Shown here: in pieces, positions 1 through 64,000 of the stretch
How the letters are laid out: each line of letters begins with the position of its first letter
Position numbering within the stretch: position 1 is the first letter of the stretch
Assembly: GCA_032124675.1 (NCBI GenBank)
Contig: JAQBDA010000196.1
Coordinates: forward strand, 207-64,206
Direction: 5' to 3'
Length of the DNA: 64,000 nucleotides
Origin: Chloroflexota bacterium
Lineage (GTDB): Bacteria > Chloroflexota > Anaerolineae > Anaerolineales > UBA4823
Made by a program: the position numbers and the translations under genes
The notes under the pieces: model-generated
What the model saw: only the letters and a program-made list of their open reading frames with translations
Told to the model about the DNA's origin: nothing
Databases searched by the model: none

Positions 1-644
1 GCCGGAATCTTGTCATGGTGCAAGGACTGGGCGCGCAGGGCATGGTCTGCGCCGCCTTTATGGCGCTGCCAGTGTACCAGCAGGGTCCGGTCATCTACTA
101 TCTGCAGGCGGTACATCCCGACATTTCGCAGCCCAGTCTCTGGATCACGCGTGATCACCTGCGGCAGGGTGATGAACCTGCCGCCATCCTTTGGCCAGCA
201 TTTGAGGATGGGCAGGTGGTTGAGGTTTAGATCATCTGTATACACCACCTGCTGGACTGGGGCTCGGCGGACTATCTTAGGCTTCAGGCCGATGGTTTTG
301 AATACATCGTACAGGTCACGCCCACGGCTCATCACCTGTCCTACACCTTTTGGCAGCCGCAGGTCGATGATTTTTGCCAGCTCTTGGTTCAGTTCGTCCA
401 GGTCGTCCACCCCTAATGCCCCTGCCATACGCTCGGCTGAGCCAAACGTGTTGATCAGGACGGGCATATCAAAACCGGGAACATTCTCAAACAGCAGAGC
501 TTTATTGCGCTCCGCTGAGGCCTTGCTCACGCGGTCTGTGATCTCGGTGATTTCAAGCTCAGGGGATACTGGCAGTTTTATGCGTGCCAGCTGTCCGCGT
601 TTATCCAATAAACCAATAAAATCGCTTAAGTTCGTAAACACCAT
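1..644 (-). CDS. UbiD-family (prenyl-FMN dependent) decarboxylase, N-terminal part; the gene runs off the left edge
   Basis: Absent from the ORF track because it is open at the window edge. My minus-strand translation from ATG 644 reads MVFTNLSDFIGLLDKRGQLARIKLPVSPELEITEITDRV...FENVPGFDMPVLINTFGS...LKCWPKDGGRFITLPQVITRDPETGLRNVGMYRLQIVDDRTLLVHWQRHKGG, a typical UbiD N-terminus. The + ORF 10..681 is its shadow. Confidence 0.8.
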   Translation of the reverse strand, partial: MVFTNLSDFIGLLDKRGQLARIKLPVSPELEITEITDRVSKASAERNKALLFENVPGFDMPVLINTFGSAERMAGALGVDDLDELNQELAKIIDLRLPKGVGQVMSRGRDLYDVFKTIGLKPKIVRRAPVQQVVYTDDLNLNHLPILKCWPKDGGRFITLPQVITRDPETGLRNVGMYRLQIVDDRTLLVHWQRHKGGADHALRAQSLHHDKIP

Positions 645-831
645 ATCTCACCCTTGGCAGTTGGCGGCAGCAGTGAATTAAAGCGGCATCGCTATGCCCC
701 CAGCAGGGGGCTCCCCCATCATGAAAACCCGGATTTCCGGGGTTGCGGCTGTTAATTACCCAGGTAAGACCCGCCCCGATCCGAGCCGGACAAACCTGGC
801 TGACAAACCTGTTAATTATAGCATGATTGGC

Positions 832-860
832 TTGACACAGCCTATCGCCTATGCTACATT
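832..860 (+). promoter_or_regulatory. Candidate sigma-A promoter for the Roadblock-V4R-REC operon
   Basis: TTGACA (832-837), 17-nt spacer, TACATT (855-860), about 110 nt upstream of the Roadblock start. Sequence match only. Confidence 0.35.
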
Positions 861-974
861 TAGTTTGCGCTCCTGGCGTCGCTTTCATGAAATTTTGTAA
901 AAAAATCTGGCGGTGACGAGGAGTTTCCCATTTTATTGAGGTCTGGTAGGACAGATAAAGGAGTGGCAATATTG

Positions 975-1343
975 ATGAAATCTCGCTCCCAACTGATGGT
1001 AGAACGCTTACGCGACCTGCAGGCTTCCTCGCCTGATATCGAAGCCTCAGCCGTGGTTAGCGTCGATGGATTGAGCATTGCCTCTGCGCTTCCACAGGGG
1101 GTGGAAGAAGACCGGGTTTCGGCGATGTCGGCGGCCATGCTCTCCCTGGGTGAGCGTATTGCAACTGAGCTTGGTCGTGGAACCCTCGATCAGGTGTATA
1201 TCAAGGGTGAGAAGGGTTATGTCATCCTGATGTCGGTGGGTGAGGAAGCAGTCTTGACAGCATTAGCACGCGAGCAGGCCAAGCTGGGTCTGATCTTCCT
1301 GGATATGCGCCGAGCCACCGAGGATCTATCGAAATTGATCTAG
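975..1343 (+). CDS. Roadblock/LC7 (MglB/CvnB-like) domain protein
   Basis: MKSRSQLMVERLRDLQASSPDIEASAVVSVDGLSIASALPQGVEEDRVSAMSAAMLSLGERIATELGRGTLDQVYIKGEKGYVILMSVGEEAVLTAL fits the Roadblock/LC7 pattern and size (~120 aa). Alternative in-frame TTG starts at 936 and 972. Confidence 0.85.
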   Translation: MKSRSQLMVERLRDLQASSPDIEASAVVSVDGLSIASALPQGVEEDRVSAMSAAMLSLGERIATELGRGTLDQVYIKGEKGYVILMSVGEEAVLTALAREQAKLGLIFLDMRRATEDLSKLI

Positions 1344-1352
1344 AGTAATCCA

Positions 1353-1988
1353 ATGGAACCAATCTCAAAAAGCGGCTATTACTACGCCAATAAAATCGTG
1401 CTTATCTCGCTCAATTCCCTCCAGGAGGTGATGGGCAAGAACGGCGTGAATGCAATCCTGAATCTGGCGCATCTCTCATATCTGATCGACAACTACCCTC
1501 CAAATAATCTCGATCGCCAGTTTGATTTTGCCGATTTTTCAGCCATCAACCTGGCGTTGGAGGAGATGTACGGGCCGCGCGGCGGACGAGGGCTGGCGCT
1601 GCGAGCCGGCCGGGTGGCTTTTGCAGACTCGCTGCGCAATTTCGGCGCCCTGGCCGGAGTCGGTGACCTGGCTTTCAAAGTGCTGCCGCTGCAAACGAAA
1701 ATGCGCATCGGTATTCCTGTCATGGCAAAAATATTCAGCCAGATCAGCGACCAACACAGCACCGTTCAAGAGAGAGACGAAGGCTATGTATATACCATCC
1801 ACCGCTGCCCGGTGTGCTGGGGGAGGAACAACTCGGACAAGCCGGTATGCTTCATGGCGATTGGCTTGCTGCAGGGTGGCCTGAAGTGGCTCTCCGGGGG
1901 GCAGGAATTCCGTGTCAATGAGTCCAAATGCTTCGCCATGGGGGATGAAGTTTGCGAATTTATCATCGAAAAAAGACCCATGAGCTAA
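1353..1988 (+). CDS. V4R (4-vinyl reductase-like) domain protein
   Basis: C-terminal Cys-rich V4R-type core: CPVCWGRNNSDKPVCF...ESKCFAMGDEVCEF. Starts 10 nt after the Roadblock gene. Paralog of 56242..56871. Confidence 0.75.
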   Translation: MEPISKSGYYYANKIVLISLNSLQEVMGKNGVNAILNLAHLSYLIDNYPPNNLDRQFDFADFSAINLALEEMYGPRGGRGLALRAGRVAFADSLRNFGALAGVGDLAFKVLPLQTKMRIGIPVMAKIFSQISDQHSTVQERDEGYVYTIHRCPVCWGRNNSDKPVCFMAIGLLQGGLKWLSGGQEFRVNESKCFAMGDEVCEFIIEKRPMS

Positions 1989-1998
1989 AGGCCTTACT

Positions 1999-2841
1999 GT
2001 GGCTGATGGTAAGCAGTCGATTCTGGTTGTTGAAGACGACACTGATGTGGCGGATATGCTGAGTGCATACTTCCACATCCAAGGATATGAGGTCGAAACA
2101 GCCAATTTGGGGGGAGCAGCCCTGGAAGCCTGCCAGATTCACCGTCCCGACCTGATCATCTTGGATATCCGCTTGCCGGATATCGATGGCTACCAGGTAG
2201 CCGGTCAGCTGCGCAGAAGCCGCCGGACCGACGACATCCCGATCATTTTTCTAACTGAGAAACGCAACCGTGCTGACCGCCTGCAGGGCTTGGAGCTTGG
2301 GGCGGATGATTACATTACTAAGCCTTTTGATATTCAGGAGCTGCGCTTGCGGGTGCGGAATGCGCTGCGCCGCTCTTCCCACGGGACGCTGACCAACCCT
2401 GTAACCCAGCTTCCTGAAGGACAGCTGGTGGACGAGCGGCTGCTGGAACTGCTTGAGAGTGATCGGTGGGCACTGCTGACCGTGAAGCTGGTCAACCTGG
2501 AACATTTCCGTGAAGCGTACGGTTTTGTTGCTTCGGATGACGTTGTTCGGGCTGTCAGCCTGATGATCCAGAATGCTGTCCGTGATCTGGGCAGCCCGAA
2601 TGATTTTATCGGTCAGCTTTCCCTATCACAGTTTATCCTGGTCACCATGCCGGACACATCCGACCAGATAGCTGCCCGGTTGGATGCCCGGCTGGAACAA
2701 TCGCTGGATTATTTTTACCCTCTGAAGGACCGTGAGTCCGACAGAAAGAAGAACAGCCGGCTGAAAATCGTTATCCGGCGGCACCACCCGGCAGATGGTG
2801 TCTTTACCGACCTGTACATGTTGAAACAAAACCTGGTATAG
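1999..2841 (+). CDS. Response regulator: receiver domain plus degenerate GGDEF-like domain
   Basis: REC motifs ILVVEDD, DLIILDIRLPDIDG, DDYITKPF. The C-terminal domain has GGDEF-like architecture (NPVTQLPEG...FREAYGFVASDDVVRAV) but LSLSQF where GGDEF is expected. GTG start. Paralog of 53884..54783. Confidence 0.8.
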   Translation: MADGKQSILVVEDDTDVADMLSAYFHIQGYEVETANLGGAALEACQIHRPDLIILDIRLPDIDGYQVAGQLRRSRRTDDIPIIFLTEKRNRADRLQGLELGADDYITKPFDIQELRLRVRNALRRSSHGTLTNPVTQLPEGQLVDERLLELLESDRWALLTVKLVNLEHFREAYGFVASDDVVRAVSLMIQNAVRDLGSPNDFIGQLSLSQFILVTMPDTSDQIAARLDARLEQSLDYFYPLKDRESDRKKNSRLKIVIRRHHPADGVFTDLYMLKQNLV

Positions 2842-2865
2842 TAAACAAGCAGACTGGACTGAGCC

Positions 2866-3633
2866 ATGCGAACGACGATCGTCATACCGACCTACAACGA
2901 GGCGGAGAACCTGCCCAAGCTGGCAGCTGCAATATTCGAGCTGCCCCTTAACGATCTCCATTTAATGGTAGTCGATGATAACAGCCCGGACGGCACAGGC
3001 GAGCTGGCAGATGAGCTGGCTGACCGCTACCCTTCTCGCATGAGCGTGCTGCACCGCCCTGGCAAGATGGGGCTGGGCACTGCTTACATCCAGGGTTTCA
3101 TCCGGGCACTCTCAACGGGTGCCGAGGCTGTTGGACAGATGGATGCCGATTTTTCCCACCCCCCGGAGAAGCTGCTCGAGCTGCACGAGACCCTGGGATC
3201 CTGTGATGTAGCGATGGGCTCGAGGTACGTCCCCGGTGGTGCGGTAGACGAGCGCTGGCCGGCTTGGCGGAAGGGGCTGTCCAGCTTTGGCAACCTATAC
3301 GCCAGGACGATCCTGCGCATGCCCATCCTTGATGCAACCGGAGGCTTCCGGTTATGGCGCAAGGAGACTTTATCCGGGATGCCGCTCGACCGGGTGCGTT
3401 CTAACGGCTACGCCTTTCAAGTCGAGATGGCCTATATCGCATTCCGGCTCGGCTATACTTTCACTGAAGTGCCGATTTATTTTGCTGACCGCCGCTGGGG
3501 GCAATCGAAGATGTCTTTCCGCATTCAGCGTGAGGCTGCGGTAAGGGTATGGCAGCTGCCTGTCGAATACCGGGACCTGACCCACCAGGCGCCGGTCGGT
3601 TCCTCATCCACAGTCTACGATAACGCCAGGTGA
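2866..3633 (+). CDS. GT2 polyprenol-phosphate mannosyltransferase (Ppm1/DPM1-like)
   Basis: IVIPTYNEAENL, MVVDDNSPDGTGE, GLGTAYIQGF, QMDADFSHPP are classic for this family. Confidence 0.85.
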   Translation: MRTTIVIPTYNEAENLPKLAAAIFELPLNDLHLMVVDDNSPDGTGELADELADRYPSRMSVLHRPGKMGLGTAYIQGFIRALSTGAEAVGQMDADFSHPPEKLLELHETLGSCDVAMGSRYVPGGAVDERWPAWRKGLSSFGNLYARTILRMPILDATGGFRLWRKETLSGMPLDRVRSNGYAFQVEMAYIAFRLGYTFTEVPIYFADRRWGQSKMSFRIQREAAVRVWQLPVEYRDLTHQAPVGSSSTVYDNAR

Positions 3634-4463
3634 GCGGTACGGGTTAATTCTCCCCACTCATCCAGGCTGAGCGTCTCCGCTCTGCGCATCGGGTCGATCC
3701 CTGTCGAGAGCAAAAAATCAGCCGTCCAATCCTTCTGCCAGGCCATCCCTCCCGCCAGAGCATTGCGGAGGGTTTTTCTTTTCTGCGAAAAACCGGCTTT
3801 TGCCAGCCGGAAGAATAGGTTCAACCGGGCCTCCGGTATCTGCGGCTCCGGGTATAAGTCGACCCGGATAACCGCCGAATCAACCCTGGGCGCCGGGTAG
3901 AATGCGCCTGCGGGGATGCGGGAGCTGATTACCGGGTGACCGTAGACCTGAACGCTCAGCGCCAGGAGACTCATCTCTCCTGGTGCCGCACAGACCCGCT
4001 CTGCCACCTCGCGCTGTATAGTCAGGATCAGCCGCTTTGGATGAGGTCGCGATTCAAGCAGGTGGCGGATCAAAGCTGATGTGATGTAGTATGGGATATT
4101 GGCCACAACCAGGTATGGCTGGCTGCCCATCAGGCTGGCTGGGTCCAGGTTTAAAATGTCCCCCTGGATGAGGTGCACATTATCAAGATCTTGCAGCACT
4201 GCTTCCAGCGGCGGGATCAAGCGGGTGTCGATCTCTACCGTGACTACCCTACTGGCAGCTCGCGCCAGCAGACGGGTCAGGTTCCCAAGACCCGAACCGA
4301 TTTCAAGCACATATTCAGCTGGATCGATCTCAGCAGCCGCGATGACCTTGCGCAGCCCATGGATATCGATAAGGAAGTTTTGTCCCAGTTTGCGGTCCGG
4401 GTGCAGCCCGTACTGCCTTAGCAGGGCGGGAACATCCAGTGGGGGCAGGTCATTCATCTCCAC
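3615..4463 (-). CDS. rsmA: 16S rRNA (adenine1518/1519-N6)-dimethyltransferase
   Basis: HPDRKLGQNFL, VLEIGSGLGNLT, VVANIPYYITS. Its 3' end converges with and overlaps the previous gene by 19 nt. Confidence 0.9.
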   Translation of the reverse strand: MEMNDLPPLDVPALLRQYGLHPDRKLGQNFLIDIHGLRKVIAAAEIDPAEYVLEIGSGLGNLTRLLARAASRVVTVEIDTRLIPPLEAVLQDLDNVHLIQGDILNLDPASLMGSQPYLVVANIPYYITSALIRHLLESRPHPKRLILTIQREVAERVCAAPGEMSLLALSVQVYGHPVISSRIPAGAFYPAPRVDSAVIRVDLYPEPQIPEARLNLFFRLAKAGFSQKRKTLRNALAGGMAWQKDWTADFLLSTGIDPMRRAETLSLDEWGELTRTAHLALS

Positions 4464-4507
4464 TCAATTCCCCCGGTTTGATGGTAGCCGGTCATCAAAG
4501 GAACTAT

Positions 4508-5686
4508 CTATGGGCAGGTGGGTTCATTCGGCTCGGAAGGCCAGGTACCTGCCATGAACTGCGCCAAATAATCACGGATCACATCGAAATCCGCGTCCAT
4601 AATGAATACCTGGTCTTTTTGCTGCGGGCTGTACACCCGCCCCGGGCTCATTTTCTCTTCGGGCAGGCTGGTGAAGAGCAGGTTCTCTCGCTTCAATTTC
4701 GGCGCCAGGCAGGCAAGCTGGGTGAGCTGTTCGAGGCTTAAATCGGTCAGCACGGAGTCCTGGAAAGCGGCAATGATCTGCGGTACTTTCGGTAGAACAG
4801 CAGGGCTGGTGACTTTCTCTTTCAATGCGCAGATGACCATGTTCTGGTGATCCATGCGGGTGAAGTCGTTGTACTTCTTGCGAATGCGGGAAAAACGCAG
4901 CGCCTGGTCGCCGTTGAAGTGCCGCTGTCCGGCGTAGAAATAGCCCATGTCTTCTGTCTTGTCATCGATCGGTCGCCCATCTACATCGTATGGCAGATAC
5001 AGATCGATCCCCCCGACTGCATCGACTACCCTGACAAAAGTCAGCATATCGACCGCGCCATAGTGGTCGACCAGCAGACCAAAATTCTGGTATAACGTGC
5101 GGGCTAGCAACCCTGGTCCACCACCCGGTCCGGCGTAATAGCCCATCCCTGGGCTGCCGTAGAAGAAGGATTGGTTTAGCTTCCCGTGAGTGATGCCGTA
5201 GGGGTTTTCTATCTCGGGTATTTCCACCCACAGGTCGCGCGGCATGGATAACACGGTCACTTTGGGGGTTACAAAATCCACCCGCACGATACGTATGACA
5301 TCCGCCAGACCGTAAAGATAGTCCGGCCCGCTGTCCGCGCCGACAGCCAGGATGGTCATAGTCTCCGGACCTCCGCAGACAGGTTCCGGCCTGGGTGTTG
5401 CTGAAGGCGACGGTACCGGGCTGGCCGCAGGGGTGGGTGAAGGCTTACTTTCCTGTCCGGTTGGCTGTTCCTGCTTCTCCTCTGTCGAAATCGAAGTCGC
5501 TGTGGCATTTACGACAGCCGCTGCAAATTCCGGGAAGGACGTGCGGGTGGGCATGCCCAGGTCTGGCCCTAATGGAGCCGTCCAGCGGTCGCTGAGCCGC
5601 GGGTAAGCGAGATATCCTGAGATCAGCAATGTTGCAACAAGCACTGCGCCCAGGATGGCGATCCATTTGCCTTTTTGTGTGTTCAT
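4508..5686 (-). CDS. LytR-CpsA-Psr (LCP) family cell-envelope phosphotransferase
   Basis: TM anchor (WIAILGAVLVATLLISGYL), Pro/Thr linker, then ADVIRIVRVDFVTPKVTVLSMPRDLWVEIP and RFSRIRK motifs. I prefer ATG 5686 over the track start 5785, which would overlap the divergent gene. Confidence 0.8.
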   Translation of the reverse strand: MNTQKGKWIAILGAVLVATLLISGYLAYPRLSDRWTAPLGPDLGMPTRTSFPEFAAAVVNATATSISTEEKQEQPTGQESKPSPTPAASPVPSPSATPRPEPVCGGPETMTILAVGADSGPDYLYGLADVIRIVRVDFVTPKVTVLSMPRDLWVEIPEIENPYGITHGKLNQSFFYGSPGMGYYAGPGGGPGLLARTLYQNFGLLVDHYGAVDMLTFVRVVDAVGGIDLYLPYDVDGRPIDDKTEDMGYFYAGQRHFNGDQALRFSRIRKKYNDFTRMDHQNMVICALKEKVTSPAVLPKVPQIIAAFQDSVLTDLSLEQLTQLACLAPKLKRENLLFTSLPEEKMSPGRVYSPQQKDQVFIMDADFDVIRDYLAQFMAGTWPSEPNEPTCP

Positions 5687-5773
5687 AAGCGGCGTGATTA
5701 TATCATCAGCCGGCGAGCAGGATGGTATCCAGCGGCTATAAACAGTGCTGAGGTATAATTCAGCGGTATTACG

Positions 5774-6886
5774 ATGATCAAACACCCGTTCAGAATATCA
5801 AGGAACAGCTCACGTTCAACATCCTGGCTTGTACTGCGCAGTGTGCTCGGTGCGCTGTGCCTGCTTGCGGCCCTGCTCCTCGCCGTGTGGTATGGGACCG
5901 AAATGATCCGGGCTGAACAGCCGCCCGCAGGGGGGAGTCTGTTCCTGTTTGTTTTTTACACGATCCTGGCGATACTTATCGAACGCATCCTCTCATTGAT
6001 GCCCGTACGCAGGGATTGGCGCTACCGCCTGGCGTTCTTGATTCCCAGCCTTCTTTATCTAACTGTGTGGCTGGTGACCGCGGCGATGGACGGCCAGGCG
6101 AAGGTGGTCTGGCTGCTGGCTGCAAGCGGCGGTGCGTTCGCCGGGGGACTGCTGGCGACCAGCATCATCGAGGGTTTATGGGAGAACAACTCGCCGCCTT
6201 CCAAGCGCATCCAGGACGAAGTGCACCAGCGTCACAAGGGAATTATCGGGGTTGTGCCTGAAATCCCGGCTGGTAAACGCATCTTCGACATCCTGCTCTC
6301 AGCAGGCGGGATGTTAATTTCCATCCCGATCTGGCTGGTAATGACGTTCCTGCTGTGGCTGGAAGATCCTGGTCCGATCTTGTTTGTGAAGAATTCGGTG
6401 GGCAAGGGTGGAGCAAACTTTCACCAGTATAAATTCCGCACCATGGTGCTTGGCGCAGAATCGAACACCGGGCCGGTGCTCGCCAGCCATGCCGACGAAC
6501 GCGTTCTGGCCATCGGCAGCCTGCTGCGGAAAACCGCTCTGGACGAGCTGCCTCAAGTGATCAACATCCTCAAGGGCGAGATGAGTTTCGTCGGTCCGCG
6601 ACCCCAGCGCACGGTTCTGGTGCATGAATATCTGGAAACGATGCCGGAGTATGCAGTGCGTCACCGGGTAGCGCCTGGTTTATCCGGATTGGCCCAGGTG
6701 GCGGGGGATTACTACCTCACACCCCGGCAGAAACTCCGCTTCGACCGGATTTATATCCAGCATACAAGCCTGGGATTCGATATCAAACTACTGGTATTGG
6801 CATTTCTGATCACTTTCTGGTACCGCTGGAAGAGCGGCTGGAACGGCAGGCTGCCGCGTGAATACCTGCGCTGGGGGAGTTCTTAG
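5774..6886 (+). CDS. Polyprenyl-phosphate sugar phosphotransferase (bacterial sugar transferase, WbaP/EpsL-like)
   Basis: KRIFDILLSAGGMLISIPIWL, PGPILFVKNSVGKGG, FHQYKFRTM, LDELPQVINILKGEMSFVGPRP. Confidence 0.85.
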   Translation: MIKHPFRISRNSSRSTSWLVLRSVLGALCLLAALLLAVWYGTEMIRAEQPPAGGSLFLFVFYTILAILIERILSLMPVRRDWRYRLAFLIPSLLYLTVWLVTAAMDGQAKVVWLLAASGGAFAGGLLATSIIEGLWENNSPPSKRIQDEVHQRHKGIIGVVPEIPAGKRIFDILLSAGGMLISIPIWLVMTFLLWLEDPGPILFVKNSVGKGGANFHQYKFRTMVLGAESNTGPVLASHADERVLAIGSLLRKTALDELPQVINILKGEMSFVGPRPQRTVLVHEYLETMPEYAVRHRVAPGLSGLAQVAGDYYLTPRQKLRFDRIYIQHTSLGFDIKLLVLAFLITFWYRWKSGWNGRLPREYLRWGSS

Positions 6887-6888
6887 CG

Positions 6889-8226
6889 TCAGGGGTCCTT
6901 CTCGGACGGCAGATTGCGTTTCAGGGAAATCCAGGCGCTCCACAGGACGATATTAACCACCAGTGCGTTCAGCGCCTGACCGGCGATCGTGCCGTAGACA
7001 CCCCAGCGAAAGATCATCCATATCCCCGCGCTGAACATCAAGGTCATTGCCAGCAGGTTGGCGATAAAGATAGGCCGCGAAACACGCGCGGCCTTCAGGG
7101 TTGTCTGTAAAGGCCAATAGGCGAACAGCAGGCCGTAAAAGGCTGCCATTAAGATGATCCCATTGCTGTATTCCAGGTATGTGTCCCCATACAGCAGTCC
7201 GAGTAGCTGCTCGGGGAATAACACCGCCAGACCCAGGAACAGCAAGGTAGGGATCCCAGCCAGGATATAGACCAGCCGCATGGTGCGTTCCAGCGCTTGC
7301 TCACCGTTCTGGGTGTATAGGCGGGAAGCACGCGGCGTAAGAAAGGTATCCGTTGCACGCAGGAGTATATGGATGGGAGCAACCAGGTTCTGCAGGGCGC
7401 GGTACGCACCTGCTGCGGCAAAACTGACCATGCCTGCCGTGAGGATAGGGTAAAATTCGACCGAGATCCAGCTGGCAATGCCACCCCCCAATACCCAGCG
7501 TCCAAAGTTCCAGTTGCGTTCCCAGGTCTCTCGCAGACTGGCATATTGTCGCGTCCAATATGGGCGGGTAAACCAAAGCCCCGGGACCAGCGCGGCGAAC
7601 GCGCCCCAGGCAATCGCATCCAGACCGGCGATACCGCTCAGCGTCCCCTGACCTGCCCACCAGAGCATCAATCCCAGACGAACTGCATTGGCGATTACGG
7701 TATTGATCACTGCTTGAGATACATGGCCGCGCGTGTACAGCATGCGGCGTATGTATTCCTGCAGCTGCCAGGCCAGAAAAGCGAACCACAAAGAATAAAG
7801 TGTTGGCCCGGCAGTATCGTTGCCGAGCAGAGTGAGCACCCAACCGCTGATATAAACGACAAGGGCGGTTGCTGATGCCAGTCCGATTTGTACGAGGCTG
7901 GTGCTGGTTGCGTATGCTGTGAATTCGTTCTTGTCCATCCCGGCGCCGTAAACGTTCAGCGGCTGGATGATGATGCCCTCTTGTACCGACCGGACCAGGC
8001 GTAAAGTAACAAAGCCAACCCCATATACCCCCAGCTGAGTTGGATCAACATTGCGAGCCAGGATGATGGTCGCTAGGAAGTTTGCCAAGCTGATGACTCC
8101 CTGGTCGATGCCCGCCAGGTAGCCTTCCTGGGCACCTCTGCTGGAGAATAGCCGGAGCAAATTAACTGCGCGAGATTGCAGATTGGTTAAGAAAGATGGG
8201 GGAATATTGCCCTCACCGTGATTCAA
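6889..8226 (-). CDS. Polysaccharide biosynthesis/export protein (Wzx-like MOP flippase)
   Basis: 445 aa, about 12 hydrophobic segments, located beside the sugar transferase. Call rests on family-level resemblance and context only. Confidence 0.6.
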   Translation of the reverse strand: MNHGEGNIPPSFLTNLQSRAVNLLRLFSSRGAQEGYLAGIDQGVISLANFLATIILARNVDPTQLGVYGVGFVTLRLVRSVQEGIIIQPLNVYGAGMDKNEFTAYATSTSLVQIGLASATALVVYISGWVLTLLGNDTAGPTLYSLWFAFLAWQLQEYIRRMLYTRGHVSQAVINTVIANAVRLGLMLWWAGQGTLSGIAGLDAIAWGAFAALVPGLWFTRPYWTRQYASLRETWERNWNFGRWVLGGGIASWISVEFYPILTAGMVSFAAAGAYRALQNLVAPIHILLRATDTFLTPRASRLYTQNGEQALERTMRLVYILAGIPTLLFLGLAVLFPEQLLGLLYGDTYLEYSNGIILMAAFYGLLFAYWPLQTTLKAARVSRPIFIANLLAMTLMFSAGIWMIFRWGVYGTIAGQALNALVVNIVLWSAWISLKRNLPSEKDP

Positions 8227-8419
8227 ACTATATAATAATGGTATATCAATTTACATGCGACGATCAGCCATCGCAGTTGACAGGGTGGGAGTTCTCGAAA
8301 GTTGTGAGGAATTGAAATTCACAGCCATACGGTGCTCCCGGCACGGCATATGATTCTAACAGAGAATTAATCTCAGGCCGTATCTTTTTGTCTGATCTGG
8401 CGTCATAACTGGTGGAGAA

Positions 8420-8962
8420 ATGACAACCGAACAATCATTGCTGCAGCGAGCACAGCACTACGATCTCGATGCTCTTGCCCAAATCTATGACAAGTACAGT
8501 CCGGGATTGTATCGTTATGCAATGCGCTTGGTGGGCGATGAGGATCTGGCGGAAGATTGCGTAGCCGATACCTTCGATCGTTTCTTGACTGTCTTGAAGG
8601 GTGGGCGAGGACCCGAGCGCTACCTGCAGGCATATCTGTACCGGGTTGCGCATAACTGGATCACAGATTACTACCGCCGCCAGCCACCGCCATCGCTGCC
8701 GTTGGAACCGGACAGGCAGCATAATCCCGGCGCTGACCCGCAGCAGGTTCTGGCAAAGCAAGCCGAAGCAGAAAGGGTGCGGGATGCCCTGCGCCTGCTG
8801 ACGCCCGATCAACGCCAGGTGGTTGTGCTGAAGTATCTAGAGGATTGGGAGAACAAAGACATCGCCGCAGCAGTCGATAAACAAATCGGTGCCGTGAAAG
8901 CTCTGCAGCACCGCGCATTGAGGAGTATGAGGCGGATTTTGATGAAGGAAGAAGTATTATGA
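8420..8962 (+). CDS. ECF-type RNA polymerase sigma factor (pair 1)
   Basis: Region 2 (LAEDCVADTFDRFL...YLYRVAHNWITDYYRR) and region 4 (LTPDQRQVVVLKYLEDWENKDIAAAVDKQIGAVKALQHRALRSMR). ATGA overlap with the next gene. Confidence 0.85.
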   Translation: MTTEQSLLQRAQHYDLDALAQIYDKYSPGLYRYAMRLVGDEDLAEDCVADTFDRFLTVLKGGRGPERYLQAYLYRVAHNWITDYYRRQPPPSLPLEPDRQHNPGADPQQVLAKQAEAERVRDALRLLTPDQRQVVVLKYLEDWENKDIAAAVDKQIGAVKALQHRALRSMRRILMKEEVL

Positions 8963-10185
8963 ACTTGCAGGATGATGAAATGAGAAGGGAATTCGATGAG
9001 CTGCTCGAGCCGCTGCGCCAGATGCCGCAGCTCAGTCAACATGGCCTGGCTGCCGGGCGAAAGGCTTTCCTGGCAAAAGCAGAAGTGCTCTCTGCAGAGA
9101 TTTCTCCGCCAGTACCCGTATCCGAAACGCCCTTTCGGCGTCTTAATGGGTGGATTTCAGGAATTATTAACCCATTTAGAAGAAAGGAGCGTGTTCGAAT
9201 GTTCAGCATACTGACAGCATTGGTAGTGGCGGTAGCAGTTGTGTTCGGCGGGGCAGGAGCCACCGCCTACGCTGCTCAGGAGAGCCTGCCTGACCAGGCA
9301 CTTTACCCTGTCAAGATCTATACAGAGGAGCTGCGCCTGAATCTGGCTGCAGACCCGGAGGGGCAGATTAACTTACTGCTCAATTTTGCCGACCAGCGCG
9401 TGGATGAGATAGCGGCATTGTTGTCGAAAGGCGAACCAGTATCTCAGGAGGTGCAGGAGCGCTTCCAGCAGCAGATGGAAAATACCCTGAAGGTCGCGGC
9501 CGGGCTTGACGATGAAAATATGGTCAAGTACATGGCGATGATCCAGCTCAGGGCGTACCAGCAGCTGCGGATCATGGAGCAGGTGCAGCTCAAGAACCCG
9601 GGTCAGGGTGTTATGACTCAGCATCGTGTGCAAGCGGTTATCCGCGAACAACTGGGGCTGCTAATGCTGGGTCTACAGGACCCCCAGGAGTTCAAGCATC
9701 AGTTTCAGCACGGGTTCCAGCACCAGATTCAGTATCACCAGGGTATATCGGGCACGATCACTGGCACTCTGCCTGTGACCGGGACGTTTGGCACCCAGAA
9801 CCAGTTCCAGTATCAGCATCAATTCCAAAACCACTTTGGTATATCAGGCACGATCACCGGAACGGTTCCAATTACGGATACACCCGGGATGCAGTATGGT
9901 CCATACGGTCCTGCTGGAGACCATTATCAGCCCGGTCCGGATGCAGGCCCAGGAGCTGGCCCCGGACCTGGTGGGGAGGATGGTGGCTCCGAGACACCTC
10001 CTGATCCGGGTTCTGGTGGCGACAATGGGAATAGCAGTGGACCAACCAACGTCCGGGATGACCACCACTCCAGTGACAATGATAATGGCGGCAGTTCTGA
10101 TAATGGAGGCGGCTCAGACAATGGTGGCAGCTCTGGTGGCGACAACGGAGGTGGCAATGGAGGTGGCAACGGAGGCGGAAACTAA
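8959..10185 (+). CDS. Putative anti-sigma/membrane partner with DUF5667-like domain and Gly/Asn/Ser/Asp low-complexity tail
   Basis: One TM (MFSILTALVVAVAVVFGGAG), then LPDQALYPVKIYTEELRLNLAADPEGQINLLLNFADQRVDEIAALL. Tail: GGSSDNGGGSDNGGSSGGDNGGGNGGGNGGGN. Translationally coupled to the sigma gene. Confidence 0.65.
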   Translation: MNLQDDEMRREFDELLEPLRQMPQLSQHGLAAGRKAFLAKAEVLSAEISPPVPVSETPFRRLNGWISGIINPFRRKERVRMFSILTALVVAVAVVFGGAGATAYAAQESLPDQALYPVKIYTEELRLNLAADPEGQINLLLNFADQRVDEIAALLSKGEPVSQEVQERFQQQMENTLKVAAGLDDENMVKYMAMIQLRAYQQLRIMEQVQLKNPGQGVMTQHRVQAVIREQLGLLMLGLQDPQEFKHQFQHGFQHQIQYHQGISGTITGTLPVTGTFGTQNQFQYQHQFQNHFGISGTITGTVPITDTPGMQYGPYGPAGDHYQPGPDAGPGAGPGPGGEDGGSETPPDPGSGGDNGNSSGPTNVRDDHHSSDNDNGGSSDNGGGSDNGGSSGGDNGGGNGGGNGGGN

Positions 10186-10217
10186 TTTAGCCCCCTGCAC
10201 ATAAAATTCTGTTACCA

Positions 10218-10250
10218 ACAGGCAGGTCGTAAAAGACCTGCCTGTTTTTC
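10218..10250 (+). terminator. Intrinsic terminator after sigma/anti-sigma pair 1
   Basis: ACAGGCAGGTC-gtaaaa-GACCTGCCTGT followed by TTTTT. An 11-bp perfect stem. Confidence 0.75.
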
Positions 10251-10384
10251 TGTACTAACCTTCCAATTATGAAAAGTTCGATCCTGTAAGGGATTCGATC
10301 TGGATTGTTTGATATCATTGCTAGCGCGTGTATCATCGTGATAACCCAGTGAAAATTTGTTATGATACGTCAAGAAGGTAATTT

Positions 10385-10984
10385 TTGATGTCCAATTCGC
10401 CTGGTGTTGAAGATCATCAGGATCTTGAAGATCTCCAACGCATTGAAGACCGTCAGTGGCTGAGTTCAGCTAAGGACGGGGATGCCGAGGCGTTTGGCAG
10501 GCTGTACGAGCGGTACGCCGACCGGGTGTTCCGCTACCTGTTCTCGCATCTGGATAACCGCCTGGATGCCGAGGACATCACTGAAGACGTCTTCTTGAGG
10601 GTATGGAGATCGTTGCCCAACTACCGCGAGCAGGGCGTGCCGTTCCTGGCGTTCCTGTTTCGCATCGCGCGCAATGCCCTGATCGATCACTACCGGCGCT
10701 CGAACCCGGTTAAGGGGCAGGTGTCGATCGATGATATGTCACTGCGTGATAACCGTCCCGGGCCTGGGGAATCGGCATTATCCAGTCTGGAACGTGAAGA
10801 GCTGCGCGCCTCATTGGAGCAGCTGCGCGATGATTACCGGACTGTGCTGGTCCTGCGATTTTTGAGCGAACTATCACCACACGAGACGGCGGAGGTCATG
10901 GGGCGCACGCCAGGAGCGGTTCGGGTGCTGCAGCACCGGGCGCTGGCCTCGCTGCGGACGATGCTTGACGGGAGTCTCAGGTAA
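10385..10984 (+). CDS. ECF-type sigma factor (pair 2)
   Basis: AEDITEDVFLRVWRSLPNYREQGVPFLAFLFRIARNALIDHYRR and LSPHETAEVMGRTPGAVRVLQHRALASLR. About 80% identical to 12600..13214 by my alignment. Confidence 0.85.
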   Translation: MMSNSPGVEDHQDLEDLQRIEDRQWLSSAKDGDAEAFGRLYERYADRVFRYLFSHLDNRLDAEDITEDVFLRVWRSLPNYREQGVPFLAFLFRIARNALIDHYRRSNPVKGQVSIDDMSLRDNRPGPGESALSSLEREELRASLEQLRDDYRTVLVLRFLSELSPHETAEVMGRTPGAVRVLQHRALASLRTMLDGSLR

Positions 10985-10986
10985 TC

Positions 10987-12357
10987 ATGTCTGCGCACAA
11001 TGAAGACTTCGAACTGATCCTGCAGCATAGCCTGGAGAAGATCCAGAGCGGGCAGGCGACGCTGGAAGGGGTGCTCGAACAGCATCCTGACCTGGCGGAC
11101 GAGCTGCGCCCGCTACTGGAGACTGCGCTGTGGTTCCGCATGCGCAAGGCAACCGTGGACCCGCGGCCGGGATTTGTGGCGGCCTCACAGCGGCGTCTGG
11201 TGGAGCAGATCAAGCAGGAGCAGGCAGCCAGGTCTGAGCCTTTGTATTTAGGCGGGGTGAGTGTAATTAAGCAGTTCTTCGAGGGACTGACCGCCCGGCG
11301 ATTGGCGTTCCAGATGGCGGTGGTCATTATACTGGCGGCTGGGTTGGTGGCAGGGGGGGCCGGGGTAGGACGAATGGCGAGCTCTGCACTGCCAGGAGAG
11401 CCATTATACGGGGTGAAGATCGCAATGGAAGATGCCAGTCTGGCGCTTCAGGGGGACCATGCGGCCAGAGCGGAGCTGCACATGCGCTACGCACAGCGGC
11501 GGCTGGATGAGATCCGGGCTTTGGCAGCTGAGAACCGGCTGGATGAGATTGCAGATGCGGTGGTGATGTACGAGGAGCACATCAACCAGGCGATCCGGTA
11601 TATGCTCGCCGTAAAGGGCTTGGACCAGGGACGGGCGAACGAGCTGGCATTAAGCTTGCATGCCATGCTGGTAAGGAATATCAGCCTGCTCCAGCAGTTG
11701 GCAGGGACGTCTTCAGAGGGAGTTGGAGAACAGATCGAGCGTGTGCTGCTGGTATCGGCGGGGATTGTCGATCTGTTGGGGAACAGCGTGGCAGATATCC
11801 CATTGCCGCCGATCTTCACCGCCACACCGACCTCCGTGCCCTCCACGGAGCCTGGGAATACGCCAGCTGCCCTAGATCCCACACCGATCCCGGCCGCGAC
11901 GGGTACACCTCTCCCGCCTCCTGCTCCTACTCGGGCAGCCTCGCCAACTACCCCGGCGACTGCAGCCTGGAGTGCGACACCGACGGAGCGGGTGATCCTG
12001 ACGCCGGTTCCTTCAGCGAGCTCAACACCGAAGCGCAAGCCAGACCGCCAGCCGACGGCAACGATGCCTGTAGTGAATACTCAGGTGCCCACCCATACTC
12101 CACCACCTAGCGCAACGATGACATCCACGGCGCAGCCCTCCCAGACATTGACTGCGTCTGCCAGCCCGACAGCTTCACCAAGCCACACCCCGACGGTTAC
12201 AACCACGCCAACCTACACCAGCACGGCTACCACTGTCCCTTCCCCGACATCGTCGCCGACATCGTCGCCGACCGATACTCCGACCGCGACCCAGATCACG
12301 CCCGAGCCCATCGAGACCCCTACGCCGCTGCCTCCTCCTCCGGGCTCCCTTCCATAA
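10987..12357 (+). CDS. DUF5667-like membrane partner of sigma 2, Pro/Thr/Ser-rich C-terminus
   Basis: Starts 2 nt after the sigma stop. TM segment, LPGEPLYGVKIAMEDASLAL...RYAQRRLDEIRAL, then a ~170-aa PT-rich tail. Confidence 0.65.
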   Translation: MSAHNEDFELILQHSLEKIQSGQATLEGVLEQHPDLADELRPLLETALWFRMRKATVDPRPGFVAASQRRLVEQIKQEQAARSEPLYLGGVSVIKQFFEGLTARRLAFQMAVVIILAAGLVAGGAGVGRMASSALPGEPLYGVKIAMEDASLALQGDHAARAELHMRYAQRRLDEIRALAAENRLDEIADAVVMYEEHINQAIRYMLAVKGLDQGRANELALSLHAMLVRNISLLQQLAGTSSEGVGEQIERVLLVSAGIVDLLGNSVADIPLPPIFTATPTSVPSTEPGNTPAALDPTPIPAATGTPLPPPAPTRAASPTTPATAAWSATPTERVILTPVPSASSTPKRKPDRQPTATMPVVNTQVPTHTPPPSATMTSTAQPSQTLTASASPTASPSHTPTVTTTPTYTSTATTVPSPTSSPTSSPTDTPTATQITPEPIETPTPLPPPPGSLP

Positions 12358-12599
12358 GCCAACTATCCAATATGAATTCGGGATAAGGTAGTTCTGGGAT
12401 TCATACAACGCCGGAGCCGCCTGGACCATTCCATATTCTCCAAACTGCCCAACTTATATTATTATAGGAGTTACACAGTTCGGGAAAAATGCTCACTACC
12501 CTCCCTACCAACTGTGTAAGTCCTCTATTATTAAGGTTGGGTAAAGGCGATAATGAATTTCGTAACAATTTATGAAGGGGTTCGTTATTAAGGTTAGCG

Positions 12600-13214
12600 T
12601 TGATGTCTGAGTTTGATGAGGTCGGCGGTAATCTATCCGATGGCGACAATCAACTTGTTGACGACAATCAACCAGACGATGACCATCAACTGCTGTTGGC
12701 TGCAAAGGACGGTGATACCGAGGCTTTCGGGATATTATACGAGCGGTATGCCGACCGGATATTTCTTTATTTGTTTGGGCGTGTGAACAACCGCCTGGAT
12801 GCCGAGGATATCACTGAAGATGTCTTCTTGAGGGTCTGGAGATCGCTGCCCAACTACCGTGAGCAAGGGGTGCCATTTCTGGCATATCTGTTCAGCATAG
12901 CACGCAACGCCCTGATCGACCACTACCGGCGCTCAGGGCAGGTAAAAGGTCAGGTGTCCATCGATGATCTGTCGCTGCCGGATCACAGTCCAGGACCAGG
13001 GGAGTCAGCATTGTCTAATTCGGAGCGGGAGGAACTGAGGGCGAAGTTGGAGCAGCTGCGAGATGATTATAGGACCGTTCTGGAGCTGCGGTTCCTTGCT
13101 GGTCTCTCGCCGGATGAGACGGCGGAGGTCATGGGGCGCACTTCGGGAGCGATACGGGTGCTGCAGCACCGGGCGCTGGCAGCACTGCGAGTGGTACTTG
13201 AAGGAAGTCAATAG
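12600..13214 (+). CDS. ECF-type sigma factor (pair 3, paralog of pair 2)
   Basis: AEDITEDVFLRVWRSLPNYREQGVPFLAYLFSIARNALIDHYRR and LSPDETAEVMGRTSGAIRVLQHRALAALR. Acidic N-terminal extension. Confidence 0.85.
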   Translation: MMSEFDEVGGNLSDGDNQLVDDNQPDDDHQLLLAAKDGDTEAFGILYERYADRIFLYLFGRVNNRLDAEDITEDVFLRVWRSLPNYREQGVPFLAYLFSIARNALIDHYRRSGQVKGQVSIDDLSLPDHSPGPGESALSNSEREELRAKLEQLRDDYRTVLELRFLAGLSPDETAEVMGRTSGAIRVLQHRALAALRVVLEGSQ

Positions 13215-13222
13215 GTAGTTAT

Positions 13223-14413
13223 ATGTCTGCGCACAAGGGCGACATCGAGCTGATCCTGCAGGAGAGCCTGGAGCAGATCCAGAGCGGGCAGGCCACGCTG
13301 GAAGGGATTCTGGAACAGCATCCCAACCGGGCGGACGAGCTGCGCCCGCTGCTGGAGACTGCGCTATGGCTCCGGGTGCGCAGGGCGACGCTGGACCCGC
13401 GGCCTGGGTTTGTCAGGGCTTCTCGGCGGCGGGTGCTGGAGCAGGTCCGGCAGGAGCAGGCAGACAGGGCGGTGCCTGTCTACTCGCGCGGGGTTATCGC
13501 GCTCGGACAATTCTTCCAGGTGCTCACCACGCAGCGGCGGCTTGCATTCCAGTATGCAGTAGTCCTCGTGCTGGCTTTGGCGATGGTAGCAGGCAGCGCA
13601 GGGGTTGCACGGGGAGCGCAGAGTTCGCTGCCGGGAGACCCATTATACGGGGTGAAGATCGTAATGGAAAATGCCAGCCTGGCGCTGGCGGGCGACCAGG
13701 CGGAAAAGGTGGAGCTACACATCCGCTACGCACAGCGGCGGCTGGAGGAGATCCAGGCGCTGGTCGCCGCCAACCGGCAGGAAGAAATCCCTGGAGTGGT
13801 TGTGATGTACGAGGAGCACATCAACCAGGCGATCCGGCACATGATCGCTGTGCAGGGAACCGACCAGGAGCGGGCGAACCAGCTCGCGATCCGCCTGCAT
13901 GCGATGATGGAAAGGGATGTTGGGCTGTTCCAGCTTCTGGCAGAGACGGCCTCGGAGGGGGTTGGAGAGCAGATCGAGAGGGTGCTGCTGGTGTCGGCGG
14001 GTGTTGTGGATTTGCTAGAGGAAACCGTGGCAGATATCCCCCTGCCGGCGATTGCTATCTATACGCCAACCGTACTGCCTGCATCCCTGACCCCAATTGC
14101 TACCCAGGAAGAAGTCGCCATTGCGACCATTGCCCCAACCGCCACTGCGACTGCACTGCCATCGGCAATTCCCAGTATGGCAGCCACCACCCTGGTTGCA
14201 CCTGTAGCTGAGCTTACGGTTACGACTACCCCGACAGCAAAGCTTACGGTTGTCGCGGTTGAAGATGATGAAGATGTCAAACCGACCAAGACTCCCAAGC
14301 CAACAAAAACTCCCAAGCCGAAGAAAGACAAAGATAAAGACAAAGACAAAGACAAAGACAAAGACCTGCCTGTACCTACCCGCAGACCTGTTAAGCCACC
14401 CAATGACCGGTAA
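13223..14413 (+). CDS. DUF5667-like membrane partner of sigma 3, with a Lys/Asp repeat tail
   Basis: LPGDPLYGVKIVMENASLAL...RYAQRRLEEIQAL. Tail: PTKTPKPTKTPKPKKDKDKDKDKDKDKD. Confidence 0.65.
   Translation: MSAHKGDIELILQESLEQIQSGQATLEGILEQHPNRADELRPLLETALWLRVRRATLDPRPGFVRASRRRVLEQVRQEQADRAVPVYSRGVIALGQFFQVLTTQRRLAFQYAVVLVLALAMVAGSAGVARGAQSSLPGDPLYGVKIVMENASLALAGDQAEKVELHIRYAQRRLEEIQALVAANRQEEIPGVVVMYEEHINQAIRHMIAVQGTDQERANQLAIRLHAMMERDVGLFQLLAETASEGVGEQIERVLLVSAGVVDLLEETVADIPLPAIAIYTPTVLPASLTPIATQEEVAIATIAPTATATALPSAIPSMAATTLVAPVAELTVTTTPTAKLTVVAVEDDEDVKPTKTPKPTKTPKPKKDKDKDKDKDKDKDLPVPTRRPVKPPNDR
14324..14365 (+). repeat. Hexanucleotide microsatellite (AAAGAC/AAAGAT) x7 inside a CDS
   Basis: aaagac aaagat aaagac x5 read directly; encodes (KD)7. 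Confidence 0.9.
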
Positions 14414-14635
14414 TATCAGATTTGTTAGGTGATCGCAGCAATCAGAGAATGCCTTAGCAAGGGCGAAATGTTAAGACAAAATTAACGGCATTTTTACGCC
14501 TTTTTACAACAAACTGTAACAAAATAGGCATAGCTACGTTTATTGTGATGAGCGGCTACGCTGTTTTTTTGTGCTATTCATCACAATTTATTGTGTACAA
14601 ACAGGTAAAAAGGCAATAAATATTGATGAAAGCAG

Positions 14636-15754
14636 GTGGATATGGCAAGGATTGATTTATTCTTAAGACCAAAAAATAACCCACAGGAGAAGGCTCAGGG
14701 CATGGTTGAGTTTGCCCTGATATTGCCGCTTCTGCTGTTGGTGATTTTGGGGCTTATCGAAGCCGGCCGCCTGCTGTTCATCTATAGCGCGGTTTCCACT
14801 GCCAGCCGGGAGGCAGCCCGCTACGGGGCGGCTGCAGGAAATGTAGGTGGAAATATCCCGCATTTCAAGGATTGCACTGGCATTATGGCTTCCGCCATAC
14901 GTGTCGGCAGCCTGGTCACCGTTCAGCAAAATGACATAACCATTAATTATGATCATGGTCCGGACACTACGGTGTTTGCAACATCCTGCCCTGCACTTGA
15001 CCCGAATGCTGTTCATGGTGCAGATCGTATTATCGTTTCGGTAACAGCCCCTTATCAGCCTATCGTACCCCTGGTCAACCTGCCGGCATTTCCAATTTCT
15101 TCAACCACCTCTCGTACCATCATAAAGGATGTAACCATCGTGGGGACACCTCCAACGCCGTTCCCGACTAATACATCCACGCCTACAATCACGCCTACAC
15201 CGACCAATACCGCAACACCGACCAATACTGCCACGCCTACCAACACTGCGACAAACACACCCACTTCTACCAGTACACCCACAGCGACCCTTGGTCCATC
15301 AATGACACCCACTCTGACGAATACGCCCACCCCTACCAGCACGCCCACCCCTACTTATACTTATACACCTTCTCCGACTCCATCCTGCCCGCAGGGTTCT
15401 TTGATAGCGCAGGTTGACCCCAACAATAAGAAAATGCGCTGGACGGTGACCTATCCAGACTACAGTGTGCCGATCGGTGTGACCCAGATCTATGTGGAGT
15501 GGCCAACCACCGGCAACAACCCGCTGAAATCGATCACCTTCGTCGGCATCGATGAATCGCCTCCCTCAGGTCAATCCTGGCTGCCGCCATCTATAACACG
15601 CAACCCAGGTTGGCTCGGTACATTCAGCCAGGCGCAGGAAGACCTGACGCTGACCTTCAATGGCAAGATGTCTACCGGGGTCTACCATATCGAGTTGACC
15701 TTCGATCGCCCATATTGCCAGGTGATCAGCATCGACTATCCATTTATCCAGTGA
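14636..15754 (+). CDS. TadE-like pseudopilin with PT-repeat linker and a C-terminal domain of unknown function
   Basis: N-terminus AQGMVEFALILPLLLLVILGLIEAGRLLFIYSAVSTASREAARYGA is a TadE-type prepilin-like segment. (TPTNTA)x3 linker. GTG 14636 or ATG 14642 start. Confidence 0.75.
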   Translation: MDMARIDLFLRPKNNPQEKAQGMVEFALILPLLLLVILGLIEAGRLLFIYSAVSTASREAARYGAAAGNVGGNIPHFKDCTGIMASAIRVGSLVTVQQNDITINYDHGPDTTVFATSCPALDPNAVHGADRIIVSVTAPYQPIVPLVNLPAFPISSTTSRTIIKDVTIVGTPPTPFPTNTSTPTITPTPTNTATPTNTATPTNTATNTPTSTSTPTATLGPSMTPTLTNTPTPTSTPTPTYTYTPSPTPSCPQGSLIAQVDPNNKKMRWTVTYPDYSVPIGVTQIYVEWPTTGNNPLKSITFVGIDESPPSGQSWLPPSITRNPGWLGTFSQAQEDLTLTFNGKMSTGVYHIELTFDRPYCQVISIDYPFIQ

Positions 15755-15772
15755 TGCCAGTGGAGTAAACCC

Positions 15773-18163
15773 ATGAAAATGAGACAATTCTTACTCACTT
15801 TTGCACTGGCTTTTGCGACTGTTTTCTCTGCCAGCGCCAGCGAGCTGACTCCCAGCCCGCTGCCAGGGGCAGAGCTGCCCCCTGCTCCTGGTGATCCCAC
15901 GGCTAAGATCGACCGCTCAATCTACCAACTGCCGGTCCCGGCAAGCGTGATAGCCCAGGCAGATCGCTACGGCTATATCTACGATGACAGTTTAACCCCA
16001 GCCTGGAAAGATTTGACCTCTGGCGGGACAGAGGCGGAATTTTCCTCCCGAGATGACGACACAGTTGGACCGATCAGGATGGGTTTTGGCTTCAAGTTCT
16101 ATGAGAACGTCTACTCAGAGCTGTATATCAGCACCAACGGCATGCTGACCTTTGGGGAAGCCAGTGACCTATATGTAAACAGTCCCATGCCGCGGGATAC
16201 TTATCCCAACAATTTTGTCACGCCCTTTTGGGATGACCTGATCATGCTGGTGGATAACAGCAGCCAGAAGATCAGCAAGGTATTCTACAAAATGGGCACA
16301 GATACCATCGGGCAATTCTTCTCCGTTGAATGGTACCAGATCGCCCGCCTGGGAAGTCAGGAGTTACTGACATTCGAGGTTGTCCTGTATGAGAATGGCG
16401 ATATCCTGTTCCAATACCACGACCTCGCCGGGGTGATTGACCAGGCAACCGTGGGGATCGAAGATGAGCATGGTGTGGACGGGCTGCTCTATCTGCACAA
16501 TGCGCCTGGTCTGAGCGTATCAAAGGCGATCAAGATTACCCGGCCCGCCGTACCGGAGTGGCGTGCAAAAGTGTATCCGGATTACCGCAGCGCATTTACA
16601 TTTAAGCATCAAACAAGCCTGGATTTCACAGTCCGCAATACCGGGAACATATCTCAGCCGGATGTGTTTGATCTGAAGGTTTCGGCGATGTCTCCCGGAT
16701 GGTCGCTCACATTGCTTGATAGCGATGGTAAGACCCCGTTGAATGATACAGATGGGGATGGGATTGTGGATACAGGCAGCTTGGCCCCGGGGGCTGAGGT
16801 CCAGGTGGTTGTCAGAGTAACCGCACCGGACGCTGCCATGGTCGGGGATTATATTGCCCCTATATTGACGGCAGCTTCATCGCAAAATACCAACAAGAAT
16901 GCACCGATCCAGCTGCAGGTCGCCATACCGGCGCCCTTTGCTCAGGCTTCGCTGGACTTGATGGTCGGGCCGAATGTGCGATTGATCTGGAAAGAAAATC
17001 TATACGGCACAAATCTGAACCAGGGGCAGCAGTTTACCGGCAGCAACCTGTCGTTGGTCGCCCTGCCGGATAAGAACTACATCTATACCTGGGAACACAA
17101 CACCGGCATGATGGCCAATCTGGAATACACGATCCTGAATCGTTTTGGGGTGGTTTTGAAGCCGGTAACGGTGCTCACCGATAACTCCCAGGCTACTTAT
17201 GATACCGCTGACCGGTTCCTCTCCCTTGCCTCCACTTTAAATGGTCGCGTTGGCGCGCTGTGGGTGCGTACGCTCAGCAGAGATGCAGATCAAAAGATCA
17301 ATCAGAATATATACTTTGCGATCCTGGATTCGGATGGCAACACACAGGTCGCTCCTATGAATCTGACCCAGAACAATTTATGGCGGGGTCGAGATGACTA
17401 TGACATGCCGCTGTTCCTGGCTCCGAGAATTATGGCGACCGAAGATAACCGCTTTGTACTGGTGTGGGGTGATGAGCGCAACCATACGGCAGGCAGCTCA
17501 TCAGATATGTACTATGCGGTATACGACCAGTACGGGATTCAGGTATTCCCGATCACAGCCTTGACCACCAGTGTGCCGGGAGAGGTGCGCTACACCACAC
17601 CGGCGCTGGTTGCACTGCCGGGCAGCCGGGCGATCGCAATGTACATAGTGAGCGACCCTGGGGATCCGGATGATCCCCAGGACGATATATCTACCGCGGC
17701 CTATGTCGTATTAAATTCGGCCGGTAGCCTGGTAAAAAGCCAAACCATGATCGCCGGCAGCAAAGGGTCAACACCGGATGGTGTCTTCACGTCTGGTGGA
17801 AATGTGGTTTTTGGCTGGAACCTGACCGGAACTGCGCAGGTGCAGTACGTTCTGTTAGACAGCCAGGCTGTTAACGTTACCAGCGGACCGCACAGCCTGG
17901 CAACGCCTAAAGGCCGTGAAGCAGGTGTTGTATCGGTGACGATGGACGACAGCGGACATGCAGCGCTGACATGGGGTGATGCTGAGCAGAGCGACTATCT
18001 CTCCTATACTCTGATCGATGAGAATGGGTCGATTGCAACACCGCCGATGGTCTTCGCAACCGGACTGGGAAGTGAACCATTGATCAATACCAACTCCTAT
18101 GGGTTTGGGAACGCTCCGTACGACGGAAGCTGGCAGGTCCAGTTGCCTTCCATTCAGAATTAA
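15773..18163 (+). CDS. Secreted 796-aa protein with an N-terminal nidogen-like (NIDO-type) motif set and a CARDB/NEW3-like Ig module
   Basis: Signal peptide MKMRQFLLTFALAFATVFSASA. FKFYENVYSELYISTNGMLTF ... VTPFWDDL ... LTFEVVLYENGDILFQY. Later VRNTGNISQPDVFDLKV...TDGDGIVDTGSLAPGAEVQVVVRVTAP. Function unknown. Confidence 0.6.
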   Translation: MKMRQFLLTFALAFATVFSASASELTPSPLPGAELPPAPGDPTAKIDRSIYQLPVPASVIAQADRYGYIYDDSLTPAWKDLTSGGTEAEFSSRDDDTVGPIRMGFGFKFYENVYSELYISTNGMLTFGEASDLYVNSPMPRDTYPNNFVTPFWDDLIMLVDNSSQKISKVFYKMGTDTIGQFFSVEWYQIARLGSQELLTFEVVLYENGDILFQYHDLAGVIDQATVGIEDEHGVDGLLYLHNAPGLSVSKAIKITRPAVPEWRAKVYPDYRSAFTFKHQTSLDFTVRNTGNISQPDVFDLKVSAMSPGWSLTLLDSDGKTPLNDTDGDGIVDTGSLAPGAEVQVVVRVTAPDAAMVGDYIAPILTAASSQNTNKNAPIQLQVAIPAPFAQASLDLMVGPNVRLIWKENLYGTNLNQGQQFTGSNLSLVALPDKNYIYTWEHNTGMMANLEYTILNRFGVVLKPVTVLTDNSQATYDTADRFLSLASTLNGRVGALWVRTLSRDADQKINQNIYFAILDSDGNTQVAPMNLTQNNLWRGRDDYDMPLFLAPRIMATEDNRFVLVWGDERNHTAGSSSDMYYAVYDQYGIQVFPITALTTSVPGEVRYTTPALVALPGSRAIAMYIVSDPGDPDDPQDDISTAAYVVLNSAGSLVKSQTMIAGSKGSTPDGVFTSGGNVVFGWNLTGTAQVQYVLLDSQAVNVTSGPHSLATPKGREAGVVSVTMDDSGHAALTWGDAEQSDYLSYTLIDENGSIATPPMVFATGLGSEPLINTNSYGFGNAPYDGSWQVQLPSIQN

Positions 18164-18204
18164 TACTTAACATTGACATTGCAGCTAAGGGAGGCCATTG
18201 AGCC

Positions 18205-18648
18205 ATGAAAAAGATCAATCAAACATCAACTGAACGTGGGCAAAGCCTGGTGGAATTCTCGGTAGGCTTAGTTTTTGTGCTGGTCCTGCTGGCCGGGCTG
18301 GTCGATCTGGGCCGCGGCCTGTTCACTTATATGGCACTGCGGGATGGCGCTCAAGAGGGTGCAGCCTATGGTTCGCTGAACCCCACTGAGACCAGCACCA
18401 TCCAAAACCGGGTGTACGGCAGCTCGACCATGCTGCAGAGCCTGGAAAGCCCGGGGGAGTCTCCCTCGCCGCTCGATATCCAGGTGAATATCTCCGGCAG
18501 TGCCTGCACAGGTAATGCTATTGAGGTGATCGTAGTTTATAACGATTTCCCGCTGACGATGCCTTTCGTGGGGTCATTTCTCGGATCGCAGACGGTAGAT
18601 ATTCATGCTTCTGCTGAGAATACGATCTTAAGCCCGAAGTGCCCGTAA
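18205..18648 (+). CDS. TadE-like pseudopilin
   Basis: ERGQSLVEFSVGLVFVLVLLAGLVDLGRGLFTYMALRDGAQEGAAYG. GGGAGG RBS upstream. Confidence 0.8.
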   Translation: MKKINQTSTERGQSLVEFSVGLVFVLVLLAGLVDLGRGLFTYMALRDGAQEGAAYGSLNPTETSTIQNRVYGSSTMLQSLESPGESPSPLDIQVNISGSACTGNAIEVIVVYNDFPLTMPFVGSFLGSQTVDIHASAENTILSPKCP

Positions 18649-18675
18649 TAATGTGTAGTTGGATGGAGGTAGGCA

Positions 18676-19953
18676 ATGAAGAAACGACACTCATCTGAGA
18701 GCGGTCAGGCGATGATTTTGCTGGTGCTGGGTGTGGTGGTCTTATTCGGTTTTGCTGCCCTGGCAGTCGATGGTGGTATGACGTATTCAGACCGGCGCCA
18801 TGCCCAAATGGGCTCGGATGCCGCCTCCCTCGCCGGGGGTGGGGCTGCTGCCCTGTACATGGAGAACCATGGTGTGGTATACGGTAACTTCACCTGCAGC
18901 TCTACTGCTGTGATTAATGCTCAGAACAGCAATGACCCGAATAACCCAGGAGCAAAATTATCCGCCATCAACCGGGCTGCGGACAATGATTACACCCTCG
19001 ATGTGGATATCTCTGACCAGCACGGTGTCATAACGGAATGCGGCATTGATGACCATGGTGGCTGGCAGGATAAGTATATCGATATCAAAACCATGGTCAC
19101 CAAAAATACCGAAACTACATTTGCTCATTTTGTCTTCAGCGGCCTGATGCGCAACACCGTGGAGGCGATCACCCGCGTGCGTCCGCGCAGCCCGGCGGCA
19201 TACGGTCACGCCATCGTGGCGTTGAACCCGGCGAACTGCCAGGGGAATGAAAACGGAGCCGGATTTAGCGGGAATGTAAACACCTATGTAAACGGCGGTG
19301 GTATATTCTCAAATGGCTGCCTGCAGGTGAACGGAGGCTCAGGGACTACTCAGGTTACCAATGGCACCATAAATTACGGAGGGCAGGTCCAGAATCCCGG
19401 CCAATTTTCTCCCGCGCCTCAGCCGACAGATCCCTTACCGCCCGGGTCTTATGATATCCCGGCTCCGGACTGTTCTCACCCCAGCGCTTGGAACGGTACC
19501 GGCAACCAGCTGGAAGCACTGAGCCCGCTCTCACCGGGTCTGTATTGTGTCACCGGCAATCTGCGCCTGAATGGCAATGGTACCTTTGCCGGACAAGACG
19601 TAACGATTGTTATGCTGAATGGAGATATGAATATCAACGGTACGGTAACCGTCCAGATCGATGCGCCTCCCAGGGAACCAGACCCGAGCCCGGCATTGCC
19701 CGGTGTGCTGATCTATATCCCCCCCAGCAATTCGAACCCGATCACCCTGAACGGCACTTCAGATTCATATTTTGAAGGGACGGTATATGCACCAGCATCT
19801 ACAATAGAATTTTCTGGAACCGGCGGAATAGCCGCTTATCATTCACAGTTTATCGGGCTGAACGTCAAAGCATCGGGAACAGCGGATATCGAGGTTATCT
19901 TCAGCGAACCGGAGCAGTTCAGCAAACCCGCTATGCTGGAATTGTATAAATGA
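18676..19953 (+). CDS. TadG-like (Tad N-terminal domain) putative pilus-associated protein
   Basis: SGQAMILLVLGVVVLFGFAALAVDGGMTYSDRRHAQMGSDAASLAGG is typical of the TadG family N-terminus. GGAGG RBS upstream. Confidence 0.75.
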   Translation: MKKRHSSESGQAMILLVLGVVVLFGFAALAVDGGMTYSDRRHAQMGSDAASLAGGGAAALYMENHGVVYGNFTCSSTAVINAQNSNDPNNPGAKLSAINRAADNDYTLDVDISDQHGVITECGIDDHGGWQDKYIDIKTMVTKNTETTFAHFVFSGLMRNTVEAITRVRPRSPAAYGHAIVALNPANCQGNENGAGFSGNVNTYVNGGGIFSNGCLQVNGGSGTTQVTNGTINYGGQVQNPGQFSPAPQPTDPLPPGSYDIPAPDCSHPSAWNGTGNQLEALSPLSPGLYCVTGNLRLNGNGTFAGQDVTIVMLNGDMNINGTVTVQIDAPPREPDPSPALPGVLIYIPPSNSNPITLNGTSDSYFEGTVYAPASTIEFSGTGGIAAYHSQFIGLNVKASGTADIEVIFSEPEQFSKPAMLELYK

Positions 19954-19986
19954 TTTAGGAATTATGCAGATCGTAGGATAGTCTGT

Positions 19987-20014
19987 GATGGATGGGCTGT
20001 TCAGCCCATCCATC
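19987..20014. terminator. Hairpin between the convergent tadG-like gene and the SRP RNA (possibly a bidirectional terminator)
   Basis: GATGGATGGGCT-gttc-AGCCCATCCATC, a 12-bp perfect stem. The flanking T-tracts are weak (ATCTATTT on the + side). Confidence 0.55.
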
Positions 20015-20029
20015 ATCTATTTAAAGAAG

Positions 20030-20136
20030 TACCCGGGCAGGCAACCCGGCGGCACCCAGAATTTCCTCCTTACTGCTGCTTCCTCTCGGACCTGACAGGG
20101 TTCGAAGGGTTCTGCCGCGCCGGACCCACCCGGGCG
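20030..20136 (-). ncRNA. ffs: Small (4.5S-type) signal recognition particle RNA
   Basis: The minus strand reads CCCGGGTGGGTCCGGCGCGGCAGAACCCTTCGAACCCTGTCAGGTCCGAGAGGAAGCAGCAGTAAGGAGGAAATTCTGGGTGCCGCCGGGTTGCCTGCCCGGG. The core GUCAGGUCCG-AGA-GGAAGCAGC matches the domain IV motif of E. coli 4.5S RNA (CAGGUCAGGUCCGGAAGGAAGCAGCC). The 5' and 3' ends pair. Ends are approximate. Confidence 0.8.
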
Positions 20137-20141
20137 TCTGG

Positions 20142-20170
20142 AATATACCTCAGGTCAGATGGCTTGTCAA
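20142..20170 (-). promoter_or_regulatory. Near-consensus promoter of the SRP RNA
   Basis: Minus strand: TTGACA (20170-20165), 17 nt, TATATT (20147-20142). The predicted start site falls at the first paired base of the SRP RNA. Confidence 0.65.
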
Positions 20171-20243
20171 TAAACCACAAGGCTTAAAAAAATACAGGGG
20201 CTATTGGAAGGGCATCGCCCGTCTAATAGTCCCCGTTTTTCTA

Positions 20244-22943
20244 TCAAAGCATGCTGCGCAGCACGCTGTGCAGGATGCCGCCGTTGCGGTAGTACCCCAC
20301 TTCGATGGCTGTGTTCAGCCGGGCGATAACTCTGAAAACCACCTGGCTGCCATCCGGGCGCTCCGCACGCACGGTCACCCGGCTATGCGGCTGCAGGTTC
20401 TCATCCAACTCTTCGATATGGTAGAGTTCCTGACCACTCAGCCCCAGTGTGTCAGCGTTCTCTCCGGGCATGAACTGCAGCGGCAGCACACCCATACCGA
20501 TCAGGTTGGAGCGGTGGATGCGCTCGTATGATTCGGCGATCACGGCTTTCACCCCCAGCAGCAGAGTGCCCTTGGCAGCCCAGTCCCGGCTGGAGCCGGT
20601 GCCGTACTCTTTGCCGGCCAGGACGACCAGCGGCACGCCCTCCTTGCGGTACTGCATGGCTGCCTCGTAGATGCTCATCTGCTCACCACCCGGGAAATGG
20701 ACGGTAACGCCGCCCTCCGTGCCGGGTGCCAGCCGGTTCTTCAGACGGATGTTGGCGAAAGTGCCGCGTGTCATCACCCGGTCGTTGCCGCGGCGCGAGC
20801 CGTATGAGTTGAAGTCGCGCACTGTCACACTTTGTTCAACCAGGTATCGCCCTGCCGGGCTGTCCGCCGGGATAGACCCCGCCGGGGAGATATGGTCGGT
20901 GGTGATCGAGTCACCCAACAGCGCCAGGACGCGCGCCCCGTGGATTTCCTGGATCCCCGGCGCCTGGCGTGCCAGCCCGATAAAGAAGGGTGGTTCCTGA
21001 ATATACGTCGAGCCAGATTCCCAGGTATATAGTTCACCCTCCCCACCCTGGATGGCGTTCCAGGTGGGGTTGCCGGTGAATACATTCGCGTATTTACTCC
21101 TGAACATCTCTGGTTTGACTGCTGTTGAGATCACCTGCTGGATCTCGGCTGACGTGGGCCAAATATCGCTCAAGAAAACTGGTTCGCCGTCATTGCCCTC
21201 GCCGATGGGTTCGCTGCTCAGGTCGATATCCACCGTGCCTGCCAGCGCGTAAGCCACCACCAGCGGCGGCGAAGCCAGGTAGTTGGCACGTACATATGGG
21301 TGGACGCGGCCTTCGAAGTTGCGGTTTCCGGAGAGCACCGCGGCTGCCACCAGGTCTACACTGGTGATGGCTTTGACCACCTCGCCGGCGAGCGGTCCGG
21401 AGTTGCCGATGCAGGTCGTGCAGCCGTAGCCGACCACGTTGAATCCGAGCTCCGCCAGCGGCTCCAGCAGCCCGGCATGTTGCAGGTATTCGCTTACCAC
21501 TCTGGAACCGGGCGCCAGGCTGGTCTTGACGTACGGTTTGACCGTCAGTCCCCTGGCGAGCGCTTTCTGCGCTACCAGACCTGCCCCGATCATGACCGAG
21601 GGGTTGGAGGTGTTGGTGCAGGAAGTGATGGCGGCGATTACAACTGCGCCGTGCTTCATTTCCACCGTGCCGCCATTGGTGCCCATAACGCCGCTGCGCT
21701 GCAGTGCCTCGGGTTGAAGCGCATAACCACGCTCCTTGACCGGGGCAGTCAAGGCGCTGCGGAAGGAGGCTTTCAGCTCTTTTAGCGTTTCCCGGTCCTG
21801 TGGGCGCTTGGGGCCTGCCAGGCTGGGTTCTACCGTGCCCAGGTCGAGCTCGAGCACGTCAGTAAAGTGGGGGTCCGGGGTATCGGCTGTGCGGAACAGT
21901 CCCTGCTCTTTACAATAGCGCTCCACGCGCTGGATGACTTCATCCGGTCGCCCGGTCAGCCGCAGGTAGCGCAGCGTCTCCTCGTCTGCCGGGAAGAAGC
22001 CAATGGTAGCCCCGTACTCGGGAGCCATGTTGGCGATGGTTGCCCGGTCTGGCAGCGACATGTGCTCCAGCCCGGGGCCGAAGAATTCGACGAATTTCTC
22101 TACCACTCCTCTTTGGCGCAGCAGTTGGGTCACGGTCAGGGTCAGGTCGGTGGCAGTGACGCCATCCTGAAGCTTGCCATACAGCTTGAAACCGATGACG
22201 TCCGGTGCGACCATATCGATCGGCTGCCCGAGCATGGCGGCTTCGGCCTCGATGCCGCCCACGCCCCAGCCGACAACGCTCAAAGCGTTGATCATCGTAG
22301 TGTGTGAGTCGGTTCCCACCAGGGTGTCCGGGTAAGCTAGCGGCAGGCCGTTCTCCTGCTTGGACAGCACGACCTGTGCCAGGTACTCCAGGTTCACCTG
22401 GTGCACGATCCCAGTCGCGGGTGGTACTACACGGAAGTTATCGAATGCTTTTTGACCCCAATGCAGGAACTCATAGCGTTCCCGGTTGCGCTGGAACTCC
22501 AGGTCGGCGTTACGCTGCAGTGCATCAGGGCTGGCGAAGAAATCGACCTGCACAGAATGGTCGATCACCAGGTCGACTTGCACGACGGGGTTAATTTTAC
22601 TGGCATCTCCCCCCATACGTGCCATGGCTGCCCGCATGGCAGCCAGGTCGACCACCGCCGGAACGCCGGTGAAGTCCTGCATGACCACCCTCGCAGGCAG
22701 GAAGGGCAGACCGGGGCGCTCAACAGTGCCGGGATTCCAGGCTGCCAGGTTGGTGACATCCTTGTGCGTGATCTCATTTTCGTTGCACTGGCGCAGGACA
22801 GACTCGAGCATTACGCGAATCGAGAATGGCAGCCGGTCTAGCCTGGTCAGGCCATCCTTTTCGAGCTTCTCCAGGCGGTAATACGTATAATCGCCGTGGG
22901 GTGTTTTCAGCGTTCCTTTCGCACCAAAATAATCTTTGGGCAT
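20244..22943 (-). CDS. acnA: Aconitate hydratase A
   Basis: 899 aa. [71 protein letters not shown] are all canonical. Confidence 0.95.
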
Positions 22944-22979
22944 TCAGATCTCCTTACATTTTCAGGATTTACGCAATTG

Positions 22980-23927
22980 CTAGAGAGGCTGTGCTGCGCG
23001 CCGGACAATTGCGTCTGCCATCCGGGTTACCCGCAGCATATACTCGACATCGTGTACTCGGACGATGTCACCGCCGCGTACGATTCCGATCGTCACCGCG
23101 GCAGCGGTGCCTTCCTGGCGCTGCTCGGTCGGCAGGTCGAGCGTGTAACCGATAAAAGATTTTCGCGATGGACCGAACAATACCGGGAATCCCAGGGAGC
23201 GTATCTCATCCAGGCGGTCTAGCAGTTCGAGGTTTTGCTCGACGGTTTTGCCGAAACCGATCCCCGGGTCTAGAATAATCTGCTCGTCCGTAACCCCGGC
23301 TGCGCGGGCGATCTCGACGCTTTCCAGCAGCTCACGCTGGATGTCGGCGAGCAAGTCATCGTATGGGATGCCGATATACCGCCCTCCCAGGCGTTCTTTG
23401 ATCTCAGCATTTGCCCAAGAGCTGCGGTTGTGCATCAGTACAACCGGGACGTTGTGCCTGGCGGCTAGGCCTGCCAGGTCGGGGTCGGCCTTGAACCCCC
23501 AGACATCGTTGACCATGCTTGCCCCGGCTCGAATGGCGGCTTCTGCTACCCCGGCCCGGTAGGTATCAATAGAGACCGGGACGTCCAGGCGGGACACCAG
23601 CATCTGGATGACCGGTATCACACGCTCGATCTCTTGTTCTTCGGTGACCGGCTGCGAGCCGGGACGAGTGCTCTCGCCGCCAACGTCAAGGATATCCACC
23701 CCTGCCTTGACGAATCTCTCCGCCTGCGAGAGTGCCAGGGAGAGCACACCTGCCCCGTTCTCCGGCTGGTCTTCCAGGGGGTCAGCCCCGACCAGCCCGT
23801 CGCCGGAAAAGCTGTCGGGCGTGATATTCAATATCCCCATTACGTAGGTGCGGGAGCCCCAGACGAGCTTCCGGTCTCGGAGTGTCAGGTTGGACGCAAA
23901 GATCATTGATCCCTGGTTATTCGGCAT
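22980..23927 (-). CDS. folP: Dihydropteroate synthase
   Basis: VMGILNITPDSFSGDG, ILDVGGESTRPG, ISIDTYRAGVA, MVNDVWG, ILDPGIGFGK. Confidence 0.9.
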   Translation of the reverse strand: MPNNQGSMIFASNLTLRDRKLVWGSRTYVMGILNITPDSFSGDGLVGADPLEDQPENGAGVLSLALSQAERFVKAGVDILDVGGESTRPGSQPVTEEQEIERVIPVIQMLVSRLDVPVSIDTYRAGVAEAAIRAGASMVNDVWGFKADPDLAGLAARHNVPVVLMHNRSSWANAEIKERLGGRYIGIPYDDLLADIQRELLESVEIARAAGVTDEQIILDPGIGFGKTVEQNLELLDRLDEIRSLGFPVLFGPSRKSFIGYTLDLPTEQRQEGTAAAVTIGIVRGGDIVRVHDVEYMLRVTRMADAIVRRAAQPL

Positions 23928-23964
23928 CGTTCAGTGCAGTGCTGGATTGCAGCTGGCGAGCAGT

Positions 23965-24390
23965 CTAAACCACCAAAGTCAGCGGTCTGTTCAGCCAGGC
24001 CTCGGCTTCATCGATATTGGAGAATAAACTCATTTCAACCCCGCCCGGGGTGGTCAGTGCGGCGATCTGGCGCAGTTTCTGGACTACCTCATTATTACTG
24101 GCGAGGACTGCCAGGCGGATGTTACGCACTGCCGGGTCATTGTTTACCTCGACTGCGTACTGGATTGCCAGGTCGGGTAAATCATTAAGCATTCGCAGAT
24201 CGTACAGGTTGCGGGTCAGGCGGTCGGATTCATAGAGATGGTCCAGGGAAAATTCGCGCCAGTGTTCCAGCGTCGCGGCTGAGAGATCGGAAAAGACGAA
24301 ATTCATACCGCCGTCAGAGCGGCGTGTGACCGTATAGCCAATGCCAGGGGCCGGTTCCCAGTTTAGAGGTTTTACTTCTACATCGTTCAT
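23965..24390 (-). CDS. Hypothetical 141-aa protein between folK and folP
   Basis: Good coding look, 37 nt upstream of folP. No FolB or PTPS motifs visible. The C-terminus (FSNIDEAEAWL) is reminiscent of STAS/SpoIIAA-like small domains. Function unknown. Confidence 0.55.
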   Translation of the reverse strand: MNDVEVKPLNWEPAPGIGYTVTRRSDGGMNFVFSDLSAATLEHWREFSLDHLYESDRLTRNLYDLRMLNDLPDLAIQYAVEVNNDPAVRNIRLAVLASNNEVVQKLRQIAALTTPGGVEMSLFSNIDEAEAWLNRPLTLVV

Positions 24391-24531
24391 GCTGTTTCTC
24401 CTATTCCCGGTATACTCTCTTTCGCTGATAATCTTACCCGGAATCTCCCTGATTGTCAGCGGGTATATATTTTATACGATTTTCCATCAAAATTGAACCT
24501 GTCCAGCGGACAGAGCAGGCACGAAGGTTAT

Positions 24532-25041
24532 CTACACGCCGGAATCGAAGCGCGTGATCTGCCTGCTATCCACTCGGGCGAGGATCTCTGAGATCGTCGC
24601 ACCGACCACCGGGTGCTGCAGGTTGGGAGCCAGGTCGGCGAGTGGGACGAGGACGAATGCACGCTCGCTCATGCGGGGGTGGGGTATCACCAGCTCGGGG
24701 CTGCTGAATACCTGCCCGGCGTAGAGCAGGATGTCGATATCGATCAACCGCGGCCCGTAGTGGAAGGTGGGCAAGCGCCCCAACTGCCCTTCCAGATCCT
24801 TCAGGTAGACCAGCAGGTCCACGGGCGGCAGGTCAGTCTGTGCTTCGATCACCATATTCAAGAAAGCCGGCTGATCCTGGTAGCCCCAGGGCGGTGTCTC
24901 GTAGACCGGTGACTGCCTCAAGACATCCACCTCCGTCGGTAGAGCGCTGATCGTGTTTCCAAGGTTTGCAGAGCGGTCGCCGAGGTTGCTGCCCAGAGCC
25001 AGATAGATCTTATGGGGTGAATTTTGGCCGGTTCCTGCCAC
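24532..25041 (-). CDS. folK: 2-amino-4-hydroxy-6-hydroxymethyldihydropteridine diphosphokinase
   Basis: IYLALGSNLGDR, SPVYETPPWG, RPIDIDIL-type motif (RLIDIDILLY), IPHPRMSERAFVLVPL. Confidence 0.9.
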   Translation of the reverse strand: MAGTGQNSPHKIYLALGSNLGDRSANLGNTISALPTEVDVLRQSPVYETPPWGYQDQPAFLNMVIEAQTDLPPVDLLVYLKDLEGQLGRLPTFHYGPRLIDIDILLYAGQVFSSPELVIPHPRMSERAFVLVPLADLAPNLQHPVVGATISEILARVDSRQITRFDSGV

Positions 25042-25056
25042 AGGGGGCTTCCTGCC

Positions 25057-26190
25057 TCAGGTCATCTCAAGGATTGTGGCAGTTGCCATGCCATGCCCGA
25101 TGCACATCGTCTGCAGCCCATACCTGCCGCCGGTGCGCAGCAATTCGTGCAGCAGTTTGGTCATCAAGATGGCTCCGGTCGCGCCCAGCGGGTGCCCCAG
25201 GGCGATGGCGCCGCCGTTGGGGTTTACTTTATCCATATCCGGCTCTAGCTCTTTGGCCCAGGCGAGCACCACAGAGGCGAAAGCCTCGTTGATCTCGATG
25301 GCATCCATATCTTCGAGCGCCAGCCCGGCACGCCGGAGCACCTCCCGGGTTGCCGGGATCGGTCCATCCAGCATGAGCACCGGGTCCGACCCGGTGACAA
25401 AGCGGGCTGCCAGGCGGGCCAGCGGGTCTAGGTTGTAGCGCCCGACTGCCCGGGCAGAGGCCAGTACCAGGGCAGCGGCACCGTCACTGATCTGGCTGGA
25501 GTTGCCGGCAGTGACCACCCCGTTCTCCTTGAATACCGCCTTGAGAGCGGCCATTTTCTGCCGGTTGGGCGGCATCCGCACCCCTTCATCAACCGTAAAC
25601 TGCGTCCGGTCCGGTCTGGTGATAGGAAGGACCTGCTCATCGAACCAGCCGTCCTGGATGGCTCCCATGGCGCGCAGGTGGCTCCGGTAGCTGAAATCGT
25701 CTAGCTCATCCCGGCTCAGCTCCCATTTCTCGGCCATCATCTCGGCACTGATTCCCTGATGTACCAGCGGGTATGGGAAATCTGCCGGCCATTCAGCCGG
25801 CCAATCGCTGCCGATCGGCTGGTGCGACATCATCTCTGTTCCACCCGCGATGACGATATCCATATCCCCGGCCAGGATGGCCTGGGCTGCGAAATGTATG
25901 GATTGTTGTCCAGACCCGCACATGCGGTTTAAGGTCACAGCGGGTATATCCGGCGGGAAGCCGGCCTTGAGCACCGCCAGGCGGGCAAGATTGGCGCCTT
26001 GGTCGCCAATCGGTGTGGCACAGCCCAGGATGACATCATCCACCTGCCCAGGGCTTACCCCGGCTCTGCCTAGGGCTTCCTGCAGGACCAGAGCGGTCAG
26101 GTCAACCGGGTGGAAGTGGGAGAGCGCCCCGCCCGGTTTTCCCATCCCCACGGGTGTGCGTACAGCAGATATGATATATGCTTCGCTCAT
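25057..26190 (-). CDS. Acetyl-CoA C-acetyl/acyltransferase (thiolase)
   Basis: AYIISAVRTPVG, NRMCGSGQQS (active-site Cys), NPNGGAIALGHPLGATG, CIGHGMA. I prefer ATG 26190 (MSEAYII) to the track start 26232. Confidence 0.9.
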   Translation of the reverse strand: MSEAYIISAVRTPVGMGKPGGALSHFHPVDLTALVLQEALGRAGVSPGQVDDVILGCATPIGDQGANLARLAVLKAGFPPDIPAVTLNRMCGSGQQSIHFAAQAILAGDMDIVIAGGTEMMSHQPIGSDWPAEWPADFPYPLVHQGISAEMMAEKWELSRDELDDFSYRSHLRAMGAIQDGWFDEQVLPITRPDRTQFTVDEGVRMPPNRQKMAALKAVFKENGVVTAGNSSQISDGAAALVLASARAVGRYNLDPLARLAARFVTGSDPVLMLDGPIPATREVLRRAGLALEDMDAIEINEAFASVVLAWAKELEPDMDKVNPNGGAIALGHPLGATGAILMTKLLHELLRTGGRYGLQTMCIGHGMATATILEMT

Positions 26191-26384
26191 ATGGATAAGG
26201 ATACCATTAAGTGCATAATTTACATCCCGCAATCGAGGGAGATTCCGGGTTTTTAACAGTGGATGGCCTGTCCAACGCGAGTTTGCAAAAACAACGCCGG
26301 ACGGCTAAAATATACTCTGGCTGGTGAACATCCGTCTCAACCGGATGAAACCAGGTCAATCCAGTACCAGTTCAAGGAAGGATC

Positions 26385-27713
26385 ATGGCACAGGCAACCT
26401 TTCACTTCCCACGCGGGTTTCTCTGGGGAACAGCAACTTCCTCCCACCAGGTAGAGGGGAATAACGTCAACAACAACTGGTGGGCATGGGAGCAGCAGAC
26501 CGGACGTATCCGTAATGGCGATCAATCGGGATTAGCCTGCGACTGGTGGGGTGGTCGCTGGCGTGAGGATTTCGACCGTGCCGCCAATGCCGGGCAGAAC
26601 GCCCACCGTCTGTCGATCGAATGGAGCCGCATCCAGCCAGAGCCAGACCGCTGGGATGAGACGGCTCTCGACCGCTATCTGGCGATGATGCGCGGACTGC
26701 GCGAGCGCAAAATCACACCCCTGGTTACGCTGCACCATTTCAGCGACCCGCTCTGGCTGGAAGAGCAAGGGGGTTGGGAAGACGAGAGAGTGGTCGGGCG
26801 ATTTTCGGCTTATGTCGAGCGGGTGGTCGAAGCGCTGCGCGAATACACCAGCCTGTGGGTGACGATCAATGAACCGAATGTGCTGTACGCGAGCGCCTAT
26901 CTGGCTGGCATCTGGCCGCCGGGGAAGCAGAGTCTCACCGCCATGGGACGGGTGATGACAAATCTTGTCCGGGCGCATGCGGCAGCCTACCACGCCATAC
27001 ACCGGCTGCAGCCCCAAGCTCAGGTCGGGATAGCGATCAACTACCTCCCGTTTCAGCCGGTCAGCTCCTGGTCTCCGCTGCAGCGGCTGTTTGCAGGTCT
27101 GGCTGACGGTATCTTCAACGAGTTCTTCCCGACTGCCATACACAGCGGCAGGCTGCGCTTCCCGCTGTGGTCGCGGCGCATCCCGGAAGCCAAAGGCACC
27201 CATGATTTCCTGGGCATCAACTATTACACCCGCGGCTATATTTCTGGCAACCTGGCCAATCTGCAAGAAATGATTAAGACGCCGCACTTCCCGCCCGGCA
27301 GCCAGGTCAGCCCCAGCGGCATGCTTGCCAACGAGCCGCTGGGAATGTTCGCAGCCCTGAAGTGGGGCTTGAAATTCAAGCTGCCGATTTTCGTCACCGA
27401 GAACGGGATCGAGGACCAGGAGGATCAGCTGCGGCCGCGCTACCTGATCGAGCACCTGCACCAGTTATGGCGGGCTGTGAATTTCAACTACCCGGTCAAA
27501 GGCTATTTCCACTGGAGCTTGGTGGATAACTTTGAGTGGGAGCGCGGCTGGACGCAGCGTTTTGGTTTGTGGGAGCTGGATGTCGATACCCAGGTGCGCA
27601 GCAAACGCCCCAGCGCCGACCTATATGCAGAGATCTGCCGTGAGAACGGCATCTCCTCGGATATGGTGCAACGATACGCCCCGCAAATCTTCGCCAGTAT
27701 GTTCCCTGATTGA
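26385..27713 (+). CDS. GH1 beta-glucosidase
   Basis: FPRGFLWGTATSSHQVEG, TLHHFSDPLWL, TINEPN (acid/base Glu), FVTENG (nucleophile Glu), HWSLVDNFEW. Confidence 0.9.
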   Translation: MAQATFHFPRGFLWGTATSSHQVEGNNVNNNWWAWEQQTGRIRNGDQSGLACDWWGGRWREDFDRAANAGQNAHRLSIEWSRIQPEPDRWDETALDRYLAMMRGLRERKITPLVTLHHFSDPLWLEEQGGWEDERVVGRFSAYVERVVEALREYTSLWVTINEPNVLYASAYLAGIWPPGKQSLTAMGRVMTNLVRAHAAAYHAIHRLQPQAQVGIAINYLPFQPVSSWSPLQRLFAGLADGIFNEFFPTAIHSGRLRFPLWSRRIPEAKGTHDFLGINYYTRGYISGNLANLQEMIKTPHFPPGSQVSPSGMLANEPLGMFAALKWGLKFKLPIFVTENGIEDQEDQLRPRYLIEHLHQLWRAVNFNYPVKGYFHWSLVDNFEWERGWTQRFGLWELDVDTQVRSKRPSADLYAEICRENGISSDMVQRYAPQIFASMFPD

Positions 27714-27729
27714 CCCGTATAGACAGGTT

Positions 27730-28632
27730 ATGAATACGCTTATCAGCCGAAGTTCCGATCTGTACGTGGTGGTTTGCCGCCCCGCGCTGCCCAAGGATAA
27801 GCCCGATGTGCTGGTGCTGACGCGCGACATCTGGGATGGCAATGATTACGTGCCCAAGATCTGGGATGAATGGCTGGCGGACCCGGAAGGTCTGCTGGCG
27901 ACAGCCGAATACGGCGGGCAGGTGGTCGGTCTGGTGAAGCTCTCCCACAAAGGGACCCGAGAGTGGTGGCTGGAGGGGCTGCGCGTCCACCCGCAGTATC
28001 AGGGTCGCGGGATTGCTTCCCACATGCATGATTACATCTTAGACTACTGGAAGCGAGATCTGGGTGGGGTTATCCGCCTGGCGACCTCTTCGGCTAGGCT
28101 GCCGGTGCACCGCCTATGCCAGCGAACAGGGTTCGAATTGGCGGGCGAATACCGCCTGTATGCTGCCCCATCTCTGAGCGGAGGTCAATCGGTTCTGCGT
28201 CCCATACAGGCTGACGAGGCTGGCCGGGCAGTGGGGTATCTCCTGGACAGCCCGCTGTTCGCCTTGTGCAGCGAGATGGTCTATCTGGATTGGTGCTGGG
28301 GCAGCCTCACTCCTGAGCGCCTAGCAGAGATCATCCAGCGCGAGCAGGCCTTCTGGTGGTTGGGAGAAGATGGCGGCGTGAGTGGTTTGCTGGGCATCGC
28401 CGTCGACGAAGACGACGAAGCCGGTCAGCATCCTTTCATCCAGGTGCTGGGCTGCGAAGAGCAAGATTTGCCAGAGCTGCTTCTGGTTTACCGCCGCCTG
28501 GCAGGCCAGATGGGTTTTGGCCGGGCGGAATGGCTGGCTCCGGATCAGGAGACGGTCATAAGATTCCTACAGGGAGCTGGCTATCAGAGCGATTGGGAGA
28601 ACAGCCTGTATCTGTTCGAGAAAAGAGAATAG
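27730..28632 (+). CDS. GNAT-family N-acetyltransferase with a C-terminal extension
   Basis: VVGLVKLSHKGTREWWLEGLRVHPQYQGRGIASHMHDY is an acetyl-CoA binding motif A. The track ORF start 27532 overlaps the GH1 gene, so ATG 27730 is used. Confidence 0.7.
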   Translation: MNTLISRSSDLYVVVCRPALPKDKPDVLVLTRDIWDGNDYVPKIWDEWLADPEGLLATAEYGGQVVGLVKLSHKGTREWWLEGLRVHPQYQGRGIASHMHDYILDYWKRDLGGVIRLATSSARLPVHRLCQRTGFELAGEYRLYAAPSLSGGQSVLRPIQADEAGRAVGYLLDSPLFALCSEMVYLDWCWGSLTPERLAEIIQREQAFWWLGEDGGVSGLLGIAVDEDDEAGQHPFIQVLGCEEQDLPELLLVYRRLAGQMGFGRAEWLAPDQETVIRFLQGAGYQSDWENSLYLFEKRE

Positions 28633-28734
28633 TGGCAGGGCGGGATGAGGCAGTCGGTAATTGCCCTGATTCCACCGTGCCTCGTGGTATAATCTCGGGC
28701 GCTAAATAGCTTTACAAGTGCATAGTTTTTACGA

Positions 28735-28821
28735 GGAGAGGTTGCGTAGTCTGGCCTAACGCGCACGCCTGGAGAGCGTGTGAGCCGCAAGGCTCCGCGG
28801 GTTCGAATCCCGCCCTCTCCG
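28735..28821 (+). tRNA. tRNA-Ser (anticodon GGA), type II with long variable arm
   Basis: GGAGAGG acceptor pairs with CCTCTCC. Anticodon stem-loop CACGC-CTGGAGA-GCGTG. Variable arm GAGCC-gcaa-GGCTC. T-arm CGGG-TTCGAAT-CCCG. A TGgTATAAT extended -10 lies at 28685-28693. Confidence 0.9.
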
Positions 28822-28828
28822 CCTTATT

Positions 28829-29194
28829 CTACCCCGCTGTGGAGATCGCCCGCAGGATAAGCAGCGCGGAGACGAACAGCGCCGACCCGTAGATCAGCAT
28901 CACCCGGCGCTGCTCGTCCCCCTTGGTGTAGGCATACACACCTGGGATGACCAGGGCGGTGACGATGCCGTATAAGATGTGGATGCCGCGCTCAGGTCGG
29001 GCGCCGATAATGTACAGGTATGCGCCCAGCAGCCCCTGACCGACGATCAGGATCTCTCCGATCATCAGCGCCCCCCAATAATTGCTGTCCACCCCTTGCT
29101 TGCGAAAGTAGCGCCACATGCCCCACAATGCCAGGATAACCATGAAGTACAGCGCGGTATATCCTAGGCGACCATGTATATCTCCAAGTGTCAT
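28829..29194 (-). CDS. Small integral membrane protein (about 4 TM), function unknown
   Basis: 121 aa with hydrophobic periodicity (YFMVILALWGMW, ILIVGQGLLGAYLYIIG, ILYGIVTALVIPGVY, LIYGSALFVSALLIL). Confidence 0.6.
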   Translation of the reverse strand: MTLGDIHGRLGYTALYFMVILALWGMWRYFRKQGVDSNYWGALMIGEILIVGQGLLGAYLYIIGARPERGIHILYGIVTALVIPGVYAYTKGDEQRRVMLIYGSALFVSALLILRAISTAG

Positions 29195-29546
29195 GCAGCC
29201 CTCCCCGGTTGTAGGATAACCGGCACATCACGCCGGATAGCCCTGATGATACCATACCACCAGACGGCCGGTTGGCGCAGGAAGGGGCGGGTCGCGGTCG
29301 GCTCTCACCCCGAGCAGCAAGATTTTGAGGGTGATCGATAGATCACCCTTTTGGTTTATACAAAATCACACAATTATATTTTTGTGGTGTATGACAGGGG
29401 TGCCATTTTTTGGTAAACTCTGGCTGGCGGATTGCATATCAGCTATATTCCGTCGCAATTATCCTGTTCAATTACAACCTTGCGATATAATTCTCTATAA
29501 AGAATATATATCCATTTTGTCCAAGTTTTTACTAGGAGAGCTGGGA

Positions 29547-30104
29547 ATGGCAAAGACCCCTGAAGAATCAACCCCTGAAAAGGTGCCGGTCAGCCGGCGT
29601 GAATTCTTGAATATTGCCTGGTTGGCTTCCCTGGGTTTTCTGACCGTCAGCCTGGGAGGGGTCACATTTCTGTTTGCCATGCCTCGCTTCAAGGCAGGTG
29701 AGTTCGGCGGAGTTATCCCAGTAGGGACAGCCACTGAGCTGCCGGCCACCGATGCGCCGCCGGAAAATCACCCCAAAGTGAAGCTCTGGCTGTCAAACAC
29801 TGACCAGGGCGTTGTGGCTCTTTACAAAGTGTGCACCCACCTTGGATGCCTTTACAACTGGAACAACCAGGAAGATAAATTCATCTGCCCGTGCCATGGT
29901 TCTCAGTTCCAGAAGGACGGCATATATATCGCCGGGCCAGCGCCGCGCAACCTGGACCGCTTTGCAGTGCAGGCGGTGGACCCAACGACAGGCGATATCC
30001 TGGCTGAGTCGATCGACGGTACGCCACTGCCTGTGCCGGATGACCCGAACGCTATTATTCAGGTCGATACAGGCGTGCGCATCAAAGGCCAGCCTCACGC
30101 TTAG
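29547..30104 (+). CDS. Rieske [2Fe-2S] subunit of a cytochrome bc-type complex
   Basis: Tat-like N-terminus (SRREFLNIAWLASLGF). CTHLGC...CPCHGSQF cluster boxes. GGAG RBS 9 nt upstream of ATG 29547; the track start 29325 is unlikely. Confidence 0.85.
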   Translation: MAKTPEESTPEKVPVSRREFLNIAWLASLGFLTVSLGGVTFLFAMPRFKAGEFGGVIPVGTATELPATDAPPENHPKVKLWLSNTDQGVVALYKVCTHLGCLYNWNNQEDKFICPCHGSQFQKDGIYIAGPAPRNLDRFAVQAVDPTTGDILAESIDGTPLPVPDDPNAIIQVDTGVRIKGQPHA

Positions 30105-30142
30105 TAATATGCTCTCATTTCCAAACGATTTGATCTGACGGG

Positions 30143-31747
30143 GTGCTGATGAATAAGACACTCGATCTTCAAGATATGCGTAAGAAAGTCGGCAGTGCGG
30201 TAGACAGCCGGGTGCGGATCATTACCGCCGGTCTCGGGCTAAATGAGCTGAGAGCCATCCTGCGCGGCGACCCGCCGACCGAGAAACCCAACCCGCGCTA
30301 TCGCGTTCATACGACCAGCTTCATATTCCATATCCGGCCGCGTTATTACGAAAAAGGCTCGACGTTTTTTACCCATACCTTCCGCCTAGGGTTTTTCACC
30401 GCCTTGTTTTTCTTCGTAGAGCTTTTCACCGGTCTGATCTTGATGATTTATTACACACCTTCGCCGGCGGAAGCATACACCTCGATCCTCAATCTTGCCA
30501 GTAATGTTCCCTACGGCAAGATGCTGCGCGATATCCATCGTTTAGGTGCTGAGGCGATGGTGATCTTCACATTTTTACATATGGTGCGCACATACCTGAC
30601 CGGGTCTTATAAGAAAGAGCGCTCCTTCACCTGGCTGACGGGCGTGGTTCTCTTGGGCATCACCCTGTTTCTCAGCTTCAGCGGCTACCTGCTGCCATGG
30701 GACCAGCTGGCCTACTGGGCGGTTACCATCGGAACCAGTATGGCAGAGGCCGCCCCTTTGATTGGCGAACAGGTGAACCTGATCTTGCGCGGCGCACCGG
30801 ATATTGCTGCTGGAGGTCTGCTGCGATTTTATCTTTTGCACGTTGTCCTGCTGCCGCTGGCAGCAGTGCTGGTGATCAGCATCCATTACTATAAGGTAGC
30901 CCGCGAGCATGGCATATCATTGCCAGCCAAATACGAAGAGGGAAATGCATCTCCTGAAGAGCTGAAAGATGCCAAACGCAGGGTTGACTACATCCCCGAT
31001 CTTTTAACCCACGAAGTTTTCTTAACTGCTCTGGGTTTATTTGCATTAATTGCCGCAACCTTCATTTTTGGGTATGCCGCGCCATTAGAACATATCGCCA
31101 ATCCTCAAGCAACCCCGCTGGATACCGAAGCACCCTGGTACTTCTGGTGGCTGCAAGGTATGCTCAAGCTGGGTGACAAGACATTGATGGGGATCATCAT
31201 CCCGACCATCATCGTTCTTTTGCTGGTGGGCATCCCCTATATCGACCGCAATCCATACCGCAGCCTGTATAAACGACCGGTGGCAGTCGGTGTGGGGCTG
31301 CTTGCTGTTGCAGCACTGATCGCTCTCAGCTATATGGGCTTACCGCATTTTGGCATCGAGATGCCAGCAGCAACTCGTATCATCCAGGATATCGCTCCGG
31401 AGGAAGGAGTGGGACCTTTGCGGTCGGTCCCATTTGACCAGCTTCAGACAGGGGTCTATGAAGTGGGTCCGGAAGCCCCGCGCGAGCTGTGCCCGAACCT
31501 GGATTTCGGCTGCCCTGAGCTGACCGCGGTGTTCAGTGAATTCTCGGAGCGGGTAACGGAGGCTGCCACCAACGAAAGATTGGCAGATTACCAGAAATTG
31601 CCCAATGCGAATGCTGTCATGCTGGTCGAGGATTGGCAGGAGGGCTTGAAGAAGGCCACTCTGCGCATCACCTGGGATGACGTCAAGAGCGGTAAGAAAC
31701 AAACCTATGAGAAGCAGTATTTCTTGCACAGCGAGCGTGAACGGTGA
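30143..31747 (+). CDS. Cytochrome b (fused b6 and subunit-IV-like) with a ~130-aa soluble C-terminal extension
   Basis: Heme-ligand His pairs in HRLGAEAMVIFTFLHMVRTY and RFYLLHVVLLPLAAVLVISIHYY. LPWDQLAYWA. Qo-site region TEAPWYFWW. Start is GTG 30143 or ATG 30149. Confidence 0.85.
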   Translation: MLMNKTLDLQDMRKKVGSAVDSRVRIITAGLGLNELRAILRGDPPTEKPNPRYRVHTTSFIFHIRPRYYEKGSTFFTHTFRLGFFTALFFFVELFTGLILMIYYTPSPAEAYTSILNLASNVPYGKMLRDIHRLGAEAMVIFTFLHMVRTYLTGSYKKERSFTWLTGVVLLGITLFLSFSGYLLPWDQLAYWAVTIGTSMAEAAPLIGEQVNLILRGAPDIAAGGLLRFYLLHVVLLPLAAVLVISIHYYKVAREHGISLPAKYEEGNASPEELKDAKRRVDYIPDLLTHEVFLTALGLFALIAATFIFGYAAPLEHIANPQATPLDTEAPWYFWWLQGMLKLGDKTLMGIIIPTIIVLLLVGIPYIDRNPYRSLYKRPVAVGVGLLAVAALIALSYMGLPHFGIEMPAATRIIQDIAPEEGVGPLRSVPFDQLQTGVYEVGPEAPRELCPNLDFGCPELTAVFSEFSERVTEAATNERLADYQKLPNANAVMLVEDWQEGLKKATLRITWDDVKSGKKQTYEKQYFLHSERER

Positions 31748-31779
31748 TGAAATTTCTGGAGCGGAGGGCCTAGAACGAT

Positions 31780-32625
31780 ATGTCTCGGGTTAATATTGAA
31801 ATCACGCTGGGTGTATTGCTTGTGCTGGCGACCGGAGCAATGCTAATTTTTTACGGCATCCGGGAAGAGCCGCGCATGGAAGAATTTGCCAGTTCTCAGC
31901 AGGCTCAGGCAATCGAAGTGGGCGCCGAACTGTTTGACATCAATTGTACAGGCTGCCATGGCAAGCAGGGTGAAGGCGTGCTCGGGCTGTGCCCGCCGCT
32001 CAACGACCGCTACTTTTTTGACAATCGCATCAAAGACGTAGGCTGGAGCGGGTCGCTGGAGGATTATATAGTCGCCACCGTTTCCGGCGGGCGGCTGAAT
32101 TCCACCCGCCCCGAGCTGTATGCCGGGCAAGGCATCCCGGCCATGCCGGCCTGGTCTGATGAGTATGGCGGTCCACTGCGCGAGGACCAGATACGCAACA
32201 TTGCTGCATTTGTCGTCAATTGGCAAGCGACCGCGCCTGACCGAAGTCAGGAGCTGCCTCTGGCCGGACCACCAGTTGGAACGGATATCACCATCGATCT
32301 GCCAGAAGGCGACCCGGTAAATGGTGAAGCTCTGGCAACCTCCAAGGCGTGCACCGGCTGCCACATAAACACGAACACCGGTCCCGCCTGGCTGCCGGAC
32401 GGAGCCACGCCCGGGATTGGGGCACGAGCGGAAACCCGTTTCAGCCAGTCTGATTACACAGGAAATGCCACCTCGGCGGAGCAGTACCTGCTGGAGTCGG
32501 TTGTCCAGCCGAATGTTTTCGTTGTCGAGGGCTATGCCGAGGGCATAATGCCCGGCATCTACAGCTCGTCTCTCACCGCGCAGGATGCCGCCGACCTGAT
32601 CGCATATATAATGACTATCCGCTGA
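31780..32625 (+). CDS. Membrane-anchored diheme cytochrome c
   Basis: Two CxxCH sites (CTGCHG, CTGCHI), an N-terminal TM, and a GGAGGG RBS. Confidence 0.8.
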   Translation: MSRVNIEITLGVLLVLATGAMLIFYGIREEPRMEEFASSQQAQAIEVGAELFDINCTGCHGKQGEGVLGLCPPLNDRYFFDNRIKDVGWSGSLEDYIVATVSGGRLNSTRPELYAGQGIPAMPAWSDEYGGPLREDQIRNIAAFVVNWQATAPDRSQELPLAGPPVGTDITIDLPEGDPVNGEALATSKACTGCHINTNTGPAWLPDGATPGIGARAETRFSQSDYTGNATSAEQYLLESVVQPNVFVVEGYAEGIMPGIYSSSLTAQDAADLIAYIMTIR

Positions 32626-32626
32626 G

Positions 32627-33475
32627 GTGACCATGCCGTTTTCCAGCAAGCTCCGCACCTTTGGATTGGGATTGGTCTTGCTGATCGCTGCCTGGCTGCT
32701 GGTGATCGACCCGGTCAAAGCGCAGGACCAGGCACAGATCGAGCTGGGTGCGCGTCTGTTTGCCGAGAACTGTGCCGTATGCCATGGGGAGGCAGGGGAA
32801 GGTCGGGTGGGAGCAACTCTGGATAAAGACTGGCCCTCCATACGCCCCGACCTGCGAGTGAGATCCACCATCGTGAACGGCATTGCCGGTACACCCATGG
32901 TGCCCTGGGGGCAGGCCACGGGTGGGCCGTTCAGCGACGAGCAGATAGACGCCTTGGTAGCCTACATCCTGACCTGGGAAACAGGCGGGACGCGCATCAT
33001 TGGCCCAACGCCTACCTTTGCTGCCAGACCTTTGATCACTGCTATTCCGGATGTCGAAGGTGACCCAAATCAGGGGGCGCAGCTGTTCGACCAGAACTGT
33101 GCCGTGTGCCATGGTCCTGAGGGCCAGGGGCGCGTCGGTGCCGCGCTGGCGAAAAATTTCTCTTCCATCCGCCCGGACCTGGCAGTCAAGAGCACCATCT
33201 CCAATGGCATTGCCGGGTCGCCTATGCCGGCCTGGAGCCAGGCAAAGGGTGGTCCCCTTACCGAGCAGGAAATCAACCATCTCACCGCCTTTGTGCTGAC
33301 ACTAGCGGAAAATCCGGTTGTGTTCGAGCAACCCGCCCAACCGGATACTGCTCTGCAACCCAGCTGGCTGCGCGGGTGGGGTGGAGTGCTGCTGGCAGTG
33401 CTGCTCTTCGCTCTGATTATTGTGTTCGCCCTGTGGATACAGACCCGGGATAAGGCTTCCCCCCCTGACAGCTAA
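32627..33475 (+). CDS. Diheme cytochrome c with a C-terminal TM anchor
   Basis: Internal duplication, each half with CAVCHG...GRVGA(T/A)L...IRPDL...NGIAG(T/S)PM(V/P)(P/A)W. C-terminal VLLAVLLFALIIVFALWI. Confidence 0.8.
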   Translation: MTMPFSSKLRTFGLGLVLLIAAWLLVIDPVKAQDQAQIELGARLFAENCAVCHGEAGEGRVGATLDKDWPSIRPDLRVRSTIVNGIAGTPMVPWGQATGGPFSDEQIDALVAYILTWETGGTRIIGPTPTFAARPLITAIPDVEGDPNQGAQLFDQNCAVCHGPEGQGRVGAALAKNFSSIRPDLAVKSTISNGIAGSPMPAWSQAKGGPLTEQEINHLTAFVLTLAENPVVFEQPAQPDTALQPSWLRGWGGVLLAVLLFALIIVFALWIQTRDKASPPDS

Positions 33476-34250
33476 AAATATACTGGTTACGAACGATGAT
33501 GGCGTCACTGCGCCAGGTCTGCTCGCGCTGGTCCAGGAAATTCGGTATCTGGGAGATGTCACGATTCTGGCCCCGGACCGGAACTGGTCTGCTTCAGGGC
33601 ACGTAAAGACCATGCACCGCCCGCTGAGGGTGCAGGCTGTGAAGCTGGCTGATGGCAGCCCAGCCCTGACGACAGACGGCGCGCCATCCGATTGCGTATC
33701 CCTGGCAATCCTTGGGCTGGTTCCGAAGCAGATCGATCTGGTCGTGTCTGGGATAAACCCAAGCGCCAACCTGGGGCATGATGTGACGTATTCAGGTACT
33801 GTCACTGCAGCCATGGAGGCGGTGATCTGGGGCATACCCGGGGTGGCGGTATCTCTGGACGCGCCGGATAACCATCCGGGAACGCTTGATTTCCAGCCGG
33901 CCGCGCAGGCTGCTGGCAGGCTGGTGGGGAGAATCCTGCTCTCGGGGCTGCCTGGCGGGACGCTGCTGAATATCAATGTGCCGTACTTAAGCAGCGATCA
34001 GATCAGGGGGTTCAAGATTACGCGCCAGGGTCTGCGTGTGTACAAGGATTCGCTGGTCACCCGCCACGACCCGCGCGGCAGGCCGTATTATTGGATTGGC
34101 GGCGAAGCACCGACCGGCATTCCGGAAGATGGCTCCGATTTCGGTGCCCTGGCACAGGGATATGTCTCAGTGACGCCGCTCCAGTTGGACCTGACCGATC
34201 ACAAAGCCATGCAATCGCTGCGTTCCTGGGAAACTCTTAGGGGAAATTGA
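33420..34250 (+). CDS. surE: 5'/3'-nucleotidase SurE
   Basis: ILVTNDDGVTAPGL, SGINPSANLG, YSGTVTAAMEA. Start uncertain: no ATG/GTG lies between the upstream stop (33475) and the conserved NDDG box. TTG 33420 overlaps the cytochrome c gene by 56 nt. Confidence 0.85.
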   Translation: MCSPCGYRPGIRLPPLTAKNILVTNDDGVTAPGLLALVQEIRYLGDVTILAPDRNWSASGHVKTMHRPLRVQAVKLADGSPALTTDGAPSDCVSLAILGLVPKQIDLVVSGINPSANLGHDVTYSGTVTAAMEAVIWGIPGVAVSLDAPDNHPGTLDFQPAAQAAGRLVGRILLSGLPGGTLLNINVPYLSSDQIRGFKITRQGLRVYKDSLVTRHDPRGRPYYWIGGEAPTGIPEDGSDFGALAQGYVSVTPLQLDLTDHKAMQSLRSWETLRGN

Positions 34251-35490
34251 AGCTGAAATTGTACGCCCCCAGATCAAGCGGTTCGAAATCGGATGTCTCA
34301 CCAATGATTTCGTACCAAACATTTCCAGGTTTGAGCGAATAGGTGACGCCATTTGGCAGCACCAGTTCGATCAAGTCTGCAGGGGCATCGTGCGACCAGA
34401 TAATGGGATAGACCTGACCGTTGCGAAAGGCATACCCGTTGCCTTCCCCCACCATGGGCTGGTCGAGGATTTCGGTAGAGTTCGATTTTAGAAAGTATTC
34501 GTGCGGCGCGAGCAGGACGACCACGTTGTCGGCGGATAGCTGGCTGCCGGTTAGGCTGTCCGTTAGGGGTGCGTACTGTTTTTCAACCCCCCCGAGGGCA
34601 TTCTCGATCTCCTGGAAGCGATAGTACCGTCCGCTGGCAGGGTCATATTCCCAGTAATGGTAAGACACACCGGAATACTCCAAGAAGATCCTGTCTCCTG
34701 GGTTTCCGCTCTTTGGTACGCCGACATCAAAACGCAAGCCATTCAGATCCTGTCTCTCGTTGTTTGTACCCCGGTCTGCAAGGTATGGGCGGATCTGGGA
34801 GGTATCGGTATAAAGGTTGTTATATGCCCCCTTGGGACCAATCCGGCATAACGGGGGACAGTTATCCGGGCGCTCGACGACGAGATGCGATTTGATATCT
34901 GGGGCAAAGAAGAATTCCAGCACAGGGTCGTCTGCCCAGCCGAAGATAAATATGCCGTCGTACATGCGCATGACATGCTCATCGAACAGCCTCGCCGACC
35001 GGATCGGGCCCACCTGGCTGGCATCATTGCCATAAAAGATGCCGATAAAGCGTGACATGCTGTCCCCGATGTAGTATTCGAAAACGTGGTCAGCCAGGGA
35101 CAAGCCCCACTGCGGGCGCACGCTGCGTGGGAAGTTGGTCACCTTGATCACGATCGGTCGCCGGTTCAGCAGCGCACGCTCCTGGACAGGCAAACCGGTT
35201 AGCGGGTTGATGTCTGACGGGAAGTAGTACGGACCATAGGTATAGGTGTATGACGCTAGTGTTGGCGCCGCCGGAGGCGCAGGGGTAGGGGTTGATAGTG
35301 GGGCGGCAGTTGGTGCCTGAGTTGGTTCAGTGGTTGGTACAGCCGCTTCAGCGACCGGTTGATCGGACAGGATGGCATGTGAGAATGTGACCGGCGTTTC
35401 CTGGAAAGCGTACGCTACGGGCTGCATGGCAACTCCAACACAACCTGTCAGGAACATACTGGCGATCATCAAAGCTAGGAGGGGTTTCAT
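34237..35490 (-). CDS. DUF3048-family lipoprotein (YerB-like)
   Basis: Lipobox LTGC. RPIVIKVTNFPRSVRPQWGLSLADHVFEYY...GPIRSARLFDEHVMRMYDGIF. Paralog of the next gene. Confidence 0.75.
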   Translation of the reverse strand: MKPLLALMIASMFLTGCVGVAMQPVAYAFQETPVTFSHAILSDQPVAEAAVPTTEPTQAPTAAPLSTPTPAPPAAPTLASYTYTYGPYYFPSDINPLTGLPVQERALLNRRPIVIKVTNFPRSVRPQWGLSLADHVFEYYIGDSMSRFIGIFYGNDASQVGPIRSARLFDEHVMRMYDGIFIFGWADDPVLEFFFAPDIKSHLVVERPDNCPPLCRIGPKGAYNNLYTDTSQIRPYLADRGTNNERQDLNGLRFDVGVPKSGNPGDRIFLEYSGVSYHYWEYDPASGRYYRFQEIENALGGVEKQYAPLTDSLTGSQLSADNVVVLLAPHEYFLKSNSTEILDQPMVGEGNGYAFRNGQVYPIIWSHDAPADLIELVLPNGVTYSLKPGNVWYEIIGETSDFEPLDLGAYNFSFNFP

Positions 35491-35674
35491 CAGGCTTCAG
35501 CTCTGTCTGCAAGATGTGTGCCGCAGGGGCAGGAGCAAGGTGTGTTCTGGCTCCTGGCACGATCTACCGCAAAATTCAGCAGATCTATCTGAGAAGATCA
35601 TACCGTAGAATCGCGCCGGGAGACGTATTAATTGCCCGATAAAATTGTTAGGTTGTAAATTTTTGAAAATTAAA

Positions 35675-36895
35675 TTACGGGAAGCGGAACTCGAACCGCA
35701 TGCCATTATCCGGGGTCAGCTCGTTCGTCGATCCCTGGCCCACCACCTGGAACCACGTTGAGCCAGGTTTGAAGGCGAATGGAGTCCCGTCGAGAGAGGT
35801 CAATGTCAACATATCCGGGGTGGGGCGGTTCCATTGCAGCTGGTAAGCATTGCCATCGCGAAATGCGTAGGCTTCTCCGGTGCCTCCCAGCAGGATATCC
35901 ACGATCTCGCTGTTGCCAGACTTGTAGACATACTCGTGGATGACCTTCAACACAATCACATTGTCGGCGGCGACCTGGGTGCCATCGATACGGTCGACAA
36001 ATGGTTCGTAGCGCTCTTCCTCGCGCGTGTGAGCTTCGTCGCTGTCCTGGAAGCGCAGATACTTCCCACTCTGCGGGTCGTATTCCCAATGTACGTAGGA
36101 GCTGATCGAGTACCTGACATAAACGTTGCCACCCTGCGGATTCGCGTCGGACGGGGGCTGGTGCTTGAACGTCATCCCTTCCAATGGCTGGCGGGTGTTA
36201 TCACCGCCCTTGCCTTCGACGTATGGACCAATCTCCTGAGGGTTGGCGATCAGGAAGTTAAAACCATTGGGATCCTCGCGGCACATGGCTGGACAGGAGT
36301 TGCTGCCCTCCACGACCAGCCGGTCGGCATATTCGGAGTTGAAGAGGCGATTCAGGATACGCTGGTCTCCACCCCCGAAGGCAAAGATGGTCTCGTACAT
36401 ACGTGTCAAATGGCTGTCGAACAGCCGGGCCGAGCGGACAGGACCGACCTTATCCGGGTTGTTGCCGTAGAAGACTGCGTATAGCCGCGTAAGCCCGTTG
36501 TTCTGGTAATAATCGTAGACGATATCCGCCAATGTGACGGCGTAATCGGGGCGTTGGGTGCGCGGGAAGGTCTGGACCTTCACCGCCACCGGTCGCCGCT
36601 CAAGGTATGCAGCTTCCCCGGGGGACAGGCAGGTGAGCGGGTTGATGCCCGCCGGATAGTTGCCCGGGCTGCAATCCTGGGGCGGGATTTCAGTCGCCGT
36701 GGCTGTGGCTGTCGGTTCGGTTGTCGGTGTGGCGGTCTCAGTTGGCGGTACCGGGGTGACGGTTGCTGACGCGGTGGCGGCACTGCTCGTGACTGTGGCT
36801 GATGGGGTCTCCTGCGGTTGAGGGACGGATGAACTGCAAGCCGTCATCACCAGCACAAGTACCAGTATAAGTACGAATGAATAAGACTTTGTCAT
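35675..36895 (-). CDS. DUF3048-family lipoprotein (paralog)
   Basis: Lipobox MTAC. RPVAVKVQTFPRTQRPDYAVTLADIVYDYY...GPVRSARLFDSHLTRMYETIF. Confidence 0.75.
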   Translation of the reverse strand: MTKSYSFVLILVLVLVMTACSSSVPQPQETPSATVTSSAATASATVTPVPPTETATPTTEPTATATATEIPPQDCSPGNYPAGINPLTCLSPGEAAYLERRPVAVKVQTFPRTQRPDYAVTLADIVYDYYQNNGLTRLYAVFYGNNPDKVGPVRSARLFDSHLTRMYETIFAFGGGDQRILNRLFNSEYADRLVVEGSNSCPAMCREDPNGFNFLIANPQEIGPYVEGKGGDNTRQPLEGMTFKHQPPSDANPQGGNVYVRYSISSYVHWEYDPQSGKYLRFQDSDEAHTREEERYEPFVDRIDGTQVAADNVIVLKVIHEYVYKSGNSEIVDILLGGTGEAYAFRDGNAYQLQWNRPTPDMLTLTSLDGTPFAFKPGSTWFQVVGQGSTNELTPDNGMRFEFRFP

Positions 36896-36981
36896 ACGCG
36901 ATTCCAGTCAGGCATAGGGTATATTCTGATCGACATACAAGGCTTTATCATACCGCAATTGATGTGCTTTGCCAACACAGC

Positions 36982-37009
36982 TTGCGTTTTGGAAAAAATG
37001 CCCTATAAT
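36982..37009 (+). promoter_or_regulatory. Promoter giving a probable leaderless mRNA for the DUF2085 gene
   Basis: TTGCGT (36982-36987), 16 nt, TATAAT (37004-37009). ATG 37017 lies 7 nt past the -10 box. Confidence 0.5.
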
Positions 37010-37016
37010 CGGGTTC

Positions 37017-37835
37017 ATGAATCAAGCTGCTCCCCGGACGAAACCGGCTGCTCCATCCTGGAACAAGCTGGTGATAGCTGGTGTGTTCCTGCTGCTGGTC
37101 GGCTGGCTGCTGAGCACTCCCTCAGGTTTATTGGGCAAGGCCGATGCAATCGGTTATGCTGTCTGCCATCGCATCGACCTGCGTTCGTTCCACCTGGGAG
37201 AGCGCCAGGTCGCGCTGTGTGCGCGCTGCACGGGGATGTATCTGGGGGCTGTCCTGGCGCTGGTTTTTCAAGCTGTGGTTGGTCGCAGGCGTGCTGGTCT
37301 GCCATCCAGACCGATCCTGTTCTTCCTGGCAGTCATGGCACTGGCATTTGTCGTGGATGGGCTTAATTCATTTATCAGCCTTATCCCCGGTCTCCCAATC
37401 TTATACCAGCCTCAGAATTGGTCCCGGCTTTTAACCGGCACCGGGATGGGGATCGTTATTGCCGTGGCGCTGTTCCCCGGTTTCAACCAGACGGTCTGGG
37501 AGAATTATGATCGAAAACCGGCAATCGAGAGCATGGGTACTTTCCTGCTGTTGCTATGCATTGCTTTACTGTTTGATCTGATGATACTTTCAGGAAATCC
37601 ATACCTGCTCTACCCGTTATCGCTGGTGAGTGCCGCGGGGGTTCTGGTGATCTTAACGATGGTCTACAGTATGGTCTGGGTGCTGATCCTGCGCTCAGAA
37701 AACCGCTATGCTCGCTTGAGCGAGATGCTCTTCCCTCTGGTCGGCGGCTTTGGATTCGCCTTGCTGCAGATCGCTCTGCTGGATTTCGGCAGGTTCTTGT
37801 TAACCGGCACCTGGGATGGATTCCATCTGGGGTGA
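37017..37835 (+). CDS. DUF2085-family membrane protein
   Basis: CHRIDLRSFHLGERQVALCARCTGMYLG is the DUF2085 signature, followed by several TMs. The track start (TTG 36969) lies upstream of the promoter-like element. Confidence 0.7.
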   Translation: MNQAAPRTKPAAPSWNKLVIAGVFLLLVGWLLSTPSGLLGKADAIGYAVCHRIDLRSFHLGERQVALCARCTGMYLGAVLALVFQAVVGRRRAGLPSRPILFFLAVMALAFVVDGLNSFISLIPGLPILYQPQNWSRLLTGTGMGIVIAVALFPGFNQTVWENYDRKPAIESMGTFLLLLCIALLFDLMILSGNPYLLYPLSLVSAAGVLVILTMVYSMVWVLILRSENRYARLSEMLFPLVGGFGFALLQIALLDFGRFLLTGTWDGFHLG

Positions 37836-38046
37836 CCCCTGCCCGCTCAGGTCGGCAGCATAAGCGTTGTATGGTGTACCCGGATGAGAATACAGCGCCT
37901 GCCTACCAGATTCGAGATGATTTCAAGTAAAATAGTTCAGGAAACATGCGGATGATGAGTTTGGATGGGGGTGTCCGGTCGGTCGCCGAATACCCTTTCA
38001 TCAATCTGCGTTTAACCAGATTTCATCCATGCTTTGGAGGTGAATA

Positions 38047-38616
38047 GTGGAAGCCTTGGGTAGTATTCTTACTGCATTCGGTCTCTCTGCCAGCGCTGGG
38101 TTGAATGCGTATATACCATTGCTGGTCATTGCGCTGTTGGCCCGTTTTACAGATCTTATTAAACTCAGCCCTCCGTGGGATACCTTGGAAAACCCATGGA
38201 TTATTGGTCTGCTGGCGGTACTGGTACTGATCGAGTTTTTTGCCGATAAGTTCCCGGCGGTCAACCACGTCAATGATGCGATCCAAACCTTTGTGCGGCC
38301 GGTTGCTGGCGCACTGCTCTTTGCAGCCAGCGCCAGGGTGATCACAGATGTCCACCCGGTCATTTCCCTCGGGGCTGGATTGCTGGTAGCGGGCAGCGTG
38401 CATGCAGTAAAATCGCTTGCTATCCGTCCTGCTGTTACGGCGACGACCGGCGGAGTCGGGAATACCCCGGTAAGCATCCTGGAGGACATTGTGGCAGGCG
38501 TGGTCTCGATCTTATCGATTGTGATCCCAGTCCTTTTCGCTGTGCTGGCTATCATAATCACGTCCTGGATTGTATGGAGGATGTGGTACCGCCCCGGGGC
38601 AAGGCGACCTGCATAA
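38047..38616 (+). CDS. DUF4126-family membrane protein
   Basis: FGLSASAGLNAYIPLLVIALLARF...LIEFFADKFPAVNHVNDAIQTFVRPVAGALL. GGAGGTG RBS, GTG start. Confidence 0.7.
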   Translation: MEALGSILTAFGLSASAGLNAYIPLLVIALLARFTDLIKLSPPWDTLENPWIIGLLAVLVLIEFFADKFPAVNHVNDAIQTFVRPVAGALLFAASARVITDVHPVISLGAGLLVAGSVHAVKSLAIRPAVTATTGGVGNTPVSILEDIVAGVVSILSIVIPVLFAVLAIIITSWIVWRMWYRPGARRPA

Positions 38617-38717
38617 TCGCTGGGTATTTCGGTGACCGTTTTCTCAGGCGTATTCGTCTTGATCAATCTGGATCTGTTTTCTGACGCGGATGCGCACATC
38701 ACTATAAAGGAGCTGGC

Positions 38718-38897
38718 ATGACAGAAGATTTTGGCACCCCCTATACACCTATTGAAGCACCTCCGAGCAGGAACAACACCCCGATCATCATCGCGATCGT
38801 GGTGCTGGTGGTGATATGCTGCTGCTGCACGCTGATCGCGGGCGGTTTTGCCTGGAGTTTCGGGGATGTTTTGATGCAATCCCTGGGAGTATATTGA
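38718..38897 (+). CDS. 59-aa single-TM peptide with a CCCC motif (below the ORF-track cutoff)
   Basis: AAGGAG RBS 7 nt upstream of the ATG. My translation: MTEDFGTPYTPIEAPPSRNNTPIIIAIVVLVVICCCCTLIAGGFAWSFGDVLMQSLGVY. Confidence 0.45.
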   Translation: MTEDFGTPYTPIEAPPSRNNTPIIIAIVVLVVICCCCTLIAGGFAWSFGDVLMQSLGVY

Positions 38898-38923
38898 TCT
38901 AATATTTATCGTCTAATTGCTGG

Positions 38924-39661
38924 CTACCGGATCCCGCTGTCCAGCAGCATCTTGAGGGGGGTGAATTGATTCGGCTTCACATCCACTTCAAGTGGTGTGC
39001 CAGCGGGGAACGGCTTTCCCGCTGGAGGAGCGATGATGTATTGGCCTGGGGGCAGGTTCACCTCAAAGCTCCCCTCAGGATTGGTTGATATCTCTGCGAC
39101 AATCGATCCATTTTCATCCGAAACCACCAGGGTTCCCTGGAAGGGCTGGTCGGGGCAGTCTTTGTCCGGAGAGACCGGACCCGGGCAGGCAGGACCAACC
39201 AGAACTGTGCCTTTAATGCCGCTGGTGGGGGCTAGGATGTGGTAGATCACCCCATCCTGGCTGGTATGTACTTCAACCAGTCCGTACGGGGTATCGAAGA
39301 TCAGCTGGTATCCCGGGGTGATCACCATCATGCACTGGATCCCCGATCTGTGGACACCCAGGCACGAATCAGGCCATTCAACGGCTGTTTGTGATATCAA
39401 TCTGACTAGCTCGGGCTTGAGGTCATACTGCCGTACCACGCCTTCATGCGCATCTACAAAGCGTTCCGGGAGGATGACCGGTGGCAATGTCTCAGCAGAC
39501 GCTGGTTCGGTGGTGGTGGGTGGCTGTGCAATTGTGCTGGTCGGCAGCGGTTCCACGTGGACCGTAGGGGTGAGCAGCTCGGGGCCCTGGCTGCAGGCAG
39601 CTGTTAGCGCAATAGTCAGGGCAGGGATCGTTAATAGAAAACGGCGTATCATCAGGAACAC
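38924..39661 (-). CDS. Lipoprotein with a C-terminal carboxypeptidase-regulatory-like beta-sandwich; function unknown
   Basis: Lipobox LTAAC. C-terminus GTLVVSDENGSIVAEISTNPEGSFEVNLPPGQYII. Confidence 0.55.
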   Translation of the reverse strand: MFLMIRRFLLTIPALTIALTAACSQGPELLTPTVHVEPLPTSTIAQPPTTTEPASAETLPPVILPERFVDAHEGVVRQYDLKPELVRLISQTAVEWPDSCLGVHRSGIQCMMVITPGYQLIFDTPYGLVEVHTSQDGVIYHILAPTSGIKGTVLVGPACPGPVSPDKDCPDQPFQGTLVVSDENGSIVAEISTNPEGSFEVNLPPGQYIIAPPAGKPFPAGTPLEVDVKPNQFTPLKMLLDSGIR

Positions 39662-39924
39662 TCCTTAGAAGTAGACCTACATCTAGGCAATTCGCTAAAA
39701 GAAATTTAGTATACTCGGTTGCTGATCATAGCGAATTGCTTAAGCAAACCGCCGTGTAGCTGGTGCATTTTGTATAGATGTTTTCGGCGGTTTGCCTGGG
39801 ATAATGACGGTCTGGTGAGCGATAGGGTTCCCGAAATGGTCACATTATGATGCCGTGGGGAGATGCCAGGCAGTTTCACCACCCGGAACCTCCCCAAATT
39901 TTTCCAATCTATGGGTCTCGCTGC

Positions 39925-40770
39925 TTACTTCTCAATCGGTGCGTTCACCAGGTTCCCCCACTCTGTCCAGGACCCATCGTAATTGCGTACCCCGGGATAG
40001 CCAAGCAGATAGGTGAGCACAAACCAGGTGTGCGAGCTGCGCTCGCCGATCCGGCAGTATGCGATGATATCTTGATCGGAGGTTATCCCATAGCTCTCGT
40101 AGAGCTGCGCCAGCTCTGCGGCTGATTTGAAGGTGCTGTCTTCTTCGTTTGTCGCCTGCGACCATGGGATGCTGACTGCGCCAGGGATATGACCACCGCG
40201 GGTGGCACCTTCTTGCGGATAGTTCGGCATATGGAGCAGCTCGCCGGTGTATTCTTTCCCCGAGCGCACATCGACTAACGGTTTTTTCTTGGAGATGTGC
40301 TCGAATACATGCTCGCGGTAGGCGCGGATATCCGGATCGGGATCCTGCCCGCGATAGCCGGTTCTCTCATACTGAGCCGTCTCTTTCGTCAATTGGCGTT
40401 TCTCCTGCACCCATTTGGTGCGCCCTCCGTTCATGATCCTGAGCTTTACATGCCTATAATACTTGAAGAGCCAGAATGCATATGTGGCAAACCAGTTGCT
40501 CTTGTCACCATAGAAAATGACGGTTGTGCCGTTGGTGATCCCCAGTTCGGAACACAGATTCTCAAACTCCGGCCTGCTCAGGAAATCCCGCCGCAATGGA
40601 TGCTGCAAGGTGGTAAACCAGTCGACTTTTACAGCTCCAGGGATGTGCCCTGTCTCGTATAACAGGTAATCTTCATTCGATTCGACAAGCCGGACATCGG
40701 GATCGTCCAGATGTTGGGCGACCCAATCGGTATCGACCAGATATTCTGGGTGGGCATATTCGCTGCTCAT
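39925..40770 (-). CDS. Tandem-rhodanese thiosulfate/3-mercaptopyruvate sulfurtransferase
   Basis: Two rhodanese halves ([11 protein letters not shown]; [11 protein letters not shown]). Active-site loop CRIGERSSH. Confidence 0.85.
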
Positions 40771-40843
40771 AATTGCATATCCTCCATAATATGTCTAATT
40801 TCTCTATATTTATTATAAAAAATAGTTCCCTGCAAGTCAAGTT

Positions 40844-41887
40844 TTAGGCTGGGAAAACCTGTATAGCGTGCAGCGGGTCGAACCGCAGCTGGATTGGCGC
40901 ACCTTCTACCAGCAGTTGGGTGCTGTAAGGCAAATCAAAAACCAGCTCCACACCGTTCGCATCGACCACTGCGCGGCAGGTGTTCCCCCGGAAGGAGCAG
41001 GTGACCAGCACGCCATCCAGTGCTGCCGGAGACCGCCCTTGAAGGTCAACCGCGTCTGGTCGCAGCAAGACGGTCGCCTTGCCAGCGGGCTGCGGCTGGA
41101 TCGGGAACTCCCCGATGGAAGTTGAGACAAATGTCCCCCCGTCTGCCTGATAGATATCCCCAGGCAGCAGGTTGCCCAGACCTAGGAACCGCGCTACAAA
41201 TACAGATGCCGGGCTGCGGTAGATTTCGAGCGGAGAACCTGCCTGTTCAACCCTTCCGGCATTCAGCACGATGATGCGGCTTGCCAGTGCGAAAGCTTCT
41301 TCCTGGTCGTGGGTCACATAAATCGCAGTCTGGCTTGTCTTGCGCAGAATCTGGCTCAACTCCATGACAAGCCGTTCGCGCAGATTCCTGTCCAGCGAAC
41401 CCAATGGCTCATCGAGCATCAGCAGCCGGGGGGAAGGTGCTAAAGATCGTGCCAGCGCCACTCGCTGTTGCTCCCCGCCGGAGAGGGTGTTCACATCCCG
41501 CTTGCCGAAGCCGGATAGGCCCACCAACTCCATCACCTCAGAGACGCGCTGCTCTGTCTGGCGAGGTTCCATATCCAGCATGCGCAGACCGAAGGCGATA
41601 TTGGCAGATACATTCATATGCGGAAATAGAGCGAAGTCCTGGAACATCAGGCCAAAACCGCGCCGGTGAGGGGGAATTTCTGCCAGGTCGTCCTCCATCC
41701 ACTGCACAAATCCCCGGTCGGGCCGCTCCAATCCGGCGATAATCGACAGGATCGTCGATTTACCACAGCCGCTGGGTCCCAGCAGTGCCACGATCTCACT
41801 GGGATGCACTTCGAATGAGACACCGGCGACGGCCTGCGTCTGGGCATAAGACTTGTGGATACCGATCAGTCGTAAGCCATGCATCAA
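40844..41887 (-). CDS. ABC importer ATPase (ThiQ/FbpC-like, C-terminal TOBE-like domain)
   Basis: Walker A GPSGCGKST, signature LSGGEQQRVALAR, Walker B LLMLDEP. ATGA-type 4-nt overlap with the permease gene. Confidence 0.85.
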   Translation of the reverse strand: MMHGLRLIGIHKSYAQTQAVAGVSFEVHPSEIVALLGPSGCGKSTILSIIAGLERPDRGFVQWMEDDLAEIPPHRRGFGLMFQDFALFPHMNVSANIAFGLRMLDMEPRQTEQRVSEVMELVGLSGFGKRDVNTLSGGEQQRVALARSLAPSPRLLMLDEPLGSLDRNLRERLVMELSQILRKTSQTAIYVTHDQEEAFALASRIIVLNAGRVEQAGSPLEIYRSPASVFVARFLGLGNLLPGDIYQADGGTFVSTSIGEFPIQPQPAGKATVLLRPDAVDLQGRSPAALDGVLVTCSFRGNTCRAVVDANGVELVFDLPYSTQLLVEGAPIQLRFDPLHAIQVFPA

Positions 41888-43656
41888 AACTCGCCGATAT
41901 CCGCGAACCGAAAACGCTCAATCGCCAGCATTCCCGCAGCAGTGATGATCATCAGGATCGTGCTCAGCGCCATCGCCTGCCCGTAGTTCAGCGCACCGGG
42001 TTGGGAGATGAAGCGATAGATCATAATCGGGATGGTAGGATATTCAGGTCGGGCGATCAGCGCGGTAGCACCGAACTCGCCCAATGAGATAGTGAACGCG
42101 AAGGCTGCCGCAACGAAAAGCGCCCGGGCGACCAGCGGCAGGTCGATGATACGAAACACCTGCCAGGGTGGTGCTCCCAGCACGGCGGCTGCATCGCGCA
42201 GGCGCGGGCGGATCGAATGGATGGCCGGTGTCAGGCTGCGCACCACGAATGGGAATGCCACCAGCGTATGGGCGATGGGGATCAAGATTGGCGAGGCGCG
42301 CAGATTCAGCGGCGGTCGGTTGAGCGCCACAATGAAACCCAGTCCTAAAGTGACTGCCGAGGTGCCGAGCGGCAGCATGAGCACCGGATCAAGTGCCCTG
42401 TTGAGTGACGACCCGCTGCTGCGGGCGAGTGCCCATGCCACCGGCATCCCCAGGGCAAGTGCTAGCAGGACTGTGGCTGCCGCATAGCTGAGCGAGACTG
42501 CGATGGCTCTGGTGGGCGGGACGTAAAATAACGAATCTCGGCGGTTGATGGATAATTCCTGGTAGTAAGCCAGTGTCAACCCTCGCTCGACTGTGGTGGT
42601 CTGGCCGCGTTCGGCATCCAGGCGCGTTATCGACCGGGCTGCCAGGGCGAATAACGGCAAGGTCTCCAGGACAAGCAGGGGTACGATCACCATAAAAGCC
42701 AGCAGCCGGCTACGCCAGCTCGAAAGCCACCGCTGCGTTAGCCGCTGCGGGCGCAGGCTGAGCGGGCGCGAAGTGCGTTCGGACAGCCGGGTATAGATCA
42801 CAGTCATCGCCAGTGTGCAGACCAGCTGGATGATGGAGAGCGCAGCAGCCAGCGGCAGGTTGAACAACCCGATGGTCTGGTAGTATATTTCGACCTCGAG
42901 CGTGGCGAAACGCGGCCCGCCCAGCACCAGGATTACCCCAAACGAAGTGAAATCGAAAATAAATACCAACAGCGCGGCGGCTGTGATCGCCGGCATCAAG
43001 AGCGGCAGGGTGATTTTCCGCAGGGCTTGCCAGGGCGATGCACCGAGCACATTAGCCGCCTGGGTCATCCGGGGGTCGACGCGTGACCAAAAATCCCCCA
43101 CCAAGCGCAGGACGATGGTCAGGTTATAGAATATGTGAGCGACCAGGATGGCTGTGAAGGTGTGGACGAATTGTACCGGCGGCTGCGATAGGTTGAATAT
43201 TTCCATCAATGCCAGATTGATCCACCCGTTGGGGCCGAGCAGGGCGTAGAACGCTGCCGCTACGACCAGCGTGGGCATGACAAAGGGTATTGCGGTCAGG
43301 GCGAGCAGGATGGATTTCCCCCGGAAATCGTAGCGCGCCAACAGGTAAGCACCAGGCAGACCGACGACCAGTGTCAGTATGGTTGACACGAATGCCTGCC
43401 AAAGAGTAAACCACAATACCCTCAGCTGAGCAGGGGAGGTCAGCGCCTGCTGAAATGGCGCAGCCAAACCCGCTTCCCCACGCGACAGGCTGGTGGCCAG
43501 AATTTTGCCCAGCGGGTAAAAGTAAAACAGCGCCAGGAACGACAGCGGGATTGCCCAGAGAGCGATCTGGCGCCAGTTCAGGTACAGCTTCTTCCCTCTC
43601 ACACGCACCGGCTGCCTCCCTAGCGCAGCACCGTTTCGGTCCAGGCGTTGATCCAC
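41884..43656 (-). CDS. ABC importer permease with duplicated membrane domain (ThiP/FbpB-like)
   Basis: 590 aa with two repeated permease halves, located between the SBP and ATPase genes. The start may be downstream of 43656, since it overlaps the SBP gene. Confidence 0.8.
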   Translation of the reverse strand: MDQRLDRNGAALGRQPVRVRGKKLYLNWRQIALWAIPLSFLALFYFYPLGKILATSLSRGEAGLAAPFQQALTSPAQLRVLWFTLWQAFVSTILTLVVGLPGAYLLARYDFRGKSILLALTAIPFVMPTLVVAAAFYALLGPNGWINLALMEIFNLSQPPVQFVHTFTAILVAHIFYNLTIVLRLVGDFWSRVDPRMTQAANVLGASPWQALRKITLPLLMPAITAAALLVFIFDFTSFGVILVLGGPRFATLEVEIYYQTIGLFNLPLAAALSIIQLVCTLAMTVIYTRLSERTSRPLSLRPQRLTQRWLSSWRSRLLAFMVIVPLLVLETLPLFALAARSITRLDAERGQTTTVERGLTLAYYQELSINRRDSLFYVPPTRAIAVSLSYAAATVLLALALGMPVAWALARSSGSSLNRALDPVLMLPLGTSAVTLGLGFIVALNRPPLNLRASPILIPIAHTLVAFPFVVRSLTPAIHSIRPRLRDAAAVLGAPPWQVFRIIDLPLVARALFVAAAFAFTISLGEFGATALIARPEYPTIPIMIYRFISQPGALNYGQAMALSTILMIITAAGMLAIERFRFADIGEF

Positions 43657-44696
43657 TTCTCCCGGTTGGCGGCGATAGCTTCAGGGTCGATGGTCGAAGT
43701 CCGTTCTGGGACCTGAAGGAAGCTGGTGAATGCCTCATCCAGCCCGGCTTGTGAGTTCACCGGGAAGACGAACATCTGCAGCGGCATATCCTCCTGGAAG
43801 GGCACCGACAGCATATAGTCTATCCATGCCTGGGCCAGACCGATATTTTGGCTGCCCTGCAATATGCCAACGAACTCGATCTGCCGGAAGCAGGTCTCAT
43901 CGCTGACTACCGCGGCGGTGGGCGGTTCTTCCAGCGCTGTCTCAGCGTAGATCACCTCGAATGCAGGGCTAGAGTTGTAGGAGACCACCACCGGTCGCGG
44001 TCCAGCGCCGCTCGACCCGCTGAAATCGGAATAATATGCAGTTTCCCAATCGTTCACTACGAGAACATCGTTTTCTACCAGTCCCTGCCAGTAATCCAGG
44101 TATGCCTGAGGACCGAAGTGCCCGATGGTCGCAAATAAGAACGCCAGTCCCGGGGAGGAGGTGGCGGGGTTCTGCACCACCAGCAGGCCTTCGAATTCCG
44201 GTTTCAACAAATCTTCCAGCGTCCCTGGTGGGGAAAGTCCTCGTACCATGAAGTAACTTTTATCGTAGTTCAGGCAAACATCCCCGTAATCCACCGGTAA
44301 GGCACGCTGCTGGGGGTCAAGCTTGAAATGATCCGGGATGCTGTTCAGCGCTGGCGATGAATAGGGGATGAAGATATCTTCATCTAATGCTCGGCTTAAG
44401 AAGGTATTGTCCACTCCGTAGAAAACATCTGCCAGAGGGCTGGTTTTTGATAGGATGGCTTTGTTCAGGGCTGTGCCCGTGTCCCCGGCTTTTAAGAACT
44501 GTAGTTTTGCACCATGCCTGGTCTCGAAGGCCGTGATGAGCGGCTCTGAAATGGCAAACGAGTCATGGGTCATGATGGTGAGCGTTCTAGGTGCTGTCAC
44601 GGCATCTGTGGGGATTGCGGCCGCCTGGCTGCAGGCTGAGATCAGTGCCGCAGATAACAATAGAAGTAGTATGGTTTTTCGCATCTTGACCCTCAT
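43620..44696 (-). CDS. Thiamine/TPP-type ABC substrate-binding lipoprotein (ThiB/TbpA-like)
   Basis: Lipobox LISAC and a type-II SBP fold pattern (LTIMTHDSF...ADVFYGVDN). Context: downstream of a TPP riboswitch and a TPK gene. Confidence 0.7.
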   Translation of the reverse strand: MRVKMRKTILLLLLSAALISACSQAAAIPTDAVTAPRTLTIMTHDSFAISEPLITAFETRHGAKLQFLKAGDTGTALNKAILSKTSPLADVFYGVDNTFLSRALDEDIFIPYSSPALNSIPDHFKLDPQQRALPVDYGDVCLNYDKSYFMVRGLSPPGTLEDLLKPEFEGLLVVQNPATSSPGLAFLFATIGHFGPQAYLDYWQGLVENDVLVVNDWETAYYSDFSGSSGAGPRPVVVSYNSSPAFEVIYAETALEEPPTAAVVSDETCFRQIEFVGILQGSQNIGLAQAWIDYMLSVPFQEDMPLQMFVFPVNSQAGLDEAFTSFLQVPERTSTIDPEAIAANREKWINAWTETVLR

Positions 44697-45362
44697 TTAC
44701 GAGTTCTGGTCTTGGTGAATGACCACGCACAGGAGGGAGCCTTGCTCTAGTGAGATGGAGCCTTGTTTGCCGGTCAGCGAGTTGCTAATGCCGCGACTGG
44801 CGCCGAAATGCAGCGTTTCGCCCTCCAAGGGGTATTCCAGCCCCTGTGTCGTAACACCATGCGCGCCACCGCTGACCGGTATTAGCGATACCACGTCACC
44901 CGGCTCTCCCAGGATCGAGTAATTCTCGCCGCCATGCAGCATGGTCAGCACCTGCTGGTCATCCACCAGACGTATTTTGGTATCTTTAAGACCGATTGAG
45001 GCGGGCAGCAGCAAGTTCGCCAGAGTCTGGTCCCATCTTGCTCCCAGACCCCCGAATACCAGAATGTCCTCTACACCGAGCGACCTGGCGTGCAGGAGTG
45101 CCAGCTCCAGGTCCGTATAGTCCTTGCGGGCAGGATGGCGGATCATGACTGTCTCTTGCGCGATAAATTGATCCAGGTCAGATTCAAGGAGAGAGTCGAA
45201 ATCGCCGATCAAGTAATCCGGGATGATGCCAAGCCTGGCGCAATGCAGAGCGCCGCCATCCGCGGCGATGATCAAGTCTCCGCTCTCCAGATATTTGTGG
45301 ACACGTTCATCATCAGTTATCAGCCCATTGGCGAAGATCACAGCACGCATTCGATCAGCCAA
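44697..45362 (-). CDS. thiN: Thiamine pyrophosphokinase
   Basis: IAADGGALHCARLGIIPDYLIGDFDS and KDYTDLELAL motifs. TTG start 45362, with GGAGG 7 nt upstream inside the riboswitch terminator stem. Alternative ATG at 45350. Confidence 0.8.
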   Translation of the reverse strand: MADRMRAVIFANGLITDDERVHKYLESGDLIIAADGGALHCARLGIIPDYLIGDFDSLLESDLDQFIAQETVMIRHPARKDYTDLELALLHARSLGVEDILVFGGLGARWDQTLANLLLPASIGLKDTKIRLVDDQQVLTMLHGGENYSILGEPGDVVSLIPVSGGAHGVTTQGLEYPLEGETLHFGASRGISNSLTGKQGSISLEQGSLLCVVIHQDQNS

Positions 45363-45505
45363 GACAAAACCCTCCTCTTTTCCGGAGGAGGGTGCTTTTT
45401 CTTTTCGCGCAATTCCTCCGCCGGCATTACCCGGATCAGGTTCGCGGGTCGAGAGCTTGTGGCTCTCCTCTCAGCCTGGCACCACCAGGCTCCCCGTGCA
45501 ATATA
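45363..45505 (-). ncRNA. TPP (THI-box) riboswitch with terminator/SD-sequestering hairpin
   Basis: The minus strand reads GGGGAGCCUGGUGGUGCCAGGCUGAGAGGAGAGCCACAAGCUCUCGACCCGCGAACCUGAUCCGGGUAAUGCCGGCGGAGGAA (CUGAGA and ACCUGAUCCGGGUAAUGCCGGCG boxes). This is followed by ACCCUCCUC-cggaaaa-GAGGAGGGU and UUUUGUCUU. Confidence 0.85.
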
Positions 45506-45520
45506 TTTTGCAACGCTATA

Positions 45521-45550
45521 AGTATACTCTCAGAAAGTACCGCCTGTCAA
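45521..45550 (-). promoter_or_regulatory. Candidate promoter of the riboswitch-thiamine salvage operon
   Basis: Minus strand: TTGACA (45550-45545), 18 nt, TATACT (45526-45521). Confidence 0.45.
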
Positions 45551-45604
45551 CCCCTGTTTCCCAACTGCGAAAGTCCTTGATAAGTATAGAAACGGGCTGA
45601 AGGT

Positions 45605-46393
45605 CTAGCGGATGCGGCGCTTCCATTCATCCTTCAACTGAAGCTGCTTCGGGCTTTCGCCTGAACTCAGGCTCAGAAAGTCGGTCAGCAATCGGTTGAA
45701 TTTGCTGGGTTCGTCCAGCATGGGAAAGCGACCTGACCCGTCCAGGATGATCCAGTGGGTGTTCTCACCCCATTGTGCAACCTCATCCAGCTCGGGAGGA
45801 TTGACAGCCGGGTCATTTTTACCGTGGACGAGCAGTACCGGTCTTGTGGAACGGTCCGGCAGGGTGGGCAGGTCTATTTCCTGGATATCATCCAGTGAGG
45901 CTGAAACAGCTTTGGGGTCGCTCTTCCCCGCTTCCGACCAGGCTGCCTCGGTCGTGGGGCTGCGCCCTAACAGCCAGTCTGCCAGTTCGACCGGTTCTGA
46001 GGAACGCAAGCGCGAATTGACCGCGTTGATATGGTGTGGGTAGCCGACTGCCAAAATGCGGTCAACCGCTTCAGGATAGCGCTGGGTATAAATCAGTCCG
46101 GTTACTGCACCCAGACCATGACCGATGATAGCGATCTTGTTGATCCCCATGGCATCCATGAATTCTTCCAACAGCATGGCTTGCTGATTAATTGAGTAGT
46201 AGGCGGGATTCTTGGCTGTGTCACCGAAACCCCACAGGTCGATTGCATACGTGCGGAAAGACAGGGATGCAGCCTGCATGGTTGATATCCAATAACGCCA
46301 TGAACCAACCCAATCGTGAAGGAAGAGCAGCGGACGGCCGCGCCCAAGCACCTCATAATGTATGATTTCATTGTGCAGGATGACAGCGCTCAT
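45605..46393 (-). CDS. Alpha/beta-hydrolase-fold protein lacking the catalytic Ser and His (probable pseudoenzyme)
   Basis: Paralog of 56868..57665. The nucleophile elbow reads IIGHGLGA (GGT Gly where Ser is expected). The His position reads SGRFPMLDEP (CGC Arg), against SGHFIMLDEP in the paralog. Asp is retained (VHGKNDP). Confidence 0.8.
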   Translation of the reverse strand: MSAVILHNEIIHYEVLGRGRPLLFLHDWVGSWRYWISTMQAASLSFRTYAIDLWGFGDTAKNPAYYSINQQAMLLEEFMDAMGINKIAIIGHGLGAVTGLIYTQRYPEAVDRILAVGYPHHINAVNSRLRSSEPVELADWLLGRSPTTEAAWSEAGKSDPKAVSASLDDIQEIDLPTLPDRSTRPVLLVHGKNDPAVNPPELDEVAQWGENTHWIILDGSGRFPMLDEPSKFNRLLTDFLSLSSGESPKQLQLKDEWKRRIR

Positions 46394-46443
46394 GCGGTTC
46401 GAGAGGCCGTGTTCTATCGAACAGGCTCCCCCTCACAGTCTGG

Positions 46444-46821
46444 CTAACTACCCTTATTTTCGGCCAGGATGGCGTTTACGCGTTCGGTCAATTGGTCAGG
46501 AGCGAAAGGCTTCAATATGTATTCTATGGCTCCGGCCTCCAGCCCGGTCTGGACCTCTTTCTCCTGCCCCTTCGCAGATAAGAATACAACTGGGATGTGC
46601 CTAGTCGTTTCATCGGTTTTAATCTTTTCACAGGCCTCGTAACCCGTCATGCGCGGCATTCGTACGTCGAGCAAGATCAGGTCTGGTGAGAGTTCGCGGG
46701 CTTTTTCATATGCTTCCTCACCATTTGCCGTAGCGGTGACTTCATGCCCGGCAAAACTGAGTGTGAAATTGATCAGATCTCGGATATCGCGTTCGTCTTC
46801 AGCAATTAATATTCTTGCCAT
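46444..46821 (-). CDS. Single-domain CheY-like response regulator
   Basis: ILIAEDE, DLILLDVRMPRMTG, LSAKG, ILKPF. Starts 9 nt after the kinase stop. Confidence 0.9.
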   Translation of the reverse strand: MARILIAEDERDIRDLINFTLSFAGHEVTATANGEEAYEKARELSPDLILLDVRMPRMTGYEACEKIKTDETTRHIPVVFLSAKGQEKEVQTGLEAGAIEYILKPFAPDQLTERVNAILAENKGS

Positions 46822-46830
46822 AATACCTCA

Positions 46831-49800
46831 TCATTTTTCTGGATTGTAGACCGGCAGCGTAAATGAGAAGGTGCTGCCTTCACCAGGTACGCCGCTGCTT
46901 TCCAGCCAGATCTTCCCATCGTGCATGTCTACCAGGTGCTTGACGATCGATAACCCAAGCCCCGTACCAGAGGTCGCCAATACAAAAGGATGCTCGCCGC
47001 GGTAAAACCGCTCGAATACTCGCGGCTGTAAATCAAGCGGGATGCCGATACCGGTATCCTGAATATCGATCTGGACGTCGTCACCAGCCCGCCGCGTGCG
47101 CACCAGGATGCGACCACCTTCTGCCGTATAGCAGTAAGCATTTTCCAGCAGGTTCTCAATGATACGACGCACCTGTTCCGGATCACCCAGCACCCTGGGC
47201 AGTTTACGGGGGATATCAGTTTCGATCTGCATCGGTTTATTGTCTTCCTGGGAGCGGCGAGCAAGGTCGGTGGTGGTCTCATGTGCCAGTGGTGCCAGAT
47301 CGAAATGCTGTATAGAGAGGTTAAGCCGTCCGGATTCTATTCTGGAGATATCCAGAAGGTCATTTACAAGGATCGCCAGACGCTCGGAATTGTTCTTGAC
47401 GATCTCTAGGAAGTGCGCCTGCTGGTTGGTGAGCGGACCGGCGGCACCCATGAGCAGGATATCGACGTAGCCTTTTATCGAAGTCATTGGCGTCCGCAGT
47501 TCGTGGCTGACGGTAGCAACAAACTCAGATTTCAGCCGGTCAACCTCCACCTGGTGGGTGATATCCCGGAAGATCGATACCGTGCCGAGGAAATTATCCC
47601 GCAAGCTTACCGGTGCCAGATGGACTGATACCACTCTTCCATTGTCCAGATCGATCTGCTCGGCATATGTATCCCCGTGGGTAAAGGTGTCTGGATTTTG
47701 CGACCACGTTCGGATGGTGCCCATCCAGGCCTTGGCAGCCTTGCCAAAGATCCCGATGAAATGTTCCAGCGATTTGCCGATGACATTCGACCGGTTGAGC
47801 CCCAGGATGTCCTCGGCAGAGTCGTTGAACAGGGTGATCCTCATCGTCTCATCCGTAACCAGGACACCATCCGCCACATCTTCTAGCATCGCTTTCGTGC
47901 GCTGAGTCTCGATCTGCTGGCTTCTCACCATATTGCCAAGGTCTTCCGCCTGGTCGCGGATCAGCCGGTACAGCTCGGCGTTGTTCACCGCGATAGCTAC
48001 CTGGTTCGCAGCCGCCTGTACCATGTCTAATTGGTCCATTGAGAAATGGTCCACCCTGCGATGGAAGAACAGCAGCGTGCCCAGGGAGACACCACCGATC
48101 AACAGCGGCACACCGATAGCACTGCGATACTCGACGGTGCTGTTGGGCAGCTGCACCCATCTTGGGTCATCCCTGACATCTGGGATGAGAACAGGTTTGC
48201 GCTGCTGGATGATCCAACCTGCCAATCCCTCGTCCGGGTCTAGCGAGGTAAAGAATTCATCCGTAGTAAGCGCGGTCTGGTAGCCGACTGAGGCCAGGTG
48301 ATGCAGCTTCTTCTCCCCGGTGCGGGCGAGCAGCACGGTGATGTGCTCTGCATCGATGATCTGGTTGAGCACCTTCAGGGTGCGAGTGAGCACTTGTTCC
48401 AGGTCCAGGCTGGCGGAAAGCTCGGTGATCAGCCGCAGCAGGGTTTCGGTGCGCTGATGAGCGCGCGCCAGCTGCTCTGTGCGTTCGCGCACGCGCTGGT
48501 CGAGTTCATTCGTCAGGCTGCTTGTCTCTGCATACAGGCGACCGTTCTGGATGGCGATGGCCGCCTGGTTGCTGATAGTTTTTGCCAGCCCGACTTCATC
48601 ACCGGTGTAATGGTATGGTTGCTCCGAATGTACCAGGAGGATGCCGTGCAGGTCGCTTCCTGTAGCCAGCGACAGCGCCAGCAGGGACTGCGTGCCGATC
48701 TCGTCCAGATACTCCTTGAGAGGTGCCAGCTCTTCTTCCGAGCTAACGTCCTCGCAGTAAAAGACACCCAGGGTCTGCCGCAGGCGCTCGAATATCGGGG
48801 CATCAGGAATTGTGCGTGGTATGGTCACGTCTCGCGGGGGGAGCTCGGCTTTCAATACTGCCTTTCCCGATGTATCGAACATAACCGCTGAGACAGCAGT
48901 GCAGTTGAGTGTTTCGATGAGCTCCTGGAGTATGATTGACAGCAGATGGTCTGGATCGAGGGAACCGCTCAATTGGGTGGAGAAGCGGTTGAGCATTTCC
49001 AGGCGCTGCGAACGCTGGTCGAGGTCCGCGGCTCGGGATACGATCTGCTGGTAGAGGTTTGCATTTTCCAGGGCAACGGCCGCCTGTCCTGCAAAAGCGA
49101 TGGCAATCTGGATATGCTCGGCACTGTAAAAGTCTTCCTCGTCCTTTTCCAGAGCGATAACACCGATTACCTCACCGCCTGCGACAAGCGGGAGTCCCAG
49201 CCAGGAGGGGTTTGGGTTTTCCACCAGGGACGGGAAACGAGGGTCGTTTCGTACATCTCCGACATAGATCGCCTGGCAGGTATCTATCATCTCACGCAGC
49301 AAGAGGCTGTCTTCGATCGAGATCGAGAGCCCGGTGCGGACATCGCTATCAGCAAATCCGCGCGTGCCATGCACGAACATCTGGTCAGCCTGGCGCAGCC
49401 ACAGCGTGCCGGTATTGAATGGCAGAATAGCCTCCAGTTGGTCCAGCAATGAGCCAACCAGTTCCTCTGGCTGAAGGTTGGAGGAGATGATTGCCGCTGC
49501 TCCGGTCAGTGCCTGAAGCTGGTTGGCGCGCAGCTCTGCTGCCCGGAACAACCGTGAATACTCCAGGTTCAGCGCGGTTTGCTGGGTCAGGGAGGTCACA
49601 AGCGCCTGGGCATCGATTGAGAAGGCTTCCGGAACCTTGAAATTCTCGACCACCAGCACGCCTAAAGGATCGGTTCCCGGCGCTTTCTGCAGCGGAACGG
49701 CCATACTGGAGACCGGCAGCAAGCCATCGGTGGCGTCATGATAATTGAGCAGCATATCCGAGGTGAGGTTGTATAAACTGGGGAAATTCACTTCTTCCAC

Positions 49801-52800
49801 CCGTATAGGCTGGTTCTTGGCGAACGCTTTGCCAGGCAGGGCTTCTCCGGGCTGGTAGTGAATCTGCATGATCTTTTCCTGGACCACATACCCCGCGGCC
49901 GCCTGTGGTATGAGCAGTTCTTTCTTCGGGTCCCAGATCACCACCAGGCTGGCCTGGGCTAACGGCAGGACATGCAGAGCGCTCTCAACAAGTGTTTGCA
50001 AGATCCGTTCAGGCTCCAGGTTGCTCAGCTGGCGGTTGAAGTCCAGCAGCAGGTTCACTTCAGCCAGGTGACGGCTGATCTCCAGGAGCAGGTTCAAGTT
50101 CTGCAGCGTGATGGCGACATTCCGAGCCAGCAGAGAGAAAAGCTGTTCATCCTCGGCTGAAAATGGCGCCAGAGGTTTCTGGCTGATTGCCAAAATTGCT
50201 GAGTCCAGCCTTGCTCCGATAAAGATCGGTATGCAGATGAAGGATTTTGCCTCCAGGGTGTGCAGCAGTGGAGAAGCAGACCAATCGGAATCTGTCTCCA
50301 GGCGGGAGACCAGGATTTGCTCGCCGCTTTGCAGGGTGTGCAGCAGCGGGTTGCGCTGTCCGATGAGCGCGTCGATCTGGATATTGCCCGGCACTCGCCC
50401 AAGACTGTGCAGTAGATGTGGTCCAAGGTTCCCGGGCTCGACGATCAGGGCAATATCCATGTCCATCCGGGTTAATATCTCTCGCCCGAAGACCATCAAG
50501 ACACTGGAACGGTCGCCCTGGCGGCTGACGATCTCGGAGATATCCATGCCGGAACGGATGCGAGCCGCTCGCTGGCTGAGTTGCTGGACGGCGATTGTCT
50601 GCTCCAGGTCTTTATGCATCAAGATTGGAAGGTGGCTGTGTGCTGTAAGCACAGCCTGCTCAGCTCGGACAAGGTCTTCTTGAATATGCTCTGCACGGGA
50701 CTTCAGCCCGTGAATATTCCGGTGGCTAGTAATGACGTAAGAAGCCTGCTGGACGAAGATATCGAGCGATTCCAAGGTCTGAAGATCAGGGCGCAGGTGA
50801 TCGCGCGGTTCCTGCAGGGTGATAATACCCAATGGCTGCTCGTCGTGGTCTGTCATTGGGATGAAAAGCAGGTCTCCCGGCTGCCAGACATAGCCAGATG
50901 CTGCCTTATCTGCGCCTTTATGTGGTGCTGTGGGGGATTTTTCAACAGGAACGAAGGTCGCTTTCCCCAGTGCGTACTCTGGCAAAATCAGGTCGCTATA
51001 GCTGGCCCATGATACAGGTGCTCTTCCTTCTTCTGGGGCGGAGCCCCGGCTGCCTTCAACTCCGGCTGAGGAGATCAGCTCCTCTCGGTCTGGGTCGTAA
51101 TAATATAAGGACACTCGATCGAACAGGGTCGATTCTTGTATCGTCACTGCAATCTTACTGAGGGAGTTTTCCAGCGCTTCAATTGATCCATCATTTAGTG
51201 ATGTGTTCAGCAGCTTGGCCAGCGATTCAACCCGCCGGTTGAGCTGCTCACTCTGCTGGACTCGTTCCTGGTAGCGGTAAGCGTTGCCAAGTGCAACCGC
51301 GGCCTGCAACGCCAGCGCCTCACAGATATCCATCGCAGTCTGATCGAACAGGCGGGGTGTTTTCGAATGTAGGTGGATCAGCCCGGCAGTGTTACCCTGG
51401 TAGGCAATCGGTACGATGAGTGATGCACGGATATCCCTGTGGGGAGGTGGGCGGGAAGCTTCTTCATCACCGGTTAGATCAGCCGTCTCTGGTTTGTAAT
51501 CATCGCAGATCAGCGCCTCTCCGCTTTGCAGAACGCGCAACTCCAGAGAGTGCATGCTCTCAGGAAGTGGATCTCCAATCTGCAGCAGTATTCCAGGCCA
51601 GGGCATTGGTTGATCGTCGCTTTCCGGCACGGTCAGATCATCCCCATCATTATCGAAGAGAACGATGTTGCCGCAATCGGCATGCGTGGTCTGCCGCACT
51701 TCATCATACACTTGCTGAAGAATTTTATCGAGGTCAAGGTTGGTATTGAGCTCTCTGCTAAGGCGCGTTAACGAGGTGAGCTGGTCGACCCGCTGGCGCA
51801 GGGATTCATCCGTTTGGGTATACAGGGCGGCAGATTCGATCAGGCTTGCAAGCTGCCCGCAGGCAGTGATGACCGTCTGCACATCGCTGTGGGCGAAGAA
51901 ATGCGGCTGGTAGCTGCCCATCAAAAGCTCCCCAATCCCCCGGTCTCGAACGACCAATGGTGCGATGATGGCAGATTTCAAGCCCAGGCTGAGTAGCAGC
52001 GGGTGATACAGACGTGGTAGACGTAGATCATCCTGAATGTCGTCGCTGAATAGATAGTTCTGCGAACGGGCAACGCTCTGGGAAAATTCCGGGTCCTCTG
52101 ATGATATTTCCCCCATCCGGCTGGCAAATTCTGGTGAGATGCCAAATAATGAAGGTTTGTGGAGACGCAGCTCGCCGCGCTCCTGATCGAAGAGCAGCAC
52201 CCCGACCTTGTCGGCGTTCAGCAGTCGACCAAGATCTTGAAGGGAATATTTCAAGACCTCGTCCATTGTGGCAGATGACCCGGTCAGGCTGGCGATGCGG
52301 CGGAGCGTTTCGGCACGCTGTGCCCGGCGGTCCGATTGGTGGATCAACTCGGCGTTCTCAACAATTGGACCGGTCTGACCGGAGATAATCTCAAGCAGCC
52401 GTATATCATCCGGATCGAATGGGGTTTTATCCAGTTTATCGCCCACCAGGATATAGCCGAGGCTTTTACCGCTGGAGGTCAACGGCATCAGAACCATCTG
52501 CGTGATTCCGGCTGCAACAGCCAGATTATCGAACCCAAAAGCCTGCAGCTTGGGATCGGAAGCTGCCTGGTGAGAAATGATTGTTTCCCCTGACAGCCAC
52601 AGCTCCTCTGCCGGTGTTCCTGGTTTTATCACCGTGGTGGCCCATTCGATCACGTCTGCATGCAGCCCCATGAAGGGGTGCTGCCCCTCCAAAGTGTGGC
52701 GGAATTCATCGTACAGGATAAAGCCAAGGAAATTGACATCGATCAGCGGTGCAATGCTTTCGATGAGGTGCAAGAACAGGTTTTTTACATCTCGGCCGGT

Positions 52801-53844
52801 GCCAACTGCTTTGGCAAGATCGGCCAATCCGGCCAGTTCTTTTCCTCGCAGTTGTTCCTCTCTATATAGCAGTGCATTTTTAAGGGCGCTCGACGCTGGA
52901 CCGGATAAGATTTGCAGGATTTCCAGGTCATTCTGGCTGTAAGCTTCTTGGGACAGCGATCTGAGTTCAAGCGTGCCGATTAACTCTCCAGCATTGACCA
53001 GCGGAACGCCGATGAATGATTGTGCAGGCAGGGCGTTCGGGTCTGGGTTTGATACACCGGCAGTAACCCCAATTGAGTCCAGCATTATCACCGGATTGCG
53101 TTTTTCAAGCAGTTGCTCAGAAAATGCTCGAGAGCCTGGTTCATTGATATGGACTTCTAAAGCCCCTCCCCTGGTCTCCGTCATGCTGGCCAGCCTGTAT
53201 ACGGTCAGCTGAAGTCTGTCTGGATCATATAAAGTTACCTCGGCGCTGTCGTACGCGAGCAGGGTTTGGATCTTCTCCAGGATTGCCTTGATTGTGGTCT
53301 CGATATCCAGGCTGGCGGCCATCGCTTGCCCCAGCTCGTTCAGAAGCGAGACCGCACTGCGAGCGTTGTGGGAGTTCTCTTCCTGACCGGCATGCCCGTT
53401 TTTTAGTTCTAACAATGGCTGCACAGGCTGGAATGCGAGCAGATTGGCTTTGTTTTCCCCGTATGGAATGGAGTAAGTCCTGATCTGGACGGTATGCCCG
53501 TTCAAGTGAAGCCGATGGTCACCAGCAATCGAACAGATCTCGAGGAAGGCATCGCTGGGTCTGAATTTGCGGCTGAGGTCTTCGATCGAGGGCAGCTCAT
53601 CCCAGGCATCCAGGTATTCTCGTGCACGGCTGTTGAGATAGGCGACCCGCCCTCCTGCCTGGACGATTAAAACCCCTTCTTCCGTCTGGTCTGGCTCATC
53701 GAATTGGGGCAAAACGGGTGCGGTACTCGAGGTGCCTGGCTGGGTCCGCTGTACCCTGCGTAGCAGAACCAGAGTCAGCAGCGCGGCCGACAAGCCAAGT
53801 ATCACGAAAATGGTACCGAGAATTGAAAAATCTATCTGTGCCAT
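46831..53844 (-). CDS. Giant (2337 aa) membrane-anchored sensor histidine kinase: ~10 GAF-like modules, PAS, HisKA, HATPase_c
   Basis: N-terminal TM (ILGTIFVILGLSAALLTLVLL). Recurrent GAF-type starts: L..L...L....D.......L......L.AD...V.L.D. A PAS module (MLEDVADGVLVTDETMRITLFNDSAEDILG). H-box SHELRTPMTSIKGY, N-box ENLLENAYCYT, G1 DTGIGI, G2 GTGLGLSIV. Confidence 0.9.
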   Translation of the reverse strand: MAQIDFSILGTIFVILGLSAALLTLVLLRRVQRTQPGTSSTAPVLPQFDEPDQTEEGVLIVQAGGRVAYLNSRAREYLDAWDELPSIEDLSRKFRPSDAFLEICSIAGDHRLHLNGHTVQIRTYSIPYGENKANLLAFQPVQPLLELKNGHAGQEENSHNARSAVSLLNELGQAMAASLDIETTIKAILEKIQTLLAYDSAEVTLYDPDRLQLTVYRLASMTETRGGALEVHINEPGSRAFSEQLLEKRNPVIMLDSIGVTAGVSNPDPNALPAQSFIGVPLVNAGELIGTLELRSLSQEAYSQNDLEILQILSGPASSALKNALLYREEQLRGKELAGLADLAKAVGTGRDVKNLFLHLIESIAPLIDVNFLGFILYDEFRHTLEGQHPFMGLHADVIEWATTVIKPGTPAEELWLSGETIISHQAASDPKLQAFGFDNLAVAAGITQMVLMPLTSSGKSLGYILVGDKLDKTPFDPDDIRLLEIISGQTGPIVENAELIHQSDRRAQRAETLRRIASLTGSSATMDEVLKYSLQDLGRLLNADKVGVLLFDQERGELRLHKPSLFGISPEFASRMGEISSEDPEFSQSVARSQNYLFSDDIQDDLRLPRLYHPLLLSLGLKSAIIAPLVVRDRGIGELLMGSYQPHFFAHSDVQTVITACGQLASLIESAALYTQTDESLRQRVDQLTSLTRLSRELNTNLDLDKILQQVYDEVRQTTHADCGNIVLFDNDGDDLTVPESDDQPMPWPGILLQIGDPLPESMHSLELRVLQSGEALICDDYKPETADLTGDEEASRPPPHRDIRASLIVPIAYQGNTAGLIHLHSKTPRLFDQTAMDICEALALQAAVALGNAYRYQERVQQSEQLNRRVESLAKLLNTSLNDGSIEALENSLSKIAVTIQESTLFDRVSLYYYDPDREELISSAGVEGSRGSAPEEGRAPVSWASYSDLILPEYALGKATFVPVEKSPTAPHKGADKAASGYVWQPGDLLFIPMTDHDEQPLGIITLQEPRDHLRPDLQTLESLDIFVQQASYVITSHRNIHGLKSRAEHIQEDLVRAEQAVLTAHSHLPILMHKDLEQTIAVQQLSQRAARIRSGMDISEIVSRQGDRSSVLMVFGREILTRMDMDIALIVEPGNLGPHLLHSLGRVPGNIQIDALIGQRNPLLHTLQSGEQILVSRLETDSDWSASPLLHTLEAKSFICIPIFIGARLDSAILAISQKPLAPFSAEDEQLFSLLARNVAITLQNLNLLLEISRHLAEVNLLLDFNRQLSNLEPERILQTLVESALHVLPLAQASLVVIWDPKKELLIPQAAAGYVVQEKIMQIHYQPGEALPGKAFAKNQPIRVEEVNFPSLYNLTSDMLLNYHDATDGLLPVSSMAVPLQKAPGTDPLGVLVVENFKVPEAFSIDAQALVTSLTQQTALNLEYSRLFRAAELRANQLQALTGAAAIISSNLQPEELVGSLLDQLEAILPFNTGTLWLRQADQMFVHGTRGFADSDVRTGLSISIEDSLLLREMIDTCQAIYVGDVRNDPRFPSLVENPNPSWLGLPLVAGGEVIGVIALEKDEEDFYSAEHIQIAIAFAGQAAVALENANLYQQIVSRAADLDQRSQRLEMLNRFSTQLSGSLDPDHLLSIILQELIETLNCTAVSAVMFDTSGKAVLKAELPPRDVTIPRTIPDAPIFERLRQTLGVFYCEDVSSEEELAPLKEYLDEIGTQSLLALSLATGSDLHGILLVHSEQPYHYTGDEVGLAKTISNQAAIAIQNGRLYAETSSLTNELDQRVRERTEQLARAHQRTETLLRLITELSASLDLEQVLTRTLKVLNQIIDAEHITVLLARTGEKKLHHLASVGYQTALTTDEFFTSLDPDEGLAGWIIQQRKPVLIPDVRDDPRWVQLPNSTVEYRSAIGVPLLIGGVSLGTLLFFHRRVDHFSMDQLDMVQAAANQVAIAVNNAELYRLIRDQAEDLGNMVRSQQIETQRTKAMLEDVADGVLVTDETMRITLFNDSAEDILGLNRSNVIGKSLEHFIGIFGKAAKAWMGTIRTWSQNPDTFTHGDTYAEQIDLDNGRVVSVHLAPVSLRDNFLGTVSIFRDITHQVEVDRLKSEFVATVSHELRTPMTSIKGYVDILLMGAAGPLTNQQAHFLEIVKNNSERLAILVNDLLDISRIESGRLNLSIQHFDLAPLAHETTTDLARRSQEDNKPMQIETDIPRKLPRVLGDPEQVRRIIENLLENAYCYTAEGGRILVRTRRAGDDVQIDIQDTGIGIPLDLQPRVFERFYRGEHPFVLATSGTGLGLSIVKHLVDMHDGKIWLESSGVPGEGSTFSFTLPVYNPEK

Positions 53845-53883
53845 GACGTTCCAGGTCTGTACCTTAGCCGACTGATTTTGGGT

Positions 53884-54783
53884 TTATATATCCGACCGCC
53901 TGGCCTCTGCGGCGATTTCGGTTATCTCGCGAATATCAGCAAAATCATATTGGGTTGGCGAAACAACCCCTACCGACATCGACATTAATGGAGTCTTGAT
54001 CTGCTGTCCGGATTCATTGATTGTGACGACATAGCCCTGTTCACGGTCGATAAAGCTGTAATGGGCGAGCACATCTTCTGAGAAGCGTGTTTTCAGAGAC
54101 TGCCTGATCTTCGGGGCGTTTTCGTCGCTGGTTATGATGATGAAGCTGTCTCCCCCGGCATGACCGATAAAATCATCCTGAGTGCCCTGGTCGTCGATCA
54201 CTTCACCGATCATCATGGCGGTGAAGCGCAGCACGTCGTCGCCTGCGACGAAGCCATACACATCCTTGAAGGTATCAAAGTGATTGATGCGCACATCCAT
54301 CAGCGCCCATGCTGGCTGCCGGATGATGCGCCGCAGCTGTTCTTCGATCAGTCTGCCGGATGGCAGTCCGGAACGGGGGTCGGTTAAGCTCTGCTGTTCC
54401 GCCCGGGAGATCGCCCGCTGGACGCGTAGTTTCAGCTCTTCGATATCAAATGGTTTGGTGATATAGTCATCCGCTCCCAGCTCAAGACCCTGCAGCTTGT
54501 CACTGCGTTCATCTTTCTGGGTGAGAAAGATGATCGGCACGTGGCTGGTACGTGTGTTCGTCCGTAAAATTCGGCATACTTCGAAGCCGTCGATATCCGG
54601 CAGCATAATATCGAGCACGATCAGGTGCGGCAGGCTCTGGCGGGTTTTCTCCAGCGCGTCATTGCCGCGCGGTGCTGTCTCTACTTCATAGTTGTGCCCG
54701 GTGAAGTAGATCTTCAGCATATTCAATATGTCAAAATCATCTTCGACGATCAATAGGCGAGGTTTACCCATCATGACCTCCAT
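53884..54783 (-). CDS. Response regulator: receiver plus degenerate GGDEF (GGDSF) domain
   Basis: LLIVEDD, HLIVLDIMLPDIDG, DDYITKPF. The GGDEF-like domain has HAGGDSFIII and no RxxD I-site. The likely true start is ATG 54771 (GGAGG 5 nt upstream). Paralog of 1999..2841. Confidence 0.85.
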   Translation of the reverse strand: MEVMMGKPRLLIVEDDFDILNMLKIYFTGHNYEVETAPRGNDALEKTRQSLPHLIVLDIMLPDIDGFEVCRILRTNTRTSHVPIIFLTQKDERSDKLQGLELGADDYITKPFDIEELKLRVQRAISRAEQQSLTDPRSGLPSGRLIEEQLRRIIRQPAWALMDVRINHFDTFKDVYGFVAGDDVLRFTAMMIGEVIDDQGTQDDFIGHAGGDSFIIITSDENAPKIRQSLKTRFSEDVLAHYSFIDREQGYVVTINESGQQIKTPLMSMSVGVVSPTQYDFADIREITEIAAEARRSDI

Positions 54784-54872
54784 GTAGTCCGTGAGAACCG
54801 TTTACAGTGCTCGTTCGATTCATGCCGTGGTACCGGTCCATTCCGATAATGATTGCTTCTGCCGCCTGGCGG

Positions 54873-56165
54873 TCACCAGGATTCAACTGCCAGTTCCTCG
54901 ATCCTGGGATATAAACGTGGGTGGAGGTTGGCATAAGATAGCTGGTGGTGGTCGCTATCCTCGAAACGAATATCGTGCTCAATTACCCGGCGGTCTCTAG
55001 TGGCATATAACACAACATCGGATTCGATCGTTCGCGCCGGAAAGATGATCAGACCCGCACCAATCCGGGTGTTATGACCGATGCAGCCGCCTAACACAGG
55101 TCGATTGGAATAGTTCAGCTGGGAGTTGCCATCTCTTGCGCGGATAGGGGTCAAGACCAGATTGAAATCTGTGAAGGTTGTCCCGGCGCCAATGAAAGTA
55201 TTGCGACCGACCACGCACATCTGCAAACAGGTATTCTGAGCGACCATGCTGTTTTCCATCAGTGTTGTCATAAACAGAGATGACCGGAAGGGGAGAAAAG
55301 ATCCATCCCCGACGACGGACAGCATGAGCTGGCAGTCCTGGGAGATATTGACATTGCTGCCGATAATACAGTTTTCGATGACAGCCCCGGCGTTGATGGT
55401 GACGTTGTCACCGATGATGGTCGGGCCGTGAATGGTGGCATGCGGATCGATGATGCAGTTGCGGCCGACATGTACCAGCTCCGAGCTTTCCAGCACCTGC
55501 TTCCCCTCCAGCATGGCTTTGGCAAGGATCTTCAGCTTGTAAAAGGGGAAATTCTCCAGCTTCTCCTCGAACCGGGCGCCGCGGGTGAACTGTCCGAAGA
55601 CGATATCGGCGATAAAGATATGCACCCATGAATCAATGGCGATCAGGCTGCGCCGCGGCACTTGAAAAGTCAGGTCACCCTGTTCATACGCCATGTAGGT
55701 AGGGACGTGATAATATCCAGCCTCCGTAGAATCCAGGTCGATCACCACCGGCTCGGCGGACATGGGATCGATCTCGGAATGGATGCCTTCCGGGAAGTAC
55801 CACAATTCGCTAAGATACAGGTCGCCATCTGGCGTGTAGGATGTGGATAGGGGGAGAGCGTGTTCTCTGAATGCTGGGTCGTTTGCAGAGCAGGCCGCCT
55901 GGCAGGGTCGCCGGCGCAGCTTTGCTTCAGCAAGGAATGCTTCCATATAATCGTTGTCGAAATATAGGTTGTCCCTGTAGAGCAGGCATTCTTCTTCTAC
56001 CCTGGGGAATTTAGCACCGTAAGGCAGCTCCATCTCCCGGTGTGTGTGGGGAGCGAGTATGTCCCTTTGAGCCAGCCATAGGGGTTTATTCTGGATGCGT
56101 AAATCCCGCGCACGCTCGTTGAACGGGTATATATGGCGTGGGTCTTGCAGGATGATCTTTATCAT
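54873..56165 (-). CDS. Hexapeptide-repeat (left-handed beta-helix) protein with an unknown ~230-aa N-terminal domain
   Basis: C-terminal half: VGRNCIIDPHATIHGPTIIGDNVTINAGAVIENCIIGSNVNISQDC...VVGRNTFIGAGTTF...IGHNTRIGAGLIIFP. I could not find a nucleotidyltransferase G-x-G-x-R signature. Confidence 0.6.
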   Translation of the reverse strand: MIKIILQDPRHIYPFNERARDLRIQNKPLWLAQRDILAPHTHREMELPYGAKFPRVEEECLLYRDNLYFDNDYMEAFLAEAKLRRRPCQAACSANDPAFREHALPLSTSYTPDGDLYLSELWYFPEGIHSEIDPMSAEPVVIDLDSTEAGYYHVPTYMAYEQGDLTFQVPRRSLIAIDSWVHIFIADIVFGQFTRGARFEEKLENFPFYKLKILAKAMLEGKQVLESSELVHVGRNCIIDPHATIHGPTIIGDNVTINAGAVIENCIIGSNVNISQDCQLMLSVVGDGSFLPFRSSLFMTTLMENSMVAQNTCLQMCVVGRNTFIGAGTTFTDFNLVLTPIRARDGNSQLNYSNRPVLGGCIGHNTRIGAGLIIFPARTIESDVVLYATRDRRVIEHDIRFEDSDHHQLSYANLHPRLYPRIEELAVESW

Positions 56166-56241
56166 AGCGCTGGACCGGAACCTGTCTGCTCCATTGGATA
56201 TGGATCTTCTGGCGGCACAGGATTAATCGTTGATGCCGCGG

Positions 56242-56871
56242 TCATTCTATTGGGACCTTCTCAATACTTATCGCACAGCTCGGATCGCCTTTGGCGACGC
56301 ATAGGGTCTCCTGGACATTAAAGAATTTGCCTCCGCTTACCCAATTGAGAGCCTCTTGCAGTGTCCCGACTGCCAGATGGCAGGCAGGATTGTCCTCATG
56401 GCGATGGTAGCAGAGCGGGCAGTTTGTCATATGCCAGTAGAAGCTTTCTTCGTCCTCCTCCAGCCGGACCTGCTGATCAGTATTCTGGTTGAATATCCCG
56501 GCAAAAATTCTGCCCCCCTGGCGGATTTTTGTATTTTGTGGCAGCAATCGAAAATCCTGGTCCGAGATATCGATGAGCTGACCAAATTGGCGCAGGCCAT
56601 ATTTGAAACATGCACGTCCTGACCGCACCGCCAGTCCTTGACCACCCCGCGCTCCATATACTGCCTCCAGGGAAGACATCATCTTGCTGATCTGGGTGTA
56701 CGGCACATCGCGATCCAAATTATCCGGCGGAAAGTTCTGCACCAGGTGCACCAGATCGGCATGCTTGAGCACGGCCTCAAGCCCGGAGTCTCCGAGAACT
56801 TCCTCCAAACCCAGGAGGATGATCTGTCCCAGCATATTTGGGTAATACATCTCAGGGGTTTGTCCGGTCAT
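56242..56871 (-). CDS. V4R domain protein (paralog of 1353..1988)
   Basis: FPPDNLDRDV, YGARGGQGLAVRSGRA, CPLCYHRHEDNPACH...ETLCVAKGDPSCA. ATGA overlap with the upstream hydrolase gene. Confidence 0.75.
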   Translation of the reverse strand: MTGQTPEMYYPNMLGQIILLGLEEVLGDSGLEAVLKHADLVHLVQNFPPDNLDRDVPYTQISKMMSSLEAVYGARGGQGLAVRSGRACFKYGLRQFGQLIDISDQDFRLLPQNTKIRQGGRIFAGIFNQNTDQQVRLEEDEESFYWHMTNCPLCYHRHEDNPACHLAVGTLQEALNWVSGGKFFNVQETLCVAKGDPSCAISIEKVPIE

Positions 56872-57665
56872 TGGGTTTGTATCTCATCATCCAGAAAGTC
56901 CCGTAAAGTTTTCATGAAACGTTGAGGCTCGTCCAACATAATAAAATGCCCGGATGCTGGGAACAGCTCGATGCGGGCGTGGCTGATGCCTTCATGCATG
57001 GGCATCCACTGCTTGCCGCTGACGACAATGTCTTTCCTGCCGTACATCCCCATCGCGGGGATCTTAATTTTGGTTAGATGCGGTCGCAGGTCGGTGCTAC
57101 GCAGGGATGCGATGCTCAGCAGGAACGATTCGAGCGACACCCGCGAGAGATCATGATCCATCATCGCAGGCCAGCGCTTATCTCGAGTGTAGAACGGTGC
57201 CAATGCCCGGTAGCTGAGCTGGAACGCCCATAGATTGTTGTACACCAGCCAGGCTACCGTCCTGTAACCAAATAGTTTTAACAGAATGGAGAGCGATGAG
57301 CCTACTATCGGGGAACCGATCACAGCCACTTTGCCAACCCGGTCTGGATGGTGGATCGCGACTGACAACCCGACTGTCCCCCCCATGCTGTGACCGACCA
57401 GCGGAGCGCGGGCGATGCCCAACTGCTCCATAAATTGGTTTACCATGCTTACAAAAACTTGGACTGAATAATTCTCCAGTTTCTTTCCAGATTCACCAAA
57501 ACCCCAAAAATCTAATGCATATGTCCGGTAATGCTGGCCGAGATAGGCCATGGTCTCCTGCCACAGGCCCCATGACCCTAGCCAGCCATGCAGCAAAATA
57601 ACCGGGTCCCCCCTCCCGTAAACTTCGTAATGGACGATCCCTTGATCGGTAGTAATTGATGACAC
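56868..57665 (-). CDS. Alpha/beta hydrolase with an intact Ser-Asp-His triad
   Basis: HGWLGSW, nucleophile elbow GHSMGG, GRKDIVV, SGHFIMLDEP. Confidence 0.85.
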   Translation of the reverse strand: MSSITTDQGIVHYEVYGRGDPVILLHGWLGSWGLWQETMAYLGQHYRTYALDFWGFGESGKKLENYSVQVFVSMVNQFMEQLGIARAPLVGHSMGGTVGLSVAIHHPDRVGKVAVIGSPIVGSSLSILLKLFGYRTVAWLVYNNLWAFQLSYRALAPFYTRDKRWPAMMDHDLSRVSLESFLLSIASLRSTDLRPHLTKIKIPAMGMYGRKDIVVSGKQWMPMHEGISHARIELFPASGHFIMLDEPQRFMKTLRDFLDDEIQTQ

Positions 57666-57688
57666 GGCAATTGAACTATCTTCGTCAC

Positions 57689-58228
57689 TTATGCCTCGCC
57701 CAAATCCATCTCAGCCAATATGCTGTAGAGCAGTTCTAACAAGACCGACTTGACATTCTCTTTATCGACTGCTACACAAGGCAGCAATTTGACATTCGAG
57801 TCCAGTCGCAAAGCGATCCGCATGTCCTCCGAATCCCAGGCATCTTCTTTGTCTTGTTTATTGGCTGCAACGACATACGGGGTGGGGGCGTAGGCGCGGA
57901 ATGTTTCCAGGATGCTGCGCGCTTCCCGAAACGTCTCGGGTCGTGTGCTGTCAACCATTACCACGAACCCCAACATGCCTTCCGAGAGAATTTCCCACAT
58001 AAAGTCGAACCGTTTCTGACCTGGAGTGCCGAATAGATACAGCACCAGGTCGTCATCCACTGTAATGCGTCCAAAATCCATCGCTACGGTGGTGGTCTCT
58101 TTGACCCGTTCGGCCACTGAGGAAATCTTTCGCTCCGTGGAAACGACATCGATCTCACTTACAGAGCGGATAAACTCGGTTTTGCCAGCATTGAAAGGTC
58201 CTGTGACCACCATTTTAACTGTTTGCAT
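57689..58228 (-). CDS. MglA/CvnD-like small Ras-superfamily GTPase (COG2229-type ATP/GTP-binding protein)
   Basis: G1 GPFNAGKT; switch I Thr run (ETTTVAMDFG); G3 FGTPGQ, with the canonical Asp replaced as in MglA-like proteins; G4 NKQD. 179 aa. Confidence 0.85.
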   Translation of the reverse strand: MQTVKMVVTGPFNAGKTEFIRSVSEIDVVSTERKISSVAERVKETTTVAMDFGRITVDDDLVLYLFGTPGQKRFDFMWEILSEGMLGFVVMVDSTRPETFREARSILETFRAYAPTPYVVAANKQDKEDAWDSEDMRIALRLDSNVKLLPCVAVDKENVKSVLLELLYSILAEMDLGEA

Positions 58229-58291
58229 AGTTAGCTACCCTTACACTTGTGTAAAGAAGAATCGATGATGTTGATTGGGCCATGATATCTC

Positions 58292-59113
58292 TCATAATGA
58301 GCGGATGCGACTGATGAGCCTGTTGATCAGTGATTTCTGCTCTTCCGGCGTGCCTTTTTGAACGGCTTGCCGGGAGGGGAGCTGTACGGGGCGCACACCT
58401 TCCGGGCGCACAATATCCACTAGACCGGCTTGCAGCAGGCTGTAAGCGATCCGCCTTATCTCTACCTCATTCAACTTCGTTGCCCGGGCGATCTGGCGCA
58501 TCGAGTTCTTCGGATTGATATAGGAGACAACCCGCCATTCCTCGACGCTGAGATTGAGATTGCGCAGGTTTGCTCCTGGCCGGTCGGTAAATTTCAATGC
58601 CATATCCAGGCTGGGGATTTCGTCCTGCAGCTGCTCCACCTCGCGCATCCGGCGTGTGCCTTCGATGATGATGTTCTCCAGATTGATGCGCACGGTGATT
58701 TTATCGCCGGGAGGCAGCAGGTCGCTTTCAAATCGGAACAGCCCTTCCACCAACGTGAACAAACGGTTGAGAATGGCTATGAAATGGTTCTGTAAACTGA
58801 TCAGGATGTCTTGCTGGCTGATGTAATTGGCGTTGATCAGCAGCAAGCCTAATTCCTTATCGCTCATATGACCAGCGCGCTCTTTGATAATCTTATGCTG
58901 GGCAGCCGACAGCTTTTTCGCTCGGTAAAGGATGGTAGCCAGTGAATTGTCCTCTTCACCCACCCTGGCATACGCCAGTTTGCCCTCTCGAAACGAGACC
59001 TGGATCGCCACATTCTGCCCATCGACGACGAGTGTGCCCGTCTTCTGCGCCAGGTTGATCAAGTTCAACAATTGTGAGACGGTGAAATCTCTAAGATTGC
59101 CTTTCAATGCCAT
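58292..59113 (-). CDS. DUF4388 domain protein with a C-terminal winged-helix (DUF742/CvnC-like) segment
   Basis: The N-terminus MALKGNLRDFTVSQLLNLINLAQKTGTLVV is the DUF4388 hallmark. The C-terminus LSVEEWRVVSYINPKNSMRQIARATKLNEVEIRRIAYSLLQAGLV looks like a wHTH. Confidence 0.7.
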   Translation of the reverse strand: MALKGNLRDFTVSQLLNLINLAQKTGTLVVDGQNVAIQVSFREGKLAYARVGEEDNSLATILYRAKKLSAAQHKIIKERAGHMSDKELGLLLINANYISQQDILISLQNHFIAILNRLFTLVEGLFRFESDLLPPGDKITVRINLENIIIEGTRRMREVEQLQDEIPSLDMALKFTDRPGANLRNLNLSVEEWRVVSYINPKNSMRQIARATKLNEVEIRRIAYSLLQAGLVDIVRPEGVRPVQLPSRQAVQKGTPEEQKSLINRLISRIRSL

Positions 59114-59211
59114 AGCGGCCTCATTACATGCTGGTGCGCTGGTTTATCCGGATTTGATATTGTAGCTGCATTCGCCATCTGGCTGATCCTATCCTCTAAA
59201 ATCATTATTCC

Positions 59212-59240
59212 TTGACACTGCTTCTGCTTGAGTTTATAAT
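59212..59240 (+). promoter_or_regulatory. Consensus promoter of tRNA-Asn
   Basis: TTGACA (59212-59217), 17 nt, TATAAT (59235-59240). The tRNA starts 15 nt downstream of the -10 box. Confidence 0.7.
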
Positions 59241-59254
59241 CCGGTTCGCAAAAT

Positions 59255-59327
59255 TCCTCGGTAGCTCAATTGGCAGAGCGGGCGGCTGTTAACCGCTAGG
59301 TTCCAGGTTCGAGTCCTGGCCGAGGAG
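59255..59327 (+). tRNA. tRNA-Asn (anticodon GUU)
   Basis: Acceptor TCCTCGG pairs with CCGAGGA. D-arm GCTC-AATTGGCA-GAGC. Anticodon stem-loop GGCGG-CTGTTAA-CCGCT. T-arm CCAGG-TTCGAGT-CCTGG. No encoded CCA. Confidence 0.9.
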
Positions 59328-59355
59328 CCTGGCAGCAGAGCATCTCTCAAGCATT

Positions 59356-59387
59356 CCCCTGCAATAACTCACAGGGGATTTCGATTT
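59356..59387 (+). terminator. Hairpin terminator after tRNA-Asn (shared 3' region with the convergent GGDEF gene)
   Basis: CCCCTG-caataactca-CAGGGG followed by ATTTCGATTT. Confidence 0.45.
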
Positions 59388-59395
59388 AAATCACC

Positions 59396-61603
59396 TCAGT
59401 TCTCGTTCTCCTGAACCGTGCGATTGCGCCCGGATTGTTTTGCAGAATACAGGGCCTGGTCTGCCCGTTCGATCAATGTCTCCAAAGACTCTGAGTTTTG
59501 TTTCAGCGTTGCGATCCCGATGCTCACAGTGATCCTGACCGGCTCATTCTCAGTGGGGTAGATCACTTTGGCAATACTCCGCCGCAGGCGTTCGGCAGCC
59601 TGGTAGGCATTGAACAGATCTGTTTCTGGCAGCAAGGCGATGAACTCGTCACCGCCATACCGTCCGGGAAGGTCGACCTGCCGCAGCTGGCGTTCGATCT
59701 GAGATGCCACGCCCGCCAGGACCTGATCCCCGATCAGGTGCCCCTTCGTGTCATTGACCTGTTTGAAAAGATCGATATCGATCATCATTGCTGTCAAAGG
59801 GCGGTCGAACCTGATGGCGCGTTCTACCTCACGGCGTCCCAATTCGAAGAAGCCGCGCCGGTTATACAGCCCGGTGAGCGGATCTGTAATGGCCTGTCTT
59901 TGCACCTCGGTGTACAGCTGGGCGTTCTGGATGGCAGTCGTGGCGGTGGCCGCGAAGCTGACCAGCAGCTGCAGGTCGCCTTCGGTGAAGGCATATCGCC
60001 GGTAAGCATCCAGCGAGACTGCTCCGAGCGTCCTGCCGCCCAATATCAGTGGAGCGATGATCATGGATGAGATAGCGCGCAGCTCCGGGATATCGCTCCC
60101 ATGGCGCGATTCTGGGTCAGCGTGAGCATCATGGATGAGCAGAGGTTTGCGCTCCCGAACAGCATTTGCTGGATAGCTGGCGCTGTCCGTTGGGTTGAAG
60201 GTGCGGATGCGCGGGTCGGTATAGCCCTGCACGGCTCGCAGCTGCAGCTGACCAGTATCCCGGGCCACCAGGTGCAGGGTGCCTTTCTCGGCAGCCGGGA
60301 TGGCGCTGATCGCCGCATCCAGGATCTGCCCCAGCAGCACCTCCAGGTCCAGGGTCGTGAGCAGGGCGGAGGTGGCCTTCTGCAGGGCGGATAGCTCCTG
60401 CGTACGGTGCTGCAGCGCATCCAGCGCCCGGTACTTGGCAATCGTCAGGGCAAGCTGGTTGGTAGCCTGTTCCGCCAGGGCGATCTCGCGCTGAATGAAG
60501 TTATGCTCCGATCTGTAGGATACCAGCGCCACGCCCATCTTCTGGTCGTCGGCGACCAACGGGACAGCCAGCAGCGATTTGAGCTGCAGCTGTGTGGAGA
60601 GTCGGGTGCTTATATAAGGGGAATTGCTCGTATTTGTCACTTCGAGAGTTCTGCCGGCATTCAATACTGAGGGCACTAAGGGCAGGTCGCTGCTGTCGAA
60701 GTGGATCGACCGGTATATCTGGCGCAGCGGCCCGTAGGCGGCAGCCGGGATCATCAGCTTGCGGACCGGTTCCCACAAGATGATCAGGACGTTATCGGCT
60801 TCCAGCAGCTTCCCCAGGTATTCAACCAGCGATTGAAGCATTTCCTGGAAGTCCTGGGTTTTCAAGGTGGTGCGGGTGATTTCGTTCAATAAGCTCAAAT
60901 ACCGTTCCCTGACGCGCAGTTCAGCTTCCCGGCGTTCTGCATCCCGCTGGTAGTGCTTGTGTTCGGCGATCAGTTTGGCGTTCTCAATCGCCAGCGCCGC
61001 CTGGTAAGCCACTCCATTAATAATTGAAAGATTATCTTCGGTCAGCATTTCGCCGTTCTCACTCTCAACAATCAGTTCACCGACATAAGCATCACCGATC
61101 TGCATCGGTATATTTACCGTCCGCCTCTCAACGGGAAAGGTTCTTTGGGATATCCCCGGCAGCTCCATGACTTCGCGTGGCTGCGCAGCTGCGTATTCAA
61201 TCAGCCCGCCATCCTGGGCGATGATCTGGCACACCACCCGGATATCGCCGCCGAGGGTCTCTTGCAACTCGTGCGAGATTATCTTGCAGATATCCTCCAG
61301 ATTGGTTATCGCTGCCAGCTTCTCGCTGAGCCGCAGCAAAGCTGTCTGCTGGCGGATAAGCTCCTGGCTCTCCTGCGATACGTCCTCGAGCTGTCCCTGA
61401 ATGGCAGAGATGCGGCGGAAGGCGATCTCGATGATGACGACCGCCGCCACAACCCCGGCAAACCAGGTAATAAAATGGGTCAGAAGGTTGTCCTGCTGAT
61501 TGGCATGGATTATCTCACCGGCTGTGATGGTGAGGATGGTGATGAAAATTATCAGCCACTTCAGCCGCCGTAGCCGGACGGCGGGAAGGTGTATTCCATT
61601 CAT
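59396..61603 (-). CDS. Membrane-anchored GAF-GAF-GGDEF diguanylate cyclase (catalytic and I-site motifs intact)
   Basis: DPLTGLYNRRGF, IDIDLFKQVNDTKGHLIGD, RQVDLPGRYGGDEFIALL (RxxD five residues before GGDEF). N-terminal TMs and two GAF-like blocks. Confidence 0.85.
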   Translation of the reverse strand: MNGIHLPAVRLRRLKWLIIFITILTITAGEIIHANQQDNLLTHFITWFAGVVAAVVIIEIAFRRISAIQGQLEDVSQESQELIRQQTALLRLSEKLAAITNLEDICKIISHELQETLGGDIRVVCQIIAQDGGLIEYAAAQPREVMELPGISQRTFPVERRTVNIPMQIGDAYVGELIVESENGEMLTEDNLSIINGVAYQAALAIENAKLIAEHKHYQRDAERREAELRVRERYLSLLNEITRTTLKTQDFQEMLQSLVEYLGKLLEADNVLIILWEPVRKLMIPAAAYGPLRQIYRSIHFDSSDLPLVPSVLNAGRTLEVTNTSNSPYISTRLSTQLQLKSLLAVPLVADDQKMGVALVSYRSEHNFIQREIALAEQATNQLALTIAKYRALDALQHRTQELSALQKATSALLTTLDLEVLLGQILDAAISAIPAAEKGTLHLVARDTGQLQLRAVQGYTDPRIRTFNPTDSASYPANAVRERKPLLIHDAHADPESRHGSDIPELRAISSMIIAPLILGGRTLGAVSLDAYRRYAFTEGDLQLLVSFAATATTAIQNAQLYTEVQRQAITDPLTGLYNRRGFFELGRREVERAIRFDRPLTAMMIDIDLFKQVNDTKGHLIGDQVLAGVASQIERQLRQVDLPGRYGGDEFIALLPETDLFNAYQAAERLRRSIAKVIYPTENEPVRITVSIGIATLKQNSESLETLIERADQALYSAKQSGRNRTVQENEN

Positions 61604-61796
61604 TGGTTGTATAGTATCCTGATGCTTGGAATTGGTGTAGTTAAAGCCACGCGACCCGCTTATATTATCTGCCTGGTTTCCGTTTTCTTAACATTTCATA
61701 ATTATAGCTTAACTCGTTAAGACTGATCTATCCGTTAATTGTACGTAATAAAACCGACAGGACAGGTCAGCTAACCAATCTGCAAAGGTTATTGTT

Positions 61797-62897
61797 TTAC
61801 TTATCTGCGCTTGTTTTCGTGGTGTGAAGGGAAATAAAACCGGTTCCGAGCACCTCTTGGGCAGGGATCACGATTAGAAATGCTTTGGGATCAGCCTCAC
61901 GGACCAAAGTCTTGATGTGGCTTACCTCGGTTATGGTGATCGCGCACATCAATACTTCATGGGCTTTGCCTGTATACATCCCGGTGCCGTGCAGAGAAGT
62001 GACCCCACGGTTCATATCCCTGAATATGGCAGCGCTAACTTCCTTCGCAATGTCGGTGATGATCAGGGCTAGCAGCTGCCGTCTGCGGCGGCTGTGGCGA
62101 TACCAGGGGCGTGTCGTGGAATCTTTAGACGATTCACTCGTTACTGGGATACCAATGTCCAGAGAAAACTTCGGAAGCACTTCTCCTGACGCCTGCTGCA
62201 AACCTATTGTTGTGACAGCCAGGATAATTAAGGAGCTTATGAATACCAAGACCATTATAGTCACCACGTTACCGGATAGTGCACCGATAGACGCCCGCGC
62301 GGTAATCTCTGACCAATTATTAATTGCAGATGGGAATAACGAAACTTTGGTAAACCAGGCTAAGACCAGGATGATATATATGTAGATATAGTTGCGTCTC
62401 AGGCGTCTGCCGAGGGCTTCTAACGTTGATATGGGAAAGTGAGGATGTAGCAGGCTTTCTGCCAGAGTCTCAGCCCAGTCATCTGCTGGGTGGAATGGGG
62501 GTACCAGCATGGCAGCGTAGAAATCTGTCTCCATCAGCCGTACACGTGAACTCCACAGCTCGTAGTAGCGATACCGGCGTGATTCGATAACCAGGAATAT
62601 CGTCACTAAAAGTGCATTTAGAAGGATTACACCATGAAAGCCTGATTGGGCGAAGGCGATCGTCAGAGATGCCCCGGTTGCCACGACCGCCCAGTTTGTA
62701 GTAGTATCCAGGCGGGTGCGCCACACATTTGAACGCTGTATCTCAGCACGGAAGAAATGTACCATTGCGGTTGTAAACTCGCTTGGGCGCAGTCGATAAC
62801 CGCGAAATGTCCAGACAGCTTCCGCCTCACTGGGATCTACTTCTTTTGGGTCCTGCCTCTGGTTTTGCTCATCAGGCATGGGCTCGTTGCTGTTCAT
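61797..62897 (-). CDS. Membrane protein fusing a DUF2270-like N-terminal region with a DUF2179 (YitT C-terminal)-like domain
   Basis: N-terminus FFRAEIQRSNVWRTRLDTTTNWAVVATGASLTIAF...ESRRYRYYELWSSRVRLMETDFYA. C-terminus GVTSLHGTGMYTGKAHEVLMCAITITEVSHIKTLVREADPKAFLIVIPAQEVLG. Confidence 0.6.
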   Translation of the reverse strand: MNSNEPMPDEQNQRQDPKEVDPSEAEAVWTFRGYRLRPSEFTTAMVHFFRAEIQRSNVWRTRLDTTTNWAVVATGASLTIAFAQSGFHGVILLNALLVTIFLVIESRRYRYYELWSSRVRLMETDFYAAMLVPPFHPADDWAETLAESLLHPHFPISTLEALGRRLRRNYIYIYIILVLAWFTKVSLFPSAINNWSEITARASIGALSGNVVTIMVLVFISSLIILAVTTIGLQQASGEVLPKFSLDIGIPVTSESSKDSTTRPWYRHSRRRRQLLALIITDIAKEVSAAIFRDMNRGVTSLHGTGMYTGKAHEVLMCAITITEVSHIKTLVREADPKAFLIVIPAQEVLGTGFISLHTTKTSADK

Positions 62898-63154
62898 ACA
62901 AATACCCTCTCCGTCATTACCAACTGCTTATGTTCTATTCTGTATACGATAATATCAGATATTCCCATCGTACAATGATTATCTTACAGCGGTCAGCATG
63001 AATACTCCTATAGGTGGGGGTTGACAAGCGTCAAAAATTGGCATCATGCTGTTAAATATTATTCCTGCCCATAATATATTGGGAAACCTGGTGGAGAATA
63101 TATTCCCAGAAGCGCCACCCGCTTTCTGTTATAATCTGCTGGTTCATTATCCCA

Positions 63155-63248
63155 GGGAGTGGTTGGGTCCCGGTGGGCTCCCCGGTCTTCAAAACCGGTG
63201 GCGGGTCGTTCTGCGGGCCGCGGTGGGTTCGACTCCCATCCACTCCCG
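63155..63248 (+). tRNA. selC: Selenocysteine tRNA (anticodon UCA)
   Basis: 8-bp acceptor GGGAGTGG pairs with CCACTCCC. 6-bp D-stem GGGTCC/GGGCTC with loop CGGT. Anticodon stem-loop CCGGT-CTTCAAA-ACCGG. Long variable arm (~22 nt). T-arm TGGG-TTCGACT-CCCA, the same T-loop as E. coli selC. Discriminator G. 94 nt. Confidence 0.85.
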
Positions 63249-63265
63249 CCTAAGTCAGGCATGAC

Positions 63266-64000
63266 ATGCTCCCTACAGATACCCCCGAATCGACCGATTT
63301 CGACCGGCTTACCTCAATCGTCGCACGTGTCTTTGTGATCGAGGACATCACGCATGGCGACTTAAGGAAGCAGTACCTCGTCCGTTATCGCGGTCATTTG
63401 CGCGATGCCGACTCTCAAGCTGCTTACGACCAGCTTGCTTCGGCGCTGAAGCCGCTCGAGATCATCCCGATGTTCCGCAAGGACAGTGATCGGCAGACCA
63501 TCCTGCTCATACCGGGGGTCATCCGCCCCGGCCGCTCGCGGACCTGGATCAACCTGGTTTTATTCATCCTCACGGTGCTCAGCGTTGTCTTTGCCGGGAT
63601 TATGTACACCCTGGGAGGAGTGTACGACGGTCCATCTGATCCTGCCCTCCCGGAGATGATCCCTTATGTGATCGACAGTCTGGGGGGCGGTCTGGCGTTC
63701 GCAGTCAGCCTGCTGGCCATCCTGCTGGCGCATGAGTTTGGACATTACCTCGCCGGACGCTATCACAAAACGCATGTAACGCTGCCCTACTTTATCCCTT
63801 TTCCATTCAGCGCATTTGGAACAATGGGCGCTTTTATCCAGCTCAAGGAGCCGCCCAGGAATAAGCGCATCCTGCTGGATATCGGCATCGCCGGCCCGCT
63901 GGCGGGTCTGGTCGTTGCCATCCCGGTGGTGATTATCGGCTTGAGCCTCTCCCGTGTCGGCCCGATACCCATCTACCTGCCCCCTGGACAGGGTCTGACC
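63266..64000 (+). CDS. Site-2 protease family (M50) zinc metalloprotease, N-terminal part; runs off the right edge
   Basis: Not in the ORF track (open at the edge). My translation from ATG 63266: MLPTDTPESTDFDRLTSIVARVF...SLLAILLAHEFGHYLAGRYHKTHVTLPYFIPFPFSAFGTMGAFIQLKEPPRNKRILLDIGIAGPLAGL. Contains the HExxH motif and TMs. Confidence 0.8.
   Translation, partial: MLPTDTPESTDFDRLTSIVARVFVIEDITHGDLRKQYLVRYRGHLRDADSQAAYDQLASALKPLEIIPMFRKDSDRQTILLIPGVIRPGRSRTWINLVLFILTVLSVVFAGIMYTLGGVYDGPSDPALPEMIPYVIDSLGGGLAFAVSLLAILLAHEFGHYLAGRYHKTHVTLPYFIPFPFSAFGTMGAFIQLKEPPRNKRILLDIGIAGPLAGLVVAIPVVIIGLSLSRVGPIPIYLPPGQGLT

Follow-up and report, generated by a model that had tools for sequence, protein, structure and literature searches.

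In a handful of model bacteria, small Ras-like GTPase switches of the MglA/MglB type govern how cells polarise, move and develop; the MglA-MglB polarity switch of Myxococcus and Thermus represents the characterised relatives. In the actinobacterial conservon (CvnA kinase, CvnB Roadblock, CvnC DUF742 protein and CvnD GTPase; Mfp in mycobacteria) a kinase, a Roadblock protein and a GTPase of the GTPGQ type work together as one regulatory unit. Within the MglA family GTPGQ is the G3 motif of groups 2-5, and a DG pair is typical of the MglB proteins coupled to them (PMC4316618). The canonical group-5 gene order, MglB>PATAN>MglA, is found in Aquificae, Roseiflexus and others (PMC4316618). Unlinked genes are nevertheless common and already catalogued, with 59 of 449 MglA and 328 of 749 MglB proteins being orphans; as 59 MglA members are orphans, coupling is not needed for MglA membership (PMC4316618). 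For the complete genome of Anaerolinea thermophila UNI-1 the published census lists only one MglA (ANT_06780, group 5, 179 aa, adjoining PATAN but no MglB) and a single MglB, ANT_03760, which is an orphan (PMC4316618). No group-5 member is among the experimentally characterised proteins named in that paper, and we found no characterised member of this widespread branch in the literature.

The window, which is the whole 64-kb stretch of Anaerolineales DNA analysed here, carries at its left end an MglB-like gene that heads a short gene cluster:

832..860, plus strand: promoter-like candidate, TTGACA-17 nt-TACATT with extended TG (10 of 12 positions match)
975..1343, plus strand: Roadblock/LC7 (MglB-like) protein, 122 aa (Pfam Robl_LC7, E=1.4e-19)
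1353..1988, plus strand: V4Ra, full-length V4R / H-NOX / Bet3-fold protein, 211 aa (Pfam V4R PF02830, E=4.4e-14)
1999..2841, plus strand: RECa, receiver (REC) plus degenerate GGDEF-like protein, 280 aa (Pfam REC, E=4e-30; GGDEF, E=1.7e-06)
2866..3633, plus strand: GT2, glycosyltransferase resembling polyprenyl-phosphate sugar synthases (Pfam Glycos_transf_2, E=1.7e-26)

About 55 kb away and on the opposite strand lies a GTPase operon (46.4-59.1 kb), listed here from its first gene:

58292..59113, minus strand: PATAN (DUF4388) protein (Pfam DUF4388, E=4e-21)
57689..58228, minus strand: MglA-family small GTPase, 179 aa (Pfam ATP_bind_1, Ras and Arf; NCBIfam small_GTP; PDB MglA matches)
56868..57665, minus strand: alpha/beta hydrolase (Pfam Abhydrolase_1, E=1.4e-29), beside the GTPase gene in 44 of 48 loci
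56242..56871, minus strand: V4Rb, V4Ra paralog with the same Cys/Glu set (43% identity to V4Ra)
54873..56165, minus strand: hexapeptide-repeat (left-handed beta-helix) protein, 430 aa, in 31 of 33 loci
53884..54783, minus strand: RECb, REC plus degenerate GGDEF (GGDSF), 47% identity to RECa
46831..53844, minus strand: giant sensor histidine kinase, 2337 aa (9 GAF, PAS, HisKA, HATPase; Pfam)
46444..46821, minus strand: stand-alone receiver protein, 125 aa, downstream of the giant kinase

The sequence-only reading had described Roadblock, V4R and REC genes spaced by 9-10 nt, with paralogs of the latter two in the GTPase operon. The open reading frames and Pfam domains were as claimed, with gaps of 9 nt between Roadblock and V4Ra and 10 nt between V4Ra and RECa, and the paralogy held for both the V4R (43% identity, E=2e-61) and the REC proteins (47% identity, E=8e-79). 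GT2 starts 24 nt after RECa and is the probable last gene of the operon that Roadblock, V4Ra and RECa form (975-3633 with GT2); it is convergent with ksgA (3615-4463, minus strand) and gave weak NCBIfam matches of the AglJ/PpgS/ArnC type. The promoter-like site lies about 115 nt 5' of the Roadblock start, within the 330 nt that separate this gene from the divergently read ubiD. It is no more than a candidate, because such sites are no commoner in this region than in shuffled sequences, and scans for promoters and terminators likewise did not exceed the shuffled background. Metatranscriptome contigs, which report the presence of RNA without strand or relative expression, cross the gene junctions (one spans 1980-3666) and are of similar depth at both loci; as depth was flat, flanking genes included, DNA carry-over is possible.

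The Roadblock protein scored 70 bits against the Robl_LC7 profile (Pfam cut-off 23). Its gene starts at an ATG that is preceded, 11 nt before it, by AAGGAG. A start at the TTG of position 936 is unlikely, as gene calls on six other contigs give a protein of 122 aa. Its DG pair falls within VSVDGLS (residues 29-35). Among PDB entries it matched 7f8m_A (E=7.5e-32), CvnB5 (3leq, 2.9e-08), Rv3364c (3.8e-07) and MglB (about 2e-3). The GTPase has the motifs GPFNAGKT (G1), (F)GTPGQ (G3) and NKQD (G4) and fits the MglA single-domain criteria (150-240 aa). Group 1, the Myxococcus/Thermus type, was rejected, as it needs TVPGQ and a G2 arginine, and this protein has GTPGQ and a G2 threonine (TTVAMDFG). 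By these motifs the GTPase belongs to groups 2-5. It is probably a member of group 5: the PATAN gene, an occasional neighbour of group-1 and group-5 genes, is immediately 5' of it in 51 of 51 loci, and this context together with the equal length of 179 aa is what links it to ANT_06780. From length and PATAN context only, we infer the Roadblock to be orthologous to ANT_03760 and the GTPase to ANT_06780.

Each half lacks what the other has, as the sequence-only reading had noted: tblastn (E<=10) gave no second Roadblock or second GTPase in the 64-kb window. The 10 kb to its left encode a divergent UbiD, an ABC transporter, LysM, UbiA and YkuD proteins and an S41 peptidase, with no GTPase, so a GTPase just past the left edge, named earlier as an observation that would speak against a split system, is absent from that stretch. 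The 10 kb to the right encode an M50 peptidase, a 658-aa protein, a GAF kinase and GlnA, with no Roadblock. No further gene of either kind was present in the window or within 10 kb past its two edges. Both the Roadblock and the GTPase are orphans under the published definition, because the mglB gene is 55 kb off and not within four genes (PMC4316618).

Among the known systems closest to these loci is the group-5 MglA/MglB/PATAN system (PMC4316618), with which they share a GTPGQ GTPase beside PATAN, a DG Roadblock and a response-regulator link (compare RomR). They differ in that the Roadblock is 55 kb away, a V4R protein stands beside both halves, and the operons include REC-degenerate GGDEF proteins, an alpha/beta hydrolase, a hexapeptide protein and a giant GAF kinase. 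Unlinked MglA and MglB genes are already known; we found no description in the literature of V4R and REC-degenerate GGDEF proteins as regular companions of both halves. Another of these systems is the conservon. Membership in it was rejected, as neither locus encodes a DUF742/CvnC-type protein and two separate operons hold the genes; PATAN, V4R and REC-degenerate GGDEF proteins are found instead, in another phylum.

In our reading a group-5 MglA switch of Chloroflexota type is divided here, the Roadblock operon being its detached MglB arm and the GTPase operon the other arm; we put the probability of this reading, which is built on sequence comparison, at roughly 0.6. That the two loci would form one system split in trans had been suggested before, and five independent lines of comparative evidence now support it: matching signatures, the A. 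thermophila census, a clade with contiguous halves, clustered archaeal relatives and slow evolution of both proteins. The signatures match in that the GTPase has GTPGQ and its putative regulator/GAP, the Roadblock, has DG. V4Ra loci were taken from genome contigs (at least 80), and GTPase-side loci came from a separate metagenome scan. Across 83 related loci the Roadblock was 79-98% identical (median 92%) and across 82 loci the GTPase was 85-93% identical (median 89%), whereas neighbouring genes, including the adjoining housekeeping gene ksgA, were at 61-69%. At either locus, no gene evolves more slowly than the Roadblock or the GTPase, respectively.

Roadblock and V4R were adjacent in 78 of 78 loci, V4Ra beginning 9-70 nt after the Roadblock, and the adjacency persists at 48-59% V4R identity. 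On the other side, 40 of 48 loci had V4Rb no farther than 1.3 kb from the GTPase, and in L174/L175, a relative only 34% identical, a V4R gene directly follows PATAN-GTPase. RECb was present in 22 of 25 GTPase loci. In five loci (L043, L066, L130, L140 and L160) both halves are contiguous on one strand, in the arrangement Roadblock-V4R-REC-GT2-PATAN-GTPase and onward, which keeps the MglB>PATAN>MglA order. The five form one Anaerolineales clade in a neighbour-joining (NJ) tree, so that their contiguity is to be scored as a single event in evolution; its use as recurrent independent evidence was rejected.

Most loci with enough flanking sequence have the halves unlinked: 1 of 60 has a GTPase less than 6 kb away, and 2 of 22 have a Roadblock less than 5 kb away. 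This separation favours a different reading, that of a self-contained sensor module with no tie to the GTPase. In it the Roadblock would be only a dimeric scaffold for the V4R ligand/redox sensor and the REC adaptor, and the module would regulate GT2, hence glycolipid synthesis for the cell envelope, or another NTPase. Such a module would also accord with GT2, which is kept at the operon end in 65 of 73 loci and shares a metatranscriptome contig with the upstream genes, and with the wider role in NTPase regulation in which Roadblock/LC7 proteins are implicated; moreover, the partners of the 328 orphan MglB homologs are unassigned (PMC4316618). We nevertheless consider it rather unlikely. The A. 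thermophila census gives a single MglB and a single MglA, although this one-to-one count is that of a cultured relative and not of the source MAG. The contiguous clade has the genes in MglB>PATAN>MglA order, the Thor/Lokiarchaeota homologs are clustered, and paralogs of the V4R and REC proteins reside in the GTPase operon. Finally, the Roadblock-V4R pair remains in L178, where GT2 and REC are missing.

The second option of the sequence-only reading was that two full ancestral systems, each with Roadblock, GTPase, V4R and REC, arose by duplication and underwent complementary losses, leaving remnants that now have parts in common, an account of origin rather than of function. Conservon duplicates without mglA are documented in Actinobacteria (PMC4316618), and the duplication here is old, because the V4R (43%) and REC (47%) paralog pairs are both found throughout the sampled Anaerolineales loci. 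However, in none of 160 sampled loci was either gene, the Roadblock or this type of GTPase, present twice, and the contiguous loci look like one canonical operon with inserted genes and not like two tandem systems. As duplication of V4R and REC alone, within one operon, needs fewer steps, we regard two full systems as very unlikely.

V4Ra scored 52.8 bits against the PF02830 profile (cut-off 31). Its AF2 model (pLDDT 78) was matched by Foldseek with probability 1.0 to both H-NOX domains (TM 0.54-0.61) and TRAPPC3/Bet3 (TM 0.4-0.6). The protein contains a CPxC motif (C152, C155), C166, E190, C193 and C201. The five cysteines, whose presence in both paralogs had been pointed out, and E190 are kept in 82-84 of 84 V4Ra orthologs and in 39-44 of 44 V4Rb orthologs. 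V4Ra C166/E190/C193/C201 align with C155/E178/C181/C189 in the V4R domain of the phenol sensor MopR, a Cys/Glu cluster that we take to be a structural Zn site with these residues as ligands. A V4R three-Cys cluster has been noted previously (PMC5847659, PMC3729527), and the redox-sensitive V4R domain of MthMsvR has five cysteines arranged as CxxC plus three conserved Cys (PMC3729527). The earlier suggestion of metal or cofactor binding therefore gains support from the MopR alignment and the MsvR cysteine pattern. Judged from these alignments, the five cysteines would be mostly the known V4R Zn/redox site of MopR and MsvR, to which CPxC is an addition, and V4Ra is a putative Zn/thiol or small-ligand sensor.

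The likeness to MopR/PoxR and MsvR lies in the C-terminal V4R core. V4Ra, in contrast, is a stand-alone protein of 211 aa without DNA-binding or AAA+ output, its genomic partners being Roadblock and GTPase rather than DNA, and its NCBIfam MsvR match was weak. The RsrA/MsvR-type motif CX2CX3H occurs in the V4Rb of the window, but was rejected as a conserved motif because the histidine is present in only 10 of 44 V4Rb and 18 of 84 V4Ra orthologs; the motif that is conserved is CPxCW[G/E]R. That V4Ra is instead an enzyme or cofactor carrier (Fe-S or tetrapyrrole, of BchJ or ATC-hydrolase type) beside the Roadblock by accident, as might be argued from its best structural matches being heme-binding H-NOX domains, from a Cys5/Glu set that could ligate an Fe-S cluster and from the relation of V4R to ATC hydrolase, seems most improbable, given the unbroken Roadblock adjacency over wide divergence, the paralog adjoining the GTPase, the fusion of relatives to signalling domains (TIR, Ser/Thr kinase) and the alignment of three Cys and the Glu with the MopR cluster.

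RECa and RECb both retain a GGDEF fold with a degenerate signature. Their Pfam GGDEF scores are 28 bits and 42 bits, respectively, the RECa match covering profile positions 5-110 only, and the signature reads LSLSQF in RECa, whose orthologs vary here, whereas RECb has GGD[N/S]F. An RxxD I-site five residues upstream of GGDEF is absent from both; at that position RECa reads SPND, and RECb reads TQDD. By these motifs neither protein is a diguanylate cyclase, and the GGDEF domains are predicted to be catalytically dead. The RECa receiver motifs are intact (VEDD, LIILDI with the acceptor Asp, FLTEK and ITKPF); VEDD, FLTEK and ITKPF are kept in 60-67 of 72 RECa orthologs, and the acceptor Asp aligns with that of RECb, whose motif is kept in 29 of 29. 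RECa is thus a putative phospho-input adaptor. It follows V4Ra in 65 of 76 loci and has been lost in at least six scattered lineages, and is dispensable because it was lost several times. The giant kinase follows RECb in most related loci, also in L176, and is the likely phosphodonor for RECb and the stand-alone receiver, and possibly for RECa.

If the two operons are indeed arms of one switch, a Roadblock dimer would bind the GTP form of the GTPase and control its hydrolysis or localisation, as reasoned from MglB-MglA and from Roadblocks of the CvnB/MfpD type. V4Ra would respond to redox conditions or bind a small hydrophobic ligand, and would relay this to the Roadblock, and V4Rb may play the same role on the GTPase/PATAN side. 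RECa and RECb would take phosphate from the giant GAF kinase and serve as phosphorylation-dependent adaptors, not cyclases, comparable to RomR in Myxococcus. GT2 and the hexapeptide protein, of which only the C-terminal half matches LbH domains of the sugar-1-P nucleotidyltransferase / eIF2B type, faintly hint at an output in cell-envelope glycan or lipid-carrier synthesis.

The closest relatives in a PDB-seeded search were archaeal. A Thor/Lokiarchaeota Roadblock of the PDB 7F8M family, 7F8M being the best match among solved structures, has 48% identity to the Roadblock along the full length (E=7e-39). The identity of the GTPase clustered with it is 38% (E=9e-33), and P-loop, FGTPG and NKQD are common to both GTPases. 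The archaeal genes form a four-gene cluster, GTPase-TPR-1287 aa protein-Roadblock, the large protein having a weak C25-peptidase match. Unlike the loci described here, this cluster is without V4R, PATAN or REC, and its GTPase has GTPGL and a 55-aa C-terminal extension. A Thorarchaeal 287-aa neighbour considered as a PATAN homolog proved to be the TPR protein and was rejected.

A further parallel is with the TRAPP core, a Rab GEF built of Bet3/TRAPPC3-family and longin-family proteins, and with Ragulator. Bet3, a subunit that serves in vesicle tethering, has been proposed to descend from prokaryotic V4R (PMC2253512), and a relationship between the folds of Roadblock and longin proteins has been described (PMC3747258). 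The parallel is at the level of folds, both of which are genetically tied to a small GTPase; V4Ra has no detectable sequence similarity to TRAPP proteins, and H-NOX structures fit its model better than Bet3 does. The resemblance is a lead and not membership. It is distinctly unlikely that Roadblock-V4R is a bacterial two-fold platform (longin-like plus Bet3-like) that binds a Ras-like GTPase directly and regulates it, a functional counterpart and possibly an evolutionary relative of the TRAPP core GEF. Were it so, the V4R ancestor of Bet3 would have had a GTPase-regulatory role before eukaryotes, and the 48% identity of the Thor/Lokiarchaeota Roadblock would mark exchange of the module between Asgard archaea and sediment Chloroflexota.

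To our knowledge, V4R proteins have been described as lacking a clear function in prokaryotes. As their role is unclear and an ancestor of Bet3 has been proposed among them, the genetic link between V4R, Roadblock and GTPase offers a concrete, testable V4R role, one that bears on the origin of eukaryotic GTPase-regulator complexes. The Anaerolineales switch would comprise two conserved operons, each with a V4R protein, and would be wired to a two-component phosphorelay through receivers with apparently dead GGDEF domains. Chloroflexota is a phylum with almost no signalling biochemistry, and three or four proteins of the proposed switch are small and predicted to be soluble.

Two further observations weigh against the two-arm reading. 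Among the 150 best 50%-cluster representatives of V4R there were no Roadblock-V4R or GTPase-V4R fusions; the longer proteins in that set were TIR-V4R, kinase-TIR-V4R (Ser/Thr kinase) and DUF433-V4R. Remoter members of the V4R subfamily, standing apart from any nearby Roadblock or GTPase gene, include a seven-gene tandem array (L181) and a further locus (L179).

The Roadblock gene of the window heads a run of four plus-strand genes separated by 9, 10 and 24 nt, for which the sequence-only reading had the domains, coordinates and spacings of the Roadblock, V4R and REC genes right.

Genes of the Roadblock locus
975-1343, plus: Roadblock/LC7 protein, 122 aa (ATG start, AAGGAG at 11-nt spacing)
1353-1988, plus: V4Ra, full-length V4R protein, 211 aa
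1999-2841, plus: RECa, receiver with a C-terminal GGDEF-like domain, 280 aa
2866-3633, plus: GT2 glycosyltransferase
644..1, minus: ubiD-type decarboxylase gene, divergent, sharing a 330-nt intergenic region with the operon
3615-4463, minus: ksgA, convergent with the end of the operon

A TTG at 936 is an unlikely Roadblock start because the 122-aa form is used in the gene calls of six other contigs. Two estuary metatranscriptomes (X16 and X20) contained contigs 95-99% identical to both this locus (600-4600) and the GTPase locus (53000-62000), at similar low depth. One contig (1206-1938) runs from the Roadblock gene into that of V4Ra and another (1980-3666) holds the end of V4Ra together with all of RECa and GT2. 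Contigs across the junctions are compatible with a four-gene operon (975-3633), but contig depth was flat and flanking genes were also covered, so DNA carry-over is a possible source. The DNA is from an uncultured Anaerolineales bacterium (Chloroflexota) of sediments. Region 900-3700 was found almost whole in sediment metagenomes from several studies, and in marine, estuarine and aquatic sediments this organism or near kin of it is widespread.

When species-representative genomes were scanned using the V4R alignment, 80 loci came up, all from Anaerolineales or Chloroflexota MAGs. The Roadblock gene lies directly upstream of the V4R gene in all 78 loci having sequence at that place, whereas the degenerate-GGDEF receiver gene is downstream in 65/76 and GT2 in 65/73. 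As a neighbor-joining tree shows the receiver to be missing from six or more scattered lineages of Anaerolineales, it is dispensable and the core is the Roadblock-V4R pair, which is retained, even without REC and GT2, in relatives having V4R proteins only 48-59% identical. In the loci that lost the receiver (L021-L024, L037, L038, L059, L060, L079 and L086) the V4R gene is followed directly by GT2. The related Roadblock proteins have a median identity of 92% (range 79-98%) to that of the window; in these loci the REC, GT2 and housekeeping ksgA products reach 61%, 65% and 62%, which argues for unusually strong constraint on the Roadblock.

The partner locus is on the minus strand, beginning at 61.6 kb of the window and ending at 46.4 kb.

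Genes of the GTPase locus, in order of transcription
59396-61603, minus: GAF-GAF-GGDEF protein, intact GGDEF and RxxD site
58292-59113, minus: PATAN/DUF4388 protein
57689-58228, minus: small GTPase, 179 aa
56868-57665, minus: alpha/beta hydrolase
56242-56871, minus: V4Rb, V4R paralog
54873-56165, minus: hexapeptide-repeat protein
53884-54783, minus: RECb, REC-GGDSF paralog
46831-53844, minus: kinase, 2337 aa, nine GAF domains
46444-46821, minus: stand-alone receiver

Metagenomes scanned with the GTPase gave 80 loci, 85-93% identical. Counting only loci with enough flanking sequence, PATAN was in its place in 51/51, the hydrolase in 44/48, V4Rb in 40/48, the hexapeptide protein in 31/33 and RECb in 22/25, and where loci were longer, the giant kinase mostly came next after RECb. 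Median identity of the GTPase was 89% versus roughly 50% to 72% for its neighbors. In a relative with a V4R protein only 34% identical the operon is just PATAN-GTPase-V4R (L174/L175). In many related operons (L091, L095, L112, L116 and others) some 1.1 kb separates the hexapeptide and RECb genes, a gap that the window lacks; in L066 (8743-9822) it holds a gene for a 359-aa protein having an NAD(P)-binding domain of Shikimate_DH-like type.

The two loci are complementary. V4Ra and V4Rb are 43% identical (E=2e-61) and RECa and RECb 47% (E=8e-79), the paralogy claimed from sequence alone, and by tblastn the window has no Roadblock or GTPase gene beyond the one in each locus. A dedicated GTPase gene just past the left window edge, or another Roadblock gene paired with the 57689 GTPase, had been named as evidence against a split system; no GTPase or Roadblock gene was present in the 10 kb past either window edge, as seen in further assemblies of this organism. 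The proposal that the two halves act in trans is favored by five comparative lines (signatures, census, gene order, archaeal relatives and rates), and comparison of the sequences thus supports the Roadblock and GTPase loci being halves of one system.

The GTPase has the motifs GPFNAGKT (G1), FGTPGQ (G3) and NKQD (G4). GTPGQ is the mark of MglA groups 2-5, and the MglB proteins coupled to those groups have a common Asp-Gly pair (PMC4316618), present in the window Roadblock as VSVDGLS. For Anaerolinea thermophila UNI-1, whose genome is complete, the survey tables give a single MglA-family GTPase (ANT_06780; group 5, 179 aa), which adjoins PATAN and lacks an MglB, and a single MglB, the orphan ANT_03760 (PMC4316618). 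Provided that the Roadblock regulates a small GTPase at all, elimination leaves these two as the pair; their equal length and their context lead us to infer that they are orthologs of the window genes. The canonical group-5 order is MglB>PATAN>MglA in Aquificae, Roseiflexus, cyanobacteria and Deinococcus (PMC4316618). Five related loci (L043, L066, L130, L140 and L160) have the closely spaced, same-strand series Roadblock-V4Ra-RECa-GT2-PATAN-GTPase-hydrolase-V4Rb-hexapeptide-...-RECb, which is the canonical order plus inserted genes. These loci form a single clade and hence count as one event; the arrangement has been kept while species diverged, and it agrees with an ancestral operon having been split.

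Among solved structures the Roadblock best matches PDB 7F8M (E=7.5e-32), of a Thorarchaeota/Lokiarchaeota family; a literature search for a publication on this structure found none. In one complete Thorarchaeota chromosome and one Lokiarchaeota contig the 7F8M-family Roadblock (8001-8363 in both L167 and L169) is the last gene of a four-gene cluster, the first gene of which encodes a small GTPase 38% identical to that of the window (E=9e-33 and 2e-34). The Thorarchaeota and window Roadblocks are 48% identical and 75% similar over their full lengths (E=7e-39), and the latter is far nearer these archaeal proteins than the PDB structures of bacterial MglB or CvnB. Such identity suggests that the gene either passed between the domains, with sediment Chloroflexota and Asgard archaea as the parties, or is extremely conserved. 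Finally, no genes of the two loci evolve more slowly than those of the Roadblock and the GTPase.

Against one system, a GTPase gene lies within 6 kb of the Roadblock module in only 1/60 loci (most are unlinked) and a Roadblock gene within 5 kb of the GTPase operon in only 2/22. Moreover, no V4R fusion to a Roadblock or GTPase was found among the 150 best 50%-cluster representatives, and distant V4R-subfamily members are present with neither gene nearby.

A conservon was rejected because the two loci have no DUF742 protein and form no single operon, and MglA group 1 because G3 is FGTPGQ rather than TVPGQ. The GTPase has the features of MglA groups 2-5 and the Roadblock those of its family, hence by sequence the system is one of the MglA/MglB kind. 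Both count as orphans under the published definition, a category already holding 59/449 MglA and 328/749 MglB proteins (PMC4316618), and PATAN beside an MglA-type GTPase is likewise known. In the literature searched we found no account of a dedicated V4R subfamily constantly with both Roadblock and GTPase, of paired REC-degenerate GGDEF adaptors in such systems, or of the two-operon architecture, here conserved across the sampled Anaerolineales loci. Bet3, a TRAPP subunit, has been proposed to descend from V4R (PMC2253512), and the Roadblock fold is related to the longin fold, which other TRAPP subunits have (PMC3747258). Given these kinships the Roadblock-V4R pair suggests a prokaryotic counterpart in parallel to a Rab GEF of eukaryotes, which we regard as a lead only. 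In Lokiarchaeon MK-D1 small GTPase genes generally do not lie in one operon with genes for Roadblock, longin or TRAPPC3 proteins (2024 Asgard study), which makes the bacterial GTPase/Roadblock/V4R linkage more informative.

RECa and RECb have intact, conserved receiver residues. In place of GGDEF, RECa has LSLSQF (variable among orthologs) and RECb GGD[N/S]F, and both lack the RxxD I-site, which argues that they are not cyclases; they are probably not I-site c-di-GMP receptors either. By analogy to RomR of the Myxococcus MglA system, they would be phosphorylation-dependent adaptors, with phosphate coming from the adjacent giant GAF kinase. That kinase is unusually large and of cytoplasmic type, a single N-terminal hydrophobic segment preceding its GAF domains, and a second GAF kinase (1102 aa) lies just past the right window edge (L170). 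The GAF-GAF-GGDEF gene, 283 nt upstream of PATAN and in the same place in L087, encodes RQVD...GGDEF; with I-site and motif intact, its product would be an active cyclase beside two dead-GGDEF proteins.

The AlphaFold2 model of V4Ra (pLDDT 78) has a complete predicted H-NOX/V4R/Bet3-type fold, with H-NOX domains as the top Foldseek matches (TM 0.54-0.61), then TRAPPC3/Bet3 (TM 0.4-0.6). In a profile search of PDB sequences C166, E190, C193 and C201 aligned to MopR C155, E178, C181 and C189, which we take to be the Zn ligands of that protein. The five cysteines noted in both paralogs are well kept, together with E190 (82-84/84 V4Ra and 39-44/44 V4Rb proteins). The PoxR and MopR V4R domains have a conserved three-Cys cluster (PMC5847659), and PoxR and Thor-TRAPPC3 have a Zn site (2024 Asgard study). 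The archaeal redox-sensitive regulator MthMsvR has five V4R cysteines, a CxxC motif plus three conserved residues, and mutation of conserved V4R cysteines altered the redox-dependent DNA binding of MaMsvR (PMC3729527). Thus, the set combines a feature already known from V4R domains with a motif specific to this family, CPxCW[G/E]R, which falls in the one loop modeled at low confidence (residues 156-160). The proposed metal or cofactor site therefore gains from the MopR match and MsvR pattern: the most economical reading is a Zn/thiol redox or small-ligand sensor, and the cysteines may instead form an Fe-S site.

The V4R subfamily comprises 180 50%-identity clusters at E<=1e-30, every named member being from Chloroflexota. 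Some V4Ra relatives (P0188, P0207, P0216, P0213 and P0276) are fusion proteins in which V4R is joined to TIR_2 at the N-terminus, to a Ser/Thr kinase with TIR_2, or to DUF433, and thus V4R appears to be a sensor module for TIR-type signaling or defense-like proteins. Another locus (L181 698-6639; GCA_964457375.1, CAYWFK010000006.1) has seven paralogous 212-215 aa V4R-subfamily genes in tandem, which adjoin cytochrome b/Rieske and succinate dehydrogenase genes with no Roadblock or GTPase within 6 kb.

Each half also has a sugar-metabolism-like gene. The GT2 protein resembles polyprenyl-phosphate glycosyltransferases, and the C-terminal left-handed beta-helix of the hexapeptide protein (430 aa) matches domains of the mannose-1-P guanylyltransferase, GlmU and eIF2B-epsilon type, its N-terminal 225 aa having no match. 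Together the two may hint at a GDP-sugar to lipid-carrier output.

Follow-up and report, generated by a model that had tools for sequence, protein, structure and literature searches.

A small-GTPase gene cluster conserved across Anaerolineae and its relation to the MglA Group 5 module

Described MglA-family modules and the cluster GTPase

In the 2014 grouping of MglA-family GTPases, Group 1 carries TVPGQ and an intrinsic arginine finger, Groups 2–5 carry GTPGQ and TT without Arg, and the GTPases of conservons constitute Group 2 with NxFD as the G4 motif (PMC4316618). The neighbourhood of Group 5 is typically MglB>PATAN>MglA, for which Wuichet and Sogaard-Andersen (2014) credit the PATAN-MglB context to Makarova et al. 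(2006), and a 179-aa protein of Anaerolinea thermophila, ANT_06780, is already listed as Group 5 with the arrangement <MglA><PATAN> (PMC4316618). Thermus and Deinococcus plasmids have genes annotated in the order DUF4388/hypothetical-GTPase-Roadblock; a protoglobin sensor occupies in Thermus the position corresponding to the V4R gene described below, and kinase, HD-GYP, and GGDEF genes flank the triads in Deinococcus. To our knowledge, no member of the Group 5 MglA systems has been characterised experimentally.

The locus described here lies in the window, i.e., the whole stretch of 64,000 nucleotides of a Chloroflexota genome that was analysed. A sequence-only reading had drawn nine closely packed minus-strand genes with a domain call for each and with the motifs GPFNAGKT, FGTPGQ, NKQD, and GGDSF. 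All of this was reproduced: the nine open reading frames fall exactly at the coordinates which that reading had given (45605–59113), the gaps in order from the DUF4388 gene are 63, 23, -4, 76, 89, 39, 9, and 50 nt, every domain call is backed by Pfam, and the motifs are present in the cluster proteins (Table 1). The cluster is bounded by a tRNA-Asn gene (59255–59329, plus strand), together with a 12/12 match to the sigma-70 consensus at 59212–59240, and at the other end by a TPP riboswitch (45395–45506, minus strand). In a scan limited to consensus matches, none of the eight intergenic gaps showed a terminator-like minus-strand hairpin, and a weak promoter-like site is located inside the gap between the V4R and hexapeptide genes.

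Table 1. Genes of the cluster and of the distant Roadblock block in the window
Feature	Position	Strand	Profile support
PATAN (DUF4388/PatA_N) + helical insertion + winged-helix unit + conserved C-terminal helix	58292–59113	-	Pfam PF14332 4e-21
Small Ras-like GTPase, MglA family, Group 5 type	57689–58228	-	Pfam ATP_bind_1, Ras, Arf
ABH1: intact serine alpha/beta-hydrolase, MhpC/BphD/PcaD-like	56868–57665	-	Pfam Abhydrolase_1 1e-29
Stand-alone V4R protein, H-NOX/MopR/Bet3-TRAPPC3 superfold	56242–56871	-	Pfam V4R 1e-7
Hexapeptide protein, C-terminal left-handed beta-helix, GlmU/GMPPB/eIF2B type	54873–56165	-	Pfam Hexapep 2e-13
REC-GGDEF-like: receiver + predicted catalytically dead GGDEF-like domain	53884–54783	-	Pfam REC 2e-29, partial GGDEF 9e-11
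2337-aa histidine kinase, GAF/PAS/HisKA/HATPase_c	46831–53844	-	Pfam
Single-domain CheY-like receiver	46444–46821	-	Pfam REC 5e-31
Predicted alpha/beta-fold pseudo-enzyme, paralog of ABH1	45605–46393	-	Pfam Abhydrolase_1 4e-20
Roadblock/LC7 (MglB-type) protein	975–1343	+	Pfam Robl_LC7 1e-19
Second V4R protein, paralog of 56242–56871	1353–1988	+	Pfam V4R 4e-14
Second REC-GGDEF-like protein, paralog of 53884–54783	1999–2841	+	Pfam REC 4e-30, GGDEF 2e-6
Family-2 glycosyltransferase, system membership uncertain	2866–3633	+	Pfam Glycos_transf_2 2e-26

The 179-aa protein had been taken for a Ras-superfamily GTPase of the MglA/CvnD kind, and its profile matches (Pfam ATP_bind_1 2e-19, Ras 1e-9, Arf 5e-9; NCBIfam small_GTP above the family cutoff), together with 42% identity (5e-43) to a Streptomyces conservon GTPase, bear this out. 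Group 5 proteins of Deinococcus and Thermus are as similar to it as the conservon GTPase is, and MglA in the PDB gives weak matches (4e-5). The orthologs have GPF[NS][AS]GKT as G1, TT without Arg as G2, with 29 residues from G1 to G2, and FGTPGQ as G3 and NKQD as G4 in 85/85 each. GTPGQ with TT lacking the Arg fits Groups 2–5 and excludes Group 1, while NKQD instead of NxFD excludes Group 2; judged by its motifs, the GTPase thus fits MglA Group 5.

Conservation of the cluster and properties of its proteins

Among the comparison loci (n = 84), which come throughout from the single class Anaerolineae and whose co-occurrence counts are therefore inflated by shared ancestry, the PATAN gene is directly upstream of the GTPase gene in 78/78, and the pair is followed by ABH1 in 50/62, V4R in 45/62, the hexapeptide gene in 47/62, the REC-GGDEF-like gene in 49/62, and the histidine kinase in 48/62, with all five in 37 loci among the 62. 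The GTPase is 83–94% identical over the 80 genome loci kept. An acyl-ACP-reductase homolog accompanies the cluster in about a third of the relatives. The flanks, on the other hand, are shuffled, and the upstream neighbour in the window recurs in only 2/60 loci. Because the block is kept in most related genomes while its flanks vary, the cluster is beyond chance; it is real and conserved class-wide in Anaerolineae, and the co-conservation of the nine genes supposed in the sequence-only reading was borne out. Nonetheless, the PATAN-GTPase pair stands alone in 7/62 loci, V4R is missing from nine of the 62 that keep the cluster, and the cluster in L002 has no kinase; none of the accessory genes is therefore obligatory, and the invariant unit is shown to be the PATAN-winged-helix protein with the GTPase. 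The ligand-handling layer of a hydrolase and a pseudo-hydrolase, as previously proposed, is accessory: in L031 all of the signalling genes are kept although both hydrolases and the hexapeptide gene are missing. Also, L045, L079, and L083 have ABH1 and V4R and nothing beyond.

A winged helix-turn-helix behind DUF4388, also part of that reading, has weak sequence support (MarR_2, E 0.007; MarR in the PDB, E 0.4), but the AlphaFold model (AF2, pLDDT 78.7) does contain a winged-helix-like unit. The modelled topology is b-a-b-b-b-(helices 58–119)-b-a, followed by the wHTH at 172–235 and a helix at 256–272, and the C-terminal wHTH and tail are common to the proteins encoded upstream of the GTPase in Deinococcus (hhalign probability 56–63%).

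ABH1 keeps GHSMGG in 69/69 orthologs, and its Asp and His are conserved as well; its PDB relatives are generic, and family membership gives no clue to the substrate. The stop codon of ABH1 overlaps the start of V4R (ATGA), and the two genes overlap or are ≤4 nt apart in most orthologs. The second hydrolase (30% identical to ABH1) has Ser replaced by Gly (GHGLGA), which is also the case in L002 and L011, and His by Arg (SGRF), which is specific to the window in comparison with those two. By these residues it is predicted to be a pseudo-enzyme without the nucleophile, in line with the earlier description as triad-less, and its gene is missing from L031 and L063. In the hexapeptide protein, Hexapep covers the C-terminal half only (residues 231–282 and onward), and matches to the left-handed beta-helix of GlmU in the PDB span residues 208–293 only; outside this region is an N-terminal domain of ~225 aa, and no Pfam family was found for residues 1–228 at E ≤ 10.

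The AF2 model of the V4R protein (pLDDT 93.3, pTM 0.90) was matched by Foldseek to H-NOX (1.6e-6), MopR/PoxR (about 3e-5), and Bet3/TRAPPC3 and TRAPP-core chains (1wc8, 1.4e-4; 7b6d_G; 7e8t_C). C151, C154, C164, C191, and C199 show no variation, and E188 almost none; the alignment with MopR takes in the segment with C164, E188, C191, and C199, and an additional invariant CPxC motif is found beside this MopR-like Zn site. The model is therefore read as an H-NOX/MopR/Bet3 fold with a conserved predicted Zn site. Among the 150 best representatives of the family, V4R is fused, C-terminally, only to TIR, CHAT-FHA, or Ser/Thr-kinase-TIR, and in none of them to Roadblock, longin, GTPase, or PATAN. 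Model matches, Zn-site residues, fusions to effectors, and the protoglobin counterpart in Thermus together argue for V4R as a sensor.

The kinase has about 10 cytoplasmic GAF domains with PAS, HisKA (H-box SHELRTP), and HATPase_c, and is predicted to be anchored in the membrane by a single N-terminal TM helix (residues 8–28); its size varies from 2337 aa in the window to 1974 aa in L003 and 769 aa in L031. Neither HAMP (by Pfam) nor a C-terminal LPxR was found in it. In all loci where the cluster could be followed to its end, CheY comes after the kinase (L003, L011, L031, L063, and L080) or, in L002, after the REC-GGDEF-like gene. In the REC-GGDEF-like protein, the receiver Asp and Lys are conserved among orthologs, and GGD[NS]F is kept in 41/51; compared with an active cyclase, DIDHFK is changed to RINHFD, the guanine-binding Asn to Lys, and GGEEF to GGDSF, and the I-site Arg is lost. 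The GGDSF is degenerate, and the GGDEF-like domain appears catalytically dead, yet is conserved.

A Roadblock partner had been reported missing from the operon. This holds, but not for the genome, where a Roadblock protein is encoded 55 kb away, 9 nt before a V4R gene; this V4R and the adjoining REC-GGDEF-like protein are 43% (2e-61) and 47% (8e-79) identical to those of the cluster. The Roadblock protein is 38% identical (6e-24) to that of the Thermus triad, and no GTPase gene lies beside it in the genome of the window. In 8/84 loci (~10%; L025, L029, L031, L033, L036, L051, L071, and L074), however, the Roadblock block adjoins PATAN-GTPase, and in L031 ten genes including the block form one co-directional run between unrelated flanking genes. 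These paralogs, the adjacency in 8/84, and the likeness to the Thermus triad link the Roadblock protein to the cluster, and it is probably the cognate regulator of the GTPase. The glycosyltransferase gene after the block recurs in L031, L051, and L085–L090.

Proposed working and rival explanations

On balance, we favour the explanation that the nine genes, together with the working proposed here, are an Anaerolineae-specific elaboration of the MglA Group 5 module (MglB/Roadblock, PATAN, and GTPase). The 78/78 PATAN genes, the 37 five-gene loci, the unconserved flanks, and the ABH1/V4R overlap argue for a functional linkage; what each protein does is inferred from its domains and its gene neighbourhood. 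Against the explanation speak the 55-kb distance of Roadblock in this genome, the dispensability of every accessory gene, the counts drawn from one class only, and the promoter-like site between V4R and the hexapeptide gene. With its GAF/PAS array the kinase would integrate signals from the cytoplasm, and it would phosphorylate the receiver proteins, and the phosphorylated REC-GGDEF-like proteins might serve as adaptors, not cyclases, passing the two-component signal to the GTPase cycle in analogy to receiver proteins such as RomR acting on MglA. The Roadblock dimer would be the GAP for the GTPase. The V4R proteins, by means of their cavity and Zn/Cys site, could signal the presence of a small ligand, hydrophobic or redox, the ligand perhaps being made or removed by the serine hydrolase and the hexapeptide protein, with the assistance of the acyl-ACP-reductase homolog where it is encoded. 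The GTP-bound GTPase would then act through the PATAN-wHTH protein; the effect could be that a target machine is relocated or engaged, or that DNA is bound.

Alternatively, the cluster might be three unrelated neighbouring units: a PATAN-GTPase switch, a metabolic unit (hydrolase, V4R, hexapeptide, and sometimes the acyl-ACP-reductase homolog), and an ordinary two-component system (REC-GGDEF-like protein, kinase, CheY, and pseudo-hydrolase). The loci with PATAN-GTPase only, without V4R, or without the kinase would be consistent with this, as would those ending after ABH1 and V4R, the 76- and 89-nt gaps with the promoter-like site that part the units, and the single class of the genomes compared. 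We consider it unlikely, nonetheless, because the block is kept amid shuffled flanks, V4R and the REC-GGDEF-like gene directly follow the GTPase in L031 with the enzymes absent, their paralogs sit beside Roadblock, the partner family known for these GTPases, and sensors, kinases, and c-di-GMP enzymes recur beside the Thermus/Deinococcus triad.

The sequence-only reading had favoured an expanded conservon (CvnA-D), which would work as a membrane heterocomplex of kinase, Roadblock, DUF742, and GTPase as in Streptomyces. The identity to the conservon GTPase with an xGTPGQ-type G3 in common, the membrane-anchored kinase, and the PATAN-wHTH gene in the DUF742 slot directly upstream of the GTPase speak for it. 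DUF742 was, however, found neither by Pfam at E ≤ 10 nor by hhalign (probability 0.2), the cluster contains receivers, and the GTPase is equally close to Group 5, to which the Anaerolinea protein has already been assigned. NKQD, no DUF742, and no CvnA-type kinase thus rule against a conservon identity, which retains only a slight probability. V4R might instead be the core regulator in a TRAPP/Ragulator-like platform for nucleotide exchange or GAP activity formed with the Roadblock dimer, given the published V4R-Bet3 homology, the Bet3 and TRAPP-core matches, and its place beside both Roadblock and the GTPase cluster. H-NOX and MopR/PoxR match the model better than Bet3 does, however, the Zn site is MopR-type, the fusions are those to TIR, CHAT-FHA, and kinase-TIR, and nine loci retain the cluster without V4R, with protoglobin in its stead in Thermus; such a role is very unlikely. 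As for output alone, which is compatible with an elaborated Group 5 module, the cluster might govern the polarity of the cells, their type IV pili, or the choice of the division site in these filamentous bacteria, in the manner of MglA in Myxococcus and of PATAN-REC regulators in cyanobacteria. Experimental data on the PATAN domain itself come from cyanobacteria only, where PATAN-REC regulators bind PilB1, the motor of the pilus. Genes for PATAN proteins are reported to lie often beside those for MglA/MglB homologs, SgnC, a PATAN protein of Myxococcus, is required for social motility, and PatA is reported to interact with the divisome (PMC7380572). Pilus, motility, and division genes are, however, absent in and beside the cluster in the window and the loci inspected, and the PATAN protein has a winged helix in place of the receiver, making this output quite doubtful.

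Comparison with known systems

As the sequence-only reading had it, no characterised system of the same composition was found in the searchable literature. The nine-gene extension has no existing name, but the core does, the GTPase-PATAN module being already catalogued as MglA Group 5; in part this counts against that reading by its own standard.

With Streptomyces conservons and Mycobacterium MfpB the cluster shares a GTPGQ-type MglA-family GTPase, an in-cluster histidine kinase, the Roadblock partner family, and, directly upstream of the GTPase gene, a gene for a small protein that is rich in helices or has a winged helix. The cluster differs in its G4 motif, the lack of DUF742, the GAF/PAS array of a kinase without HAMP or LPxR, the receiver proteins, which conservons lack, and the taxon. 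The working proposed here follows the logic of the MglA-MglB polarity switch of Myxococcus/Thermus (Group 1), in which a Roadblock dimer controls a Ras-like GTPase that is linked to phosphorelay receivers (RomR/FrzZ); the cluster GTPase, however, has GTPGQ and Thr instead of TVPGQ and the arginine finger, and no motility genes are nearby.

PleD-like regulators, the best NCBIfam match of the REC-GGDEF-like protein, likewise combine REC with a GGDEF fold, whereas the cluster protein has a single receiver, has lost the metal-binding Asp, the guanine-binding Asn, the second Glu of GGEEF, and the I-site, and conserves the degenerate GGD[NS]F itself. The ligand-cavity sensor folds of MopR/PoxR/DmpR, H-NOX, and Bet3/TRAPPC3 resemble the cluster V4R over the whole 209 aa, with the Cys/Glu positions of the MopR Zn site aligned; V4R in MopR/PoxR/DmpR is fused to an AAA+ activator, while the cluster V4R stands alone, has the extra CPxC, and shares its locus with a small GTPase or Roadblock.

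The modules of MglA Group 5 have the same GTPGQ, TT, and NKxD signature, GTPases in the same length class (about 175–190 aa), a PATAN gene directly beside the GTPase, and Roadblock of the same type. None of the accessory genes of the cluster appears in the neighbourhood table of PMC4316618. Compared with Group 5, the cluster has its Roadblock detached and re-associated with V4R and REC-GGDEF-like paralogs, and adds the hydrolase, V4R, hexapeptide protein, REC-GGDEF-like protein, giant GAF kinase, CheY, and pseudo-hydrolase.

Gene cluster and its conservation in Anaerolineae

All nine minus-strand open reading frames claimed in the sequence-only reading were found exactly at the positions listed in the table, with successive gaps of 63, 23, -4, 76, 89, 39, 9, and 50 nt that agree with the claimed packing of -4 to 89 nt, and each of the domain calls across the nine genes was recovered by Pfam. 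At the upstream edge, a tRNA-Asn gene (GTT; 59255-59329, plus strand) has a perfect sigma-70 consensus, TTGACA-17-TATAAT, in front of it (59212-59329 in all); lying in the 282 nt that separate the cluster from the GAF-GAF-GGDEF gene upstream, the tRNA gene sets the two minus-strand units apart. The GAF-GAF-GGDEF protein (59396-61603, minus strand) has a full-scoring GGDEF domain (1e-46) and is a possible source of c-di-GMP, but this neighbor was found again in only 2 of 60 related loci. The downstream edge is marked by a TPP riboswitch (45395-45506, minus strand; Rfam, 67 bits) that stands before genes for thiamine pyrophosphokinase and a thiamine-type ABC transporter. A promoter-like site scoring 11/12 lies upstream of the riboswitch, and a strong hairpin ending in a T-run (45369-45393) directly precedes the pyrophosphokinase gene; the whole element spans 45369-45550 on the minus strand. 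No minus-strand terminator-like hairpin was found within the intergenic gaps of the cluster. Elsewhere in the window, there are a small SRP RNA (20032-20131, minus strand) and a tRNA-Sec with the TCA anticodon (63155-63250, plus strand), the latter implying selenoprotein synthesis in this organism.

Table. Coordinates of the cluster, the Roadblock block, and the additional enzyme gene
Feature	Position	Strand	Evidence or remark
Roadblock/LC7 protein	975-1343	+	Pfam 1e-19
Second V4R protein	1353-1988	+	43% identical to cluster V4R
Second REC-GGDEF protein	1999-2841	+	47% identical to cluster REC-GGDEF
Second alpha/beta-fold protein	45605-46393	-	Pfam
Single REC (CheY)	46444-46821	-	Pfam
2337-aa kinase (about 10 GAF, PAS, HisKA, HATPase_c)	46831-53844	-	Pfam
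REC + partial GGDEF	53884-54783	-	Pfam
Hexapeptide beta-helix protein	54873-56165	-	Pfam; helix in C-terminal half
V4R protein	56242-56871	-	Pfam
Abhydrolase_1, first hydrolase	56868-57665	-	Pfam
Small GTPase	57689-58228	-	Pfam ATP_bind_1 2e-19, Ras, Arf; NCBIfam small_GTP above cutoff
DUF4388/PatA_N (PATAN) protein	58292-59113	-	Pfam
Acyl-ACP-reductase homolog, 364 aa	L060 (a related Anaerolineae locus):13268-14362		Example; about 30 other related loci

A search of a one-genome-per-species collection with the GTPase gave at least 588 matching stretches, and the best 80 loci were kept; these best 80 of at least 588 matches are 83-94% identical and are labelled almost all as Anaerolineae, Anaerolineales, or Chloroflexota. 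The conservation of the gene neighborhood, a check that had been proposed for the cluster, was then examined by tblastn, with the nine proteins of the window as queries against 84 Anaerolineae loci. The PATAN gene lies immediately upstream of the GTPase gene in all 78 loci having enough upstream DNA. Counts of the accessory genes were restricted to the 62 loci whose downstream DNA spans at least 6 kb; there, the hydrolase (50/62), the V4R protein (45/62), the hexapeptide protein (47/62), the REC-GGDEF protein (49/62), and the GAF kinase (48/62) are encoded downstream, and all five occur together in 37. Also, the start-stop overlap between the hydrolase and V4R genes is preserved in most orthologs. 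Seven of these loci have PATAN-GTPase alone, nine lack V4R, and one related locus (L002) lacks the kinase; given this variation, the invariant unit is PATAN plus GTPase, and the remainder is an accessory set that is often kept.

About one third of the loci (32/84, namely 25 full-length copies plus partial or weak matches) have an extra gene, absent from the window, between the hexapeptide and REC-GGDEF genes. Its product is homologous to the cyanobacterial long-chain acyl-ACP reductase (PDB 6jzq, 1.6e-30) and to the N-terminal domain of PigE, a hint that the added enzymes may act on an acyl or aldehyde compound. In a published table on Anaerolinea thermolimosa, the gene run of the cluster appears just as flanking genes.

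GTPase family and the Roadblock block

Pfam and NCBIfam matches together with MglA motifs bear out the claim that the 179-aa protein is a Ras-superfamily, "MglA/CvnD-like" GTPase. In the published classification (PMC4316618), Group 1 MglA has TVPGQ and an intrinsic arginine beside the G2 threonine, Groups 2-5 have GTPGQ with a threonine replacing the arginine, and other Ras proteins have DxxGQ; in G4, Group 2 (the conservon CvnD type) has NxFD, while Group 5 has [NT]KxD, occurs in taxa including Chloroflexi, and has PATAN and/or MglB nearby. Bacterial MglA is furthermore described there as carrying a G1-G2 insertion relative to archaeal and eukaryotic small GTPases. In the window protein and its 84 orthologs (85/85 sequences), G3 is FGTPGQ, G4 is NKQD, and the G2 region, xTTVAMD, keeps TT with no intrinsic arginine; both features of Groups 2-5, GTPGQ and threonine instead of arginine, are hence present, and Group 1 (Myxococcus/Thermus MglA) is ruled out. 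The GKT and the G2 threonine are separated by 29 residues; the corresponding spacing in Ras is about 18 residues.

Table S2 of PMC4316618 assigns ANT_06780, a 179-aa protein of Anaerolinea thermophila, to "MglA Group 5", giving its neighborhood as <MglA><PATAN> with an orphan MglB elsewhere; for Aquificae, Deinococcus-Thermus, cyanobacteria, and Chloroflexi, the Group 5 neighborhood usually reads MglB>PATAN>MglA. The PATAN-MglB context is credited to Makarova et al. 2006. Judging from motifs and neighborhood (NKQD, PATAN in 78/78, and Roadblock adjoining in 8/84), the window GTPase is most probably an MglA of Group 5. The sequence-only reading knew of no characterized system of this composition. 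Indeed, neither the extended architecture nor a V4R-GTPase-Roadblock gene association was found described in the literature outside subscription journals, but the PATAN-MglA(-MglB) core was already catalogued in 2014 under the name of Group 5.

The description of the cluster as "conservon-like", in contrast, names the wrong family. A Streptomyces conservon (kinase-Roadblock-DUF742-GTPase) does have a GTPase 42% identical to that in the window, but a conservon-type system fails on four points of membership. A CvnD-type GTPase is rejected with NKQD in G4 instead of NxFD (NTFD in the Streptomyces reference). Homology of the PATAN-protein C terminus to DUF742 (CvnC) is likewise rejected, with no Pfam match at E <= 10 and an hhalign probability of 0.2 against the Streptomyces DUF742 protein. 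In place of a CvnB in the same operon, the sole Roadblock gene of the window is 55 kb off on the opposite strand. The conservon kinase CvnA is membrane-spanning with HAMP and a C-terminal LPxR extension, whereas the kinase here has one N-terminal transmembrane helix, no Pfam HAMP match, and no LPxR in its last 150 residues, and three receiver proteins are present here although a conservon has no response regulator.

A probable Roadblock partner, noted as missing from the operon, is encoded near the window start, where the Roadblock, second V4R, and second REC-GGDEF genes follow each other with a spacing of 9-10 nt and precede a gene for a family-2 glycosyltransferase (GT2). On parent contigs, this block lies downstream of a divergently oriented UbiD gene, and no GTPase gene adjoins it. 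An open reading frame of 223 aa (10-681, plus strand) was considered as a gene upstream of Roadblock, but it has no Pfam match and overlaps the position where the parent-contig gene calls give the opposite-strand UbiD-family decarboxylase, and is therefore probably not a gene. After the block (2866-6886), the GT2 glycosyltransferase, an rRNA adenine dimethylase, a LytR-CpsA-Psr protein, and a Bac_transf sugar transferase (the last from the parent contig) are encoded; this envelope-glycopolymer context might hint at the output or might be a coincidence.

Among the related loci in which the Roadblock block directly adjoins PATAN-GTPase, it is co-directional and upstream in L025, L029, L031, L033, and L036 and convergent just downstream in L051, L071, and L074. 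L031 shows a ten-gene run of Roadblock, V4R, REC-GGDEF, GT2, PATAN, GTPase, V4R, REC-GGDEF, a 769-aa GAF/PAS kinase, and CheY, which has no hydrolase or hexapeptide gene and is flanked by unrelated UbiA and ThyA/DHFR genes. Because the Roadblock block carries paralogs of V4R and REC-GGDEF and adjoins PATAN-GTPase elsewhere, and because L031 is free of the enzymes, we conclude that the signalling core consists of Roadblock, PATAN-wHTH, GTPase, V4R, REC-GGDEF, kinase, and CheY, is split here into two blocks 55 kb apart, and has the enzymes as an add-on.

Predicted properties of the accessory proteins

The cluster V4R protein matches Pfam V4R above the cutoff, and its AlphaFold model (pLDDT 93, pTM 0.90, from 49 sequences), when searched as a whole of 209 residues by Foldseek, matched H-NOX (1.6e-6), the phenol-sensor domains of MopR/PoxR (about 3e-5), and Bet3/TRAPPC3 (1.4e-4) with probability 1.00. 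The model suggests, therefore, a member of the V4R/Bet3/H-NOX superfold, which is built of two alpha/beta layers and has a cavity; the protein's N terminus, with no Pfam family by sequence, is modelled as part of a single H-NOX-like fold. Five cysteines are invariant across orthologs. C164, E188, C191, and C199 are conserved inside the MopR-aligned segment, and C151 and C154 form an additional CPxC; the four former residues make a predicted Zn site that would match the four-residue site known from PoxR and from a TRAPPC3 homolog of Asgard archaea. The function of V4R was termed unclear in a 2013 review, and descent of the TRAPP subunit Bet3 from V4R is under discussion. Judging by locus tags in two papers, the V4R protein DR2179 of D. 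radiodurans would adjoin DR_2180.

An exhaustive profile search gave 1433 representatives; a domain scan of the ten longest among the best 150 showed TIR-V4R, Ser/Thr-kinase-TIR-V4R, and CHAT-FHA-V4R as the only V4R fusions in these long matches (family representatives P0410, P0448, P0456, P0467, and P0486). In these fusions, V4R is the sensor end of effectors typical of conflict or cell-death systems, and on account of such partners V4R of the cluster type is probably a modular sensor domain.

The PATAN protein (PF14332, 4e-21, residues 4-158) has the DUF4388+wHTH architecture claimed for it, the former by Pfam and the latter as a winged-helix-like unit in the predicted model (pLDDT 79), which runs b-a-b-b-b, a four-helix insertion (58-119), b-a, the winged helix, and a conserved terminal helix. 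A PatA-type PATAN-REC regulator was rejected, with a winged-helix-like C-terminal part and no REC match. Consistent best matches in Foldseek were chains of the GATOR1/SEAC complex (E 4e-3, probability 0.80-0.87, TM only about 0.25), which we take to be the longin and winged-helix subunits Nprl2/Nprl3 of the Rag GAP. With a probability of 0.5 in hhalign against a shallow profile of 12 Roadblock sequences, and only a marginal MarR match in a sequence search of the PDB, a Roadblock/longin-like domain in PATAN is no more than a lead.

The claimed GGDSF signature is present in the REC-GGDEF protein and is GGDNF in most orthologs. Compared with an active cyclase, RINHFD replaces DIDHFK with loss of the metal-binding Asp residues, the guanine-binding Asn is Lys, and the second Glu of GGEEF and the I-site Arg are lost; with the active site so altered, diguanylate cyclase activity was rejected. 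The receiver Asp and Lys are conserved, and the protein is probably a phosphorylation-dependent adaptor or a nucleotide-binding protein but not a cyclase. The kinase is predicted to have its single transmembrane helix followed by a cytoplasmic sensor array.

The two hydrolases were correctly distinguished from sequence; namely, the first has Ser-Asp-His and GxSxG (GHSMGG in 69/69 orthologs, with Asp and His conserved), while the second, the triad-less paralog, has neither, with Ser replaced by Gly (GHGLGA) and His by Arg (SGRF), the latter in this genome only. A signalling hydrolase of the RsbQ or D14 type was rejected for the first, whose relatives are only generic MhpC/BphD/PcaD, arylesterase, and epoxide-hydrolase proteins, all below NCBIfam cutoffs; it appears to be a generic MhpC/BphD/PcaD-type enzyme. 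The N-terminal half of the hexapeptide protein matched no Pfam family.

Possible mechanism, alternatives, and related systems

The membrane-anchored kinase may sense cytoplasmic signals and phosphorylate CheY and the REC-GGDEF proteins, and the phosphorylated receivers together with the V4R ligand sensors would then shift the balance between the GTP- and GDP-bound GTPase. A GAP role, like that of MglB, would fall to the Roadblock dimer, and the GTP-bound GTPase would signal via the PATAN-wHTH protein. A hydrophobic ligand bound by V4R could be made or destroyed by the hydrolase and the hexapeptide protein, along with the acyl-ACP-reductase homolog in loci that have it, and the nucleophile-less hydrolase paralog may also bind this ligand. 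Published data connect PATAN with type IV pilus motors and with division; no pilus-motor or division genes were found near the cluster.

A serious rival to this scheme is that three unrelated units are merely adjacent, as would be consistent with the accessory genes being individually dispensable and with all comparison loci coming from one class; the shuffled flanks, the L031 arrangement, and the duplication of V4R and REC-GGDEF beside Roadblock nevertheless argue against mere adjacency. It is also conceivable that the stand-alone V4R proteins of Anaerolineae, with their Bet3/TRAPPC3 fold, are dedicated partners of the GTPase and Roadblock and form with PATAN a bacterial counterpart of the eukaryotic TRAPP and Ragulator/GATOR platforms. 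A TRAPP-like exchange factor would join Bet3-fold subunits to longin/Roadblock subunits and catalyze nucleotide exchange on the GTPase. The V4R genes do adjoin Roadblock and GTPase genes, and the only consistent, though weak, structural matches of PATAN are GATOR1/SEAC chains. We nonetheless consider such a counterpart improbable: sensor domains are the better matches of V4R, nine loci are V4R-less, and fusion of V4R to TIR, kinase-TIR, and CHAT-FHA, with none to Roadblock, longin, GTPase, or PATAN among the ten longest of the best 150 representatives, makes it less likely. In the literature, a study of Asgard archaea reports finding no operon links of the V4R-GTPase-Roadblock type, and the paper on V4R and Bet3 never mentions GTPases.

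MglA of Group 5 is widespread (Chloroflexi, Deinococcus-Thermus, Aquificae, cyanobacteria, and some Actinobacteria), yet none of its members has been characterized by experiment. The version in Anaerolineae shows very strong conservation, and since its probable inputs and accessories are encoded alongside, partners and assays can easily be chosen. The cluster gives a clean genomic association of a small GTPase, Roadblock, and a stand-alone V4R. If the V4R proteins are ligand sensors, this would be a tractable case in which a small molecule controls a bacterial Ras-like switch coupled to two-component signalling; if V4R regulates the GTPase, there would be a bearing on the origin of eukaryotic GTPase-regulator platforms, and a true TRAPP-like role would be the first operon-level evidence for pairing of the V4R-Bet3 fold with small GTPases before eukaryotes.

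On the Thermus and Deinococcus plasmids, no V4R was found beside the PATAN (or hypothetical)-GTPase-Roadblock triad, the neighbor being a protoglobin in Thermus and 159-aa proteins with no Pfam match in Deinococcus. On the Thermus thermophilus plasmid pTthSNM1-7b (L092, 5369-7498), DUF4388-GTPase-Roadblock, which bears out the Group 5 neighborhood, has a gene for a protoglobin-domain protein (Pfam 9e-16) after it, and the window Roadblock is 38% identical to the Roadblock of this triad (6e-24). Several Deinococcus plasmids have hypothetical-GTPase-Roadblock instead, and these hypothetical proteins have the C-terminal winged helix and tail helix in common with the window PATAN protein (hhalign probability 56-63%). 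In two of the plasmids (L095 and L096), the triad is followed by the 159-aa protein and an HD-GYP protein and is preceded by a PAS histidine kinase (L095) or by GGDEF and HD proteins (L096). As analogies, the PAS kinase, HD-GYP, and GGDEF proteins flanking the Deinococcus triad would lend support to the proposed mechanism, as would the protoglobin of Thermus, a haem sensor that takes the position held by V4R in Anaerolineae.

Follow-up and report, generated by a model that had tools for sequence, protein, structure and literature searches.

The window, a stretch of 64,000 nucleotides on contig JAQBDA010000196.1 of a Chloroflexota bacterium, encodes two alpha/beta hydrolases and no others, and one of them (ABH_G) has no catalytic nucleophile. 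The question raised by this locus is whether ABH_G is a broken enzyme, an enzyme of another kind, or a protein that acts by binding. A sequence-only reading had proposed that ABH_G and its intact paralog (ABH_S) form an enzyme/pseudoenzyme pair that produces or senses a small molecule. The two open reading frames, their motifs and their codons were found as it described them, on the minus strand, and are listed below with the other features of the two genes.

56868..57665, minus strand: ABH_S, 265 aa from a GTG start; intact paralog that carries HGW, GHSMGG, Asp and His
45605..46393, minus strand: ABH_G, alpha/beta-hydrolase-fold protein without nucleophile, 262 aa (ORF; Pfam Abhydrolase_1, E 3.6e-20)
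46313..46315, minus strand: codon 27 of ABH_G, GAT (Asp), in place of the Gly of the oxyanion-hole HG
46115..46117, minus strand: codon 93 of ABH_G, GGT (Gly), in the nucleophile elbow GHGLGA (residues 91-96)
45812-45814, minus strand: Asp194 of ABH_G, in GKNDP
45728..45730, minus strand: codon 222 of ABH_G, CGC (Arg), at the catalytic-His position, in SGRFPMLDEP
45608..45649, minus strand: basic C-terminal tail of ABH_G, KQLQLKDEWKRRIR-COOH, residues 249-262

The motif set of ABH_G is HDW / GHGLGA / NDP / SGRF. Gly93, Arg222 and Asp27 occupy the nucleophile, histidine and oxyanion-glycine sites of a competent serine hydrolase, and Asp194 alone is kept. The change from HG to HD at the oxyanion hole, where residues 25-28 of the translated ORF read LHDW, is a third altered site that was overlooked in the sequence-only reading. 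The AlphaFold model of ABH_G (pLDDT 91) has the canonical fold. Gly93 is found at the strand-turn-helix elbow between strand 87-92 and helix 94-105, Asp194 follows strand 186-191, and Arg222 follows strand 212-217. The same model was checked for an alternative catalytic Ser or His, and no substitute was found at the canonical positions. The modelled fold and the Pfam scores (73.1 bits for Abhydrolase_1 with a cut-off of 25.8, and 47.2 bits for Abhydrolase_6) place ABH_G in the alpha/beta-hydrolase fold superfamily, and a Foldseek comparison of the model with the PDB gave a probability of 1.00 and TM scores of at most 0.80 to AidH, PcaD and esterases. Codons 27, 93 and 222 are identical across three independent sediment metagenomes, and the Arg222 codon is also kept in a metatranscriptome contig of a close strain. 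The sequence of ABH_G is therefore not an assembly error.

Proteins of this type are named in the databases either as alpha/beta hydrolase or, wrongly, as pimeloyl-ACP methyl ester carboxylesterase. The latter name (BioH) is the automatic JGI label for ABH_G and is a mis-annotation. The BioH identity was rejected on a TIGR01738 score of 44.9 bits against a cut-off of 206.95, the Gly elbow and a gene context without biotin genes. All matches in the NCBIfam search are far under their cut-offs. The PDB sequence search with ABH_G returned generic lidded hydrolases only (best E 4e-14, N-terminal half only), and Foldseek searches of the PDB with the ABH_G and ABH_S models likewise gave generic lidded hydrolases and no informative specific relative. 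Pfam Ndr matches a few ABH_G relatives, faintly or in part. With PADLOC, fused relatives match through their TIR and CHAT parts, and no model matches the ABH domain. No characterised relative of ABH_G was obtained from the Pfam, NCBIfam and PADLOC libraries or from the PDB by sequence and fold, where all matches were generic.

ABH_S carries the motifs LHGW, GHSMGG, GRKDI and SGHFIMLDEP and scores 104 bits against Pfam Abhydrolase_1 (cut-off 25.8). Its Ser-His-Asp triad is fully conserved, with GHSMGG in 121 of 121 homologs, and the description of the pair as one partner with a complete triad and one without a nucleophile is confirmed. The closest folds to its AlphaFold model (pLDDT 87) in Foldseek are enol-lactonase, MCP hydrolases, D14/KAI2 and esterases. 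ABH_S would be the real hydrolase of the cluster, presumably co-translated with a V4R protein and encoded beside a small GTPase and a PATAN protein. ABH_G and ABH_S align over 259 residues with 29% identity (E 4e-38) and 20 gap positions in the lid, and ABH_S has no basic C-terminal tail. The claim that the two are paralogs holds, in that their families are mutual nearest relatives that share one conserved ancient cluster. The duplication is old, since the identity is only 29%.

The loss of the catalytic serine was followed through the family to which ABH_G belongs. This family, which is unnamed and is defined here as the tail-bearing, receiver-linked ABH proteins of Anaerolineae with a C-terminal KxxW[KR]RRxR (…KEEWKRRVR-COOH), has orthologs of ABH_G in at least 575 GTDB species. 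Gly is found at the elbow in 121 of 121 close homologs, in 79 of 80 GTDB Anaerolineae species and in 116 of 118 long-lid members. Among tail-bearing clusters formed at 50% identity the elbow residue is Gly in 50, Ser in 12, Ala in 11, Asp in 3 and Thr in 2, and some members read GHALGA. These variants are scattered on a neighbor-joining tree of the tail-bearing clusters, which suggests selection for a small residue and not for a nucleophile. Across the sequences compared, the catalytic Ser was lost early, as a trait of the entire family, and not through a recent point mutation. The implied picture of a Ser to Gly change one nucleotide away from a recent ancestor is thus replaced by an elbow at which Gly, Ala, Ser, Thr and Asp take one another's place.

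The histidine position has a different history. Arg222 occurs only in the window protein and in P0001 and P0002, the two relatives closest to it. Of 121 close homologs, 118 have His, and the nearest His-bearing ortholog of ABH_G has CAC at codon 222. From this distribution, the His to Arg replacement is read as the sole recent change, confined to the window and these two relatives. When the conservation of Gly and Arg was examined, as had been suggested, Gly proved to be fixed and Arg atypical: His is retained in 80 of 80 GTDB species, in 118 of 118 long-lid members and in 72 of 78 tail-bearing clusters. Asp is retained in 75 of the 78 clusters and in 80 of 80 GTDB species. Several lineages of the family have each lost the His on their own and have Leu, Phe, Ala, Gln, Ile, Pro or Arg at this site. 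The oxyanion HG position varies among Gly, Asp, Ser and Thr across the family and is Asp in 82 of 121 close homologs.

One explanation for three altered catalytic positions in one gene is that ABH_G is a recently inactivated duplicate of ABH_S that is heading for loss. The dN/dS of ABH_G (0.15) is also higher than that of its operon neighbors (0.03-0.10), and the gene evolves faster than they do. This value is far under 1, however, and lower than the 0.18 of the neighboring thiamine pyrophosphokinase (TPK) gene. Within the Arg222 clade the dN/dS is 0.124 for the window against L005 and 0.151 for the window against L004, and four His-bearing ortholog pairs of ABH_G gave 0.04-0.16. Judged by these ratios, purifying selection on ABH_G is unchanged after the loss of His, which marks the His as dispensable in this clade. 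The window protein is 262 aa long, as are nearly all of the 120 homologs closest to it, and 77 of 80 GTDB loci encode a full-length, stop-free receiver and ABH_G under a strict filter; a stop codon was found within one of the 80 GTDB matches to ABH_G. The one ortholog that appeared to be truncated, P0011 (224 aa), is a start-codon mis-call, and the full 262-aa ORF is present. The age of the duplication, the class-wide conserved synteny and the presence of ABH_G in a metatranscriptome also stand against decay, which is refuted and retains almost no probability. The prediction that a dead copy is retained was borne out by purifying selection and by orthologs without decay. By sequence, ABH_G would therefore be classed as a pseudoenzyme, having lost catalytic residues under purifying selection while its orthologs stay intact.

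Two other parts of the protein distinguish the family. The C-terminal tail is hydrophilic with a net charge of +4, and within it K254, W257, R259, R260 and R262 each reach at least 92% conservation, in the short-lid and in the long-lid clade alike. The window protein ends in KDEWKRRIR, the 80 GTDB loci all end in WKRRVR, WKRRIR, WRRRVR or WKRKVR, and the long-lid clade has KERWRRRSR. The tail is modelled by AlphaFold at low confidence (pLDDT 50-60), as would be expected of a docking peptide. A role as a MinD-like membrane-targeting helix is unlikely, given a mean hydrophobicity of -0.8 to -0.9 and a moderate hydrophobic moment. In Gly-type ABH relatives a TIR or CHAT domain is fused where the tail would be. 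The lid of the family admits large insertions after position ~133-137, from 60 to over 200 residues long, and has a few invariant residues (R128, L141 and D159).

The genes that surround ABH_G are listed in their order of transcription.

58292..59113, minus strand: PATAN (DUF4388) protein, first gene of the cluster (Pfam DUF4388/PatA_N, E 4e-21)
57689..58228, minus strand: small Ras-superfamily GTPase, 179 aa (Pfam ATP_bind_1, Ras and Arf; switch II GTPGQ)
56242..56871, minus strand: V4R-domain protein (Pfam V4R, 32.2 bits, cut-off 31), its start overlapping the ABH_S stop by 4 nt
54873..56165, minus strand: 430-aa protein with a C-terminal left-handed beta-helix of hexapeptide repeats, LbH_EIF2B-like (Pfam)
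53884..54783, minus strand: receiver fused to a degenerate GGDEF domain, GGDSF (Pfam)
46831..53844, minus strand: histidine kinase, 2337 aa, with nine GAF domains followed by PAS, HisKA and HATPase (Pfam)
46444..46821, minus strand: stand-alone response-regulator receiver, 125 aa, directly upstream of ABH_G (Pfam Response_reg, E 4.7e-31)
45395..45550, minus strand: boundary of the cluster and opening of the downstream thiamine operon, with its sigma-70-like promoter at 45550-45521 and TPP riboswitch at 45395-45506

The GTPGQ switch II of the GTPase is taken by us to be MglA-like. Gene neighborhoods that combine PATAN and MglA have been published (PMC4316618). The beta-helix gene is conserved within the orthologous clusters, and the V4R gene is missing from some of them (L001 and L094). 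Orthologs of the receiver-GGDEF protein carry GGDNF, GGDSF or GGANF. The kinase upstream of the receiver is conserved, with a length of 918 to ~2900 aa in other lineages.

ABH_G lies directly after a stand-alone receiver behind a GAF-rich histidine kinase. The order kinase, receiver, ABH_G is found at 79 of 80 GTDB Anaerolineae loci and also in L087, L088, L089, L091, L092 and L094, which include long-lid orders and basal Ser-bearing lineages. In L087 and L089 a 4-nt overlap joins the stop codon of the receiver to the start codon of the ABH gene, and the metatranscriptome contig covers the 3' end of the kinase, the receiver and the 5' part of ABH_G. The immediate neighbor is thus a receiver preceded by a kinase, and not ABH_S, the V4R protein or the GAF layer with which the sequence-only reading had associated ABH_G. 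That reading was correct that the ORF is intact, retains the Asp and stands last in the cluster. No terminator was found after the ABH_G stop codon; the promoter (11 of 12 positions) and the TPP riboswitch (Rfam RF00059, 67.4 bits) start the next unit, so ABH_G is the 3' end of the cluster. From the gene orders compared, the whole cluster, ABH_S included, is ancient. Two cultured relatives, Anaerolinea thermolimosa IMO-1 (L041) and Levilinea saccharolytica KIBI-1 (L028), also possess the ABH_G module. An adjacency of ABH_S in Anaerolineales only was considered and rejected: the 10-kb flanks of L087 and L088 end too early, and a Shikimate_DH-like gene that lies upstream in these two is found between the beta-helix and receiver-GGDEF genes in the full clusters of L092 and L094, which led to withdrawal of the restriction. 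A mirror-tree analysis of 34 genomes gave nothing past shared phylogeny for ABH_G (r = 0.58 with the receiver, 0.73 with the kinase, 0.72 with the receiver-GGDEF protein and 0.74 with the unrelated TPK control).

The Ser was lost long ago, and in the window lineage the His as well, yet the gene is kept by selection. ABH_G is for this reason most likely a non-enzymatic partner of the adjacent two-component system and not a broken enzyme. The reading that we prefer, to which we give about an even chance, is that ABH_G is a conserved non-hydrolytic pseudo-hydrolase that forms the terminal, dedicated part of a two-component module and is a protein partner of the receiver. The module would consist of the multi-GAF histidine kinase, the receiver-degenerate GGDEF protein, the stand-alone receiver and ABH_G. 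ABH_G would act by binding and not by catalysis, its likeliest partner being the stand-alone receiver, bound in a phosphorylation-dependent manner. It could serve as an adaptor or effector of the receiver with the basic tail as a docking or output element, and a ligand may still be accommodated in the cavity under the lid. The strong conservation of His222 and Asp194 in the family counts against the partner reading, as it would fit a catalytic His/Asp dyad, the window lineage excepted. The invariant polar lid residues R128 and D159 count against it as well, as they might belong to a ligand site, and the mirror-tree analysis lends it no support. By gene order alone, an output partner is not distinguished from an input co-sensor.

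Such a co-sensor, a hydrolysis-independent version of RsbQ or D14/KAI2, would bind a small hydrophobic molecule in its lid-covered cavity without hydrolyzing it and signal onward to the kinase or receiver; ABH_S might produce or use up the molecule. The fold class of small lidded hydrolases includes D14/KAI2, the few invariant lid residues (R128, L141 and D159) are in keeping with a ligand site, the same ancient cluster also encodes an intact paralog and the ligand-binding V4R protein, and Gly-type domains resemble sensor modules where they are fused to TIR or CHAT effectors. We nevertheless regard a ligand receptor as unlikely. The lid tolerates the large insertions described above, the pocket-forming HG, elbow and (in the window) His residues all vary, and V4R is absent from L001 and L094. 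The known receptor hydrolases, moreover, need their triad, and the analogy with RsbQ and D14/KAI2 that had been drawn for ABH_G fails on this point.

A non-canonical enzyme, in which a His/Asp dyad without a covalent nucleophile activates water or abstracts a proton, with tomato MKS1 (Ala in its elbow) as the precedent, is quite improbable in our estimate; on this view the Arg222 variant of the window would be an offshoot that was inactivated or re-purposed. The near-universal His and Asp in the clusters, long-lid members and species counted above favor this explanation, as does the GHALGA of some members, which is the elbow of the active decarboxylase MKS1 (PMC3531081). Conserved His is, however, not diagnostic of activity (PMC3531081). 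In addition, His was lost independently in several lineages, selection was not relaxed after its loss in the window clade, most close homologs have Asp in place of the oxyanion Gly, and the context is purely signalling with no metabolic genes.

The partner reading can be extended to the family as a whole. The tail-bearing ABH proteins might form an unrecognized two-component accessory class that docks on the phosphorylated receiver, as an effector or as a receiver-specific phosphatase, which we propose tentatively and with considerable doubt. If they are effectors, the invariant basic tail would be the output element that feeds the adjacent PATAN and small-GTPase module. If they are phosphatases, the His/Asp dyad would activate water against the acyl-phosphate, which would account for a family that can do without a covalent nucleophile, and the His to Arg clade of the window would have kept docking and lost or changed the chemistry.

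Non-catalytic alpha/beta-hydrolase folds are well known in animals, and receptors of the hydrolase type are known in plants and Bacillus. No literature was found on a bacterial, class-wide pseudo-hydrolase family tied to a two-component system. The family amounts to a natural experiment, with Ser, Ala, Gly, Asp and Thr elbows and His present or absent in the same gene context, and the need for chemistry in a receptor-like hydrolase is thereby directly testable. ABH_G also marks a large conserved cluster (PATAN, GTPase, hydrolase, V4R, beta-helix, pseudo-cyclase, multi-GAF kinase, receiver and pseudo-hydrolase) of the Anaerolineae, which are abundant and poorly understood bacteria of sediment and sludge.

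Among known systems, RsbQ and RsbP resemble ABH_G in that a small lidded alpha/beta-hydrolase-fold protein is encoded beside a bacterial signalling protein. RsbQ, which provides the energy-stress input in Bacillus subtilis, keeps and needs Ser-His-Asp, and its partner RsbP is a PAS-PP2C phosphatase. ABH_G differs from it in having no nucleophile, in its histidine kinase and stand-alone receiver genes, and in its conserved basic tail. The strigolactone and karrikin receptors D14/KAI2/DAD2 belong to the same fold class and are among the Foldseek matches of both models. Their intact triad hydrolyzes the ligand, and they signal through F-box proteins; ABH_G shares 16-20% identity with them and has Gly and Arg at catalytic positions. 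The intact triad of the RsbQ and D14/KAI2 types is lacking in ABH_G, and its cluster has no PP2C or F-box genes, the partners being a histidine kinase and receivers. BioH is like ABH_G in its generic alpha/beta-hydrolase fold only.

Neuroligins, glutactin, the thyroglobulin C-terminal domain and NDRG are eukaryotic, some of them extracellular adhesion proteins, and have nothing in common with ABH_G beyond the fold. In these non-catalytic members the fold is kept for binding after the nucleophile has gone, frequently with the His still in place (PMC3531081). Tomato methylketone synthase 1 (MKS1), with a GHALG elbow and a conserved His, belongs to the hydroxynitrile-lyase subclass and is active as a 3-ketoacid decarboxylase (PMC3531081). 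The ABH_G family resembles MKS1 in its nucleophile-less elbow, GHALGA in some members. The window protein differs in its missing His, signalling context and basic tail; it has Arg at the His position, and its best PDB sequence matches are epoxide, MCP and haloalkane-type hydrolases and not the hydroxynitrile-lyase or MKS1 types. In CheB a receiver controls an esterase of the Ser-His-Asp type, which is fused to it in one protein, has a different catalytic fold and is active. Conceptually, CheB is like the receiver and ABH protein of the Ser-bearing basal lineages.

Two alpha/beta-hydrolase genes, and no others of this kind, are found in the window. Both are located within a gene cluster on the minus strand in the following order.

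58292-59113, minus strand: PATAN/DUF4388 protein
57689-58228, minus strand: small GTPase
56868-57665, minus strand: ABH_S, the intact hydrolase paralog (265 aa, GTG start)
56242-56871, minus strand: V4R protein (4-nt overlap with ABH_S)
54873-56165, minus strand: 430-aa left-handed beta-helix protein (eIF2B-epsilon-like)
53884-54783, minus strand: receiver-GGDEF protein (GGDSF)
46831-53844, minus strand: 2337-aa histidine kinase (nine GAF, PAS, HisKA, HATPase)
46444-46821, minus strand: stand-alone receiver
45605-46393, minus strand: ABH_G, the nucleophile-less hydrolase paralog (262 aa)

Both ABH_G and ABH_S pass the Pfam alpha/beta-hydrolase models. The two proteins align end to end with 29% identity (E 4e-38), and the 20 gap positions are all in the lid. 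The motifs of ABH_S are LHGW, GHSMGG, GRKDI, and SGHFIMLDEP; those of ABH_G are LHDW, GHGLGA (Gly93, GGT), GKNDP, and SGRFPMLDEP (Arg222, CGC). The ORFs, motifs, and alignment throughout that were described in the sequence-only reading are thus confirmed, as is its placement of ABH_G at the 3' end of the operon, where the promoter and TPP riboswitch of a thiamine operon come next. The change of the oxyanion-hole HG motif to HD in ABH_G was absent from that reading.

The structure of ABH_G was predicted using AlphaFold with 60 homologs as input (pLDDT 91, pTM 0.91), and the model has the canonical fold. Gly93 links strand 87-92 to helix 94-105, while strands 186-191 and 212-217 precede Asp194 and Arg222, respectively. 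From these positions, the model provides no other Ser or His as a substitute at the catalytic positions. The model of ABH_S resembles enol-lactonases, MCP hydrolases, D14/KAI2, and esterases, and the full triad is present in 121/121 sequences of its homologs. The ABH_G sequence is real. Identical codons are found in three independent sediment metagenomes, and a metatranscriptome contig belonging to a closely related strain has kept the Arg222 codon, its other differences in ABH_G being synonymous or conservative.

The distribution of these residues indicates that the Ser to Gly change is ancient and the His to Arg change is recent. The 120 best homologs of ABH_G are 58-93% identical and nearly all 262 aa in length; the organism-labelled entries are Anaerolineales or Chloroflexota MAGs. 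Gly at the elbow (GHG[LFM]G[AGS], with one WHGFGA) and Asp194 are present in all 120. When ABH_G is included, His is kept at position 222 in 118 of the 121 sequences; the three with Arg222 are the protein of the window and the two sequences nearest to it, P0001 (93%) and P0002 (86%). Codon 222 is CAC in L004, the locus of the nearest His-bearing ortholog (81% identity), and CGC in the window. In a GTDB scan with one genome per species, relatives of ABH_G turned up in 575 or more species. In the best 80 of these, Gly93 is found in 79 (one Ala), and His222 and Asp194 are found in all 80. These species are labelled Anaerolineae or Chloroflexota, bar one Bacteroidota-labelled MAG; Levilinea saccharolytica and Anaerolinea thermolimosa, both cultured, are among them. 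The proximity of GGT to AGT by one nucleotide, noted previously, is correct by the codon table but does not reflect a recent event; the proposed ortholog alignment finds conservation for Gly93 but not for Arg222.

An exhaustive search of representatives at 50% identity returned 138 clusters at E <= 1e-30. Most of these end in a C-terminal motif such as LKEEWKRRVR-COOH or KERWRRRSR-COOH; ABH_S is without such a tail. ABH_G belongs to a large, unnamed family defined by this tail. Conservation of K254, W257, R259, R260, and R262 reaches 92% or more in the short-lid (262 aa) and long-lid (322-476 aa) clades alike. The long-lid insertion occurs after residue about 133-137, and the labelled members are Aggregatilineales, Phototrophicales, or other Anaerolineae. 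The tail is hydrophilic, with a net charge of +4 to +5 and a modelled pLDDT of 50-60, properties as would be expected of a docking peptide. In some Gly-type relatives the tail is replaced by a TIR or CHAT fusion. Outside the window, the Gly-elbow domain of P0128, P0165, P0219, and P0176 is joined to a TIR_2 or CHAT domain, combinations characteristic of proteins that signal in conflict or defence.

Of the 78 tail-bearing full-length clusters, 50 have Gly at the elbow, 12 have Ser, 11 Ala, 3 Asp, and 2 Thr; the catalytic-position His is retained by 72 and the Asp by 75. In a rough neighbour-joining tree, ABH_S joins tail-less Ser-bearing clusters at the base. Tail-bearing lineages with Ser or Ala form the early branches; Gly predominates in the derived clades, where Ser, Ala, Asp, and Thr occur sporadically. 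It therefore seems that the elbow needs only a small residue and not a nucleophile.

Selection was evaluated as dN/dS by the method of Nei and Gojobori. For ABH_G, values of 0.124 (window vs L005, both Arg) and 0.151 (window vs L004, His) were obtained, and four His-bearing ortholog pairs gave 0.044-0.156. These values show purifying selection, and it was not relaxed by the loss of His. Between the window and L004, the values are 0.03 for the beta-helix protein, 0.05 for the receiver-GGDEF protein, 0.05 for the receiver, 0.10 for the kinase, and 0.18 for thiamine pyrophosphokinase. By this measure ABH_G is clearly selected, although less constrained than its signalling neighbours. The receiver and ABH_G are both full-length and stop-free under a strict filter in 77/80 GTDB loci, and a stop lies inside the ABH_G hit in 1/80. 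P0011 had appeared to be a truncated ortholog; its start codon was wrong and it was called 38 residues short. Gene decay is refuted by the dN/dS values, the intact orthologs, and the start-codon error behind this lone truncation.

The order kinase, receiver, ABH_G is kept in 79/80 GTDB loci, with the receiver-GGDEF gene upstream of the kinase and the further upstream genes present wherever the flank reaches. The four-gene core (receiver-GGDEF, kinase, receiver, ABH) is also found in long-lid orders and in basal lineages with Ser in the distal ABH (e.g., GHSSGG, GHSLGA). In the divergent lineages L092 and L094 the cluster is complete and includes both ABH genes. The paralog pair is therefore ancient. 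Both members were Ser-type proteins at first, and in most lineages the distal one went on to lose its nucleophile. The stop codon of the receiver gene and the start codon of the ABH gene share nucleotides in L087 and L089. A metatranscriptome contig runs from the 3' end of the kinase gene through the receiver into the beginning of ABH_G. Co-transcription would account for this, but so might residual DNA in that library.

The GGDSF motif of the receiver-GGDEF protein is GGDNF, GGDSF, or GGANF in orthologs, and the cluster therefore holds a second conserved enzyme domain that is apparently inactive, a pseudo-diguanylate cyclase. In L092 and L094 the kinase ortholog measures 918-931 aa and holds two or three GAF domains, against about 2900 aa in L089; the GAF array has thus greatly expanded within the class. 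The GTPase gene of L092 is followed by a gene (1576-1947) with faint similarity to Roadblock/LC7 (19 bits, under the cut-off), which the window lacks. The V4R fold is related to the TRAPP Bet3 subunit (PMC10933270). PATAN genes are linked with MglA-family GTPases, Chloroflexi included, in an account that does not mention a hydrolase (PMC4316618).

Additional elements flank the cluster.

44697-45362, minus strand: thiamine pyrophosphokinase
45395-45550, minus strand: TPP riboswitch (RF00059, 67.4 bits) and 11/12 sigma-70-like promoter
59212-59240, plus strand: perfect 12/12 sigma-70 consensus promoter
59255-59327, plus strand: tRNA gene
59396-61603: GAF-GAF-GGDEF gene with full-length GGDEF domain match
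63155-63247, plus strand: selenocysteine tRNA (RF01852, 75.4 bits)

The riboswitch and its promoter part ABH_G from the thiamine pyrophosphokinase/thiamine ABC transporter operon. In most Anaerolineae the gene next to ABH_G on its downstream side is likewise the pyrophosphokinase; the L087 copy (11118-11771) is only 4 nt away, with no called gene between. Over the riboswitch core (45414-45470), word depth in the metagenomes is 4- to 28-fold higher and many short contigs stop, evidently because numerous other genomes in these samples have the same conserved aptamer, at which assemblies break. The promoter and tRNA at 59212-59327, on the strand opposite to the cluster, separate it from the upstream GAF-GAF-GGDEF gene. 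From the selenocysteine tRNA, the organism probably makes selenoproteins.

Stand-alone receivers generally act via protein contacts. ABH_G fits best as a putative binding protein that would bind the receiver and serve as its adaptor or effector, although a mirror-tree comparison of ABH_G with the receiver gave no signal beyond shared phylogeny. This assignment draws on the missing nucleophile, the variable oxyanion motif, the absence of His here, and purifying selection, together with the strict, sometimes translationally coupled receiver linkage, the invariant basic tail, and the purely signalling context. The near-universal His/Asp of the family is the main counter-argument and would be in keeping with a dyad enzyme like tomato methylketone synthase 1 (MKS1); however, a conserved His is not diagnostic of activity, the family has lost His on several occasions, and selection is unchanged after its loss in the ABH_G of the window. 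A ligand receptor, as proposed in the sequence-only reading, is possible and compatible with an adaptor role, but very large insertions are tolerated in the lid.

No characterised relative of ABH_G was found, the best PDB sequence hit (E 4e-14) covering the N-terminal half only. No NCBIfam model is near its cut-off for ABH_G, no PADLOC model matches it, and literature searches returned no published work on the tail-bearing family. The labels "pimeloyl-ACP methyl ester carboxylesterase" and "3-oxoadipate enol-lactonase" given to these serine-less proteins (source records P0001-P0120 and P0401-P0517; L004 9887-10675) are mis-annotations. The closest functional analogues are RsbQ-RsbP, D14/KAI2, and the eukaryotic non-catalytic alpha/beta-fold proteins. 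An intact triad is required by the RsbQ and D14/KAI2 receptors, and ABH_G is not a member of that group; it also falls outside the eukaryotic group. ABH_G is rated as a pseudo-hydrolase used in signalling.
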